This document shows, one piece after another, positions 1 through 64,000 of a stretch of DNA of 64,000 bases. The first letter of the stretch is position 1; every line of letters starts with the position of its first letter. A program made the position numbers and the translations under genes. The notes under the pieces are model-generated. The model searched no databases and was not told the DNA's origin. It saw only the letters and a program-made list of their open reading frames with translations. Source of the DNA: Chiloscyllium plagiosum (Eukaryota); assembly GCF_004010195.1 (NCBI RefSeq), contig NC_057733.1, positions 28,355,637 through 28,419,636 on the forward strand. Reading direction: 5' to 3'.

Positions 1-790
1 GATCCAAGAATTTAAATCCTTGCTTCCTGCACCAGTTCCCCAGCCACACATTGAAGTCCATTACCTCCCTGTTCCTGTCCTCTCCAGCCCGATGAACTGG
101 AAGCAAACTGGAGATAGCCACGCTGGATGTCCTGCTTTTCAGCCTTCTTCTGACTTCTCCGAAATCCCGCTGTAAAATTACCCTGCTCTTCACGACGTCA
201 TTTGTGCCGATATGTACCACCACGTCTGTCTCTTCACCTTCGTCCTTGAGGATTTCATGCACCCTGTCGGCGATGTCCTTAATCCTGGTACAGAGAAGGC
301 AACACACCATCCTCAAATCCCGCCTGTTGCCTGGCCGTCTCACTATGGAGTCCCCTATTACCACGGCTCTATGTGACGTCTGACTCCTCGGCTCTGCTTC
401 CACGCCAATTTCTGTTTTGCAGACCTGACCACCTCTCGGACTGGCAGTGACGTCTGTGTCTACGGTTTCCAAGAGTTTCAACCTGTTTCTGACAAGTGCT
501 TCCCCCGGGGTCTCTTGCACTTGTCTCATCTCTGCCTTCCTCATCGTCTTCTCCCTTCTACTCTCTTCTGGTATGCTCGGTGTAATAACATCGCTGAAGG
601 TCCTGTCCAGAAATATCTCGTTCTCTCGGATGAGCCTGATGTCATCTAGTTCTTTCTTCAATGCTGCATTATCCTCTGTCAGAAGCTGAACGTGTACACA
701 CTTTCGAGAGTTGTATGATTCGGCTACACCATAGTCCCTGACCTCCCACAACTTGCATGCAATACACTGAATCAGCTTGGCAGTCATGTC
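1..790 (-). mobile_element. CR1-clade LINE ORF1 remnant (Cys motif, coiled coil, SGNH esterase)
   Basis: Minus-strand translation gives CIACKLWEV, LKKELDDIRLIRENE, VVIGDSIVR and VVVHIGTNDV, typical CR1 ORF1 esterase blocks, with frameshifts; runs off the window start. Confidence 0.85.
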
Positions 791-1027
791 TTCATCCTCT
801 TCAACTGTGTCGGAATCAGAGCAGAGTGTCCCTATTTTTCTGTTCCTGAATCGCCAGCTCCCACTGTTAGTGAGGCCACAGTCTCCTGGGAAAGGAGATG
901 ACCCAATTCTACCCAGATTCCTGGCCTTTATTATTCAGACAGTTAATCATCCACCTATAAACGTAATTGTTCACGAACATAAGGGCATTTATTGTCCGAA
1001 ACTGAGGACTGAAACAACGTTGATCAA

Positions 1028-1641
1028 ATTGAGTACATGAGTTGAAAGGTCAAGTTGCGGCTGTATAGGACATTCGTTAGGCAACTGTTGGAATATTGCG
1101 TGCAATTCTGGTCTCCTTCCTATCGTAAAGATGTTGTGAAACTTGAAAGGGTTCAGAAAAGAATTGCAAGAATGTTGCCAGGGTTGGAGGATTTGAGCTA
1201 GAGGGAGAGGCTGAACAGGCTGGGCCTGTTTTCCCTGGAGCGTCGGAGACTGAGGGGGTGACCTTATAAAGGTTTACAAAATTATGAGGAGCATTGATAG
1301 GATAAGTAAGCAAAGTCGTTTCCCTGGGGTCGGTGAGTCCATAAGTAGAGGGCATAGGTTTAGGGTGAGAGGGACAAGATATAAAAGATACCTAAGTGGC
1401 AACTTTTTCTCGCAGAGGGAGGTACGTGTATGGAATGAGCTGCCAGAGGAAGTTTTGGAGGCTGGTACACTTGCGGCATTTAAGAGGCATTTGGGTGGTA
1501 TATGAATAGGAAGAGTTTGGAGGGATATGGTCCGGGTGTTGGTAGGTGGGACTAGATTGGGTTGGGACATCTGGTCGGCATGGACGGGTTGGACTGAATG
1601 GTCTGTTTCCACGTTGTACATCTCTATGACTCTATGACTCT
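1028..1641 (+). mobile_element. CR1/HER1-like LINE 3' end (RT C-terminus, 3' UTR, tail)
   Basis: YCVQFWSPSYRKDVVKLERVQ and NFFSQREVRVWNELP motifs; ends in a ctctatga-type short tandem tail. Confidence 0.9.
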
Positions 1642-2615
1642 AAATTTACATGTAATTTGTCTAATCGAAGCAGGGCAATGTCTTCTTTGGGAGGTCAGTT
1701 AATATCCTTCCTTATTGAGCTTTTGACCATGGTTTGGATGATAGATCTATAATCAATGATATCTTACAGAATCTCACCATCCGCCTACTTGAATTCCATT
1801 TGATAACGTTGTTTTGCACGTCCATGCAGTGTAAATATAACATCCCCATTGCAAAAGACACAATGTATTGTTTTCGGTAAATTCAATACCCTACGTGCAG
1901 TTCCAGATCAGTGACATAAATCAGGAAAAGCAGGTGACCAGTACAAATGCCTTAAGAGAAAACAGAGAACTGCAGAGATTCATCAGATGGAGCTATGAGT
2001 CTCCAGCAATTTATTTTTTTAATGAACCTTGAGGAACGAAGCATATGCTGCACTCTTCCCATAATCGACTTTATCATCGTCAGAAACACTCCCTCAATTA
2101 ATCATTCTTGTTCCTCCAATGAAGATCAGAAGTTAATCAGACGCAGTAATGCTCAGAGTTTGTCAGAGTAAATGAAGCAGCTCAGAGCAAACAGATTCTG
2201 TCTGTTCACTCCACACTCACTTTGGAACACAGTTAGATGGAAAATTAAGTGTGTTGATACTGATGAAATGCTCAATCACATTGATATTGATGAAATGCTC
2301 AAATGCTCAATCACATTTGTTGTGCAGTATTTCACGACAACTAAACTAAATGTAACGTTGACAGGAGTTAACCATGAAAACATTTAATTTGAAATAAAAT
2401 GAAAAACTCAGGAGTTCTGTTGTGACTCCCGTTCATTTGAACCTTGTGTAGACCTGACGCATTAATCTTTCCTGGCGCATTCTCATCTTGTACGTTGTGG
2501 TTCCACTCCAGAATTTTGACCACATTGTCCAGGCTGACACTTCCTGTGGTCATGAAGGATGTTATATAAATGTAAATCTTTATTTCTTGTTTGTCTTTTG
2601 TTGTTGACATCAGGT

Positions 2616-2670
2616 TAGAGTGACCCAAAGTCAAACCCAGGTCAACTGCTTGGAAGGCAACAATGCTCAC
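2616..2670 (-). pseudogene. Partial degenerate tRNA-Gly(TCC)-derived sequence
   Basis: Minus strand GTGAGCATTGTTGCCTTCCAAGCAGTTGACCTGGGTTTGA resembles vertebrate tRNA-Gly-TCC (GTGAGCATAGCTGCCTTCCAAGCAGTTGACCCGGGTTCGA); 5' end and acceptor stem degraded. Confidence 0.7.
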
Positions 2671-3675
2671 ATTTACGCGGTTTTCACTACATATTGAGTA
2701 CATGCAGAAACAAGCTGATGTGCAGTTAGAGAAATAGTTCCTGATTACGATTTCTAAACCTACAATGTTGGAAATTTTGTCGCGAAATAGGAGATTTGAG
2801 ATGTAATAAAAGACTGCCTTGACTGAATGCATGGTCCTTATTAAGATTGGCGCAAACTCTTAAAGGGCACAACGCAGAATCTTGCCTCATTCCCTGAAAT
2901 AAATCAACAACACTAACAGCAAGAAAATCTGAGAGCAACCCTGGAAGTTTCAGAGAAGTAAAAGTTGTGAAGGGCGATAATACAGGAAGAGTAATGCAAA
3001 TAGCAAAAAGATAAACGAGGAACTGTTGGAGATACTGAGCCAATGCTGCATTACATGTGAGGTCGGGAAACTCTTGGTAACAGTTCATGAAACAGAAACC
3101 TCTTGACAAATTGATGGTTAATCCGACAGATATACAGTTTTCTGTTTTACTTTGTAAAGGGGGAAAGAGCCGAGTCCTTGCTGGGATGGAGAGAAACCAG
3201 AGCAGTTTCCATTGCTTCAGAATCGTACAATTATACAGCATGATCAGACCACGCTGATCATAGTCCCACCTGCCTGATTCTGGCCAATTTTTCAATAAAC
3301 ATTCTGTATTCACCAAATTATCTAAATGTCTTTTCAACATTGCAAACAGACCTGTGTCCATCCTTTCCTCAGGAAGTTCGTTGCACACACGAACCATTCG
3401 CTCTGCAAATAGTGTGACCCATAGTTTTTCTAATCCAAAATCCCTGATATCACAAAACACTGTGTAGTCTAAATAAATCCACTGATATATCCTTCATGTA
3501 ATTCACGGCTGTGACTTTAAAGAAATTCTGCGATTTGCATATTAATCAACCGAAACCTGCATCCCCATTGGACGTTATTCAAGACTTACCAGCCAGCCAA
3601 CTTTATTTAATCCATCGCATCAGTTGTTTGACAATTTGATATTTACCGATAAAGTCTGTGTCCTATGTAAGTGCC

Positions 3676-3785
3676 CCACCCGATGAAGGAGCAGCGCTTC
3701 CAAATAAACGTGTTGGACCATAACCTGGCGTTGTGTGATTTTTAACTTTGTCCACACAGTCCAATAACATTACCTCCACATCATA
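3676..3785 (+). mobile_element. Short PLE-type repeat, family D, with decayed hammerhead core
   Basis: ccgatgaaggagcagcgcttccaaataaac...ataacctggcgttgtgtgatttttaac shared with copies at 24190 and 62955. Confidence 0.6.
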
Positions 3786-4519
3786 AATAATCGCTGGCCA
3801 TTCCCATGCTTTTCATAATAAATAAAATTCATCAGAAAAAAATTCAATGATTCTATTCAACATATTGGTGTATTCCCATTTATTTAAAAAAAAACAATAG
3901 CACTCCCAGCCCGAATTAATGAATACATGGCACATTTAAATTTATCTTCGGCATTAATAACCATTCATCAGAACATGATTGCGGCACAGAATCATCAACC
4001 TGTCCCCTTCACATGCATCTGTCCAGTTCATCACAACTAACATTCAGTAGAACAAGCATCTCCTTTGAAGATCCGTGTATCATAATTCTGTGTTCTGACT
4101 TTTCCAATTTTTTTTAACCAATGGGAAACACACTGTTGCGATCCTGAAAACCTATTTCACTTTGAACTCCATTATCTATTAGAATACAACTACTCCGTTT
4201 TCCGACCTTTCCAAGTTTTTGATTAATTAATGGAAGCACATTGCGTCATATGATGAAAATTGATTTAATATTCTGCTCCTTTGTCCAATAACCCTTTCGT
4301 CAGCAAAGAAAATATGTCAGTTTCTGCAGACTCTTCGCATTAGTGAAGTTTTTTGTGGTTCGTGGAAATAGTACAAGATATGAAGCCGATTTGGTCTGTT
4401 CCGCATATTGAGACTGCTGTTCGATCATGTTTAATACGTTTCTCAATCCCATTCCCCTGCCTTCTCTGCATTGTGCTTACTCCCCTTACTAATTAAAAAA
4501 AAAACTTCCTCGAACGGGA

Positions 4520-7410
4520 GAGGCTTCCATTTCTGTTTAAATTTTAGCGTCAGCAGCAACTCAAAGGGCGGGAGATTGGACCAGGGGCCTACCGGGAGCG
4601 GCGAGTCACTGAGTTGAGCTTTTATATTTGAAGTCAGAGAGCAGAGTTTTCTAGGAAAGAAGAGACTTCTTAATTTTATTTACATGGAGCTATATAAGTC
4701 AGAGTTTTGTCAGCGCGAGACCCTACCATTGTAGGGCCTCACACCCACATTGTAGGGCCTCACACCTCCGAAAACCTTAAAGACTGTGGACACATCAGCT
4801 AATCCACTCTTCTTTTTTTCTTTGTGATAAGGGGACTAGCAGAATGTTCTTCCTGCATGATGCTTGAGGACAGGGACAGCATTAGTGTCCTACCAAGTAC
4901 ATCTGCACGAAGTGCACCCAACTCCCGCTCCTCCAAGAACGTGTTAGAACGCTGGAGCTGGAGCTGGATGAACTACGGGAGACAGTATGTGATAAACAAG
5001 AGTTACAGGGAAGTAGTTACTCCCAGGCAAGCAAAAAGCTGGTGACTCTTCAAAGAGGAAAACTAATCTGTGGAGGGAATCCCTGTGGCCGTTCTCCTGG
5101 AAAACAACAATGCCGTTTTGGATACTTTTGACGTGGATGACTTACCAGGGGCATGCAGTGGGGCTCAGGTCTCTGGCACAGAGCCTGTTCCTGTTGCACA
5201 GAAGGGAAGGAGGGAATGGAGGAGAGTGTTAGGTATTGGGGACTCAATAGTTAGAGGCTCAGATAGAAGGCTTGTTGGTAACGTACAAAACTTACTGATG
5301 GTGTGTTGCCTCCCAGGTGCCAGGGTCCATAATGTCTCTGATCGTATCATTGGGATGCTGAAGAGAGAGGGCGACGAGTCTCAAGTCGTGGTTCATGTAG
5401 ATTCAAACGTCATAGGGAAAAGGGATAGGAATGTAAGGCAGGATGTTGGGGAGCTAGGGTAGAAGCTGAGACCGAGAACAAACAGAGTTATTATCTCTGG
5501 TTTGTTATGCATGCCACGTGATAGCGAGGCAAGGAATAGGGAGAGGTATTTGTGGGCGGCACGGTGGCCCAGTGGTTAGCACTGCTGCCTCACAGCGCCA
5601 GAGACCCGGGTTCAATTCCCGCCTCAGGCGACTGACTGTGTGGAGTTTGCACGTTCTCCCCGTGTCTGCGTGGGTTTCCTCCGGGTGCTCCGGTTTCCTC
5701 CCACAGTCCAAAGATGTGCAGGTTAGGTGAATTGGCCATGCTAAATTGCCCGTAGTGTTAGGTAAGGGGTAAATGTAGGGGTATGGGTGGGTTGCGCTTC
5801 GGCGGGACGGTGTCGACTTGTTGGGCCGAAGGGCCTGTTTCCACACTGTAAGTAATCTAATCTAATATCAGCTGACCACGCGGCTGCAAGAATGGTGAGG
5901 ACAGACGGTTTCAGGTGCTTGGATAATTGGGGCTCATTCTGGGGGAATTGGGACCTGTACAAACAGGACGATCTTTACTTGAACCAGAGAGGTACTGATA
6001 TCCTGTGTGGGAAATTTGTTGGTGCTATTCGAGTGGGTTTAAAATTGCTCAGCAGGAGGATGGGAAACTGTGGTGTAGTTTCCCAGGAGGATGAGAGCAG
6101 GGAGAATAGCGATAGGATTGCAGGGTCACAGGAATGTGCTGGCAGACAGAAACCTGGTTTGAAGTGTGTCTACTTCAACGCTAGAAGTATCCGAAATAAG
6201 GTACGTGAGCTTGCAGCACGAATAGGTACGTGGGACTTCGATGTTGTGACCATTTCGGAGGCATGAATAGAGCAGGGTGAGGAATGGATGCTTCTGGTTC
6301 CAGGATTTAGATGTTTCATTAAGAACAGTCAAGGCGGTAAAAGGGTGGGAGGTTTCGCCTTGTAAGTCAAGGAGTGTATAACAGTGGCTGAGAGAACTTT
6401 TGACGAGGACTCGTCCACTGAGGTAGTGTGGTTTGAGGTAAGAAACAGGACAGGAGCGGTCACACTGCTTGGATTTTTTCATAGGGCTCCACAGAGTTCC
6501 AGGGAGATGGCAGAGGGGATTGGCAAAATTATTCTGGGTGGGAATGAAAGGAACAGGTGGTCATTATGGGGGACTTTAACTTCCCTAACTTTGACTGGAA
6601 ATGTTTTAACTCTTGTACATCGGATAGATCAGTTTTTGTCCAATGTGTAGAGCAGGGCTTCCTTGCACAGTCCGTCCAAGGGCCGACAAGAGGGCAGGCT
6701 GCACTGGATCTGGTGCATGGTCATGAACCAGGCCAGGTGTTTGATTTAGTTGGAGGTGAGCACTTTGGACAGAGTGACCATAATTCAGTTGCGTTTTGTT
6801 TAGCGATGGGAAGGGATAGGAACATACCACAGTTCAAGGGTTATCGATGCGGCAAGGGCAACCATAATGCGATTAGGCAAGAATTAGGATGCAAAGAATG
6901 GGGCAGCAAAATGCAGTGGATGCAGACACTGCAAATGTGAAGCTAGTGTAAGGAACAGATATTGCGTGTCCTTAATAGGTATGTCTCTGTCAGGCTGGGA
7001 GGAAGTGATAAGGTAAAGGAACCGTGGTTTACGACAGAAAATGCATCGCTTGTTAAGCATAACAAGGAGGTTTATGTGTTGATGAGGCAAGATGGTTCAG
7101 ATGATGCGATGAGAGTTACAGCTCAGCTCAGAGCATTTAAAGAGAGAGTTAAGAAGATCACAGAGAGGACTCGAGCAGTCTTCTGCAAATAAAGTAAAGA
7201 AGAACCCAAAAACGTTCTATAGCTTTGTGAGGAATAAAAGGATGACTAGGGTAGGAATAGGACTAATGAAAGACAGAAGTGGGAAGTTGAGTATGGACCT
7301 TGTGGAGATTGGAGAGGTGCTAAGTGAAAGTTTCTCATTGGTTTTCACTCAGGTAAAAGAGAATGTTTTAGAGGACAATAATGATATACGAGATATTAGC
7401 CTAGAAATGT
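4520..7410 (+). mobile_element. 5' part of a CR1 LINE (5' UTR, ORF1 esterase, ORF2 APE endonuclease), decayed and interrupted by a SINE
   Basis: ORF1 motifs CSSC, IGDSIVR, CCLPGARV, VVVHV; ORF2 motifs YFNARSI, VIMGDFNFP, LDLV, SDHN; multiple stops and frameshifts. Confidence 0.9.
5553..5865 (+). mobile_element. HE1-type tRNA-derived V-SINE (young copy)
   Basis: Pol III box A TGGCCCAGTGG (5565-5575), box B GGTTCAATTCC (5609-5619), V-domain core gtggagtttgcacgttctccccgtgtctgcgtgggtttcctcc, CR1-like 3' end, aatct tail; near-identical to 63029-63332. Confidence 0.9.
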
Positions 7411-7629
7411 GCAATGGTAATAACCTATATTTAAACACTTGTGAAAACACGTGGGAGCAAATCAGATAATATAATCACTGGAATTAATTAGTCAATTTAC
7501 AAAACAAACACTGAGTCAAGTTATTTGATTTTTTTCTAGTATTCCAGATTGAAAGAAAAAAATGATTGGCATTAATATTAAACAATTTCAACCAGTTTTG
7601 TTTACAAGTGGAATGTGATGACTCTCGGT

Positions 7630-7890
7630 GATAGGTGCAAGGCATTCCAAAAATCACAACTCTCTGAGAGAAGAAATTCCTCCTCACCTCAGTCATAAAC
7701 TGGTGCCCCATACATCTGAGACTCTGTTCTCTGGTCCTAGGCCATCCCATGAAGGGAAATATTCTCTCAGCATTTACCCTGTCAAGACCCTTAAAAATCC
7801 ACTCTACTTCAATGTGATGCTCTCTCATTATTCTAAACTCTAGTGTGTATAGAACCAACCTGTTCAACCTTTAATCATAAAACAATCCCT
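7630..7890 (-). mobile_element. CR1 LINE 3' fragment
   Basis: Minus-strand LYTLEFR...FKGLDRV...RRNFFSQRVV. Confidence 0.8.
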
Positions 7891-9093
7891 CCGCTAATGG
7901 TTCTGCAATAATACCAGTACGGCATCGCTTTCCCTCTTGAGGCCATCCAAGCAACACATGCACAAGTATTCAGTTCCTCCAACACTGATGGTCAATAGTA
8001 CACACTACTGCTATCGACACGTTTCACGGCAGAAATTCACCAGAGATACTGAGACAGCATCTTCCATACCCATAACCGCTTCCATCTAGAAGAACAAGGG
8101 CCGCAGAACACGACCACCTGCAAGATCCCCTGCAAGCCGCTCACAATCCTGAAATAGAAAGATATCACCGCTGCTCCAGTGTCACTGTGACAGAATACTG
8201 GAATTTCACACCGAAGGGCATCGTGCATCTGCCTACAGAACATGGACTGCAGGGCTTAGAAGACAGATCACCAGACTCTTCTGAAGCAAAATTATGGATT
8301 GTCAAAACAATCCGTCCCTGCCAGCAATGCTCATATGTCAAGTAGCTGCCAAAGTTCCCGATCCAGCACGGCATTGGTTCCCATCCCGCACGATATAAGG
8401 ACCTATACAGCACAGTACAGACCCCAATCGGGACTATCTATCCAGCATACCAATGCCACCTATCCTGTCTGTAAAAGCCTGCTGGTATTAAAGCTCAGGA
8501 CCATTCTGTCCAATAGCCTGTATTAAACTCATACAAGGAATGGGAAATTGTTATATACTAGGCACACAAAGAATTCTTAGGCAGGCCGCTTAGACAATAA
8601 CTTTGGAATATCTTTCGGAAAATGTACAGTGAAAATTACGCGGAGTAATTTAGCTAGATTGACTATCAGGTTTTAGAACAGCCAAAAATAAAACATAATT
8701 ATACAATGCAACACAAAGAACAGAATAACGAACTCCTACAGAACACAGTCTATCCAAACTAAACTGAATTATCCTTTTCCGAATATGCACAACAGTCCAA
8801 ATAAGCAACACCTCATCAAACGCTATAAAAATGAAACAAATGCTTACAAGTCGAACTTAGAAGGGCAGAATGTGAGGGAGATTAGCAGACTATTTCCACA
8901 CAACCAACAGCTAAACTGCCCAACTCCTTCTCGACTGAAATACTCAACTCGAGAGACGACCACTCCCTTTTCATTGTACAAGTCACTTGGAAAACGTTAC
9001 TTCCCTGGCCTGAAAACTCCGAAGTTTACATATAAACAAAAGACCTCACAAAATCCTTTTTCATGTCTGTACCAAACTAGCCACCTCGGAGCC

Positions 9094-9568
9094 NNNNNNN
9101 NNNNNNNNNNNNNNNNNNNNNNNNNNNNNNNNNNNNNNNNNNNNNNNNNNNNNNNNNNNNNNNNNNNNNNNNNNNNNNNNNNNNNNNNNNNNNNNNNNNN
9201 NNNNNNNNNNNNNNNNNNNNNNNNNNNNNNNNNNNNNNNNNNNNNNNNNNNNNNNNNNNNNNNNNNNNNNNNNNNNNNNNNNNNNNNNNNNNNNNNNNNN
9301 NNNNNNNNNNNNNNNNNNNNNNNNNNNNNNNNNNNNNNNNNNNNNNNNNNNNNNNNNNNNNNNNNNNNNNNNNNNNNNNNNNNNNNNNNNNNNNNNNNNN
9401 NNNNNNNNNNNNNNNNNNNNNNNNNNNNNNNNNNNNNNNNNNNNNNNNNNNNNNNNNNNNNNNNNNNNNNNNNNNNNNNNNNNNNNNNNNNNNNNNNNNN
9501 NNNNNNNNNNNNNNNNNNNNNNNNNNNNNNNNNNNNNNNNNNNNNNNNNNNNNNNNNNNNNNNNNNNN
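9094..9568. other. Assembly gap (N run)
   Basis: 475 N. Confidence 1.
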
Positions 9569-9654
9569 AGAGAAGATTGGAGAGAGAACAGGATGGATAG
9601 AATGAGGAAATTGGGCGTAAAGACAACTGATAGGTAGATGCAGACTGAAGTACG

Positions 9655-10505
9655 GAGAGTTATAGAGTGTCAAAGTCAGAGAGATGGGCAGCACGGAAAG
9701 AGACCCATTGGACCAACTCATACACGCAGACCAGGTATCCTAATTAATTTCGTTCCATTTGTCAGCATTTGGCCCATGTCCCCCGAAATCATCCCTATGC
9801 ATATGCCGATGCAGAGGCCTTTTAAATGTTGCAATTGTACCAGCCTCCACCACTTCCTCTGATAGCTTATTCCATACATGCTCCACTCTCTGCGTGAAAA
9901 AGACGCCCTTATCTCCCTTTTAAATCTGTTCCCTCTCATCATAAAACTACGGCCTCCAGTATTGGACTTCACAAACCCTTGGAAAATATTTTGTCTATTT
10001 TCCCTACCCATCCTCCTAATTATTTTATAAACCTCTATAAGTTTACCCCTCTGACTCCAAGTTCCAGTGAAAATAGCTCCGTCTATTCATCGTCTCCCTG
10101 TAGCGGAAATCCGCCAAACCTAGAAACACCCTTGCAAATCTTTTCTGAGCCTCTTCAGGTTTCGTAACATCCTTACTATTGCAGGGATACCAGAGAGCAC
10201 GCTGTGCATCAATAGTGGCGTAACCAATAACTTGGAGAGCTCCAAAATGGCCTCCCAAATCCTATATTCCATGCATTGACAGTAAAGGCAGGCATATTCA
10301 ATCGCCTATCCAACTGAAACTTCAGTGTCATTAAGTGTAGAAGTCCAGGACGCATTTGTCTTTCCATAATGTAGCACCTCACATTTATCTAAATTAAATG
10401 CCATCTGCAACTCGTCAGCCCATTGGTCCATCTGGTCAAGGTCCCGTTGAACTCTGAGGTAACCTTCTTCACTGGCCACTACAGCTCTAATTTTGGTAAC
10501 ATCTG
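9655..10505 (-). mobile_element. CR1 LINE 3' portion (RT)
   Basis: Minus-strand QRDLDQMDQWADELQMAFNLDKCEVLH plus CR1 3' UTR. Confidence 0.85.
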
Positions 10506-11962
10506 TTGCCCTCATTAGGCAGGCAGACCCACAACGAGAGGGAGTTCTAGGACTTTGATCATGTGACACATTTCGAAATCAGGATGATGAGTGGCATGGA
10601 CAGCAACTTGAAAGTGATGTTCTGTTTTATCTGCTGTTCAGGTTTGTTTAGATGCCAGTGCTCTTGGTTTGGAAGCTGCTGTTGAATTAATCGTGGTAAA
10701 TTTCTGCAGGAAATCTTGTTGATTGTACACAAAGCTACTTCTGAGCATCGGTGACGAAAAGAGAGGAAACTTCAGGATGTGGTGCCAGTTTGGCCGGCTG
10801 CTTTGTTCCCGATAGTGTCAAGCTTCTTCAGTCCTGTTGGAGATTCACCAATCAAAGCGAATCGGGAGTATTTTAATAAACTGATAACTTCTGACCTATA
10901 AATCGTGTACAAGCTTTGGGGAGTTAAGAGTGAGTTCTAACAAAAGATATTCAATTACTCACATTTTATTTACCAACGTTTTGCCTCACTCCAGTTTTGA
11001 ATAGTGTGATAAGATTTCAATTTTTAAATCCTCCAGTACTTTTCAGAATGCTTGATTTTTGGGGGGAAATTATAGCCAATGTATACACTGTCCGTGTAGC
11101 TACATTTATTTTAAGATCCTGAGCTATCTGGACAAGGGTGTCATCTGCCTTTAGCACATAGCTTTGTCTCACACTACTTCAGTACAGATGGAGTCGGTAC
11201 TTATGTTCTCCACCCCACCCCAATATTCTTCGTATTAATGTGATGCCTGCACGTCGTGCAAGGTGTTTTGTGTGCAAGGTGTTTTGTGTATGGAAAACCA
11301 AAATTCATTCGATGCTGTGTGCTCTTATATAGGCGTTTAGATGAACTATTGCAGGTTTTCAGCTTCATGGGTACTGAAATATGCAACATGCAGACAGGAT
11401 GGTATTCACTCAGGTTGGTTCCAGATGAATTTATGTGGGATTTAAATGCAGGGTATCTCCAGGACAGTTGTCAATCTGTTAGGGTTCCTTCGTCCAATAC
11501 TCAGGACTGAAAACATCCTTGCAATTATTAGAATGTGATCAGTTGTCAGATACTTCAAGGATGCAGCTATTGGCAGTAAGGAGGAGCAGCGTATATTAGA
11601 TAAAATGATGGACGGCAATTGATAAAGTGAAACTAATTCACAAAGTAGAGCTACTTTCCACAAGCCGGACGCGCCCCTAAATTCAGAATTACGATAACAT
11701 ACCTGAAATAAGGACTCAATGCACAGTGAGACAGCGAGCAAAGAAAGCGAAGCCATGGTACAAGAATCAGGTTTTCTTTTATTTAATGTATTAGTCAAAA
11801 AATAATTTGTACTGAATGATTGTAAATAATATGAGTGGTGGTTTGTCATAATTGAATCTCTGGAGGTCTGATGCATGTGTAACTGTCGATTGCTTTCCTG
11901 TACCTTGGTCATGTACCAGTCACAGATTTTCAACACCTACAGAAGTCATTCATTCTCGGAAA

Positions 11963-12666
11963 TTGGGGAAACCAGTGATTTTATTATTGAAAGAAACTTA
12001 CTATCCAATTCTTGCAGTTATTTGTCTTCCAGTTGAATCATTCATATTGATTTGCTTTAGGCAATTTTAATTGCTTCATATTAATGCCGCATATTATATG
12101 GGTAAACTATTTCCCATAATAAGTTTTCTGCAATGGAACAAAATGTAGAATTGTGTGGACACTTTCCACTTTTCCTGGTGTAATAATAATGTATTATAAA
12201 TGTCTCAGCAAAGATGCAAGTTGATCTTTCGACTGTCTCTCTATGACACATACAATAATGTGATTAAAGTTTTGTGTGAATTTCATATTTTACAAGCAGC
12301 ACAGCTTTTGTTCATATATTCTTAACAAGTTTTAACAATTCTATTTCAATCATACTTTAGAAAATAAACGATCGTCTCTGACTCGCTCACAGCGACTATA
12401 TTAATGGTCTTGCGAGGAAAATGTAATTTTTTTCCAAGTGGATTTCCATTTACATGAAAGCAAGGCAACATCAAATTTCTTGCTCGGAATCAATAGTATT
12501 ATAGTGTATCATATTTGAGTTATAACTTTACATTTTCATTCTTGTCCCACTGTCCTGTTTGCATACTCGTTATCGACACGATATCCACCGCTCTCGATTT
12601 AACTGTCTGGTTCCCTATTTCCTTCACATTTGATAAGTTTGTGGTGATCTGCTGTCAGAAGTTTAA
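11963..12666 (+). pseudogene. GPR139-like class A GPCR pseudogene (two-exon remnant, truncated by the gap)
   Basis: Exon 1 (11963-12032) LGKPVILLLKETYYPILAVICLP has TTG in place of ATG and a non-GT donor (ccag|tt); exon 2 from 12393 has frameshifts and a stop but keeps SFLSHCPVC...LDLTVWFPISFTFDKFVVICCQKF (TM3 and DRF-like motif). Confidence 0.75.
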
Positions 12667-13335
12667 NNNNNNNNNNNNNNNNNNNNNNNNNNNNNNNNNN
12701 NNNNNNNNNNNNNNNNNNNNNNNNNNNNNNNNNNNNNNNNNNNNNNNNNNNNNNNNNNNNNNNNNNNNNNNNNNNNNNNNNNNNNNNNNNNNNNNNNNNN
12801 NNNNNNNNNNNNNNNNNNNNNNNNNNNNNNNNNNNNNNNNNNNNNNNNNNNNNNNNNNNNNNNNNNNNNNNNNNNNNNNNNNNNNNNNNNNNNNNNNNNN
12901 NNNNNNNNNNNNNNNNNNNNNNNNNNNNNNNNNNNNNNNNNNNNNNNNNNNNNNNNNNNNNNNNNNNNNNNNNNNNNNNNNNNNNNNNNNNNNNNNNNNN
13001 NNNNNNNNNNNNNNNNNNNNNNNNNNNNNNNNNNNNNNNNNNNNNNNNNNNNNNNNNNNNNNNNNNNNNNNNNNNNNNNNNNNNNNNNNNNNNNNNNNNN
13101 NNNNNNNNNNNNNNNNNNNNNNNNNNNNNNNNNNNNNNNNNNNNNNNNNNNNNNNNNNNNNNNNNNNNNNNNNNNNNNNNNNNNNNNNNNNNNNNNNNNN
13201 NNNNNNNNNNNNNNNNNNNNNNNNNNNNNNNNNNNNNNNNNNNNNNNNNNNNNNNNNNNNNNNNNNNNNNNNNNNNNNNNNNNNNNNNNNNNNNNNNNNN
13301 NNNNNNNNNNNNNNNNNNNNNNNNNNNNNNNNNNN
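12667..13335. other. Assembly gap (N run)
   Basis: 669 N. Confidence 1.
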
Positions 13336-13554
13336 GTCAGTTCTCGTAGGGCGGTTGCCAACAACCCACGCTCGGCGGTTAAACGTAACCCGGAGCAGAC
13401 TCTACCGAACTGGGGACTTTCCCAGCTTATATACTCTTTCGAGATCTAAACATTCATGCGAACAACAGGGCAAGACTAAGCAACACCTTCCATTCCGGTA
13501 ACATATTCATAATAAGATTCACACATGTATTGGGACATAATTTTAACCCTTTCA
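13336..13554 (-). mobile_element. Possible retroviral/LTR-retrotransposon LTR fragment (U3-R)
   Basis: Minus strand begins TGAAAG at 13554 next to a CR1 fragment; TATATAA at 13433-13427; CpG retained; the other end is lost in the gap. Confidence 0.45.
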
Positions 13555-14440
13555 CCACAGAGCCCAGTTACCAGTGGATACTGCAAGGATCATTTTTTGG
13601 GCCACTGCTGTTTGTCACTTGTATAAATGACCTGGATGTGAGCATAGAAGGAGGGATTAGTAAATTTGTGGATGACAGAAGGTAGGCAGAGTTGTGGATA
13701 GTGCCAAAGGATGGTGTGGGTTAGAGGGATGTAGATAAGATGCAGAGCTGGGCTTAGAACTGGCAAATGGAGTTTGCTGGGGACAAGGTGTGAGGTAGTT
13801 CACTTTGGAAGAAGTAACAGGAAAGCAGAGTATGGGGCTAATGGTAAAATTCTTGCAGGTACAGGTGAAGAGAGATCTGTGTCCAAGTGCACAGGGTTGT
13901 TGGAAGGCATAGTGTTTTGGTGTTTATGGGTAGGTGGATTGAGTTTCAGAGCCACAAGGTTATGCCTCCGTTGCACAAAACACTGGGAAAGCCACACCGG
14001 GAGTATTTTGTACAATTCTGGTCACCATATTATATGAAGGATGTGGAAGCTTTGCAAAGGGGGTTGCTGGTATGGAGGGTTTTGTGAGGGAAGGCTGAGG
14101 GAACCGAGGCTGTTTTTGTTTGAGGGGCAACTTAATTGAGACATAAAAGATAATCAGGATGGACAGTGAGAGCCTTTTTCCTCATGGTGAAGGCCAACAT
14201 GACAGGACATAACTTTAAATTGAGGGATGATAGATTTAGGACGGCTGGGGTAGTTTCTTTACTACTGTTGGAGGCAGGCCATTCCATGCCCCTACAACTA
14301 AGTAGACTCGCTGATGTTAAGGGCATTGGACATATGTAGGGATAATGAAACTGCAGGTTAGATGGGTATCAGATTAATTTCACAGGTCAGTGTAATGGAG
14401 GACTGAAGGCCCTGCACTGTGCTGTAACATTCTATGTTTT
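13555..14440 (+). mobile_element. CR1 LINE 3' portion (RT C-terminus and 3' UTR)
   Basis: INDLD...SKFVDD, CEVVHFGRSN and EYFVQFWSPYY motifs, decayed. Confidence 0.85.
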
Positions 14441-14717
14441 AAGCCAAACATAGTGAAATAACTTACCTAATATGTTACAGCACTAGCAACAGTTGTTTGG
14501 CATGCAAGGTCTGCAGCAATCTTATGAAGGGTTACTGATCTGTTAACTCATGATTTTTTTTGTCATTACGAATTTAGAGCATGGAGTAACTGGATTTCAA
14601 TGCAGCAGGAATTACTCTGGAAAGGAACAAGTGATGAGAGTGTTGACAAACTACAACTATGCTGAAATAAACAACCATCGTCCAGTTTTAACACTTGAAG
14701 CACATTAGAAATGCCCA

Positions 14718-14723
14718 TTTATT
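14718..14723 (-). terminator. Candidate METTL23 polyadenylation signal (AATAAA on - strand)
   Basis: TTTATT on + strand about 510 nt beyond the METTL23 stop. Confidence 0.4.
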
Positions 14724-15234
14724 TCTGATATATGGGGAAACACTATAGTTACATTTGTAAATGTTTAACAGTGAGAATGGATGGGAAAGGGTCTTGTTAC
14801 TTCAAGACAAAATTATGCAAGTTAAAAAACATTTGTTCTACCCTGGTACAATCAGCAATCACTTTACAAAGGAAATTTGTTTTTAAAAAAAAAGTCCGGC
14901 AGGGAAAACAAATCACTATTATATACTTGCTAGTAAAGGCATGTTTGAAGACCCTAAACAAAAGATTAGTTCCCTGCACTGGTTTCAGACAATAACTGAG
15001 ATACTTCAAACTTTGAAGTGTGAGTTAATATTGTTATTAAAAAGGTTTAGTGTCACTCTTGTTCCTTCCATGCTAGACCAATCCTTTCAACAGCAAAAGT
15101 GCTTCAGTGAAATAGTTTATCATAAATATAATTTTTGACATGGTAATATTTTCTTTACATCCACAATCCATTTACAGATCATTCTAAAGAGCAATTGCAG
15201 TATTTCTAAAACAATCTTTTGCAGGAGATTAGCT

Positions 15235-15409
15235 TCAGGTTACTGAAAGAATACTAGTTTCTAAAGTGATAATCATCATGTGAACAGAGTGACTTCCTGG
15301 CAGGTTCGATCCAGCGAGGAATTCTTCATCTGCTTTGAATGTTTCTAGAGGAATGTGAACACACTTCAAATTCCATTTATACAATAATGATTCAATTGAC
15401 CAATCAGCA
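15235..15409 (-). CDS. METTL23: METTL23 coding exon 5 (last), (C)ADWSIESLLYKWNLKCVHIPLETF...TSILSVT*
   Basis: ttccag acceptor, phase 2, TGA at 15237-15235; matches human ADWSLEALLYKWDMKCVHIPLESF. Confidence 0.95.
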
Positions 15410-16298
15410 CTGGAAGAAAGACAAAACAGAAATTACAGCAAAGGGACACTCCTAAAACTGAAATTTTCTCATTTGCAGTAAGGTTAATGTTGTGTAGTAT
15501 GTTGAAGAGACTAGAATAACAAAGATCAGGAATAATATCCAATTGGATTGTGGTATCCCAGGAATAGTAGAGGTAGACTTAAGTTTGTAGACAATAAAGA
15601 AAGTGTAAACTATACTGTTAAGGAAAGTGGGAAACCAAGTAACTATGCCCACAAAATCAGGACTTGTAATTGAAAACTACAGTTTCTGCTTGTGTTATAG
15701 GGTCAATGTGTGCACATAAATGGAAGAGCGTAGGTTAAACTACACGGTTGTGCTAGTATATTTGTAGAATAGAATAAATAGTGTAATGGACTAGAATTTT
15801 TAGATTTTGATGCAGTTCTGCTAATAAAACTGCTTCAAAAATTTTAGTACGTCCAATGTTTCACCTTTGACTATAAGTTAATTTGTGCATGCTAGTCAGT
15901 TTCTAAACATGATCCTAGTTATTAAAAAAAATGTTCTGACTAAGTAGTAAGGGATTCACTTTAATTTCCCCAACCTAATACCTCAGCTGAAAACAGTAAT
16001 GTCATGAAAGAGTGTATACGAGTAGTCCTGTTAAAATATAAATGCAGTCAAACTGGTGAACTTGGTAGCCAGTTCACTGAAGCTTGTTTTGTTGTCACCA
16101 GATAGAATGCCAGTATCTCCCCCTTTTTTGGCCAGCAGATAATCTAACAATTAGCAATAGAAATATTAGACTAGGGGAAGAATGCCACAATTCCCAAAGC
16201 CTGAAGTTGATTAATCAACTGGAAATAGTGCTTTGATCAAAAATACAAACAAAAAGGTATTAAAATGCTCAGGCACAAGCAGTAATTTACAAACTTAC

Positions 16299-16383
16299 CA
16301 GCGTTCCTGATAGGTGGTCCAGAAAAGAGCATGTGGATTTTTTCGGATGAGGTAAAAAACAGTTGTCAATATATTCTCGAAGT
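16299..16383 (-). CDS. METTL23: METTL23 coding exon 4, DFENILTTVFYLIRKNPHALFWTTYQER
   Basis: tag acceptor, gtaagt donor, 85 nt, phases fit neighbours; matches human DFEDILATIYFLMHKNPKVQLWSTYQVR. Confidence 0.95.
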
Positions 16384-16410
16384 CTATTTTAAAATGAAAA
16401 AGATATTTTG

Positions 16411-16750
16411 GCGAGTGGAGAGAAGATTTGTAGCTTAGGTTGAGGTTCTGTATGTAGGTTTGCTCACTGAGCTGGAAGGTTAATTTCCAGACGTATCGTC
16501 ACCCTACGAGGTAACATCTTCAGTGGCCCTCAGGCGAAGCACTGCTGATAAGTCCTGCTTTCTATGTGTATGTTTGGGTTTCTACCACTCCTGAGAAAGA
16601 ACAGGAAGTGACATCATCAACCCAAACATATAAATAGAAAGCAGAACTTATCAGCAGTGCTTCGCCTGAGGCCCACAGAAGATGTTACCAAGTAGGGTGA
16701 CGAAACATCTGGAAATTAACCTTCCAGCTTAGCAAGCAAACCTACATCCA
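16411..16750. mobile_element. Fold-back PLE-derived element (family A), hammerhead-like motif in each arm, 14-bp TSD
   Basis: Inverted arms; TSD aaaaagatattttg at 16397-16410 and 16751-16764; similar to the termini of the 44298-45525 element. Confidence 0.85.
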
Positions 16751-17944
16751 AAAAAGATATTTTGTTTTCACATTCAGCAATAAACACCTGAAAGTTAGTT
16801 TAACATTTCCAGGAGTCATAATTACATGCAACCAATGGCAGTCATGGTAAATTTAAGATGCACATTTCAAATAAAAGACAAAGCAATAATAATGCAAGTA
16901 TTCAAGTACTAAATATTTGAAATGGCAGGGAGGAAGAGAAACTTCCAGGTTGCTGACTTTTCAACTGATGTCCACAGTGCTAGACCTATTAAATGTTTCA
17001 GAATGTGTTTTGTATCAGATTTCAAGTAAAAAAAATGAATAGTTGTGTGTTCCAGTTACTCAGCTTGTTGGTAGGAGTAGCCATGCCCTGGATGCCATGT
17101 TTAAGTGAACCAATTCCAATTTTCATATTCTCGGTATAAGAATTAATATCATACTTGAGTAATATGTTGAATCATTTGAGATCTTAATATGAGCAGCAGC
17201 ATTAGAGGCCATGTGTAAAACACTGTGGAAGTAAAAATATGCCTTGCTGCAAGTTGTGATGGACAACTACACTCCACTGAAGAATAGTGCCCATTTATAA
17301 CCAGATATCCATAGATTCACCCATCATGTTACAGTGAAGACTTTCTCCTAGAGCAATGCAGAAGAGGGAAAACTGTTCCATATTATCATTGCTCTCCAGA
17401 AATGGGAGAGACCAAAGAGATGAGACTGATTATAAAAACTCCTTTACAATTTTCGTTTCAATTTAGGCGTATTTCCATAGTGTCTTTTCCTACAAAAATG
17501 GCAAATTAACAAGCTTCAGTTAACTCTCCAAGAACAAAAATTAGCAACTTTCGTTCTATTCCCTTAAAACATTTGGGAATGTTTTAACTAGTTAAAATCA
17601 ACACAGTTAATTGACAAAAAAGCTTGCTATTGAAATGCTCGATCAAGTTCCTGAACACCAAAATAAAATTTTAAAACTGTGGATGATGGAAACCAAAAAA
17701 AATCAAAATTACTGACAAAACTCTACATCTGGCAGCATCTGTGGGAAGAAAGCAGAGTTAACATTTTGAATATGATGTTTGATTCTGATTAAATCAAAGG
17801 TTTAGCCTGAGAAAGTGTGTATTTTTCCTCGAGAACAAATAGCAGTAACTAACATTATTCAGTCAATCCAAAATACATAAAAGAGACAATATTCCTTTCT
17901 ATCATAATGTAGAAATATAGGCTTTGCAAATATTAAACTTTTAC

Positions 17945-18182
17945 CTTCAGTGTCATAAAACACATCAGAACCCAGAATTATATCTATCTGAGGTAGCAGC
18001 ACAAGATCAGGTGATATTTGCCCCCAGGTTAAACCGATGACCGGCACATCTTCAAGGTTATTAATCTGGCAACTGAGGCGGCAGTTATCCAAGCAATTCG
18101 GAATCTCTGCACTGTCGGATAAAATCACATTGGCACCACATTTTGCTGCCACTATGCCAGGTAAGCCCGCACCAGCCCCAAT
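17945..18182 (-). CDS. METTL23: METTL23 coding exon 3 (SAM-binding motif I IGAGAGLPG; DIILGSDVFY)
   Basis: ttttcag acceptor, gtaa donor, 238 nt; seven-beta-strand methyltransferase motifs. Confidence 0.97.
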
Positions 18183-19158
18183 CTGAAAACAAAATTAATT
18201 CCCACATCATTGCAAATTGAAAATATTGTACTTGGAATATAATTTTAAACTATTTTGTGGTTTGCGAATGTGTATTTGCAAATTGAATCACTGTTTTTGG
18301 ATACTTCAATTAAACTAACAAGATGTGTAAATGATGACAACACATACAAGAGCAGTGATGTTTTTGCAACAAAGTACATGAAGGACTAATCTTTATGGAA
18401 TATCAATAAGTTTAAAAACTAAACATGCTTTCCAGTTTAAGAATTTGAATGTAATTCTGTATAAGCATTGGTAATGTTTTAAAGAATATTTCTATACAGT
18501 ATTTGTCAGGTTTGCTACTTTTTGGTGAAAAATTTTCCTTAAGACTTCGTCTTGAGTAGCAAGGGTCACTTTCTTTCAAATTCAATCCTCTTATGGAGCA
18601 AAGATGACATAGAATTGTTTTTTTTTTCCGTTCTTACCCAGAAGGTTTATCTCACAATTAAGCAATCTTCTCATTGAAATTACCTGTTTTTTTTTGTTTT
18701 CAACCTACTGTCCATCATCAGTAAAACATGTGTACAGCCAAATGAAGATTTACAAGTCAAGCCCATTCGGGGCAATACAAACCATAAAACTGTGTGGGGG
18801 GAGGTTAACTCAAAGCAGAGGGAAAATAAAGCACCGTATCCCACAAAGTGTCCACCTCTTTCGAAATGTAGAGGGAACTGATGGACACCACGTCTAAGGC
18901 TCCATCCTCCACCAAATACTCAAAACCAGTGATGGTGGAACTACAGATTCTGGAGCAGTGGCTCTCTGGCCACAGCCACAATTCCAGAAGGCAGGAAGAC
19001 CCAGCTTGAGTTGACCCTGTTCCAAACATTTATCAGGCTCTGGTAAGAGACAGGCAGTGAACTGAAGCAGATTACATGGAATGATCTAATATGCATTCGA
19101 ATTTATCACCTATTTTCTACCTGTGTCATAATTCAAAATCAAGTTAAGTTTAGTTTAC

Positions 19159-19263
19159 CTCTAAAATGGTCTTCCCTCTTAATGTATTTCTAGAAAACCA
19201 CACATATTGTGCCAATACCACAGCGCATGGCCATACGTACATACCATATTGGGGGTCCGGTAC
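19159..19263 (-). CDS. METTL23: METTL23 coding exon 2, VPDPQYGMYVWPCAVVLAQYVWFSRNTLRGKTILE
   Basis: cttcag acceptor, gtaaac donor, 105 nt; MYVWPCAVVLAQY identical to human. Confidence 0.97.
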
Positions 19264-19642
19264 CTGAAGCAAAAAAAGCAATAACTTACATTTAAATTGC
19301 ACCTTAAACATGGTAAAATATCCCAAGACATTTCACAGGAACCTAACCGAGCAGAAAACGGTAAGCTACAGAGGAAAACATTCTGCTGAAAGGCTATTAA
19401 CTTGAAATACTTTCTCTTGACAGATGTTGCCTGATTGACTATGTGCATCATTTTCATTTTTGGGAAAACATTTATCTTTGTAATCAAGCAGTTGATGATA
19501 GGTGATCTTTAAGCAGCATCTTGGAAAAGTGAAGACATGTTGCTTGTGGAGGGAATTCCAGAGTTTAGAGACTAGGCAGCTGAAAGAACAGCTGTCAGTA
19601 GGAGACAGATGAAGTAGGGATGCAAAAAAGGACAGATTTTGA

Positions 19643-19855
19643 CCCTATCCCCATTCACCTATTGTACTCTTTGCTACCTTCTCCCCAGCATCCCCACCCC
19701 ACCAATTTATCTCTCCAACCTGCCTCCTTTCCTGATAAGGGCTTTTGTCCGAAACATCGATTTTCCTGCTCCTCGGATGCTGTCTGACCTGCACTTTTCC
19801 AGCACAACTCTAATCTAGACTCTGGTTTCCAGCGTCCGCAGTCCTCACGTTTGCC
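19643..19855 (+). mobile_element. PLE-type short insert, family B, decayed hammerhead, 10-bp TSD
   Basis: TSD cagattttga at 19633-19642 and 19856-19865; ctgataagggcttttgtccgaaacatc core. Confidence 0.75.
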
Positions 19856-22800
19856 CAGATTTTGAGAAATGCAGAGCATTGTTTGGACACAGTGACCTCC
19901 AAAGGTAATTTTTTAGGGACAAGAAATAAATCTGTTGCCACCAGCCAGGTCCAGACGCAAACCCACAAAAGTCCTCATATCTGCCCACACCCGTATGCAC
20001 CAGATGAGATCTGGCTCTAACTGAATAAGTAAAATAGAACCAGGTGATTAGAATATCACTTTCCTGCCCAATTCTGGAGAGAAATTCAAAGAAATGGTGC
20101 AGTAAATTGTGTCAAAGGCTGCAGATAAGTCAAGGGGAATTGTGCATCAGTCACTAATTAGAGCCATTTCAGTGCTGGAAAAAGATCAAGAACTAGAGAT
20201 AACACACAGGATCATGTATTTCAAATGTTGTTTATGGAATCTATTGTGAAAATTGTGCTAACTTAAGAAAGATACTTACTCTTCAAAACAAATGAACTCA
20301 CTTTGTCAACCATGGTTCATTGACTTCCAGAGATGGGAGTATTGACAAAGCCATTCGATTCAAGCTGACTCTAGAAACCAGTGACAACTTGGTACTGATA
20401 GTACAAAGGAGGTGGTGCAATGTCACAGATGCAATATGTCACACAATGATAAAACAAATTCCATCTATTCTGAGGATACAAAACACATTGCTTTGCAAAT
20501 TCACATTATTGAATCCTTCATTGTTTTACTTCATCGAGCCATCTTTCACAAGTAATTTTTACAGTACCTCCATAATAGCAGGATTAATAATTCCAGGATT
20601 CAACAATAGCGTTCAAACTGAAGTGGGTAAAAATCCTGAAAAAAAATTGTGGAAAAGAGCAGAGGAGCGAGACTAAATTCTCACAATGGTTTGTCCAGAT
20701 CCAGTGGGTCAAATCCCTTCTTCTGTGTGGTGTTTAGTGATTTACTCCCTAATTCCAGTTTATTCTATATCTTGTATAATTATATTTTTAAAACATAACA
20801 GCTGTAAAATTAAAATCAGATAAATAAAATGTTGATATTTGATTGGTATCGTATAACCTTTTGGTTTTATGCAACCTCCTAAATTAACAAAATATATTTT
20901 AATAATGAAGAGAATGCTGAATCATATTTAGTAACAGAGTTAAATTTTATTGCAAGGCTGACTGGAACTGAAGGAAATAAAAATGGGATAATACTACCAG
21001 GCATTTGGTTTCCTTGACCCGTTTTGCTGATAGGAAATGTGGGAATTACCTTATGAATTGATCTGTTGAGGAAACATTTTGTTCAGTAATGTAGATAGTA
21101 ATTTCCTGAAATAAGCAGTTAACACAGGATTTATCCTACTTGCCAAAAATTCTCAGTTGCCAGTTTGATGTTACACTTCAAACAAATCAAAAACAGAATA
21201 AACACACTCTGGAATAACATGCTGTACAATTATTTGAAAATGGAAAAGGCTCCTTCAATCATTGGCATACAATTACATGCGAAATCAGCAAACAAAAAAA
21301 CCCCACAAAAATAAGACTTGGTTCCTCCCGTTGTGCCACGGATGCACTGCAGTATGTTACTCAAACCTAAGTGAAGGTCATTTTCAGATCTACTTTATCA
21401 GGTCTTTCTTTACCAATCTCATCTTTTCCAATTCGAGTGACCATTGCACTTCGACTGTGGCAGCGAATATACCCAAGAGGCAAAATACCTGCTCTCCCAC
21501 TCTGAGTCATCTCTGCATCACAGTATCTAGCAGATGTCTTTGACCAGAACTCTAGTGCGCTTAGTTGTTGCTGATGCTGTTTCACTCTTTGATACCCAGG
21601 ATCTCATGCAAACAATACTGGTGAAAGATAGCCAACCAACATGGGCATCTTTGCTGTTCTCTTCCATTTCCTGCTAACATTAATGTAGAATCACAACTTT
21701 AAGGGCATGTAGATGGTGTTGGCTTCCCAGACCACATGAAGCTGCTGGAGATTGGCATTGATGCAAGAATTGGCAATTCAGCAATCTTGACACCATCACT
21801 CCCCATTAGGGCTAAAAACGTCAACTCTCCTGCTCGACTTGCTTCGCTTTTTCCAGCTGCACATTTTATCGACTATGCCATCATCCACCCCCACCTTACG
21901 AGCTCAGGAAACTTATGCAGCCACTCATCCCAATTTCCCCACATTATGTAGTCAATGCTGATATAGGAATCTGGTGCACAACTATTAGGACTAAATCCCA
22001 CTTTCAGCATAGTTGGAGCAACAGCTGTCTTATTGAGATACAATAGAACACTTACATCAAAGTCCCACAACTTGTTGGTTTGAACACTGAATCTGTCTCT
22101 TTCATCACCAAGTCAAAGCCCTGAAGCTTCCCATTTAATGATATTAGTGAGGCAATAAGATATAGAGCAGAAGTAAGCCATTCAGCCTGAGTCAGCTCCG
22201 CCATTCCATCATAGCTGAATGTTTTGCAACCCCATTCTCCTGCCTTCTCCCCATAACCCTGATCCCCTTACTAATCAAGAACCCCTCTCTCTCTGTCGTA
22301 GATACAATGAAAACACTTCCACCACATTACTTAACAAGTTGCTCCCCATCCTTCAAAGAACGCAAGAATTATTAAGGAAGCGATGCAAGTCAGAAACGGG
22401 AAATGTGGATAAGCTGAGAAGCAAAGTCAGACAGTTCTCGCAGATTCTTCAATAACTATTGCAATTTAACAGTAGTCCTGCACATCGGCCATAAAAATCA
22501 ATGTTAAAATAGTTTGAAAGCTCAAATTTAAGAAGAAACAGCAGGCATTTTTATATACTTTTCACATATTCAAGATGTTCCAAAACAGTTCACAGATCTA
22601 TTCAGTGTAATGGCTGTTTTCAAGAGGGTAACATGGTAGCTGCGTTCAAGTATCAAGGTTCCAAGGTGTATATAAAAAAAAACACACGACAACGCAACTT
22701 TCCATCAATTATAAAAAGCAGCCTAGAAGTGTGTGCTATTATAGAACAGGGCTTGAAATTAGACCTGATTTATAGCTAAGTGTAATAACCCAATGCCAAA

Positions 22801-23319
22801 CTAATATATTGTCATATTTAACATTATTAGTACAATTCATGGTCTGGCCTACATGTACCTCCGGATCCACAGCAATTTGCTTGCCTTTTAACAGTTCTCT
22901 GAAATAGTCCCAGGAAAGCAGGTAAATCAAGCTGCAACTTGGGATGGGTAATTAATGCTGAGAAAGCCAGGAAAAACAGCACAATACTGAGAAAATGTTT
23001 TCATTGACACAGTACAACCCCAAAGGGCCAGTCTTATGCAGAAAAGATTCATCCCATCTCTCAGGACTGGTTCTATACCCACTACATCCCCACCTCTTGC
23101 TCAGACAGAAATACTTCTCAGCTTTCAAAAGTCAGTGAGGGCGGGAAAATCAATAGCTTGTGTGAGGCATACGCAGAAAGGCGGCTGGAAAAAGGCATCA
23201 CAATATTATCACCTTCTATTGATTTAATTTCCCAAATTGGAGGGGGACAAAGGAGAAGATGGTGGAATTAACCAAGACAACCACATCCTGAATTTATTTC
23301 TTGAAAAATGAACAAAGAA

Positions 23320-24390
23320 AGTCAAATGCTGGAAATCTGAAACAAAAACAGAAAGTTGCTGAAGAAACTCAGCAGACCTGGCAGCATCTACAGAGAGAGA
23401 AAACAACTGTACAATAGAAAAATGGGTCCTTCTGCCCACAATGTTGTGCAGAACATGGCACAAAGTCAGACTAATGCCTGCCATTGGTCCACATCTCATT
23501 CCTGATGAAGGGCTTTTGCCTGAAATGTCAATTTCCATGCTCCTCAGATAACACCTGATCTGCTGTGCTTTTCCAGCACCACTCTAATCTTGGTCCATAT
23601 CCCTCCATAACAAGAGACCAATGTTCCTCCTCTGGTATGACTTCTTCAGAATTCAAGTTCTGTACCCCAAACATCTCCATATCCCTTGTTTAACTCTGCT
23701 TTCTCTCTCTCCAGACACTGCCAGACCAACTGAGCTTAGTCAGAGATAAACAGCAGAGAAACAGACCATTCGGTCCAACTCATCTATGCCAACCAGATAT
23801 TCTAACCTAATTTAGTCCCATTTGCCAGCACTTCGCCCACACCCCTCCAAACCCTTCCTATTCATACACTATTCTAGATGCCTTTTAAATGGTGTAACTG
23901 TATGAGTCTCCATTACTTCCCCTGGCAGTTAATTCCATACACACACCATCCTCTGCGTGAAAAAGTACCCCCTTATGTCCCTTTTAATTTTTATCCCCTC
24001 ACCCTAAACCTATGCCTTCTAGTTCCAGACTCACCTACCCAAGGAAAGGACCTTGTTTATTTATCCTATCCATACACTTCCTGACATTATAAACCTCTAT
24101 AAGGTCACCCCTCAGCTTCAGATGCTCCAGGGAAAACAGCCCGTCTATTCAGCCTCTCCCTATAGCTCAAATCCTCCAACCCTGGCAACGTTAAAAATCA
24201 CAACACCAGGTTTCAAAGCGCTGCACCCTCCAAAAGCTAGCGCTTCCAATTAAACCTGTTGGACTATAACCTGGCGTTGTGTGATTTTTAACTTTGCACG
24301 TCCCAGTCGAACACAGGCGTCCCCGACAACATCCTTGTAAATCTTTCCTGAATCCTATCAAGTTTCTCCGGCAACTTTCTGTTTTAGCTT
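23320..24390. mobile_element. Nested repeat stack: family C palindrome interrupted by CR1 pieces that carry family B and D inserts
   Basis: Family C arms at ~23320-23408 and ~23688-23735/24361-24387; family B 23496-23589; CR1 3' end 23738-24362 (-); family D 24190-24325. Confidence 0.7.
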
Positions 24391-24473
24391 GACCTCTTCC
24401 CTAATCGCACAGCGCCCTAGTCTCCCTCCTCTCCTCCTTCCCCAGCAACAAGATGAGGAAGAACATCGGCCAC

Positions 24474-24575
24474 CTCAGGCACAGCAACTTCGAGCCACTC
24501 AACAGGGCCAACCCTGGAAGGCCCTTCTTCAGCGAAAACGAACCGCTTCTCCCCTGGAAGTCTCGCCCCACTCAT
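24474..24575 (-). CDS. METTL23: METTL23 coding exon 1, MSGARLPGEKRFVFAEEGPSRVGPVEWLEVAVPE
   Basis: GCCATGA start, GAG|GTGGCC donor, phase 0 in frame with exon 2; total CDS 705 nt (234 aa). Confidence 0.8.
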
Positions 24576-24864
24576 GGCATCACATCGGCTGGGCCTCACC
24601 GCCTGAGAGAGGGCGTCTCCGCATGACGTCACGAAAGTGGCAGTCGCCTGGACCAATCGGGTGTCCACCACCCCTCAAGGGGCGGGGTTGAAAGGGACCA
24701 GTCATCCGTCGTGGGCGGGACTTCCTCCCCACGGTTTGATTGACAGGCCCGGTGCGGGGGGACGTGGGTGAAGATTCTGGAAGGGTTTCCCTTCCTTCCT
24801 TCCAGCCGGCCGTGACAGTACTGGGGAAGGTTGGCGAAAGCGTGGCGTCGCTCGTTTTTAAGAA
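24576..24864. promoter_or_regulatory. Bidirectional CpG-island promoter of METTL23 and JMJD6
   Basis: 289 bp between divergent ATGs; CRE TGACGTCA 24624-24631, CCAAT 24653-24657, GC boxes 24679-24688 and 24711-24720, TGATTGACAG 24737-24746; CpG-rich ~24400-25460. Confidence 0.85.
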
Positions 24865-24993
24865 ATGAATCACAAAGCGAAGAAGAGGATAAAAGAAGCT
24901 AAGCGCAGTGCTCGCCCGGAGCTGAGGGATTCCTACGACTGGACTAAGCACAACTACTACGAAACTTTCTCTTTATCATTGGACACTGTCAAG
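24865..24993 (+). CDS. JMJD6: JMJD6 coding exon 1, [20 protein letters not shown]...LDTVK
   Basis: N-terminus nearly identical to human JMJD6; AAG|GTAAGG donor; 129 nt. Confidence 0.98.
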
Positions 24994-25260
24994 GTAAGGA
25001 AGCCCCCCCCGCCACCACCACCTCACAGCCACCCCTACCGCCACTTTCCAGGGGAGGCCGGCCACTGTTACTCGCCCGCAATACCCGAGGGCTGCACGTC
25101 CCGCACGTACACGCTCAGGGCACGACGCCATTGAGTTACCGCTCAGGCCTCCCTCCGTTCCCGGAGGTGGAGAGCGGGGCAGGCTGCTCCATGAGGATGC
25201 AGCTAACGTGGATAGGGCTGGCCTGGCCCGGCCCGCCGCCCTCACCTCTGCTCCCTTTCT

Positions 25261-25280
25261 CCCCCCCCCCCCCCCCCCCC
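25261..25280. repeat. C20 homopolymer in JMJD6 intron 1
   Basis: 20 consecutive C. Confidence 0.9.
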
Positions 25281-25611
25281 TCATCATCATAAGAGGGGGA
25301 GCACGGTGGTGTCTTGTGAAGAGATTGTTTTGGCTCTTAACCAACATGGTCCATGTGGTGGGGCTCACACGAGGATGGGACAGTTCTGGAGGATGAGGTG
25401 GGCAGCCGTCTCTCCCCACCGCACTGAACTCACCGGGCAGCAGCTATGGCTGCAGGCAGGTTTGATCTGTGGAATTCATCTGTTCTGAGGCACCTTCGCT
25501 GGAGTGTTTGTGGTGGGGGGCGGGGGATAAAGCTAAAATAACAGCAAAATACTGGAAATCTGAAATCAAAATATACTAGTGTTGCCAATCCTTGGTGAAT
25601 CTAGCAGTTGC

Positions 25612-25826
25612 AGAAAATGTGTTGCTGGAAAAGTGCAGCAGGTCAGGCAGCATCCAGGGAGCAGGAGAATCGACTTTTCGGGCATAAACCCTTCAGCCCT
25701 TCCTGAAGAAGGGCTTATGCTCAACGTCGATTCTCCTGTTCCTTGGATGCTGCCTGACCTGTTGCGCTTTTCCAGCAACACATTTTCAGCTCTAATCTCC
25801 AACATCTGCAGTCCTCACTTTCTCCT
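25612..25826. mobile_element. Fold-back PLE-type element, family B, centred on the hammerhead core, 16-bp TSD
   Basis: TSD tgaatctagcagttgc at 25596-25611 and 25827-25842; ~85-bp inverted arms meeting at CTGAAGA (25703-25709). Confidence 0.85.
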
Positions 25827-27632
25827 TGAATCTAGCAGTTGCCTTGGAGAGAGGAAACAAGATAAAATCTCAAGTCGGCTGCCAGAATATTTTCAACACG
25901 CTTTATTCTTACGGAATGAGGAGCTGCGGTGGATTGGGAGCCACTCTGTAGAGAAAAAAAATCTTGGTGAAAGTCAATTCAAATGTTAAATAATTTAACT
26001 CAAAACAAAGGAGTTGCTTTTCTGTCTTGAACAAAATATGATGGCATCCACCTGAACTTCACTTTGATTCCAACATGGTTACATTTGGGAGTGATTTTAT
26101 TACATGAATGGCTACAGAACATGTGGGTTAACACTCTTCTCAAAATTAGTCTTTCTCTTCTGAGTCTGATTCTACCTTTTCTGTTACATAGCTGCAGATA
26201 TATTTGGTGAAGAATTGTTTGGCCTTGAGGGTATGTAGTTCCACAACTCACAACTCAACATAATCAGTCTTGTGTGGATTGTGACAGTACCAATGATCTG
26301 TTTATTCAGTACTTATTTTGATGCTTACTTTAAACCAATCAGTAAAAGAGCTCACTTGTTGGCCAGTGTCATTTTACAGTAACATGACCTGTCAGCAAAG
26401 CTTAAAAATAGTTACGACTCTTTAAAAAAAAACTTGTGGATGGAATTAACTCTACCGCTGAGCCACGTTTTCTCAACTGTTAGATTTCATGTACACCTGA
26501 ACAAGCTTTGTGCTGGAGAATCAATTTGGCAATTTGTGTAAATAAAACTCTACAATCTGTTTTTATCAAATTCCATTCTTAAGACTCCAGGCCGTTCCTT
26601 AACTCTTACTAATGTAGCTATCTTCATGTCCTGTTTACAATGCAGTTTGTTTCAATTTTGCCAATATAACCCTTTCACACTTCTATCTTTGAACTTTGGA
26701 ACCTTAACCCTTGCTGAAATGTTTCCAGGTGCCTTTGACTTCCTTCTATGCTCAAACAATTTTTGTAAACTAATCAAATTCCTCCTCGTGCTCTTCTATT
26801 GTTTCCCAGATTACCTTCTTTTCCTTTGATCATTATACATTATGGTGCTATTCGTCTTTTAAATCTGATTTGCTGCTGCTGCCTCCCCAAGTTGTCTTCT
26901 GCATTTTGCATCCAGATAGGATCACTCCCTTTTCTTCAATCAATGCAATAAACAATTTGACTTGAATTGAACGGCCATCTTAACTTGCCTTGCTTTCTTT
27001 GATATGTGCCAAATTGTCCTGCTTTGGCCGATCCCTCCTTGTAAACTATTCAACTTAAATTCACAGCCATCCCCTTACACTTATCATTTCATATGGAAAT
27101 TGGAAAAGTAGCCTTGATTATGAACAAGGCCAGAGTGCATCCTTTCTGTCCTCAACTGTCCACATTACCCTTCCAACCCTACTTTATTTCTGCACCTCTC
27201 CCTTGAAAGATGAGCCTCCATTTCACATTCAAGCCTAATAGTTCAGCTTTTGGACTGCATGGTCACTGTCAACATGTACATGCCCCTCCCACCTTTGCTT
27301 CAAGTCTTCAAATATGTGGTGCACAACTTGTTTGCCTGAGTTGGGTCAGTCATGCTGTTTGGCAAAATGTTCTGACCATGATCGTTGTGGACTGCAACAT
27401 GAATCTGTACTCAGCTGTTTCTTTTAGTCTTTTGGATTTGTGTGCACTTCTTAACTTGTTTGTTATAATAAAAATGCATTCACTAAATCCATAGCAATCT
27501 CTTCAGAATAGCTATAGCAGAATCCTACCCAGAAGACTGCAGTTGTGCCCTGAACCAATATCTTCTACGTTTGTGTTCCAGTGCCCTTAATGTGCTCTAC
27601 AATCTCCAATTGCCAAAAGACTCTTGCCCAGA

Positions 27633-27751
27633 TAAGGCAAAAGTGAGGACTGCTGATGCTAGAGAGTAGAGTCGAGAGGTGCTGCTGGAAAAGCACAGCA
27701 GGTCAGACAGCATCCGAGGAGCAGGAGAATCTGTTTTGGGTGAAAGCCCTT
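27633..27751 (-). mobile_element. PLE-type short insert, family B (partial)
   Basis: Reverse complement of the family B tail, ending in the gggc...ccc stem II region. Confidence 0.65.
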
Positions 27752-29084
27752 GCTTACATAATCCTATTCCATTATCTCTTTTTCCTGAGCTCCAAAGCCA
27801 CATCTTAATGATGAAGATTGCTTGCTTCAACCTTCGTTTCAGAGCCTGTCTTCACCCTGCCCAGGCAATCTCTTGCTGAATGCTTCATTTAGACTTGATT
27901 ACTAGCATCTTTCGAGCTGCGCACCTTTTGAGTTGATGAAAAATCTCCCTGCCAAGTTGTAGCAGGATTACAAATCTCAATTTTTTTTTTCCTGAGTTAT
28001 GGGATCATAGTCTGGCAGTAGCATTTGCTTGTAGTCCTGAGTTCAGTTTTGTAACCCTGTCACAACGTGTTGCAAAAGGAAATGGACAAATAACTCCCCA
28101 TCTGATTCCCTAATACCTGTCCACCATGTACAAGATTTAAGTTAGGAGTATTTTGGAGAACTCTCAATTTGCCTGGAGAAGTGCAGCTCCAATAATATTC
28201 ACAAGCTTAATACCAAACGGGACAAAGCAGCCTCGTTGTTTGGCATCCCACAGTCACCACAAGTGCAGTGATAGTAGTGTGTACTATCGATACAATACAG
28301 CAACGCATCAACCTTCCTTTGACAAACCCACCTAAATTCTGTGACCAGTTGCCTCAAGAAAAAGGGGGGCAGGTACATGGGAACACCACCTTCAGGTTTC
28401 CTTCGAAGCCCCACACTGTAACTGGTCCTTCAATGTCACTGGGTTAAAATTGTTCAACTCGCTGACGACAATGTGTGTATCTTCAGCATGTGAACTATTA
28501 GCTGTTCAAGGTGGCAAGAGGATAATTGTGAGCAATTCATGAAACTGCATTCATTATCCTTGTCGGACAAGATTGGAAAAGGTTTTGCAGTTGTAGTCAA
28601 GAGACTTGATTCAATTAATGGAGATATCAACAGGGAAAAATTCTGTATCTTAAATTATCCCACAGCTCTGATTTATATTTATAAATAATATTCAGATCAT
28701 ACATTAACATATCAATGACAATGAATAAACCTCTAATTACAATCCAGTATTCTTAATTTGCTGTAATAAATTGCAGGTGACGGAAGGAAGATGTAAATTA
28801 AAATATATCAGTAAAAATTGTATGGACCTTGGAAACAATATAACTTATTTTTTACTTAATTATTGATTAGTTTCAAGGTCTTTCTTTCATTGAGAGTTTT
28901 TGAAGTACAAGAAGTCTATAATTGCTAATGAGAAATTAACAACTATATTGTAGTTTGTGGGACATGTACTTGCATTGGCCAATTTACAGCTATTTCCCTG
29001 TAATGGCTCAATCAGGATTTTATCATTGCCAACATTTCCAAGCTGAAAAGATTTATGTTGACTGAATTTTTCTTTTTGTTACAG

Positions 29085-29473
29085 GATAATGTAGAAAGGA
29101 TAGACGCCCTCCAGACTTCTGTTGAAGAATTCATTGAGAAATATGAAAAACCATATAAGCCTGTGGTGGTGGTAAATGCTGAACTTGGGTGGGCAGCACA
29201 TGAAAAGTGGACTCTAGAGCGATTAAAGCGCAAGTACAGAAATCAAAAATTTAAATGTGGTGAAGACAATGATGGCTACTCTGTTAAAATGAAGATGAAG
29301 TATTATGCTGACTACATGGAAACTACAAAAGATGATAGCCCTCTTTACATTTTTGATAGCAGTTATGGGGAACACCCTAAAAGGAAGAAACTATTAGAGG
29401 ATTATGAAGTGCCAAAGTATTTTAAGGATGATTTGTTCCAGTTTGCAGGGGAAAAGCGGAGACCTCCATACAG
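29085..29473 (+). CDS. JMJD6: JMJD6 coding exon 2
   Basis: ttacag acceptor, AG|GTAAAA donor, 389 nt; [34 protein letters not shown]...[16 protein letters not shown]. Confidence 0.99.
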
Positions 29474-29744
29474 GTAAAAACACTTAAACTGCCAGCATTC
29501 ATACATAATTGCTGGAAAGCCACAATGTTGGTCAAAGTTTGGATAGAATGTCTCTTCGTGAATCCCACTGTTTCTGTGGCGAGTTTAGTGTCACAGAATA
29601 AGTCTTAGTTGGAGAGCTCTTTTGGAGTCCTAGAAATGAACATTCCATTTGACTAAAGTATTAGAACTGTACTTCTGTGATGCCATTCATCCCGCTGAGT
29701 GATAAATGTTCTCTACATGAAACAAGCCATAGACTTTGAGATAT

Positions 29745-31417
29745 TGGAGAAACTTTGTAGTTCTGGTTGTAAATTTGCGCACTGAACTGGTAGATTGATT
29801 CTCGGACGTTTTGTCACCATGCTAGGTAACATTGTCAGTGAGCCTTTGGTGAAGCATTGGTGTTCTGCCCCGCTTGCTATTTACCTGTCTCGGGTTTGTT
29901 GTTGTAGGTGTTATCATTTCTGGTTCCGTTTCTGAGAGGTTGGTAAATGGGACTGGGACAATACATCAATCCTGGGACAGGCAAAATAAAGATATGCATG
30001 GGAATACCTAGAGGCCTGGCATTCAAACCGGAACTCCATTAACAAACATAGATTTGTACCCTGTTTATCAACCTCTCAAATAACTGGAAATGATGTCACC
30101 GACCACAGCAAACAGAGACCGATAAATAACAAGCGGGACAGAACACCAACGCTTCACAGGAGGTTCACTGATGATATTACCTAACATGGTGACAAAATGT
30201 CAGAGCCATAGAGATGTACAGCATGGAAACAGACCCTTCGATCCAACCCGTCCATGCCAACCTGATATCCCGACCCTTTCTAGTCCCACTTGCCAGCACC
30301 TGGCCCATATCCCTCCAAACCCTTCCTATTCATATACCCATCCAAATGCCTCTTAAATGTTGCAATTGTACCAGCCTCCACCACTTCCTCTGGCAGCTCA
30401 TTCCATAATGTACCACCCTCTGCGTGAAAAAGTTGCCCCGTAGGTCTCTTTTATATCTTTCCACTCTCACCCTAAACCTATGCCCTCTAGTTCTGAACTC
30501 CTTGACCCCAAAAAAGACTTTGCCTATTTACCCTATCCATGCCCCTCATGGTTTTGTGAACCTTTATAAGGTCACCCCTTAGTCTCTGACGCTCCAGGGA
30601 AAACAGCCCCAGCCTCTCCCTATAGCTCAAATCCTCCAATCCTGGCAACATCCTTGTAAATCTTTTCTGAACCCTTTCAAGTTTCACAACATCTTTCCGA
30701 TAGGGAGGAGACCAGAATTGCACGCAGTATTCAAACAGCGGCCTAACCAATGTCCTGTACAGCCGCAACATGACCTCCCAACCCCTGTACTCAATACTCT
30801 GACCAATAAAGGAAAGCATGCCAAATGTCGCTTTCACTATCCTATCTACCTGCGACTCCACTTTGAAGGAGCTATGAACCTAGCAACACTCCCTAGGACC
30901 TTACCATTAAGTGTATAAGTCTTGCTAAGATTTGCTTTCCCAAAATGTAGCACCTCACATTTATCTGAATTAAACTCCATCTGCCACTTCTCTGCCCATT
31001 GGCCCATCTGGTCAAGATTCTGTTGTAATCTGAGGTAAACCTCTTCGTTGTCCACTACATCTCCAATTTTGGTGTCATCTGTAAACTTACTAATTGTACC
31101 TCTTATGCTCGCATCCAAATCATTTATGTAAACGACAAAAAGTAGAGGACTGATCCTTGTGGCATTCAATTGGTCACAGGCCTCCAGTCTGAAAAACACC
31201 CCTCCACCACCACCCTCTGTCTTCTGCCTTTGAGCCATTTCTGTATCCAAATGGCTGGTTCTCCCTGTATTCCATGAGATCTAACCTTGCTAATCAGTCT
31301 CTCATGGGGAACCTTGTTGAACGCCTTACTGAAGTCCACATAGCTCACATCTACTGCTCTGCCCTCATCAATCCTCTTTGAAGTCTGCCAGCTCAGCAAG
31401 CAAATTTACAACCTAAA
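29745..31417. mobile_element. Fold-back PLE-derived element (family A-like) split by a CR1 insertion
   Basis: Left arm ~29755-29950 inverted against right arm ~29950-30201 plus 31381-31417; the right arm has GIY-YIG C-terminal remnants (WDNTSILGQAK, LEAWHSN) and CTGATGA at 30168-30174. Confidence 0.75.
30202..31380 (-). mobile_element. CR1/HER1-like LINE 3' part (RT)
   Basis: VDFSKAFNKVPH, YINDLD, SKFTDDTK, EYCVQFWSP on - strand; tail at ~30202. Confidence 0.92.
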
Positions 31418-33070
31418 CCATAGATAGTCCTAATATTTTTTAACACTTCATGTATTGGATTGTCAGAAATGTAAAAACCTTTCACCACAACAGAACTTTT
31501 CAAATGAATAGCCTTTTAATATCTTCATCAAAGTAGTCAATAAAAATGGCATATTTAGAGACACATGCAGAATCTCATTTTAAGAAAATGGCCAAAAATC
31601 CACAATATTTTCCATTTGAAAATGTAAAAAATAGAAAGAGTAGGCTTTTCATACTTTTTGAACATGCTTGGCGATTTAATGAGTATGGCCGACCATCTGA
31701 CTCAGTCCTTTGTTCTTGCTTTCTCACGTAGCCTTGGATCTCTTTAGCCCTCAGAACTGTATTAAATTCCTTGAAAGCATGCAATATTTTGGCCTCATGC
31801 TTTGTGGCTGGGAATTCCCCAGCCTCACCAGTCAGTAAGTGAATAAATGTCTCCTCATCTCAAGTCTAAATGGCCTACCCCATCTCCTTATCAAGTATCT
31901 CATTACATTCTTGTTTGACTATTTGTTGTGATCATAATTTGTCTTAATCTGTAGAAAGTGTATATACATTTTTGCTTTTAAGTTGTGTTGAGCAGGCTGA
32001 GATGTTAGAGGAATTCTTAAATTTTTGGTGGTGTCAGCATCAAGAACTCTAAGACTACTTTGTAGTGCAGTTAAATGTGAGCAACACTTTACTTTGTCCC
32101 AAACATATACCTGAGACCTCACCCAAGGAAGATCATGATTGTCTGCATCTCTGCAACAACTTCATTTGTCCCACCAAATGTCCTGTTGTATTTCGATCTC
32201 ATGTCTTGGAATTACAACAAGAATGATGTAGCTTACTTTACAAAAGTTCCTTAGAGTAATTAAATAGTTTTGATTGAGCCCAAAATATTAAGGACAGTCT
32301 TGACCAATCCTGAAAAACTAAACTATATTTTATGGAATCAGTCAATTTTACATTTAGAAGAGAAAACTTAAGGAAGAATGCCAGCATAGTTCTCATAAGA
32401 GAGCAATAATAATGAAAACATGTAAATAGTTCTAGACATGAATGAGTCACTTAAGCCTTCTCAAAGCATTTTTTTTTGTACGGAAGAGAAAAGTTGGAAT
32501 AAATGGATTTCGGGAGTGAATTCCAGAGAGAACAAAGTGAAGATTGAAGACTTTGACAGAGAGCAGAATACCAAGGCGTGTGAATGGAATAGGGCAGGAA
32601 GTTGAGATAAAAAGTGGAGTACAAGGCCAATCAGGAAATTAGGAAGAGGACAAAAGATTTAATGTAATGTGTTTGGACAAAGACTAGGCAGAGGTCAACA
32701 GGGGTGATGAGTAGGTGTGAGTCAGTGAGGGATGGTATGTGAGCAGTGAAGTTTCAAATACACTGATTAAGGTAAGTTAATATTCCATCCTCATTTTTAC
32801 ATGAGTTTCTCATTTTCAGCAGTTTGCACATGCCTTATGCGTATGTATTACTGAGTGCCAATTGTAAGAGGATTGAAATGTTACATACTTAATCACTGCT
32901 TAGGTATCTGTATGAAGAATAAAGCAAAGACACCACTCCTGTAGAAGAACATTGGAAAAATGTGTTGTGTGTTGATTTACTAAAAACATGACAGTTGGTA
33001 CTGACAAAAGGTTTGTTTTATGTTTTGGAAGAGTAAATGTAAAAATAATACCAATGTTTTGTCTTTTTAG

Positions 33071-33357
33071 ATGGTTTGTCATGGGTCCTCCAAGGTCTGG
33101 AACTGGTGTCCATATTGATCCTTTAGGAACAAGTGCATGGAATGCTTTAGTTCACGGTCACAAGCGTTGGTGTTTGTTCCCTACAAATACACCACGTGAA
33201 CTTATCAAGATAACAAGGGAAGAAGGTGGAAACCAACAAGATGAGGCGATTACATGGTTTGTCATTGTCTACCCTCGTACACAGCATTCGACATGGCCCC
33301 AAGAGTTTAAGCCCTTAGAAATCCTTCAGAAGCCAGGGGAGACTGTCTTTGTACCAG
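33071..33357 (+). CDS. JMJD6: JMJD6 coding exon 3 (JmjC core, H187 and D189)
   Basis: tttag acceptor, G|GTGA donor, 287 nt; [26 protein letters not shown]...GHKRW. Confidence 0.99.
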
Positions 33358-34640
33358 GTGATTTATTTTTTAAAGGATAAGTTGACTTCATATAGGTCTT
33401 TGTCCAAAGGGACCATTGTTATAAATCATTGAACTCTTTCTGTTCCACATATTACACACAGGCATCATTTTTGTTTAAAAACTGATATTATTGTTTTTAG
33501 GCAACAGAAAATTCTAACTTCCTCCTGTAGTCCAAAACAGGAGTGAGCACGTTCTCATTCTTTGAAAATGACTTCAGAATTTTACATTGACTTGAACCAT
33601 TTTGGTCATGATTTTTAATTGCTCTCCAGCCCTCGGAATCTGTAAGGCTATGCACAGTGGTCGTGTTTCCTTGGAAAGGATTTCAGACAATAATTTGTTG
33701 TCTAAAGGGAAAGTTAGAACCCTCGAGTGTTAGGTGATGTGTTCTCCATGGTTGACTGTTATCTTGTAAGCAATCTTTTCTTTTCCAAAGAAAATCTCAA
33801 TACTCATTCATGTTTCATTTTCTTGATGATCTTTATGGATTTTGTCAGAATGTGCATAAGTGCCATCTGTCCCCAGCACCCTTAGCTTTGACCTTATGGG
33901 AGCTGCAATTGTTCTGCAGTATATTTGATGAATAACATTAAGTTAAATTTTTTTGCTCTCTCCTGCACTGAATGCACAGCCAGATTATAAGATGTCACAC
34001 GAATGGTCTTGAGATCAAATCTAAAATTTGATGAGTAAGTTGCTTAGGACAGTGATATGTCAATTCTCAGACTTTGGAGAAGGAACCTTTCAAGGATGCT
34101 GGCTTGCACAGTTTGACAATATTGATTCTTGAAGTTGGAAAGATTTGGGTTCCTCATTGGAGGACAGATTATGCTGCGAAAGCTAACATTTTTGAACAAG
34201 TTGCAGCAAAATGAGGACTTAATTATGTACATGTTTTATATATCTTGATAAGAAATACTAGTCCTAATGGCCCGTCCAGCCTGCATCACCATTCAATATG
34301 ATCATGGCTGATCTTTTTGTGGACTCTTAATTCCTTGACTATTAAAATCTATCCATCTTTACTTTAAAAATATTCAATGAGGTAGCCTCAGCTGCTTCAC
34401 TAGGCAGGAAATTCCACAGTTTAACAACCCTTCTCAACTCAGTCCTAAATCTGCACCTCCTTTATTTTGAGGCTATGCCTCCTACTTTGAGTGTCACTGG
34501 CCAGTGGAAACAACCTCCCTGCTTCTATCTAATCTATGCATAATTTTATATGATCCCCCTCTCTAGTATGATGTGATTATTGAAAATTGATTTGAGATTT
34601 AGAAATGTATTCCTTACATATGATTCTTTTTGTCTTTCAG

Positions 34641-34776
34641 GTGGATGGTGGCATGTAGTACTCAATATGGATCACACTATTGCTGTTACACAGAACTTTG
34701 CCAGTGCAACCAACTTTCCTGTTGTTTGGCATAAAACAGTTAGGGGGCGTCCTAAACTATCCAGAAAGTGGTACAG
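34641..34776 (+). CDS. JMJD6: JMJD6 coding exon 4 (H273; RGRP AT-hook-like motif)
   Basis: ttcag acceptor, AG|GTAATC donor, 136 nt; GGWWHVVLN...[14 protein letters not shown]. Confidence 0.99.
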
Positions 34777-35112
34777 GTAATCGCTCGAGAGTTAATTTCT
34801 GAAGTGCAACAAGGTATTGGTATTGCTTATGGTGGATCAGTGCTAGCACATGCAAGAGAAATGTTGATGAGAAAATAGTATTTCCTTGTTTTGTATCTTA
34901 TATAAATTGCCTTAAATCCTATTAAGGGACCAGATAAATTTCATTCATGTTGTGTTACTCAATTTCTGCCAGAGAAACACTCTCAAAAACTAGTCTAATG
35001 CATCAATTTCATAATGAAAATTCATACATTTTCAAAAAGCAATTTTTAAGTCCGAAACTCAGCTTCAAAGTTGGACCTGGCCTTATGTTTACATTCATAT
35101 CATCCAATTTTG

Positions 35113-35312
35113 AACGAGCTGCCAGAGGAAGTGGTGGAGGCTGGTACAATTGCAACATTTGGGAGGCATTTGGAGGGGTATATGAATAGGAAGGGTTTGG
35201 AGGGATATGGGCCGGGTGCTGGCAGGTAGGACTAGATTGGGTTGGGATATCTGGTCGGCATGGACGGGTTGGACCGAAGGGTCTGTTTCCATGCTGTACA
35301 TCTATATGACTA
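35113..35312 (+). mobile_element. 5'-truncated CR1 3' end
   Basis: Matches the 3' UTR of the 1028-1641 and 61850-62595 copies. Confidence 0.85.
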
Positions 35313-35534
35313 TATAAAAAGCAAAATATTGCAGATGCTCTTAACTCTCCAGGTCTGGTATCAACTGTGAAGAAAAGAATGGAGTTTATTTCAAGTCCAA
35401 AGGTGGTCCTTCGGAAACTGAAGGGAGCTAAAAAATGTTTTATACTTTTGGCACAGTGAGAATTTGTCTTAGGGCTCTGGGCACTCTCTGAATCTGTTCT
35501 GTTTCCCTCACTCCTCCTCTCTGCCTTTGAATCA

Positions 35535-35845
35535 TCATAGAATTTCTACAGTGTGGAAACAGGCCATTTGGCCCAACTGGTCCACACTGATATTCCAAAG
35601 GGTATCCCACTCGATCCATTCCCCTATCCTATTACTACACGTTAACTAATGCATCCCTGAACACTATGGGCAATTTACCACAGCCAATTCGCCTAACATG
35701 CACGCTTTTGGACTGTGGGAGGAAACCCACTGAGACGCAAGGATAATGTGCAAACTCAACACAGACAGTTGCCTGAGGCTGGAATCTAAACCTGTGTCCC
35801 TGGTGCTGAGAGGCAGCAGAGCTAACCACTGAATCACTGCTGCCT
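35535..35845 (-). mobile_element. Older HE1-type V-SINE
   Basis: Reverse complement of the SINE head and V-domain, more diverged. Confidence 0.75.
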
Positions 35846-36223
35846 TGTCAACAGGATACTTGGCAACTCCCTTCAAATCCAAAGAAGAATTGTTGATCTC
35901 AAGAGGTTAACTTTCTTTTTTCCTCCGATGCTGCTGGACCTGCTGAGTTTCTCCAGTTTTTTCTGTTTATGTTTTAAATGGTTAAAACCAGTTTGCTGCT
36001 CATAAAAATTTTCTTGTGATTGGAAAAAAGGAACCAATAAGATGAAATCATCACCACTGGTGGGGCCCTTCCCAGTAGCTGGCAATAGAATTAAACTGAC
36101 ATGGGGTAGGCTCAGTCTGTTGTACGAGGATAGCTTGACCTATGTTGCCAAATTCTTCCTTGATCAATGGTGAATGTGATCCCTTTGTCACTGACCTGGA
36201 TTTCTTTGCTTCAGTGGGACTAA

Positions 36224-36421
<198 letters not shown>

Positions 36422-37214
36422 TAATTAAGTTAACTCCACTCCAAAAAAGGAGACAGTTATCAGTTGAGATTGCAATAATTTGTTGTAGGCTATAATATAT
36501 TTAGTGAATCTCAGTGTACAAAGAATGATTTGACTCATCAAGTCTGCACATACACTCCGAAGAACATCCCACCCAAACTCAACTCTATTCCTGCAACCCT
36601 GCATTTACCATAGCTAATCTACCTAGCTTCCACATCCTTGGACGTAATTAAGCACGGTCAGTCCATTGAATCTGCACATCTTTGGATTGTGGAAAGAAAC
36701 TTGGCAGAAACCCGCACAGAAATAGGGACAAAGTCATCCAAGGCTGGAATTGAACCTTGGTTCCTTGTGCTGAGAGGTACCATTGAACCACCATTCCCAC
36801 AGAGTCACCGTGCCATCAAAACAAATCTGTTTTCAATTATCAATACAGTTAGACATGGAAAAACCAAAATGAACACTTTAGTGGTTAAAGAAGTTAGGTT
36901 TTGATAACTTGGAAGAACTATAACCTGATGCATGTTGTACTCTCTTCTGTATGTATCAATTGAAGAGGTAATGATACAACGTTTCTTTAATCCCATGATT
37001 GAGAATTGTATTTGCCTGCATTAATAACTAGTTAAAAAAAAAGTCATCAAAATAACAATTCTACTGTGGAGCAATACTGATTCACTCTGCCTTTGAAAAT
37101 TATTGAGTGTTTTCTACTGTAATTTGAACCACATTAGCTGTGCTTGGCCTTGGTAGAAAGTTTTTCAAGAAGTATGCTTGCCTTTTTTATTGGAGTCGGT
37201 GCATGGGGTAAAGG

Positions 37215-40200
37215 AGTTGGTTTGTCATATTACACCTGCACAGGACATTGATAAGGCAACTTTTGGAAGACTGGGTTCAACTCTGGTCTCCCTGCTGTAG
37301 GAAAGATGTTGTGAAACGAAAGGGTTCAGAAAAGATTTATAAAGATGTTGGCAGGGTTGGTGGATTTCACCCATGGTGGTGTGGGGGTGGGGGGTGGAAT
37401 TCAATAGTAAGAAACAAAGTAGGGTCAGATGCTGTAGAATCTGTGTGGGTAGAATTGAGGAACCACAGAGGTGAAATAAGCCATAGTTGGGATTATGTAC
37501 AGGCCTCCAAATAGTAACTAGGAGCTGGGGCACAAGACAACTTTTTCACGCAGAGGGTGGTACGTGTATGGAATGAGCTGCCAGAGGATGTGGTGGAGGC
37601 TCGTACAATTGCAACATTGAAGAGGCATTTGGATGGGTATATGAATAGGAAGGGATGGAGGGATATGGGCCAGGTAGGACTTGATTGGTTGGGATATCTG
37701 GTCGGCATGGACAGGTTGGACTGAAGGGTCTATTTCCATGCTGTACATGTCTATGACTCTACACCAGGAGATAGAAAAGATGCATAGGAAATGCGATGTT
37801 ACAGTGGTCTTGGGGAATTTCAATATGCAGGTGAACTGGGAAAATCAGATTGGTAGTGGATTGTAAGGAAAGGAATTTGTGGAATGTCTGCAAGATGGCT
37901 TTTTGGAACAGCTTGCAGTGGAGCCCATTAGGGAACAGGCAATACTGGATATAATGTTGTGAGATGAGGGAGCTTTAGGTGAAGCAGCCCTTGGGCAGTG
38001 ATCGTAATATGATTGAATTTATTCTGCAATTTGAGAGGGAGAAGATAGAGGTAATATTGAAGCTGAATAAAGGCAACTACAGAGATATGAGGGAGGAACT
38101 GGGTAGAATGAACTGGGAGAGGAGCCTGGCAGGAAAGAAGGTGGAACAGCAATGGCAGGAGTTTCTGGGAGAAATTCATCAGACATCAGAGAATCATCCT
38201 GAGGAGGCAGAATCACAATACAGGAAGGATGAAGCAACCGTGGCTGACGAGGGAAGTCGGGGATAACATAAGGTCAAAAGAGAAAGCATATCATATGGCA
38301 AAGGGCAGTGGGAAACCAGAGGATAGGGAAGATTAGTGTCCAACAGAGGGCATCTAAACAAGAAGTAAGGAGAAAGAAGATTAAATATGAGGGTAAGCTA
38401 GCCAGTAATATAAAGGAAGACTGTAAGAGTTTCTTTGTGAGAGGCAAAAGTGGACATAGGGCCATTGGAAAATGACACTGGAGAGATAATATTGTTGAAC
38501 AAGGAAATGGCTTAGGGACCGAACAATTACTTCATGTCCGTCTTCACGGTGGAAGGCATTAGTAATATCCCAAAAATTCAAGAATGAGAGGGCAGAGGTG
38601 AGTAATGACCTTGGTAATGGCCACAAGGTGCTAGAAAAACTGAATCACCTGAAGGTGGATAAATCACCTGAACCAGATGGACTACACCCCAGAGATCTAA
38701 CAGAGATAGTGGCGGCGTTAGTGGTCACCTTTTGAGGATTCTTGAGAATCGGGGAGGGTCAGAGGACTGGAAAATCGCTGTTTAAAAAGGAAAGGCAAAA
38801 GGAGAATTATGGATCAATTAACCTAACCTCGGTTGTGGGTAAGATTCTGGAATCCATTATTGAGGATAAATTTCTCAATACTTGGAAGTATGTGGTAAAA
38901 TAGGGCAAAATCAGCATGGTTTCATCAGGGCGCCGGTCATGCCTGACAAATCTGCTAGAATTATTTTGAGGAAGTCATGAGCAGGTTAGACCAAGTAGAA
39001 CCAATGAATGTTATCTACATGGACTTTGACAGGGTGCTGCACAAAGACGATTGAGTCAGATAAGGGCCCATGGTGTTGGAGGCAAGATGCTAACATAGAA
39101 GCTTGGCTGTCTGACAAAGCCCAAGAGTAGGGATAAAAGGGTCCTTCTCAGGATGGCAGCTGGTGACATGGTGCTCTGCATTAAATGAACTACATGAAGG
39201 AGCTAAGGGCATTCTGGCTAAATTTGCAGACAATACAAAGATAGGTTGTGAGGCAGAAAGCATTGAGGAGGCAGGGAGGCAGCAGAAGGATTTGGCCAGG
39301 TTAGAGTGGGAAAAGAAGTGACAGATGCAATTCAACGTTGCAAAGTATGAGGTCATGTACTTTGGTAGGAAGAATAGAGGCATGGACTATTCTGTCAATG
39401 GGGAAAAAAATTCAGAAGTTTGAAGTACAGCGAGACGTGGGAATTGTAGTTCAGGGTTGTCTGAAGGTAAACTTGCAGGTTGAGTCAGGTTGAATGGCCT
39501 GGACAGTAGATGTTGGGAAGATGTTTCCATTGGTAGGAGATACTTGGATCTGAGGGCATAGCCTTGGAGTAAAAAGAAGACACTTTCGAAGGGAGATGAG
39601 GAGAAACTACTTCAGCCAGAAAATGGTGTATCGATGGAATTCATTGCCATAGAAGGCTGTGGAGGTTGGGTCACTGAGTGCATTTAAGACTGAGATATGT
39701 CCTTGATTATCAAGAATTATGGGGAGAAAGTGGTACAGTAGGGTTGAGAAACATATCAGCCATGATTGAATGGTGGGCTGAATGGTCTAATTTCTACTCC
39801 GAAGTCTTGTGGAAAGGCGAAATATGCTGGGTTGTTTTTTCCCTGGAGTGTCAGAGGCTGAGGGGTGACCATCTGGGTTTACAAAATCATGAGAGGCATG
39901 GAAAGGGTGAATAGTCAAGTTTTTCCCCATGGTAGGGGAGTCCAAAACGAGTGGGCATAGGGTTAAGGTGAGAGGGGAAAGATTTAAAAAGGACCTGAAG
40001 GGCAACCTTTTCACTCAGTGGGTAGTGCATGTATGGAATGAGCTGCCATGGGATGTGGTGGAGGCTGGTACAATTGCAACATTTAAAAGGCATCTGGATG
40101 TGTATATGAATAGGAAGCATTGAGGGATGTGGACCAAATGCTGGCAAATGGGGCTAGATTAATTTAGGATGTCTAGTTGGCATGGCGAGTTGGACCAAAG

Positions 40201-40240
40201 GGTCTGTTTCAGTGCTGTACATCTGATGCTATGACTCTTA
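37215..40240 (+). mobile_element. Composite of decayed CR1 ORF2 (APE and RT) fragments with younger CR1 3' ends inserted
   Basis: VVLGNFN, GSDRNMIEF, KSPEPDGLHPR, QHGF, KFADNTK motifs and CR1 tails at ~37760 and ~40235. Confidence 0.8.
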
Positions 40241-42934
40241 AATTTGATTGAAAAGTGATTCCACACTGTGTAAATAAACTACCTCAATCTAGAGGTATGG
40301 TAACTTCTGCAAAAGCCTTGTATCTGACTGGAGAAAACAAAGATATTTGTTAATAAAGCAAATGCATGGTTAACAAGGATAAAACCTATTAAGTTAAGAT
40401 GACAGAGGTAGTAAGAGAATAATGGTAACCATCAAATTAGGGAGTTTGGAATCGATAGAACAATAATCTGTCAGTAAAACTGCAGCAAGTGAATGCCTAC
40501 TTCGTAGAACAACAGTAACATAAACCTGGATGACTAAGAAATGATGGCTTGGGGAGGGTGCCGATGACTTCAAGTTGAAAGCCTTCAAATTGCTAATTCT
40601 GCTAACAGCTAAAAGAAAATGCATGATACAAAGCACTGTTGGGCTACTAAAAACTGGTATCATTCTAGCTGACATGATTACTCTGACATCATTGTGTTAA
40701 ACATCTTTACATGTGAAACAATTGCAAAATCTGAAAGCAGTATAAAGCTATATTTTACCAGAAATCTCAGAAATCCCTGAAACATTTGAGAGACCTGGTA
40801 TTGGGAGATAAATGTGGCAAGTAAATAAGAGCCTTCCAAGACTATAATAGTCTGAGTAAAACAAGAATGGGAGAAACATTTTTAACTTGAATCTATTGAG
40901 TGGAAAAGGGAAGTAAATATTTTGGAGCTCCTTGAGGATAGAGAATGATTCCAGGCTGCTGAGGAAATTTAACAATTTTAACTGAATTTTAAAATACTGA
41001 ATGGGATAAAGGTAAACTAATTACAATAGTTTTTAAGAAAGGTAAAGTGGAAAATGTGTCCAAGTCCTCTTCAAATTGCGTTAAGATGCAGAGGAGCTGG
41101 AGTTGACAGAGTGGATTGAGGCTTCCCTGCTGAACAATACAGTCTGGGGAGATCTTTTGCTTTAATTATGCTTTCCCACCTAGTCTCTATACTTGCTGAT
41201 TACCTGAGTGATAAAAATATGTACATCTCACCTTTTAATATATTCAGTTATCTAGATCAAGAAAATATTAAGACGAGCAGTAAAGGTACGCTATTTGGCA
41301 TGGGACACAGGATGTGAATGATAGCATTATACAAGGCAAGCTAATGATTCAGTTAATTGGAGTTGAGGCATTGCAAATCAGGAGGATGCATGAAATAGCA
41401 TGACCCAGTGCAGATAAACAAACCTTCTTCAGATGCTTGAAATCAGAAATTAGAAACTTGGAGATACTCTGATCAGGTAGCATCTGTGGAGAGACAGAAG
41501 CAGAGTTTCTCACCTCTTTGTGCAAAAAAATGGCTATTTTCCCAGTTCGGTTGGAGTCGGTGCACTGAAATATAAACTATTCCTGTCTCCTTTATATTTT
41601 TAGTTTATCCAGTATTTTTATTGGATGTTTCACGTGTTATTCTAATTTACATTATTCCATTGTTTCTTTTACTTTGCTGTAAAATTTGGTATGAGAACCA
41701 AGACACGTGATAATTTCTGGAAGGAATTAAATTAATCACAGGAAAATATAAACAAAGTGAAAATGTGCGAGTGGGAATTATGTGGTTTGAAAAAGGCTGC
41801 TGGAAATGCAAATTATGTCCACGATAAACTGATGTATCAGCATGAAACACTTGTTTGCCTTGTTGTGAATTTCACATCTGAAAGAAACAGCTGTGGCCAC
41901 TTTTGACCAAACAAAGCTTTACCGAAGATAATAGCTAGTAGGGCATAAGAATTTATTTTGGGGAGGACTTGTACGTTCTAATAGCTGCAGTTCAGCAACT
42001 TAATGATATCATTTCTTAGGATTTTTTCAAACAGAATGTAGCATTATCTTAATTCTTAATTATTTTTGTTTGAGGTTTGTATGCACAGACATGGGAGTAA
42101 AGCATCTAACCATCTTTGACAACCTTTCTACTAACTTGTGATTTGCAAGATGAATTATTAATTTAATTTGTTCATAGGAGAAACCTTTTTAACCCTAACA
42201 AAATAATGATTTTTGGCCATCGAATGCCTCTTAGCATTTTAGAAAACAAGTTTAATGCCTCAGTAGAAGATTGGCTAAGTAATCAAATAGAGTTGTGATT
42301 TTAAAAAAAGCATTTTCTAACTTGTAGAGTACCACAGGGATTGGAGTTGGGGCCACAAATATTACCAATATATAAATGATTTGAATAACGAAAGTGAATA
42401 TACTTTTTTCAGGTTTGTGGGTGGGAACACAAGTTGCGAAAATGACAGGGTGATTGGGTAAAAACTTGGCAGATGGAAAGACACATGTGGGGAAAATTTG
42501 AGGTTATGTACTTTGGCAGGAAGAATTGTGGGAAGTAAGAGGAAATTGCACGACCCTATGCAGAAATATTTGGATCATCAACTACAGGTGAGATGCCTGA
42601 TGACTGGAGAGTGGCTAATGTAGCTTTTCTAATAGAAAGATTGTAAGGGGAACTATAGACCTGTGAGTCTGACTTCAGTTATGGGTAAATTGGTGGAGAT
42701 CCTTATAAACAAAAGAATTTATGGACATTTAGACAGGCACAAATTGATTAGAGTGTCATTTTTTGTTGAGGGCAGGGCTTATACAATTAATGGTAGGGTG
42801 TTACATGGTGTTGTAGAACAGAGACCTAGGGGTTCAGGTCCATAATTCTTCAAAGTTTGCATCACACCAAGACAGGATGGTTAAAAAGGCACTTGGCACG
42901 CTTGCCTTAATTGCTCAGTCTTTTAAGTATAGGA

Positions 42935-43069
42935 AGGGTCTGAAGAAGGGTCACCAGACACAAAACATTAAATTTGATTTCTCTGCACAAATACTGCCAG
43001 ATCTGCTGAGCTTTTCCAGCAACTGTTATTTTTGCTGATTTACAGCATCTGCCGTTCTCTCTGTTTTGC
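42935..43069 (+). mobile_element. PLE-type short insert, family C, hammerhead-like start, ~13-bp imperfect TSD
   Basis: agggtCTGAAGAagggtc...; flanked by ttt(a/g)agtatagga, inside a CR1 fragment. Confidence 0.65.
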
Positions 43070-43419
43070 TTTGAGTATAGGAGTTTGAAAGTCATGTTCA
43101 AATGTATAGGACATTGATGAGGCCTCTGCTGGAATACTGTGTCCAGTTATGGTCTCCCAGTTATAGGAAAGATTAAGCTGGTGAAGGTTCAGAAGAAATT
43201 TACCAGGATGTTGCCAGGCATGGAAAGTTTAAGTTGGAACAGACTGGATAAGTTGTAACCTTTTTCCACTGTAGTGTCGGAGGTTGAGGCGCAACATGAT
43301 ATGTTTATAAAAGAAGATAGTTAATGTTTGTTTTTTTTTCCCTAGAGTGGTGGATTTCAAGACGAGGCGGCTTTTTTTTGGAAGTGAGAGGAGAGAGATT
43401 TACATAAGACATGACTGGG

Positions 43420-43612
43420 AGAAAGCGAGGACTGCAGATGCTGGAGATCAGAGCTTAAAAATGTGTTGCTGGAACAGCGCAGCAGGTCAGGCAACATCAA
43501 AGGAACAGGAGAATTGACGTTTCGGGCATAAGCCCTTCTTCAGGGCTTATGCCCGAAACGTTGATTCTCCTGTTCCTTTGATGCTGCCTGACCTCTGCGC
43601 TTTTCCAATAAC
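43420..43612. mobile_element. Fold-back PLE-type element, family B, intact hammerhead core on - strand, 11-bp TSD
   Basis: TSD acatgactggg at 43409-43419 and 43613-43623; - strand CTGAAGAAGGGCTTATGCCCGAAACGTC at 43543-43516. Confidence 0.85.
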
Positions 43613-45089
43613 ACATGACTGGGCAGGCATTTTTTTTACATAAGGTGGTTCCCATGTGGTGGAGGGAAGTGATGGATGTGGGCACAATTACAACATTTAA
43701 AAGCTATTTGGATAGATTGATGAACAGGAAAGGTTTGGGAGGGATATGAGCAAGGAGCTGGTAGATGAGATTAGTTTAGTTTGGGATCATGGTTGGCATA
43801 GACTGGTTGGACCAAAGGGTCTGTTTCTGTGCTGTATGACTGACTCTATGACCAGAAGAGCTGAATATAGTTTAAATTGGGCAAGATTGCAGGAGGTCAA
43901 AGATCATTGTACATGATTTACAAAAAGCTAGCATTCAGGTTTGGCTGGTTATAAGGAAAGCAAGTAGACTGTTGGCCTTTTTACTCATTTTTTGTTCCAA
44001 AGTGGGGTCGTGGTCTTCCTAAAACAATGCAAGACACTAGCCAGATAACACCTATAATATTTTAAAGTTTTTGGCCCCTTTATCTAAGGTATAGATAGAT
44101 GAAGTCCAGAGATGTTCACTTGATTGGTTTCATATAGAGGGACTGTCAAAGGAGAGGCTGAGGCTGATATTCATTGCAGTTTAGAAGAATGAGTGATGAT
44201 CTTATTGCAACTTAGAGTTTTCTCTGGGGGTTTGACAAGGTAGGTACAAGGAGGTTTTTTTTTCCTCTTGTGGGAGAGTCTAGGATCAGAGGGCTTAGGG
44301 TGTAGGTTTGCTCACTGAGCTGTAGGTTTGATATTCAGACGTTTCATTACCTTGCTAGGTAACATCAGTGGCGACCTCCAAGTGAAGCGAAGCTGTTGTC
44401 TCCTGCTTTCTATTTATATCTTTTTTCCTGGATGGGGTTCCTGGGGTTTGTGGTGATGTCATTTCCTGTTTGTTTTCTAAGGGGTTGATAGATGGCATCT
44501 AGATCTATGTGCTTGTTTATAGCGTTGTGGTTGGAGTGCTAGGCCTCTAGGAATTCTCTGGCATGTCTTTGCTTAGCCTGTCCCAGGATAGATGTGTTGT
44601 CCCAGTCGAAATGGTGGGTTTTTTTTCATCCGTGTGTAGGGCTATGAGGGAGAGGGGGTCGTGTCTTTTTGTGGGTAGCTGGTGTTTGTGCATCCTGGTG
44701 GCTAACTTTCTTCCTGTTTGTCCTACGTAGTGTTTGTGGCAGTCCTTGCATGGAATTTTATAGATGACGTTGGTTTTGTCCATGGGTTGTACTGGGTCTT
44801 TTAAGTTTGTTAGTTTACTAGTAAATTAGTTTGTTAGTAAACTAACAAACTTAAAAGATCCAGTACAACCCATGGACAAAACCAACGTCATCTATAAAAT
44901 TCCATGCAAGGACTGCCACAAGCACTATATAGGACAAACAGGAAGAAAGTTAGCCACCAGGATATATGAACACCAGCTAGTCACAAAAAGACACGACCCC
45001 CTCTCTCTCATAGCCCTACACAGGGATGAAAAAAACCCACCATTTTTGACTGGGACAACAGATGTATCCTGGGACAGGCTAAGCAAAGA

Positions 45090-45210
45090 AGGGCTTACGC
45101 CCGAAATGTCGATTTCCCCTGTTCCCTGGATGCTGCCTGACCTGCTGCGCTTTTCCAGCAACACGTTTTCAGCTCTGATCTCCAGCATCTGCAGACTTCA
45201 CTTTCTCCTC
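45090..45210 (+). mobile_element. Family B insert nested in the PLE right arm, 16-bp TSD
   Basis: TSD acaggctaagcaaaga at 45074-45089 and 45211-45226. Confidence 0.9.
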
Positions 45211-45418
45211 ACAGGCTAAGCAAAGACATGCCAGATAATTCCTAGAGGCCTGGCACTCCAACCACAACGCTATAAGCAAGCACATAGATCTAGATGCCAT
45301 CTATCACCCCCTCAGAAAACAAACAGGAAATGACATCACCACAAACCCAGGAACCCCATCCAGGAGAAAGATATAAATAGAAAGCAGGAGACAACAGCTT
45401 CGCTTCACTTGGAGGTCG

Positions 45419-45458
45419 CCACTGATGATGTTACCTAGCCACGTAATGAAACGTCTGG
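45419..45458 (+). ncRNA. Minimal type I hammerhead ribozyme motif in the PLE terminal repeat
   Basis: cca-CTGATGA(45422-45428)-t-gttac/gtaat stem II-GAAACGTC(45448-45455)-tgg; stem I cca/tgg; palindromic ACGT in place of helix III. Confidence 0.7.
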
Positions 45459-46329
45459 ATATCAAACCTACAGCTCAGTGAGCAAACCTACACCCTAAAT
45501 CTCAACCTGAGCTACAAACCTTGCTATCAGAGGGCTTATTTGTAGGATAAGCAGTAAAGGTAAAGTTGCCATGGTCTTACTGGACCATAGAGCAGCTCTC
45601 TAGTGATGGTTTAACATGACAGTCACCATTTCTATGACAATTGGAGGGGTTGAGGCAGTGAGTCCTTTGTGGTAACCTCAGCCAGTGTCCGAATTAAACT
45701 CATGCTGTTGATATCCTTCTGTAGTATTGCAAACCAGCCAACAGCTAAGCCACCATTGTTTAAGTGAGAGAGGTGTGAGGAATGTTTTTTTTTAGGCTAG
45801 TGAATCTGTAGAATTCTTCACTGGAGAGGGCTGTTAATACTGGTTATATTTGAGCCTGACTGGTTTTTAATTAAAGTTGAATTAATCCATTCTGAATGTA
45901 TAGCGAATTTCTTGTTTGTCTTGTCAGCAATGTGGTGGATTGGAAGGAACTTAAACAAGTTGTACGTTCTTTACCTTCATGAAATTACTCATGAAGGTAA
46001 TTTCATGAGTATTACCTTCAGACACTATTGGAATATAATGTTGTAATATGCCATACGTTTAGGATGCTTGTTAAATTTTATTTGACCAAACTTTGGTCAT
46101 CTGTCCAAATGTTTTTGTGGCTTGTTGAAGTTTATTTGATCTTTTTATCATAGAATCCCTACAGTGTGGAAGTAGGCCATTTGCCCGTCGTCTCCATGCT
46201 GACCCTCTGAAGAGCATCCCACCCAGATCCAGCCCCTTACCGTATCCCCATAACCCCAAATTTTACCATGGCTAATCCACCTAACCTGCACACCTTTGCA
46301 CTGTGGAAGGAAACTCATGTAAACATTTG

Positions 46330-46875
46330 TTTTTCTGGTCAGACCGTATTTGGAGTATTGTGTATAGTTTTGGGCCCCTATCTCTCAGGAATGATGTATC
46401 GGCCGTGGAGTGTGTTCAGAGGAGATTCACAAGAATGATCCCAGGAATGAAAATCTTAACATATGAGGAATGTTTGAGGACTCTGGGTCTATACTGGTTT
46501 GAGTTTAGAAGGATGAGGGAGGGATCTAATTGAAACATACAGCATACTGAAAGGCCTGGACAGACTAGATGTTGGGAAGATATTTCCATTGGTAGGAGAG
46601 ACTGGGACTCGAGGGCGCAGCCTTAGAATAAAGGGAAGACCTTTTAGAACGAGATAACGAGAAACTTCTTCAGCCAAAGAATGGTGAGTCTATGGAATTT
46701 ATTGCCACAGAAGGCTATGGAGCCTGGGTCATTGAGTGTATTTAAGACTGAGTATCAAGGGGTACGTAGAGAAAGTGGGAGAATGGAGTTGAGAAACTTG
46801 TCAGCCACGATTGAATGGCAGAGCAGATTCGATGGGCTGAGTGGCCTAATTTCTGCTCCTGTGTCTTAATGTCTT
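46330..46875 (+). mobile_element. CR1 LINE 3' end
   Basis: VECVQRRFTRMIPG...NFFSQRMVSLWNLLP. Confidence 0.85.
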
Positions 46876-46992
46876 CTGACAAATACATTTTTCTATTAAG
46901 ATGTTTTATAAATGCAAGAGGTTGTTTATTTCCCTTTTTATGGTCACTTTCTTTCAGTTAACCTAAACTAGTTTTATTTGTTTGAAAACTAG

Positions 46993-47124
46993 TGTGACTC
47001 TGGTGCTGAAGGAGATGGAATGACACACAAAAGGAAGAAAAGAAGAACTTGCAATATGATGGAAGATGGTAGTTCTCAATCTCGTGATGACTGTGTGAGC
47101 AAAGAACGCAGCTCATCCAGGTGA
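46993..47124 (+). CDS. JMJD6: JMJD6 coding exon 6 (last), [20 protein letters not shown]...[12 protein letters not shown]
   Basis: ag acceptor at 46991-46992, TGA at 47122-47124; the six exons sum to 1212 nt (403 aa), the length of human JMJD6. Confidence 0.96.
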
Positions 47125-47509
47125 CAAAGACTCGAAGATAACAGCAGTGCATCGTAAGATAAATTTCAAAAGCTGCAGTAGATGAAAAATAATTGCCAGT
47201 CTAAGACTCGATTTTAAATTCTGAATTACTACATTTTTTTTCGGTTTCGTATAGCTATCTTATTTACCTCCTTGGTAGTAATTGTAATTCCAGACCAAAA
47301 TGTCATGGACAACCATTTAAGACCATACAATGTTTAATAATTGATTTTTTTAGATCAAATTATCTAGTGTTGGAAAGATATTTTTATAAACCTATCCCTA
47401 AATTAACAATAGTGCGCTAAAGACTATTATTAGTCAGTGTTGGTACAGATATATTGGATACCCTTTATTACTGTTGATCAATATTTCTGTTCAAGTTTAG
47501 CTTGAACTA

Positions 47510-47532
47510 AATAAAAATGAACACTGAATAAA
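47510..47532 (+). terminator. Candidate JMJD6 polyadenylation signals (two AATAAA)
   Basis: AATAAA at 47510-47515 and 47527-47532 followed by T-rich sequence. Confidence 0.55.
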
Positions 47533-47632
47533 TCTCTTTTATCTTGATGTTCCCAATTTATAAATCACTTGCTCATTTTGCATAACTTAATTCAAATTCC
47601 TTTCAAAAGCCTACTTTGACTTCAAATCAATT

Positions 47633-47905
47633 GGGGCCCAGTTGGTAGCATACTTGTTTGAATCACAAGGTTGTGGGTTCAAGCTCCATTCGAGAACTTG
47701 AACGCAAGTCCAGGCTGTTAGTGTGTCTCTTATGCAATGCTAAGAGACATCCCCAACAGATTGGGCCCCATGTTTTTAGGTGAGACTGTGTTTTCATTTG
47801 ATGAAAAACATTTATGCAAGTGCATGGATGGTGGGAAACTCTTCAAAGTGCTATGGGATGCTTGGTGATCATGCAAAGCACTACATAAATGCAGCTCTTG
47901 TACTT
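47633..47905 (+). mobile_element. Old tRNA-derived SINE, DeuSINE/SacSINE1-like
   Basis: tRNA-like head (cagttggtagc...gggttcaagctcc) and 3' tail aagtgctatgggatg...aagcactacataaatgca. Confidence 0.5.
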
Positions 47906-50900
47906 TTTGTAACTGAGTCAGTTCATGTCTAAAAATTAATTCTTGGTCTGCATTTATTATTCTTCAAGCCAGTGTTGCAATTATGGGTGTTCTCATCTGA
48001 CATTTTCAACAGATCTTTTAATAAGAAATGTGCACGTTATGTACAAATGGGAATATTTGCCAGAATTATTATTTATCTCCAATTCTTAAATTTAAACAAA
48101 ATGATTATCTCTTAACAATGATGAATAACTGGAAAAGTCTTAGCAAGTTCAGGTAAACATTAAATGTTAATTAAATTCCATGAAATACCTATTGGAACAA
48201 TATAGATGAGCTGCTTTTGATCCTCATCAGGGGTGTTGAGATGGTGTACGCAAATTCCTGAAAATGAATATTGCACCCATTGCTGATGGATGATATTACT
48301 GCTCAGTGTGACCTTAAGGTAAAAAGCAGACATTTGGTAACACATCAACTTATTGTATATTTAATTCAGAGGTCTTGGTAAATGAGATGACATCAGGTCA
48401 AATCCCACCATGGAAGCTGGAGAATTTCAATTTCCTTAAACAAGTATGAAATAAAATGCTTTTATCAGTAATTGTGACACAACACTGGATTGTGCTTAAA
48501 AATCTATCCAGTGCATTGAAAATGCGATGGAAATGTCATCATCTAAAGTTTAATTTGTAATATTAATCACTGGGTATAGAGCACTTTTGAAAGCAAACAG
48601 CACTGACCCAAAGCAGCTAAAATACTGTTTGGTCGGGGATGCAAGCTGATTTTTGGTGCTGGAAAATACCCCAGATCTGACGGGGTGGGATGGAGGGAGT
48701 CTGAGAATGAGGGCAAGATGATATAAAGTGAGGGTTTGCACTGTTTTGGGAGAAGGGAAAGGGAATGAGATGGGTGGTGAAGAAGGTCGGGTGGAGTTGG
48801 AGTTGTATGGTAGGGAATCAAAAATTATGACACAACCAAACCTTCCATTACGTTTTGTAAGACAAGATGGAGGACTCCAGGTTTGGGCAGTTAGGCTATG
48901 CTCACTAATAATAAAGTTGCAGAGATGTTGGCACTTTTGACACCAAAGGAGTTACCAGCCAAGAGAAGTCACATGTTCAGCTTCTGCCCATGAGAAAGAT
49001 GATGCTTTTTCTTCGAACAAATAATTGGAGCAGTTGTCATAGGAGAGAAAGGGTAAAGGCTTTACAGCTTGTCTTTTAAACTTGTCTTCAAATCTGAGCT
49101 GTTTGGAATATGAAGGCCCATCACAAAACCTCATTTCTGCAACCCAGGGGTTCTTCAGGAAGAATTTTGAAGCAATACCACAATCCGTTATATTAGGCAC
49201 AACTGTGGTGACTATTCCAATGAGGAACCTCTGTACCAGCAACTACTGTGGCATGTGATTCTTGAATGTGCCAGCAAGTCTGAACAGTCTACTTTTTTTC
49301 TTTTCTGACTTGAAATTTGTCCAAGATTTTGGATCCAATAGTCTACAGAATCATCTTTGTCCTTTTTTCCTTCATTTTTGTGGATAATGGAATTGGATAG
49401 GTTTTAAACCGACATCTTTGTGTCTCAGCAATAAAATTTGCTCTTTACTAGTAAACTTCGGGAACCTGGCTAGATTGTTTCTTACAACAAGCTGGATACT
49501 GCAAAGTGTTTGTTTATTACATGGCCAATTCAACCTTTCTTCGACATTCATACACTGTTGCAACCAGCTCTGGAGTAGGATAAAGAGAGATATAATTTCA
49601 CCCCAAGTCAGTGGTGAGCCACACTGAAGCAGGAGCTCTTGAGACTGAAGACTTTTATGAAAATGCATCCTCACACTGGTTCCCTGAACTGCCCTCAGTC
49701 TCCAAAAATCACAATACCCCAAATTCCTCGTTAACACTGATGTTCAAGTGTTAACGAGGCTTCATTGTAGACATCAACCAGTTCAGATGTGTTATAACAC
49801 AACTCAAGTGGAACTTGTACCTCAAAGGTAGGGAGATTATCACTGTGCGACGAGCCCATAACTAATTTTAATCAACCTGTTATGACAACACCAGGGCAGA
49901 TAGGATGCAAGCCCAGGTCTTCGCTTCAGCGGTAGAGACATCACCACCAAACAAGACCATGTCATCTCACGTGTAAAGTTATTTGTTTTTAAAGAATCTG
50001 ATTGTATGAGGAGATTACTTTGATTAAATTTGAGTTTGTGTTTTCCATAAATTGTGAAATATTGTATCTTTTGTGTTGAGGGGAAAGTTAAGATGCAAAG
50101 CACATGTATTGTTTATGATTGGTGTCTGAATCATCACCTAATTTGTCATCTTTCAACCTTCTGATACAAAATCAGATTGTTGGCAACCTTGATATCATAT
50201 TTGACCACAAGATGAGCACTCACACATCGTCAAGTAGACTGAGCTCTAATCTTGCTGAACTGCCCTTTAGTTTCAGCGATTGATAAATTGACTATCCTCT
50301 GTGGTTTTTCTTATTTGACTATTCTAACATACTTCTGACCTCATTTCTATTTTCTCTCTGGTCCTTGCTCTCAATAAATATAATTTACTCATTATTGTTT
50401 GTTGAGCTTCATGACAACAGGATTGTCATTGAGATTTATTTTTTAAATTATTAATTTGATATGGTTGTGTTGTTGGATAGACAAGCAGCTATTGTCCACT
50501 CCTTATCCTTGAAGGTTCAGTGAGATCACGTGAAATGAAACTCTGCCTTTTGTTTTGTGTCTCAATAGTTTAGTTGTCAAAGATTAATAGAATTTTGTTG
50601 ACTTGAGTTCACATCAATTGTCTTTTGTAAAAGAGATCTAAATTTCAAGCATCCTTTGTGTGTCAAAGTATTTCCTAATTTCACTCCTGAATTATTACTA
50701 TAGTTTTGAGGTTATATCCATAGTCTCATTTTCCCCAAACAGCAGAAATATTTTGTCTTCATCTCACTCACTCTTCCCTTTGAAGTTTTGATCAAAATCA
50801 TCCTTTAATCTTTAAACTTGAGAGGAAAAACTATCCTATATTGCATAATCTTCCCTCTTAATTTAACATGTGAAATGCAGATATCATCTGCTAAAGTTAT

Positions 50901-52079
50901 GGCACACTCATTTAATGGCAAATATATACATCCTAAGATGTGTCTAGAACTGCGTGCTCGATTCTAGGTAAGAATCACTTCACAGAAATTAATAAGAGGC
51001 TTAAAATCAGATATTAGTTATTATTAAAGTAACACCATTAATAAAGTGTATCAACAAGCAAACTTTAAGGAAAACTCATCAATCAATATTATGTTCTTTG
51101 GGTAATAATCTTTTGTCCTTAAGTGTGGTTCAGGCAGGGCTTTGTATAATTGGAGTACAACATCAGTGACAAACAAAATCAAACTGCTGGAAAATCTGAG
51201 CAAGTCTGGTAGTATCTATGGATTGAAAACAGTTAAAGTTTGGAGTCCAATGATTGGATCTAAGAACAGTCAGTTCAGAGGATGATAGTTTGGAATGGCT
51301 CAGGAGACAAATTAAGGTGTCAAAATGTCACATCTACAAGCTGAGTGCAGGTAAGAGGTCCAGGTGGAGGGATAATTTGGAGTTGGTTTAAAGGGTCTGT
51401 GAGATAGGCAGTGGACTCTTGTCCATAGAAATAATGTAAAGATGACAGAAGTGGTGTTCAGGGTCATTTCATAGCTGAAACTCATTGAGGTCAGGATCGA
51501 AAGGAATAAAAAGTCCCTTGCCAAGTACAGAATGTTCAGTGAATCAGGATTTAGTAAAACCTTGACAAGAGGCAAGGTTAGAAGAAGGGAGGGAAGAGGA
51601 GAGTTCCAGAGGCGTATAGATATCTTGGAGTTGTAATTTGCAATGCCTGAAAGGAAGAGAAAAAGCTGCTTGTTCAAGTATCAAACTAATTGAAGAATGA
51701 AGTGGATCTGGGATGGGCAGGAGAGAGCTTGAGTGTGTGCATATGCTGACAGACAGCACGGAGTGTAGATGAGGCAAAAACCGCTTTCTGAAGAATTTTG
51801 TACTACATGGAGATACCTGAGATTCTGGGTAGACTCAAAACATGAAGGATGAAACTTCATTTGAAATCCATGTGGAATGAGTGAGTTGAGTCAGTCACAG
51901 GAACAAGTAGTAGCTATGGAAGTGAGTTTTAACAAATACCTTGTCAAAGACAAGGAGCAAAAATGAAAATAATAGTGCACAAAAAGTAAGAATGAAACAA
52001 ATCCTGTCAGAGGAGCAGAACATCTTCAAGGTGGACATGCATGGAAGAGATGTGGCATTGAATTAAACACAAAATGATA

Positions 52080-52280
52080 GTGGATGCTGTCGTTCTGAAA
52101 TAAGCAAAGACACCAACTTCTGGACTAACTGAGCAGGTCTGGCAGTGTCTGTGGAGAGAAAACTGAGTTATTGTTCTGAAGAAAGTCAGTGGACTCAACG
52201 TTAATTCTTTCTTTCCAGACCTGCTTAGTTTCTCCAAGTTCTGATTTTGTTTGTTTCAATTCTCCAGTATCCACAGTTCT
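52080..52280. mobile_element. Decayed fold-back PLE-type element, family C
   Basis: Inverted arms (gagcaggtctgg / ccagacctgctt) around CTGAAGAaagtc...gactc...aacgtta. Confidence 0.55.
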
Positions 52281-53589
52281 CTCTTAATTTTGATTTCTAT
52301 GCCCTTGCATTTCAAATTTCAGGTTGATTCCTGTGTTATAGTTGGCTTGGAACAGTTATAGAGTGAAGCACAAGTCTGACCAGTTAGTTAGTGAAATGGC
52401 TTAGATGTCTTTTTTTTCCATTCCTTAACATGCATGTAGTCCTATGTTGTAGCTTCAGTACCTTGGAACCTCACTTTTAAGGAAACTTTGTGCTATTCCT
52501 GTCAATTACACGAATTACTCAACCAAATTTGGCCTCCTGGCTTGACGTAAGTGATTGAGGGAAGAATATGGCAGGCCATGAGATCATTGACTGTTTTAGG
52601 ATATAATGATGCTGCCCACAGCATATCATGGATGCCCTCTGAGGTAGGCCATCTATTCTGCACTTATCCCACTTAGCTCAGTGTACTACCGGCTAGTATT
52701 ACAGGTATAATGGAGACCCAATCTGAGCACAAGGATGGGTCGTCTTCTCCGCAGGACTGCGTAGAGTTCATTTTCTTAACTGATCATATCATGTATCAAT
52801 GCATCAGCACCAGGTGGATTGCGAAAGCCGAGGTCAATTATATTTCCTTCGTTTTGGTGCTGCAGACTATAGATCTGGATAAATAGATGAGTCCTTCAGC
52901 ATTCATTCTGTTTCAATGAAGAGTACAGGAGAGGATACCAGCTGTGATACCACACCTACCCTAATAATGAGGTGTCAACTTAATGAAGGTACAACACAGG
53001 ACTACTTGCATGATTATAGCATAAAAGCAAATGTAAATAGCGGTAGACAATTAAACAAATTGATATGATCCACAAATATCCTGACCCTCACTAATGGTGG
53101 ATAGTCCAGCTGAGTGCAGATAACAAGACAGAAGTATTTGCAGTAATCTTGAGTTGGAAGTGCCAAGTGAATGGTCCATCTGTTCTGGAGAGGTCATACT
53201 GGGCTGAGCATTAACTCTGTTTCTCCCTCCACAGATGCGACCAGATCTGCTGAATTTCTGTTGCAATGCCTGTTTGTATTTCATAGAACATAGAAGAATA
53301 CAGTGCAGTACAGGCCCTTCGGTCCTCGATGTTGCGCCGATCTAAGCCCACCTAACCTACACTAGCCCACTATCCTCCATATGCCTATCCAATGCCTGCT
53401 TAAATGCCCATAATGAGGGAGAGTCCACCACTGCTACTGGCAGGGCATTCCATGAACTCACGACTCGCTGAGTAAAGAACCTACCCCTAACATCTGTCCT
53501 ATACCTACCCCCCCCCTTAATTTAAAGCTATGCCCCCTTGTAATAGCTGATTCCTAGCATCCACATTATTTTGCTTTTATTTGGATGAT

Positions 53590-54880
53590 CTGTCTGCGCC
53601 ATCTCTGGAGGTCCCCAGCACCACACGTCAGTTTCTGGAAGTTGTCAATAAACAACTGGAGGCATTAAATACTACAAAGTTTATGGACTGTGACATCATT
53701 CTGCCAATAGTGCTGAAAGACTTGTGCTGCAGAACTTGCCATGCCATTAGCCAAGCTGTTGCTGTACAGTGACAAGATTGGGTGTCTAATTGACAATATG
53801 GAAAATTGCTCACGTTTGGCTTGTACACAAATGCAGAGTAAATCCAACAAAGCCAATTACCACTCCATCGGTCTCTTTCCAGTTATCAGTAAAGTGATGG
53901 AAGGGGTTAGTGATAAGCACCACTGGTGTAACAATAACCTGTTTCCATTCCACCAGGCCACTCTGTTGCTGATGTTGCTTCATCAGTGATCTTCTTTCTA
54001 TCATAAGGTCAGAAGTGAGGATGTTTTCTGATGATTATACATAATGTGACATTACACATGCCAAATAATGTCTGACGACTCAGATTCTGAATTATTCTGT
54101 GCTTGTCAGCCTCTACACCTGGATAATGTCTAGGTTTGGGTGAGAAGTATCAAGTAGTGCGCATATTATAAAAATATCAGGCAACAGCCATCTCGAACAA
54201 AAGAGAATCTAATCAAGACAATTCATGACATTAAATCGCCCAGTATCCACTTTCTGGGGTTTCCATTCACCAGAAACTGAATTTGACTATATAGAAAAAC
54301 TGGGGCTGCAAAAGCTGTTTGGAGGCTTGCAATTCTGCAGCAAGTAACTCACCTATTTTTCAATTCAGACCCACCATTTACAAGAATTGAATCAGGGGTG
54401 TGATGGACTATTATTCATGTGCATGATTGTGTGCAGGTCCAACAAGCACAGCAGCATCTTGATAAAGCTTGGTTGGTACACCATCCAACATTTTTAAAAT
54501 AGTCACTTCACAATCAAATCACAGTGGCAGCAGTGTGTATCATCTACAAGATGCACTGTTGCAACTCACCAACCCTCCTTTGACAGCACCTTCCAAAGTT
54601 GTGACCACTACTTACATAATGGGATAAGAGCAATAGATACATGGGAATACCACCACCTGCAAGTGCTTCAAATTACACATTAGTGTGACTCGGAATTTTA
54701 TCACAAATCCTTAACTGTTGCAGGGTCAAAATCCTGGAATTCCCTTTCGACCAGTATTGTGGATGCACTTACTGGAATAGTTCAAGAAGACTCACCACCA
54801 GCTTCTCAAAGACAATTAAGGATGAGTAATGAATGCTGTACTAACCAATGATGCCCACATCCCATGAACAAATAAAAAAG
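53590..54880 (+). mobile_element. Decayed LINE (CR1-like) RT region and 3' end
   Basis: ANYHSIGLFPVISKVMEGV, MFSDD-type motif, heavily degraded. Confidence 0.65.
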
Positions 54881-55760
54881 ATATTGTGCTGCACTGGATT
54901 AGCAACCTGGTGATGTTTACGAGCAAGGTACCATCTCACTCAGATTCAGCAGGTCATTTTCCATTGTGGAAAATAGGCTTTTGTATATAACGTATGGAAA
55001 AATAAAATATAGAGAAATCTTTGAACCACTGAACTGTTGCAAGATTGTTGTGCTTGAGATTGTGGATATGATTACTCAGTGGAGTATGGGCAGGTGCAGA
55101 CGTACAACTTTTGTGCCAACTGTTTTTAACATTCACTCTTCAACTTCTCGGTTGTTCCATCATCACGAGATTTAATTGAAAGCGGTGCTATAGCTTTTCA
55201 AGGATTTCGTTGTTAAGGGAAATATGAAAAAAAAAGCAAAAGTTGGAATCATGCAACATCTTTCGAAACTAATCAATATTTTTTCAATCCTTAACAGTAA
55301 TAAATTAAAGTCACCATAATCCTACTGGAGCATAGGGCTGCTCTTTCATTAGAGAGCGATGAGATGACTGCTGATGGTTTAACCTGAGGATCACCATGCC
55401 TCGGGGAGAGTTTAAAGAGACCTAACGGTCTTTGAGAAGGGAGTGGTGAACATGTATGATGCAGATGGGGCTTTACAACAATCACTTAATCAGATTGTTT
55501 CCTGACTCTGAGACTCGCTTTTAATTCCAGTATGAGGAATTAATTGAAATTGAATTTCGCCACAGTGGGATTGAACCTGTGCCCTCACAACATGAGTCTG
55601 GGCCGCAGGATTATTTCATATTACCATATGGCTTCAGACCAAAAGAGGTCATTCTCCATAATGGAAATGGGTTTCGCAATATAAAAACATGGAAATTTAA
55701 TTTAAAGGAGCGCCAGTCAATTACAGCCTTTAGGCGTTTGAACAATCAATTCAGTTCAAT

Positions 55761-55817
55761 CCAATGACGATGCCTGTTTATGGCGGAGCCTTTAAATACC
55801 AGAGTGGAGGGCGGGAT
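55761..55817 (+). promoter_or_regulatory. Candidate proximal promoter elements of the downstream gene
   Basis: CCAAT 55761-55765, GGGCGG 55809-55814, local rise in CpG. Confidence 0.4.
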
Positions 55818-55970
55818 GAAGGAAATGACGATCTGTTTTAAAATCCGATTCATCTTTACATGCCATCTGTGATTTAGACCAGCAGCGTTATCCGTCGACA
55901 GAGCTACTTAAACGCAGTGACTAGACGAAATTAAGTCAGTTCAGGGCTCTGGTATTTGAAGAGAGAGAAA

Positions 55971-56384
55971 ATGGACCTAGCGGTGGATGTTTATGTGGCT
56001 GTCCCGCTGCTCTTCACTGTGCTGGCTGTTATTATCGCTTCTTTATATCTGAGATTCAGACCGTCCGATCCTAGTGTTAAAGAACAGGATGCGAGTTCTA
56101 AAGTTGACGGGAGTAAAGCCGACGAGGAGCCAAAGAGGAAAGATTCCGAGGAGGTGAAGAAGCCCGAAGATGTGAAAGAAGAGCAAGCGGAGAAGAGAGA
56201 TGAGGAGCCAGAGAAAGCTAAAGGCAAGCTGCCAGTGGAGGACATCGGAGCCGGAGAGGGAAATCTCCAGAATCAAGAGCCAACTAAAAACTCTGAGAAG
56301 GAACCCGCAGTTGCCGAGGAGAAAAGCCCCCCGACTAACGAAGCGAAGCAAGAGCCCAGTAACCCCGAGGAGAAGCTTAAAAAG
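55971..56384 (+). CDS. MXRA7: Probable MXRA7 coding exon 1 (N-terminal TM helix, then E/K/P-rich low-complexity region)
   Basis: MDLAVDVYVAVPLLFTVLAVIIASLYLRFR followed by an acidic linker; AAG|GTAAAA donor; same orientation and position downstream of JMJD6 as in other vertebrates; conserved C-terminal exons not seen in the window. Confidence 0.8.
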
Positions 56385-56815
56385 GTAAAATGAAGTGGGG
56401 GGAGGGGGACGGAATCTGGCGAAGAATTGACTTTTTTTTTCTTTTGTTGTTCAGTGGTCTTTTGGCTGAAGGGCTTTTTTCCCCTCTGTTACGCACGGAA
56501 TATTGACTTTCCTGATGTGTGTAACTCTGCAAGGTGACGTGGACGAGACATGCAGATGTGGCCAGGCTTTGGAGCCGAGTGGATTTTAACCTCCAGCTGT
56601 TTTAAGGGTGTCAGTTTTAGTGGGGTTTTAAGGGGAGGTAGAGAAGGCGGGTCCTTCCCCGGGGTTACGCTACTGCTGCATTAGAGAAACGTCTGGTTTC
56701 AGAGCCAATACTCGATCAATAGCGCTACAGTGCCGCACTAACACATCTCCAAAACAGAACAATGAAAACTCTGAAGATGGCCAACACTCAGTCGGCGAGT
56801 ACTGTGTCTCGATCA

Positions 56816-56947
56816 TTCTCTTGGCGAAGAGTCAAGCTGGACTCGAAACGTTAACTATTCCCCTTTCCACAGATGCTGCCAGATCTACTGAGTTTCTCTA
56901 GCACTTTGTTTCAGATTTCCAGCATCTGCAGTATTTTGCTTTTATTC
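56816..56947 (+). mobile_element. PLE-type short insert, family C, hammerhead-like, 10-bp TSD
   Basis: TSD gtctcgatca at 56806-56815 and 56948-56957; ttggcga-a-gagtc/gactc-GAAACGTTA. Confidence 0.75.
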
Positions 56948-59900
56948 GTCTCGATCACTGATCGATAGCGCTTTATTTCTTTATCTGTGGAATAACTGAT
57001 ACGGAATGGGTTTTTTTTTAAGCTGCACACGATTAGTTTTGTTTGCGGTGAGACGTGAATTTCAGGTGCCGGTGCCCACATTCTCTACATCAGACGGAGA
57101 CAATAGTGAGCTCGTAGTCTGCCGCTCCCTGTGCCAGTCCTGGGTATGGCAAATGGCTGGAAATGGACCAAGTGTCCATATGTGACACCTAAGCATAATC
57201 TTTGGGCACTGAGCTAGTCGACTTGTGTTCCTTTCCCTGTAGCTTAGGGCACTTGGTCCTAATTGCTTGTTTTTGTTTTCTCTCTGATCACCTCACCACA
57301 CAGCCCGCAGAACTGCCCACTTGTTTGTATAACGTCGTTGTGTTTACAACTAAGTTCTATCTGATCTGACGAGCAAATTAGAACCTTCTGCCTCCTTTTT
57401 AAAATTCTAATTGTTCAGTTAGAAAGTTAGCGTTTTACAACAACCTCCTGAAGCGATTGATCTTTCCTGGGCAAGGGGATTCCAGACATGGCAGCTGCTG
57501 CTCAGCTTGTGTTATAGCTGTACTTCCAGTTTGGAGACCGTTCATAACAGGGCGCGTCTTATCAAAGTTTCCTTTGTGCAGTTTTTAAACCGTTTTAATC
57601 ACGTTGCATCTTATAAAAGCAGTATTGTATGAAAAAGTGGCATCCCACTCAGCGTTTTGTCCTCTGCATAGTTTTTTTGGAATCAACTGAGTTGGGAATG
57701 ATTGATCGGTGTGGTTATGTTTGAGTATGTCAGTCTTTTTTTTTAATTTGACCTGTGTATTTGAGGGGGAGGAGTGAAACTGGGATGCAGATTCCTTTTG
57801 GAATGATGGCAAATGCAAATTACTGCAGGTTACTGTTTGGAAATTGAAATGCACAGATCTCCAAAATAAAATTGCATGTAAGATAAGGATCAAACCCAAA
57901 TCTTAGATGTGTGGTACCAAAGTTGTTTGAAGTGAAACTTTGCCTTGCCTGGTGGTGCAGAGAATCAAACAACATCTCCTTGATGTTCGATGGTATTACT
58001 ATTGTTGAATCTGACAATCGAGACAGGGAGGTAAACCATTGAACTGGACTAGCCATATGAATACTGTGGTTATAATTGCAGGTCATAGCTTCATGAATTC
58101 TGTGACCAGTAACTTGCCTCTAATATAGCTGTATACAAGGCACACGTCAGTGAGGGATGTATTTATTGCTTGGCAACATGAGTGCAACTCCAAAAATAAA
58201 TTTGTAACTTCAGGATTCGAGGGTTATTTGATTAGCACCCCATCTACTACCTTCAATATGCATTCCTTTCCTGCAGGTGGGCAGCAGTGTCCTGGGCAAG
58301 ATGTACTGGAGATCTAAATCCTTCAACAGTACCTTCCAACACACATCTCTCCTAACTGGAAGGACAAGGGTTCTGATGCATAGTAACAATATTTGCATAT
58401 TCCCCTCAGTGTTTATCCCTCCTCACTTGGAGTTATGTCGCTATTCCTTCTCTCACTGGCTTAAAATCTTAACTCCCATGGACCACAGCATGTCCCTACA
58501 CCTAGAATTGAAGATGACTGCTCCCCAACACCTTTCTTAGAATGATTTTAAGGATGAGTCACAAATAGCCTAATGAGTGATTAATGATATGTGAACATAA
58601 ATAAGGGAAAGGCCAAGCATTTGATGCCCAGGTCTATCATGAGTTATTTCACTTAGAGCTATCTAATAATATGCCATCAAATTTGCAGAACAAAATGTTT
58701 GGTGTTTCCATAACTGAATCATATATATTTTGACTATTTGCTCAGGCTTGGATGTTGAGCATATCCTTAATCTTTTAGGGCAGTTGTTTTGATTGATGGA
58801 ATCCTGAGTAGTTTGCTGAACTGGGGTGTACTTAGCCAGCTTTTTTTGAGTATGGTATTGTTGATCATTGAAGCATAATGACTGGAAACTAGAAATAAGC
58901 CCCAAATATTCTACTCCAGACTTGCGAGGTATCCTCTTTATCTGTTGCCCTTTTCTACGACTTGTGAACAAATTATACTTTAATTTGCTACGGTCAGATA
59001 TTTTTAAATTCTCTGCTTTAAAAATTTTGGACTGTTTGCCTTTGTTTACCAAGGCCTGAAAGACTCCAGATTCCTCTGCATTGACAACAGCCAAACTTCA
59101 ATTGAAATAAAAGGTCAAGATAGCAAGAAGTAACATTTTTAAAAAGTACAAACACTTGAATATAAGATTATTGGTCATAATTTCATATCTCCCTTTTTGT
59201 TTTGTTGGAGTGGAGTCATATGTTGTAATGCCTGAAATATGATCAGATTGTGTACGTAAGCTCCACACAGTAGTATTCTTTCCTGAGGTTTCACACAAGA
59301 TGCAATTCACACACTAACTTCTGCCAACAGTAAGTTTATTAAAACTTACACACAAGTTAGGTGACCCCCTTTGACCCTGCTTGCAGGCATGCAAAGTTGA
59401 GTCAAGAGATCCCAAACAAAGAAAACACATGTCTTTATACAGGTCAGTTGGTAATGCATACAGATACTCTGGCCACTCCCCACAGTAATGTGCCACTGAA
59501 GACATCCCCAGCCACTTTGTCACAGTCACATGTTACTCCAGGTACGATGGTAGGATGCGGTCATCCCCAGATAATGTAAATACCGTAATCCTGGGGAATT
59601 GTTACACAGATGATTTCCTGACTGTTTTGGGGGAAATCAATGTAGGTGTGATATATCCTAGCTTTGGGGAATGATTGAAAGCTTTTCTGATAGTTTAATT
59701 TGATAGCAGGGGAATAGTAGCAAATTACGGTCGAAAGAGTGGGAGTCATCCACATTCCTGCATAAATGTTGTCCCCACCCACTTCCAGAATGTTTGGTCA
59801 GTACAGTTTAACCCTTCAATATTACTAATGCCCAGAGCTATTCTTTGACATAACCAGATACTCTAATCATATTGTAATGTTCAAAATTAACTTAATCTGA

Positions 59901-59999
59901 ACACCAGCCCAAACTCAAATTCAGAACAATCTAGTTATTTTAGATTTCATCTGCAAACAGAAGGCCTCATTTGATATGGTCTTCATCTATGTCACTCCT

Positions 60000-61449
60000 C
60001 CTCAAATGACACTCCAGTGCAAGAGGAGCAGGAACATCTGGAAGCAGAACAGGCTTAGCAACCACCTTTAATGACCTCTGGGCAAACCCCATTCCCAATC
60101 TGAAACACCCCAAATGAACAGTTGGTCCTTCAGTATATTTAAAAAAAAGAATTAGTGGCATTCCACTGTCTCCTTTTTTTTTGAAGGTGGGGGTGTTGGT
60201 GTGGGCAAGGCAGAAGATTTTATTCTGTGCTGAAGTAAGAATCAAGATAAAATAACTAAGACTCCCCTAAACTAAATCCTTTCTCAAAATTAAGATGTCA
60301 CCCAATCACTTTGTAGTATGAGCCAAGAATAAGAAGTTTAAAAAGTCATGGAACTTCTGTAATCTACTGGGTTCTACCTCTTTAAGTTGAAAGGAAATCA
60401 GGCTGTAACTTGAAATAGCTACACTTAAAAAGGGATGCAATTTTGTATTGATGGTCGGTCATACGTTCTTAAAACTTCAGGCTAAAGATGATCCAGCTGC
60501 CTCCTGCATTTCCTTCTATTAGTGATTTTGAGCTATTTGGTATGTTGTGCATGAAGAAAAGTCAGTTGTTTGTCAGAATGTTGCCTATTGCTTTGTTGCA
60601 AGTTACGAGTGGTTTACATACATTCCTGGCTGTTGTACATGCTTAATTAGTCTTAACAAATTTCCAGTACAAAGCTGCCTTCGGTATTTTAACTGTGGAA
60701 AGAGCTTTATGGTAGGGAGTCTGTGTATAGAATGAGCTGCCAGAGTAAGTGGTGGAGACTGGTACAATTGCAGCATTTAAAAAGCACCTGGATTTCTATA
60801 TGAACAGAGGGTTTGGAGGGATATGGACCAAATGCTAGTAAATGGGTCTAGATTAGGTGCAGATATCTGGTTAGCATGGAAGAGTTGGACCTAAAGGGTC
60901 TGTTTCCTTGCTGTACATCTGACTGTCTATTCTTGCATTGTTTTGCAAAACTGAAGTAAATTGGGCATCTGGAAGTTCAAATAAGTGTCTAAGCATCTAA
61001 ATTGCTGGTGTTGTATAAGCATTTCTGGACTCTGGTCACTAGTATTAAAAGCTAATGTGAATGGTGGAGAGAGGGATCATTCAACAAATCTGGCAATCTA
61101 TGAATTTCAGCTGACTTTGTGTGCAAGGTCTTGAGACAATGTATGTAATGAAGATCAAACACCACTTTTTCTTGCAAATTGACTAATCCTCAAGAAGTGA
61201 GAACCCACCTCTTGACTTCCACCTGGCATCTGCCATGCCCACACCAACCCACCCCTTATTTAAAATGGGACTGGTGGAATGCCATGCAAACTGATGTCCT
61301 CTTTATACTGAAAGATCAACTCTTGATTTTTGGGTGCTTAAGGTTAGGGGAGCCAGTGGGGTTTGTTCAGTGGCCATGTAAGGTGACTGCTAGCCTGTTC
61401 TGCTTCCAGATGTTCCTGCTCCGAATAGAATATGATGCCATTTGAGTTA
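60000..61449. repeat. Inverted pair of ~220-bp diverged repeats (60000-60216 on +, 61225-61449 on -)
   Basis: Shared ggagcaggaacatctggaagcagaacaggct and ttggtgtgggca blocks in opposite orientation. Confidence 0.75.
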
Positions 61450-61849
61450 TTGGTTTGGTATTTTTCCTCCTTCCTGTTGTACCTGCTGTCTTGGACATAA
61501 AGGTTTGGTTCTGCCAGATGCAATAACGTTGGCAAGCTTTTCCCTGGACGGAAACAACATCAAAACTAGATGGTGCCTTCAGAATTTTTCTTATGACCTC
61601 TTTTTGACTACCATTAACACAGCCAGATTCTTCAGGATTCTGGCAAAACTAGCAGTCCAGCTGTTACAACTGTCTCTATGGTGTGGCTGTTGGCTTTGGT
61701 TGGTTCTATACCTGACACATGCTTCCTCCTTTTTCTTAACCAAACCTTCAGTTTCTTTAGTCATCCAGCATTCCCTTTACCTACCAGCCTTCCCTTTTCA
61801 CCCTGACAGGAATATACTTTCTCTGGAGGGGTGAAAGGGAAGGCTAGTA

Positions 61850-62595
61850 AGTATAGGGAATGGTAAGGTCCTAGGGAATGTTACTGAACAAAGTCCTTGG
61901 AGTGCAGGTTCATAGCTCCTTGAAAGTGGAGTCACAGGTAGATAGGATAGTGAAGGCAGCATTTGGTATGCTTTCCTTTATTGGTCAGAGTATTGACTAC
62001 TGGAGTTGGGAGGTCAGGTTGCAGCTGTACAAGACATTGGTGAGGCCACTGTTGGAATACTGCATGCAGTTCTGGTCTCCTTCCTATCGGAAAGATGTTG
62101 TGAAACGTGAAAGGGTTCAGAAACTATTTGCAAGGGTATTGCCAGGGTTGGAGGATCTGAGCTATAGGGAGATGCTGAACAGGCTGGGGCTGTTTTCCCT
62201 GGAGCATTGGAGGCTGAGGGGTGACCTTATAGAGGCTTACAAAATTGAGGGGCATGGATAGGGTAAATAGGCCAAGTCTTTCTTTTTCCCTGGGGTCGGG
62301 GAGTCCAGAACTAGAGGGCATAGGTTTAGGGTGAGAGGGGAAAGATATAAAAGAGACCTAAGGGGCAACGTTTTCATGCAGAGGGTGGTATGCATATGGA
62401 ATGAGCTGCCAGGGGATGTGGTGGAGGCTGGTACAATTGCAACATTTGGATGGGTATATGAATAGGAAGGGTTTGGAAGAATATGGGCCGGGTGCTGGCA
62501 GGTGGGACTAGATTGGGTTGGGATATCTGGTTGGCATGGACAGGTTGGACCGAAGGGTCTATTTCCATGCTGTACATCTCTATGACTGACTGACT
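61850..62595 (+). mobile_element. CR1/HER1-like LINE 3' part
   Basis: LGVQVHSSLKVESQVDRIVK...EYCMQFWSPSYRKD; gact tail. Confidence 0.92.
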
Positions 62596-62954
62596 GAGTG
62601 CCTGTGCATTGTATGGTCCTAACAGTTGATGTTCAGAAACTGCCAAAGTCAATGGAAGTAGTTGTCCAAACACTTGGATTGTGTTTAGATCATGCAAGTC
62701 TTTAATGCATAGAAATGTGTAGGTCAATTGTTGTGCAGATGTTTGTTATATAGACTTGCTGGCGTTCATTCCAGACAGCTGTCAGTCTGTTGAAGGTTGT
62801 ATTTGGCAAGTCTTGCATATTTGATCAATAAACCAGTGTCCTGCAGAAATATTTTTCTGCAATGCTGTGAGGGTCTTTTAATTGAAATAGAGTTCAAAAT
62901 GGAGCTTCCTCTGGAGCAGGCTAGCTCTTTACTTCAGTGTCAATCCAGGACCAT

Positions 62955-63600
62955 GATTTGGAGTTGCTGGTGTTGCATTGGGCTGGACAACATTTAAAAT
63001 AACACAACACCAGGTTATAGTCCAACAGTGGGGCGGCACAGTGGTTAGCACTGCTGCCTCACATTGCCAGAGACCTGGGTTCAATTCCCGCCTCAGGCGA
63101 CTGACTGTGTGGAGTTTGCACGTTCTCCCTGTGTCTGCGTGGGTTTCCTCCGGGTGCTCCAGTTTCCTCCCACAGTCCAAAGATGTGCAGGTCAGGTGAA
63201 TTGGCCATGCTAAATTGCCCGCAGTGTTAGGTAAGGGGTAAATGTAGGGGTATAGGTGGGTTGCGCTTCGGCGGGTGTGTGGACTTGTTGGGCCAAAGGG
63301 CCTGTTTCCACACTGTAAGTAATCTAATCTAAGTTTATTTGGAAGCACTAGCTCTTGACGTGTGGCCTCCATCAGGTGGTTGCAGAACCTGACCATACAA
63401 TGCAGAATTTATAGCATAAGGGTAAGTGTCATTCAGTTGTAATGAGATATTAAACTTTAGTTTTGGTTGTTGAACATATTGCTACAACTCATGACACTAA
63501 CGCCTTCGCTACAAATTCTGCATTGTATGGTCACGTTCTGCAACCACCTGATAAAGAGGCCACTCCTCAAAAGCTGGTGCTTCCACTTAAACTGGTGGGT
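62955..63600. mobile_element. Fold-back PLE-type element, family D, interrupted by an HE1 SINE
   Basis: Inverted arms atcaggtggttgcagaac...catacaatgcagaattt / aaattctgcattgtatg...gttctgcaaccacctgat with decayed hammerhead-like cores. Confidence 0.7.
63029..63332 (+). mobile_element. HE1-type tRNA-derived V-SINE (young copy)
   Basis: Box A/B, V-domain, CR1-like 3' end, aatct tail; near-identical to 5553-5865. Confidence 0.9.
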
Positions 63601-64000
63601 TTGTTTTTAGTACAATGGAACATGACAACTAGTTCTGGATTCAAACAGTTCAGATCTGGCAATAATCCACAAACAGGAAATCGTATGGCATCTTCTTGGA
63701 GACTTTAATCTTAACAGTTGCCTCTGATTTGAGGGCTTTCCAGTTTGTACAATGTCACTTATTCTTGATGCTTCAGTGCATGGTGATGAATAAACAGTTG
63801 TCAGTATGCAGGTTTTCTTTCCTGACTAAGTCAGATTCTTTTTGGACATGTGAACATTCTTTTATGCAACTGTCGAACCTTTACGGTGGATTTCAAGGCA
63901 GCTGCATTTCTTTAATTTTCAACAGCTGCTATCCATTAGATAAGCTTGGTCAACAAAATTCCTGATAATCTATCATTTTGGCTAGCTTCTAAAACCTCCA

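Follow-up and report, generated by a model that had tools for sequence, protein, structure and literature searches.

The hammerhead-bearing inserts dispersed through a 64,000-nucleotide stretch of the Chiloscyllium plagiosum genome (contig NC_057733.1; hereafter the window) are best read as terminal modules of Penelope-like elements (PLEs), the short copies of families B, C, and D being run-off cDNAs of the capped leader of an uncleaved RNA. We put the probability of this reading at roughly three in four. The elements themselves are no new class, and hammerheads, inverted arms, and tails have already been published for PLEs.

Results

Inserts in the Window

Using profile HMMs made from other genomic copies of each family, we found 32 matches (30 arms) in the window (Table 1), twice the number listed in a first-pass annotation of the sequence; all 15 repeats placed there were recovered as members of families A–D. 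Many of the inserts are head-to-head hairpins with target-site duplications (TSDs) of 9 to 16 bp, a structure that the annotation had not described, and most units consist of the leader module only. The family D insert first placed at 3676 extends upstream to 3507, and the longest family A hairpin carries an intact hammerhead motif at 45422 (+). Families B and C are related and have a tail in common.

Table 1. Family A–D inserts in the window (strand "." for hairpins)
Position	Strand	Family	Description
3507..3779	+	D	PLE terminus, decayed; upstream TATA region kept, core broken
16411..16753	.	A (Poseidon-like)	Head-to-head hairpin; 13-bp TSD; one core mismatch per arm
17673..17771	-	C	Additional arm, absent from the first list; profile HMM
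19643..19856	+	B	Terminus; ~100 nt of upstream pLTR, long tail, 10-bp TSD; mutated core CTGATAA
23323-23402	-	C	Unlisted arm
23496..23590	+	B	Leader stub; short end, both core boxes intact, 11-bp TSD
23690-23739	+	C	Unlisted arm
24190..24324	+	D	Stub; short inverted tail piece on 5′ side; lacks first core box
25612..25827	.	B	Hairpin: short-end arm (-), long-tail arm (+); 16-bp TSD; broken GAAA box
27633..27751	-	B	Stub; starts after first core box
29745..30203	.	A	Hairpin, decayed; 9-bp TSD
35343-35401	-	C	Unlisted arm
35881-35979	+	C	Unlisted arm
41424-41507	-	C	Unlisted arm
42935..43072	+	C	Stub; starts at core; 9-bp TSD; broken GAAA box
43420..43614	.	B	Hairpin: long-tail arm (-, core intact at 43543), short arm (+); 11-bp TSD
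44291..45523	.	A	Hairpin; Poseidon-like GIY-YIG fragment in both arms; 13-bp TSD
45090..45209	+	B	Stub inside family A element; 15-bp TSD; lacks first core box
51171-51250	-	C	Unlisted arm
52067..52279	.	C	Hairpin, decayed
53187-53284	+	C	Unlisted arm
56816..56948	+	C	Stub; long tail, 9-bp TSD; first core box broken
62955..63600	.	D	Hairpin; SINE-like repeat (about 63028-63333) splits left arm; core mutated

Hammerhead Cores and Stems

The common hammerhead architecture that the first-pass annotation ascribed to these repeats holds for each family and fails for the individual copy, most of the listed inserts having a damaged core. CTGANGA and GAAA are both kept in only 3 of the 15 (23502+, 43543-, and 45422+), and among these three the 3-bp stem I is also kept only at 45422; the inserts at 27633, 45090, and 24190 start either within the first core box or beyond it, and the other core-damaged ones carry core mutations. 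The window contains three strict motifs against a mean of 0.02 (maximum 1) in 50 shuffles, and a systematic 848-kb sample of the genome contains 68 against 0–1 in five shuffles; the extrapolated load of core-intact motifs is about 3 × 10^5 per genome. Among the cores located in the sample, both boxes were intact in 11/17 of family A, 63/84 of B, 8/23 of C, and 17/33 of D, with the core not located in a further 3, 28, 19, and 13 arms, respectively.

The motifs resemble the minimal hammerheads of metazoan PLE pLTRs as characterized in the available text of PMC4209133: they have a type I core with both boxes, an extra base after A9 (between 9 and 10.1), G10.1–C11.1, and palindromic 15.2–16.2 instead of helix III. 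There, too, most motifs are solitary and come from truncated PLEs, and several families occur per genome. That text gives, with different descriptors, about 4,000 motifs for coelacanth and 9,000 for Xenopus, compared with the ~2.9 × 10^5 extrapolated here, and names no shark among the hosts.

Stem II was borne out as varying among families with pairing retained, and compensatory changes also occur within families, by pair counts that ignore phylogeny (family C stem II pair 2, A-U 10 / G-C 9; family A stem I pair 3, G-C 7 / C-G 4 / U-A 4). Stem I is 3 to 4 bp long, and its pairs 1 and 2 vary among families, again retaining pairing; pair 3 in family B is U.U in 45/84 cores, and the commonest B subfamily has 2 bp plus U.U. 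An Rfam scan of the window returned no hammerhead family among 12 matches at E ≤ 5; its miRNA matches were hairpin artefacts. The placement of minimal type I motifs, as predicted ribozymes, in PLE termini is supported by the sequences.

Association with Coding PLEs

Judged by sequence, each of the four families represents a terminus of protein-coding PLEs, Poseidon-like in family A and Neptune-like in B, C, and D. We take family A to be Poseidon-like from its resemblance to Poseidon endonucleases; it adjoins such an endonuclease gene, on its downstream side, in 19 of 20 loci. In 23/30 loci a Neptune-like GIY-YIG precedes the intact core of family B by no more than 520 nt, and family D follows Neptune-like endonuclease sequence in 21/24. 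Family C is joined to Neptune-like endonuclease sequence in 2 of 95 arms, both at decayed loci. ORF-joined copies were found for every family. Since B, C, and D are each attached to the coding sequence of a Neptune-like GIY-YIG at other places in the genome, the view of them as unlinked repeats is not supported.

Family B includes young, nearly intact ORFs, and one locus has an open frame of 893 codons that matches RVT_1 at E 6e-8 and, slightly below the Pfam cut-off, GIY-YIG at E 4e-4. The coding remnants of A, C, and D are fragments of the GIY-YIG region only. According to PMC8557442, the RT and endonuclease of Neptune are joined by a Zn-finger-like cysteine linker; C-x4-C-x2-C is present in B and, in decayed form, in D, and family C appears Neptune-like by its likeness to the B protein. 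The family B tail runs on into an ORF N-terminus that matches full-length homologues (profile E 8e-14) and residues 1–73 of P0012 (E 8e-8 and 8e-10). In line with the first description of noncoding termini, B stubs end before the likely start codon, which lies 37 nt past the end of the tail. Among the loci examined there was no intact pLTR-ORF-pLTR copy, and two apparent open frames, 2964 and 763 codons long, were runs of N.

The hallmarks of EN+ PLE insertion units were all found, namely a pLTR with hammerhead, an inverted 5′-truncated arm, an optional 30–40-bp tail, and a TSD, together with the TATA plus initiator-like motif of the pLTR (PMC3846280, PMC8557442); a difference is that most units here are reduced to the leader module.

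Short and Long Copies

Stubs are far more numerous than long copies and have a well-defined 5′ end in common. This would suit non-autonomous hammerhead mini-elements of SINE-like or retrozyme-like type, with masters of their own and PLE proteins acting in trans, much as the first-pass annotation had proposed for B–D. The rarity of ORF links in family C points the same way, an internal promoter such as that of Drosophila Penelope (PMC2377424) could leave a stub transcribable, and animal retrozymes derive from pLTRs according to a 2026 preprint (bioRxiv 10.64898/2026.07.22.740005). The variants at stem-loop II, the one locus compared, argue otherwise. All common variants of B (6/6) and D (3/3) occur both in short copies and in long ones (reaching 100 nt or more upstream), and none of the nine is private to short copies; B and D are therefore not separate non-autonomous lineages, and with B–D also ORF-linked elsewhere, the proposal is not supported.

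Like non-LTR retrozymes, the inserts are short, noncoding, hammerhead-bearing, and pLTR-related, but retrozymes occur as tandem repeats in head-to-tail order and are expressed as circles (PMC7229834 and the same preprint), whereas the shark inserts lie scattered, singly or in head-to-head pairs, and have TSDs. No retrozyme arrays were found: the window contains no head-to-tail tandem arrays, and 351 arms included only 12 same-strand neighbour pairs, within 6 loci. Hairpin centres that arise anew each time and an extra G found across subfamilies and families (see below) also count against mini-elements, which we consider improbable.

The 5′ Boundary

Many copies in three of the four families (B, C, and D) start 4 to 8 bases before the hammerhead motif, the start in C being censored because its profile ends at −3. 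Copies of B and D pile up 4 or 8 bases upstream of the core and not at the cut site: 5′ ends fall at −12..−1 in 59/148 B and 21/59 D arms, as against 5/148 B arms at +26..+29, per base similar to neighbouring positions. For lack of an excess at the cut site, cleavage products were rejected as templates. The boundary is a mode and not a rule, since the start lies within or beyond the core in 58/148 B arms and farther upstream in 31. The same boundary appears in read data as a several-fold fall in depth, with loose ends gathering at L175:2597, which is A(−4).

In a hand count among the first 100 matches listed, a nontemplated G preceded the D start at −8 in 73/84 non-extended copies vs. 19/81 for a control start at −7 (Fisher p 3e-17; 7e-12 once 25 G that a hairpin could supply were dropped), and the B start at −4 in 49/99, i.e., only half. 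Across all collected B loci, the extra G was seen in 8 of 11 starts at −4 and 1 of 37 at −3. The core promoter signals differ among families. TATAAA lies 30–32 nt upstream of A(−8) in 20/24 long copies of D, whose start is initiator-like; B has no TATA box, just a TWTATC motif at −31 to −33; and A lacks a pile-up despite its TATA box (1/17 in the sample; 2/26 near the core in all collected loci). One raw single-cell RNA run covered both strands with no start pile-up and is uninformative on transcription from the PLE itself, 92–94% of reads entering unrelated sequence.

Could the pile-up be ordinary 5′ truncation of 3′ pLTR copies, with RT stalled at the folded hammerhead? Reverse transcriptase can add untemplated bases at any stop, and many B arms do end within the motif. 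PLE copies are, moreover, generally 5′-truncated (PMC8557442, PMC4209133). However, the boundary lies upstream of the entire motif, the G is specific to −8 and not −7, no pile-up is seen in family A despite its longer stem II, the folding of monomers does not exceed that of shuffled sequences (z from −1.1 to +0.6), and the TATA spacing in D points to the same start base. We give stalling little credence.

Hairpins and Tails

Hairpin insertions combine one long-end arm and one short-end arm in 68 of 73 cases. At loci not picked by a hairpin query, the centres were distinct in 9/9, which rules out the whole hairpin as replicating master and indicates that hairpins are made anew. The two arms of a hairpin carried the same subfamily haplotype in 13/14 (about 0.4 expected), a pattern that fits self-copying as well as twin priming. 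For the hairpins alone, a single cDNA could fold back and copy itself, the endonuclease cutting the intermediate at the short end: self-priming was proposed in PMC3846280, PMC8557442 ascribes the tail to endonuclease resolution, and the centres are often micropalindromes. Short ends, however, also terminate solo copies (66/139), in several hairpins each arm has a G-start and a spacer separates the two, and the Anolis protein in vitro has two start sites and extends both strands (PMC11167929). Fold-back is in our view unlikely, though less so than the alternatives for the stubs.

Discussion

In the preferred reading of the stubs as run-off cDNAs, the pLTR would serve as a Pol II core promoter with the RNA start at hammerhead stem I. 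The RT-endonuclease would nick the target DNA, copying would begin about 90 and 125 nt farther downstream, at the internal sites of the tail, and reverse transcription would run off the RNA 5′ end, copying the cap as an extra base, much as the L1 machinery copies it as an untemplated G (PMC3287187). Hairpins would result from priming on both target strands, one arm per start site, and ribozyme cleavage would not be required to form stubs. The stubs lack the promoter region upstream and are probably dead on arrival.

The closest parallel is the Poseidon PAc of Anolis carolinensis (PMC11167929), in which two adjacent internal RT start sites likewise set the limits of the tail, the RNA template is uncleaved, and extension takes place on both target strands. 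PAc has a coding tail and an ORF that begins in stem II, whereas the likely start codon of family B lies past the tail; here, Poseidon-like family A has few stubs and the Neptune-like families many. The 2013 paper (PMC3846280) favoured self-priming on an antisense template; the one-long/one-short rule and the cap-like G suggest capped sense templates. Our literature search found no account of Neptune PLEs in sharks or of PLE strong-stop copies; the 2026 preprint includes one cartilaginous fish and may bear on novelty.

More tentatively, and at less than even odds, we suggest that the capped Neptune mRNA starts at the hammerhead and that the ribozyme is a self-decapping switch, since cleavage would remove the cap with 32–37 nt. 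By twin priming, a dimeric RT-endonuclease would copy the uncleaved capped RNA from two internal sites onto both strands, leaving about a million "strong-stop" stubs.

The stubs bear on PLE integration, on the inverted arms with their optional tail, and on the role of the hammerhead. Those of the shark form a very large in vivo record, in which the RNA start is precise to the base and is joined by a cap-like G and the one-long/one-short rule, and this record predicts the transcript start, an uncleaved capped sense RNA template, and a decapping role for the ribozyme. If the proposal is true, the stubs would preserve the PLE mechanism in fossil form and be among the largest ribozyme-motif loads in any genome.

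Repeat families in the window and across the genome

All 15 inserts listed in the first-pass annotation proved to be members of four repeat families, A–D. Profile HMMs, trained on copies from elsewhere in the genome, located 30 arms (single family copies) in the window. The hammerhead architecture ascribed to the inserts held at the family level but not for most copies: both core boxes, CTGANGA and GAAA, are kept only at 23502, 43543 and 45422, and stem I is additionally kept only at the last. Core-intact motifs greatly exceed chance: the window has three where its shuffles average 0.02, and a genome sample of 87 systematically placed 10-kb stretches (847,627 bases) has 68 where shuffles have 0–1. 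Extrapolation from this sample, drawn from chromosome-scale contigs, to the 3.56-Gb assembly gives ~2.9 × 10^5 core-intact motifs, ~1.1 × 10^5 motifs with stem I of at least 3 bp and ~1.5 million arms. Exact 33–35-base matches of single young subfamilies number 15,425 for B and 7,186 for D. The inserts are real and very abundant.

As the first-pass annotation had stated, pairing is retained across the families. Compensatory changes occur within family C in stem II and within family A in stem I, and a U·U is present in stem I of the commonest B subfamily. The suggested check with Rfam models detected none of the hammerhead motifs in the window. Two PLE hairpins, at 44732–44921 and 43492–43596, match Rfam plant/animal microRNA models with scores under the gathering cut-off, and such hairpins could be wrongly annotated as microRNA genes or enter small-RNA pathways.

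The window inserts sit within and between host genes, including those for a lysine methyltransferase and a JmjC protein. The tabulated exons resemble METTL23, JMJD6 and MXRA7, respectively. Relative ages are given by a B stub (short copy of the leader module; 45090–45209) nested in an A element and by a SINE-like repeat (63028–63333; second copy 5563–5806) nested in a D hairpin.

Host exons in the window
Feature	Position	Strand	Evidence
Lysine methyltransferase, exon	17859–18194	-	domain Methyltransf_16
JmjC protein, exons	24862–33380	+	domain match
Membrane protein, exon	55935–56393	+	domain match

Linkage to PLE coding sequence

Within the window only family A had been tied to PLE coding sequence; elsewhere in the genome the other three families are joined to it as well. 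Family A lies downstream of a Poseidon-like GIY-YIG fragment in 19/20 loci, and an intact B core lies 3' of a Neptune-like GIY-YIG in 23/30; the remaining seven B loci show core mutations, deletions, gaps or duplications. In 21/24 loci, family D lies 3' of a second Neptune-like endonuclease, with a CA-rich spacer between the two, and C, which is older and has its tail (the optional 3' extension) in common with B, follows a decayed Neptune-like endonuclease in 2/95 arms. In one B copy, RT, the cysteine linker and GIY-YIG all lie in a single frame of 893 codons. The nearest named relatives of the element protein are carpet shark proteins. The clade names are presumptive, assigned from the cysteine-linker criterion (PMC8557442) and from protein resemblance rather than from a tree.

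Families B, C and D had been taken for non-coding PLE termini or non-autonomous partners, and the second of these readings is not supported. Since the common stem-loop variants, 6/6 in B and 3/3 in D, are present in both short and long copies (those reaching upstream), we see no sign of separate non-autonomous lineages. Elsewhere, a 3.28-kb segment is 99.3–99.7% identical at four loci (L239:3269–6551, L240, L241 and L242; assembly contigs C33 twice, C32 and C19), with a similar-looking locus, L072, on C4. It is composed of LINE fragments, a decayed PLE of family D and other DNA, ends in a LINE-like TATGTTC-repeat tail and is possibly a young composite non-autonomous retroposon.

5' ends and the extra G

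In the genome sample, 59/148 B and 21/59 D arms start 1–12 bases upstream of the core base C3, with 31/148 and 18/59 extending further and 58/148 and 20/59 starting later; the same B and D arms show no excess of starts at the cut site. Family A, which makes few stubs, lacks the pile-up, with 1/17 near-core starts in the sample and 2/26 across all loci examined. Among the first 30 young B matches in genome order, 16/25 scorable copies start within six bases, most often at A(−4). This edge is seen also in reads and contigs of four runs, in copies embedded in other sequence. Modal starts fall within words resembling the initiator consensus: TCATTC (B), TCAGTT (some C) and TCCACA (D). TATAAA lies 30–32 nt upstream in 20/24 long D copies, and B has TWTATC at a matching spacing.

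We counted by hand the bases preceding the modal start where these differ from the template. Of the 1,480 D matches, the first 100 were scored; 16 upstream-extended copies (point change or deletion) were dropped, and the base was G in 73/84; at the next base, used as control (first 100 of 887 matches, 19 dropped), it was G in 19/81 (Fisher p = 3e-17, or 7e-12 without 25 Gs that a hairpin arm could supply). For B, G was found in 49/99 (first 100 of 1,282 matches) and, in the loci examined, at −4 in 8/11 and at −3 in 1/37. Several hairpins have the G-start on both arms. The untemplated G of full-length L1/SVA insertions is ascribed to cap copying (PMC3287187), and we infer that the stub terminus corresponds to the capped RNA 5' end.

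The B module as RNA leader

At two loci, L175 and L355, the B tail continues into the ORF N-terminus, and the module is therefore an RNA leader as well as a 3' end; L356 has the same N-terminus plus bases upstream of it. The likely B start codon lies 37 nt past the tail. In the leader at L175:2335–2660, an upstream open frame of ~42 codons begins past the hammerhead and overlaps the likely main start codon in a different reading frame. At L355 (contig C3, near 124.99 Mb), a B hammerhead-tail module is followed by 73 codons of ORF start and a second module starting with an extra G, the whole insertion lying within a D element. This partial tandem resembles what template jumping at a capped terminus would leave.

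3' ends and hairpins

Two 3' ends, separated by 30–40 nt, occur in every family. Head-to-head hairpins of two arms make up 88/263 sampled insertions and combine a long with a short end in 68 of the 73 scorable cases (long/long 2, short/short 3); solo arms are long in 73 cases and short in 66. Hairpin centers differ among copies (9/9). The two arms carry the same subfamily haplotype in 13/14 hairpins and therefore trace back to a single RNA or a single source locus. Hairpins probably arise by priming on both strands, at roughly three chances in five; self-priming with endonuclease resolution is a possible alternative. Among 100 young B starts, listed from many loci on contigs C1 and C2, one hairpin junction occurs 13 times and another four times. 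The recurrence suggests preferred microhomology joints of the RNA 5' end to the tail arm.

A proposed model of insertion

PMC4209133 and PMC6765202 describe the minimal hammerheads of PLEs, their occurrence as solo motifs and their cleavage as dimers. Inverted arms, the tail, and TATA and initiator motifs in pLTRs are covered by PMC3846280 and PMC8557442, an internal Penelope promoter by PMC2377424, and retrozymes by PMC7229834 and a 2026 preprint. The literature searched, mostly outside subscription journals and Repbase, yielded no paper that treats leader stubs of PLEs or a G derived from the cap.

The anatomy, ORF linkage, start mode, G excess and tail rule are observed features. In the model that we propose, a pLTR promoter would produce a capped RNA starting at stem I, the element protein would prime on the uncleaved RNA at two internal sites, and cDNA synthesis would run off the RNA 5' end after 90–130 nt; a complete mRNA or a short RNA made from a 3' pLTR may serve as the template. 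For an Anolis element, uncleaved RNA has been shown in vitro to be primed at two internal positions (PMC11167929). The worth of the inserts is the mechanistic footprint that they preserve. If the putative ribozyme cuts, the cap would be lost together with 32–37 nt.
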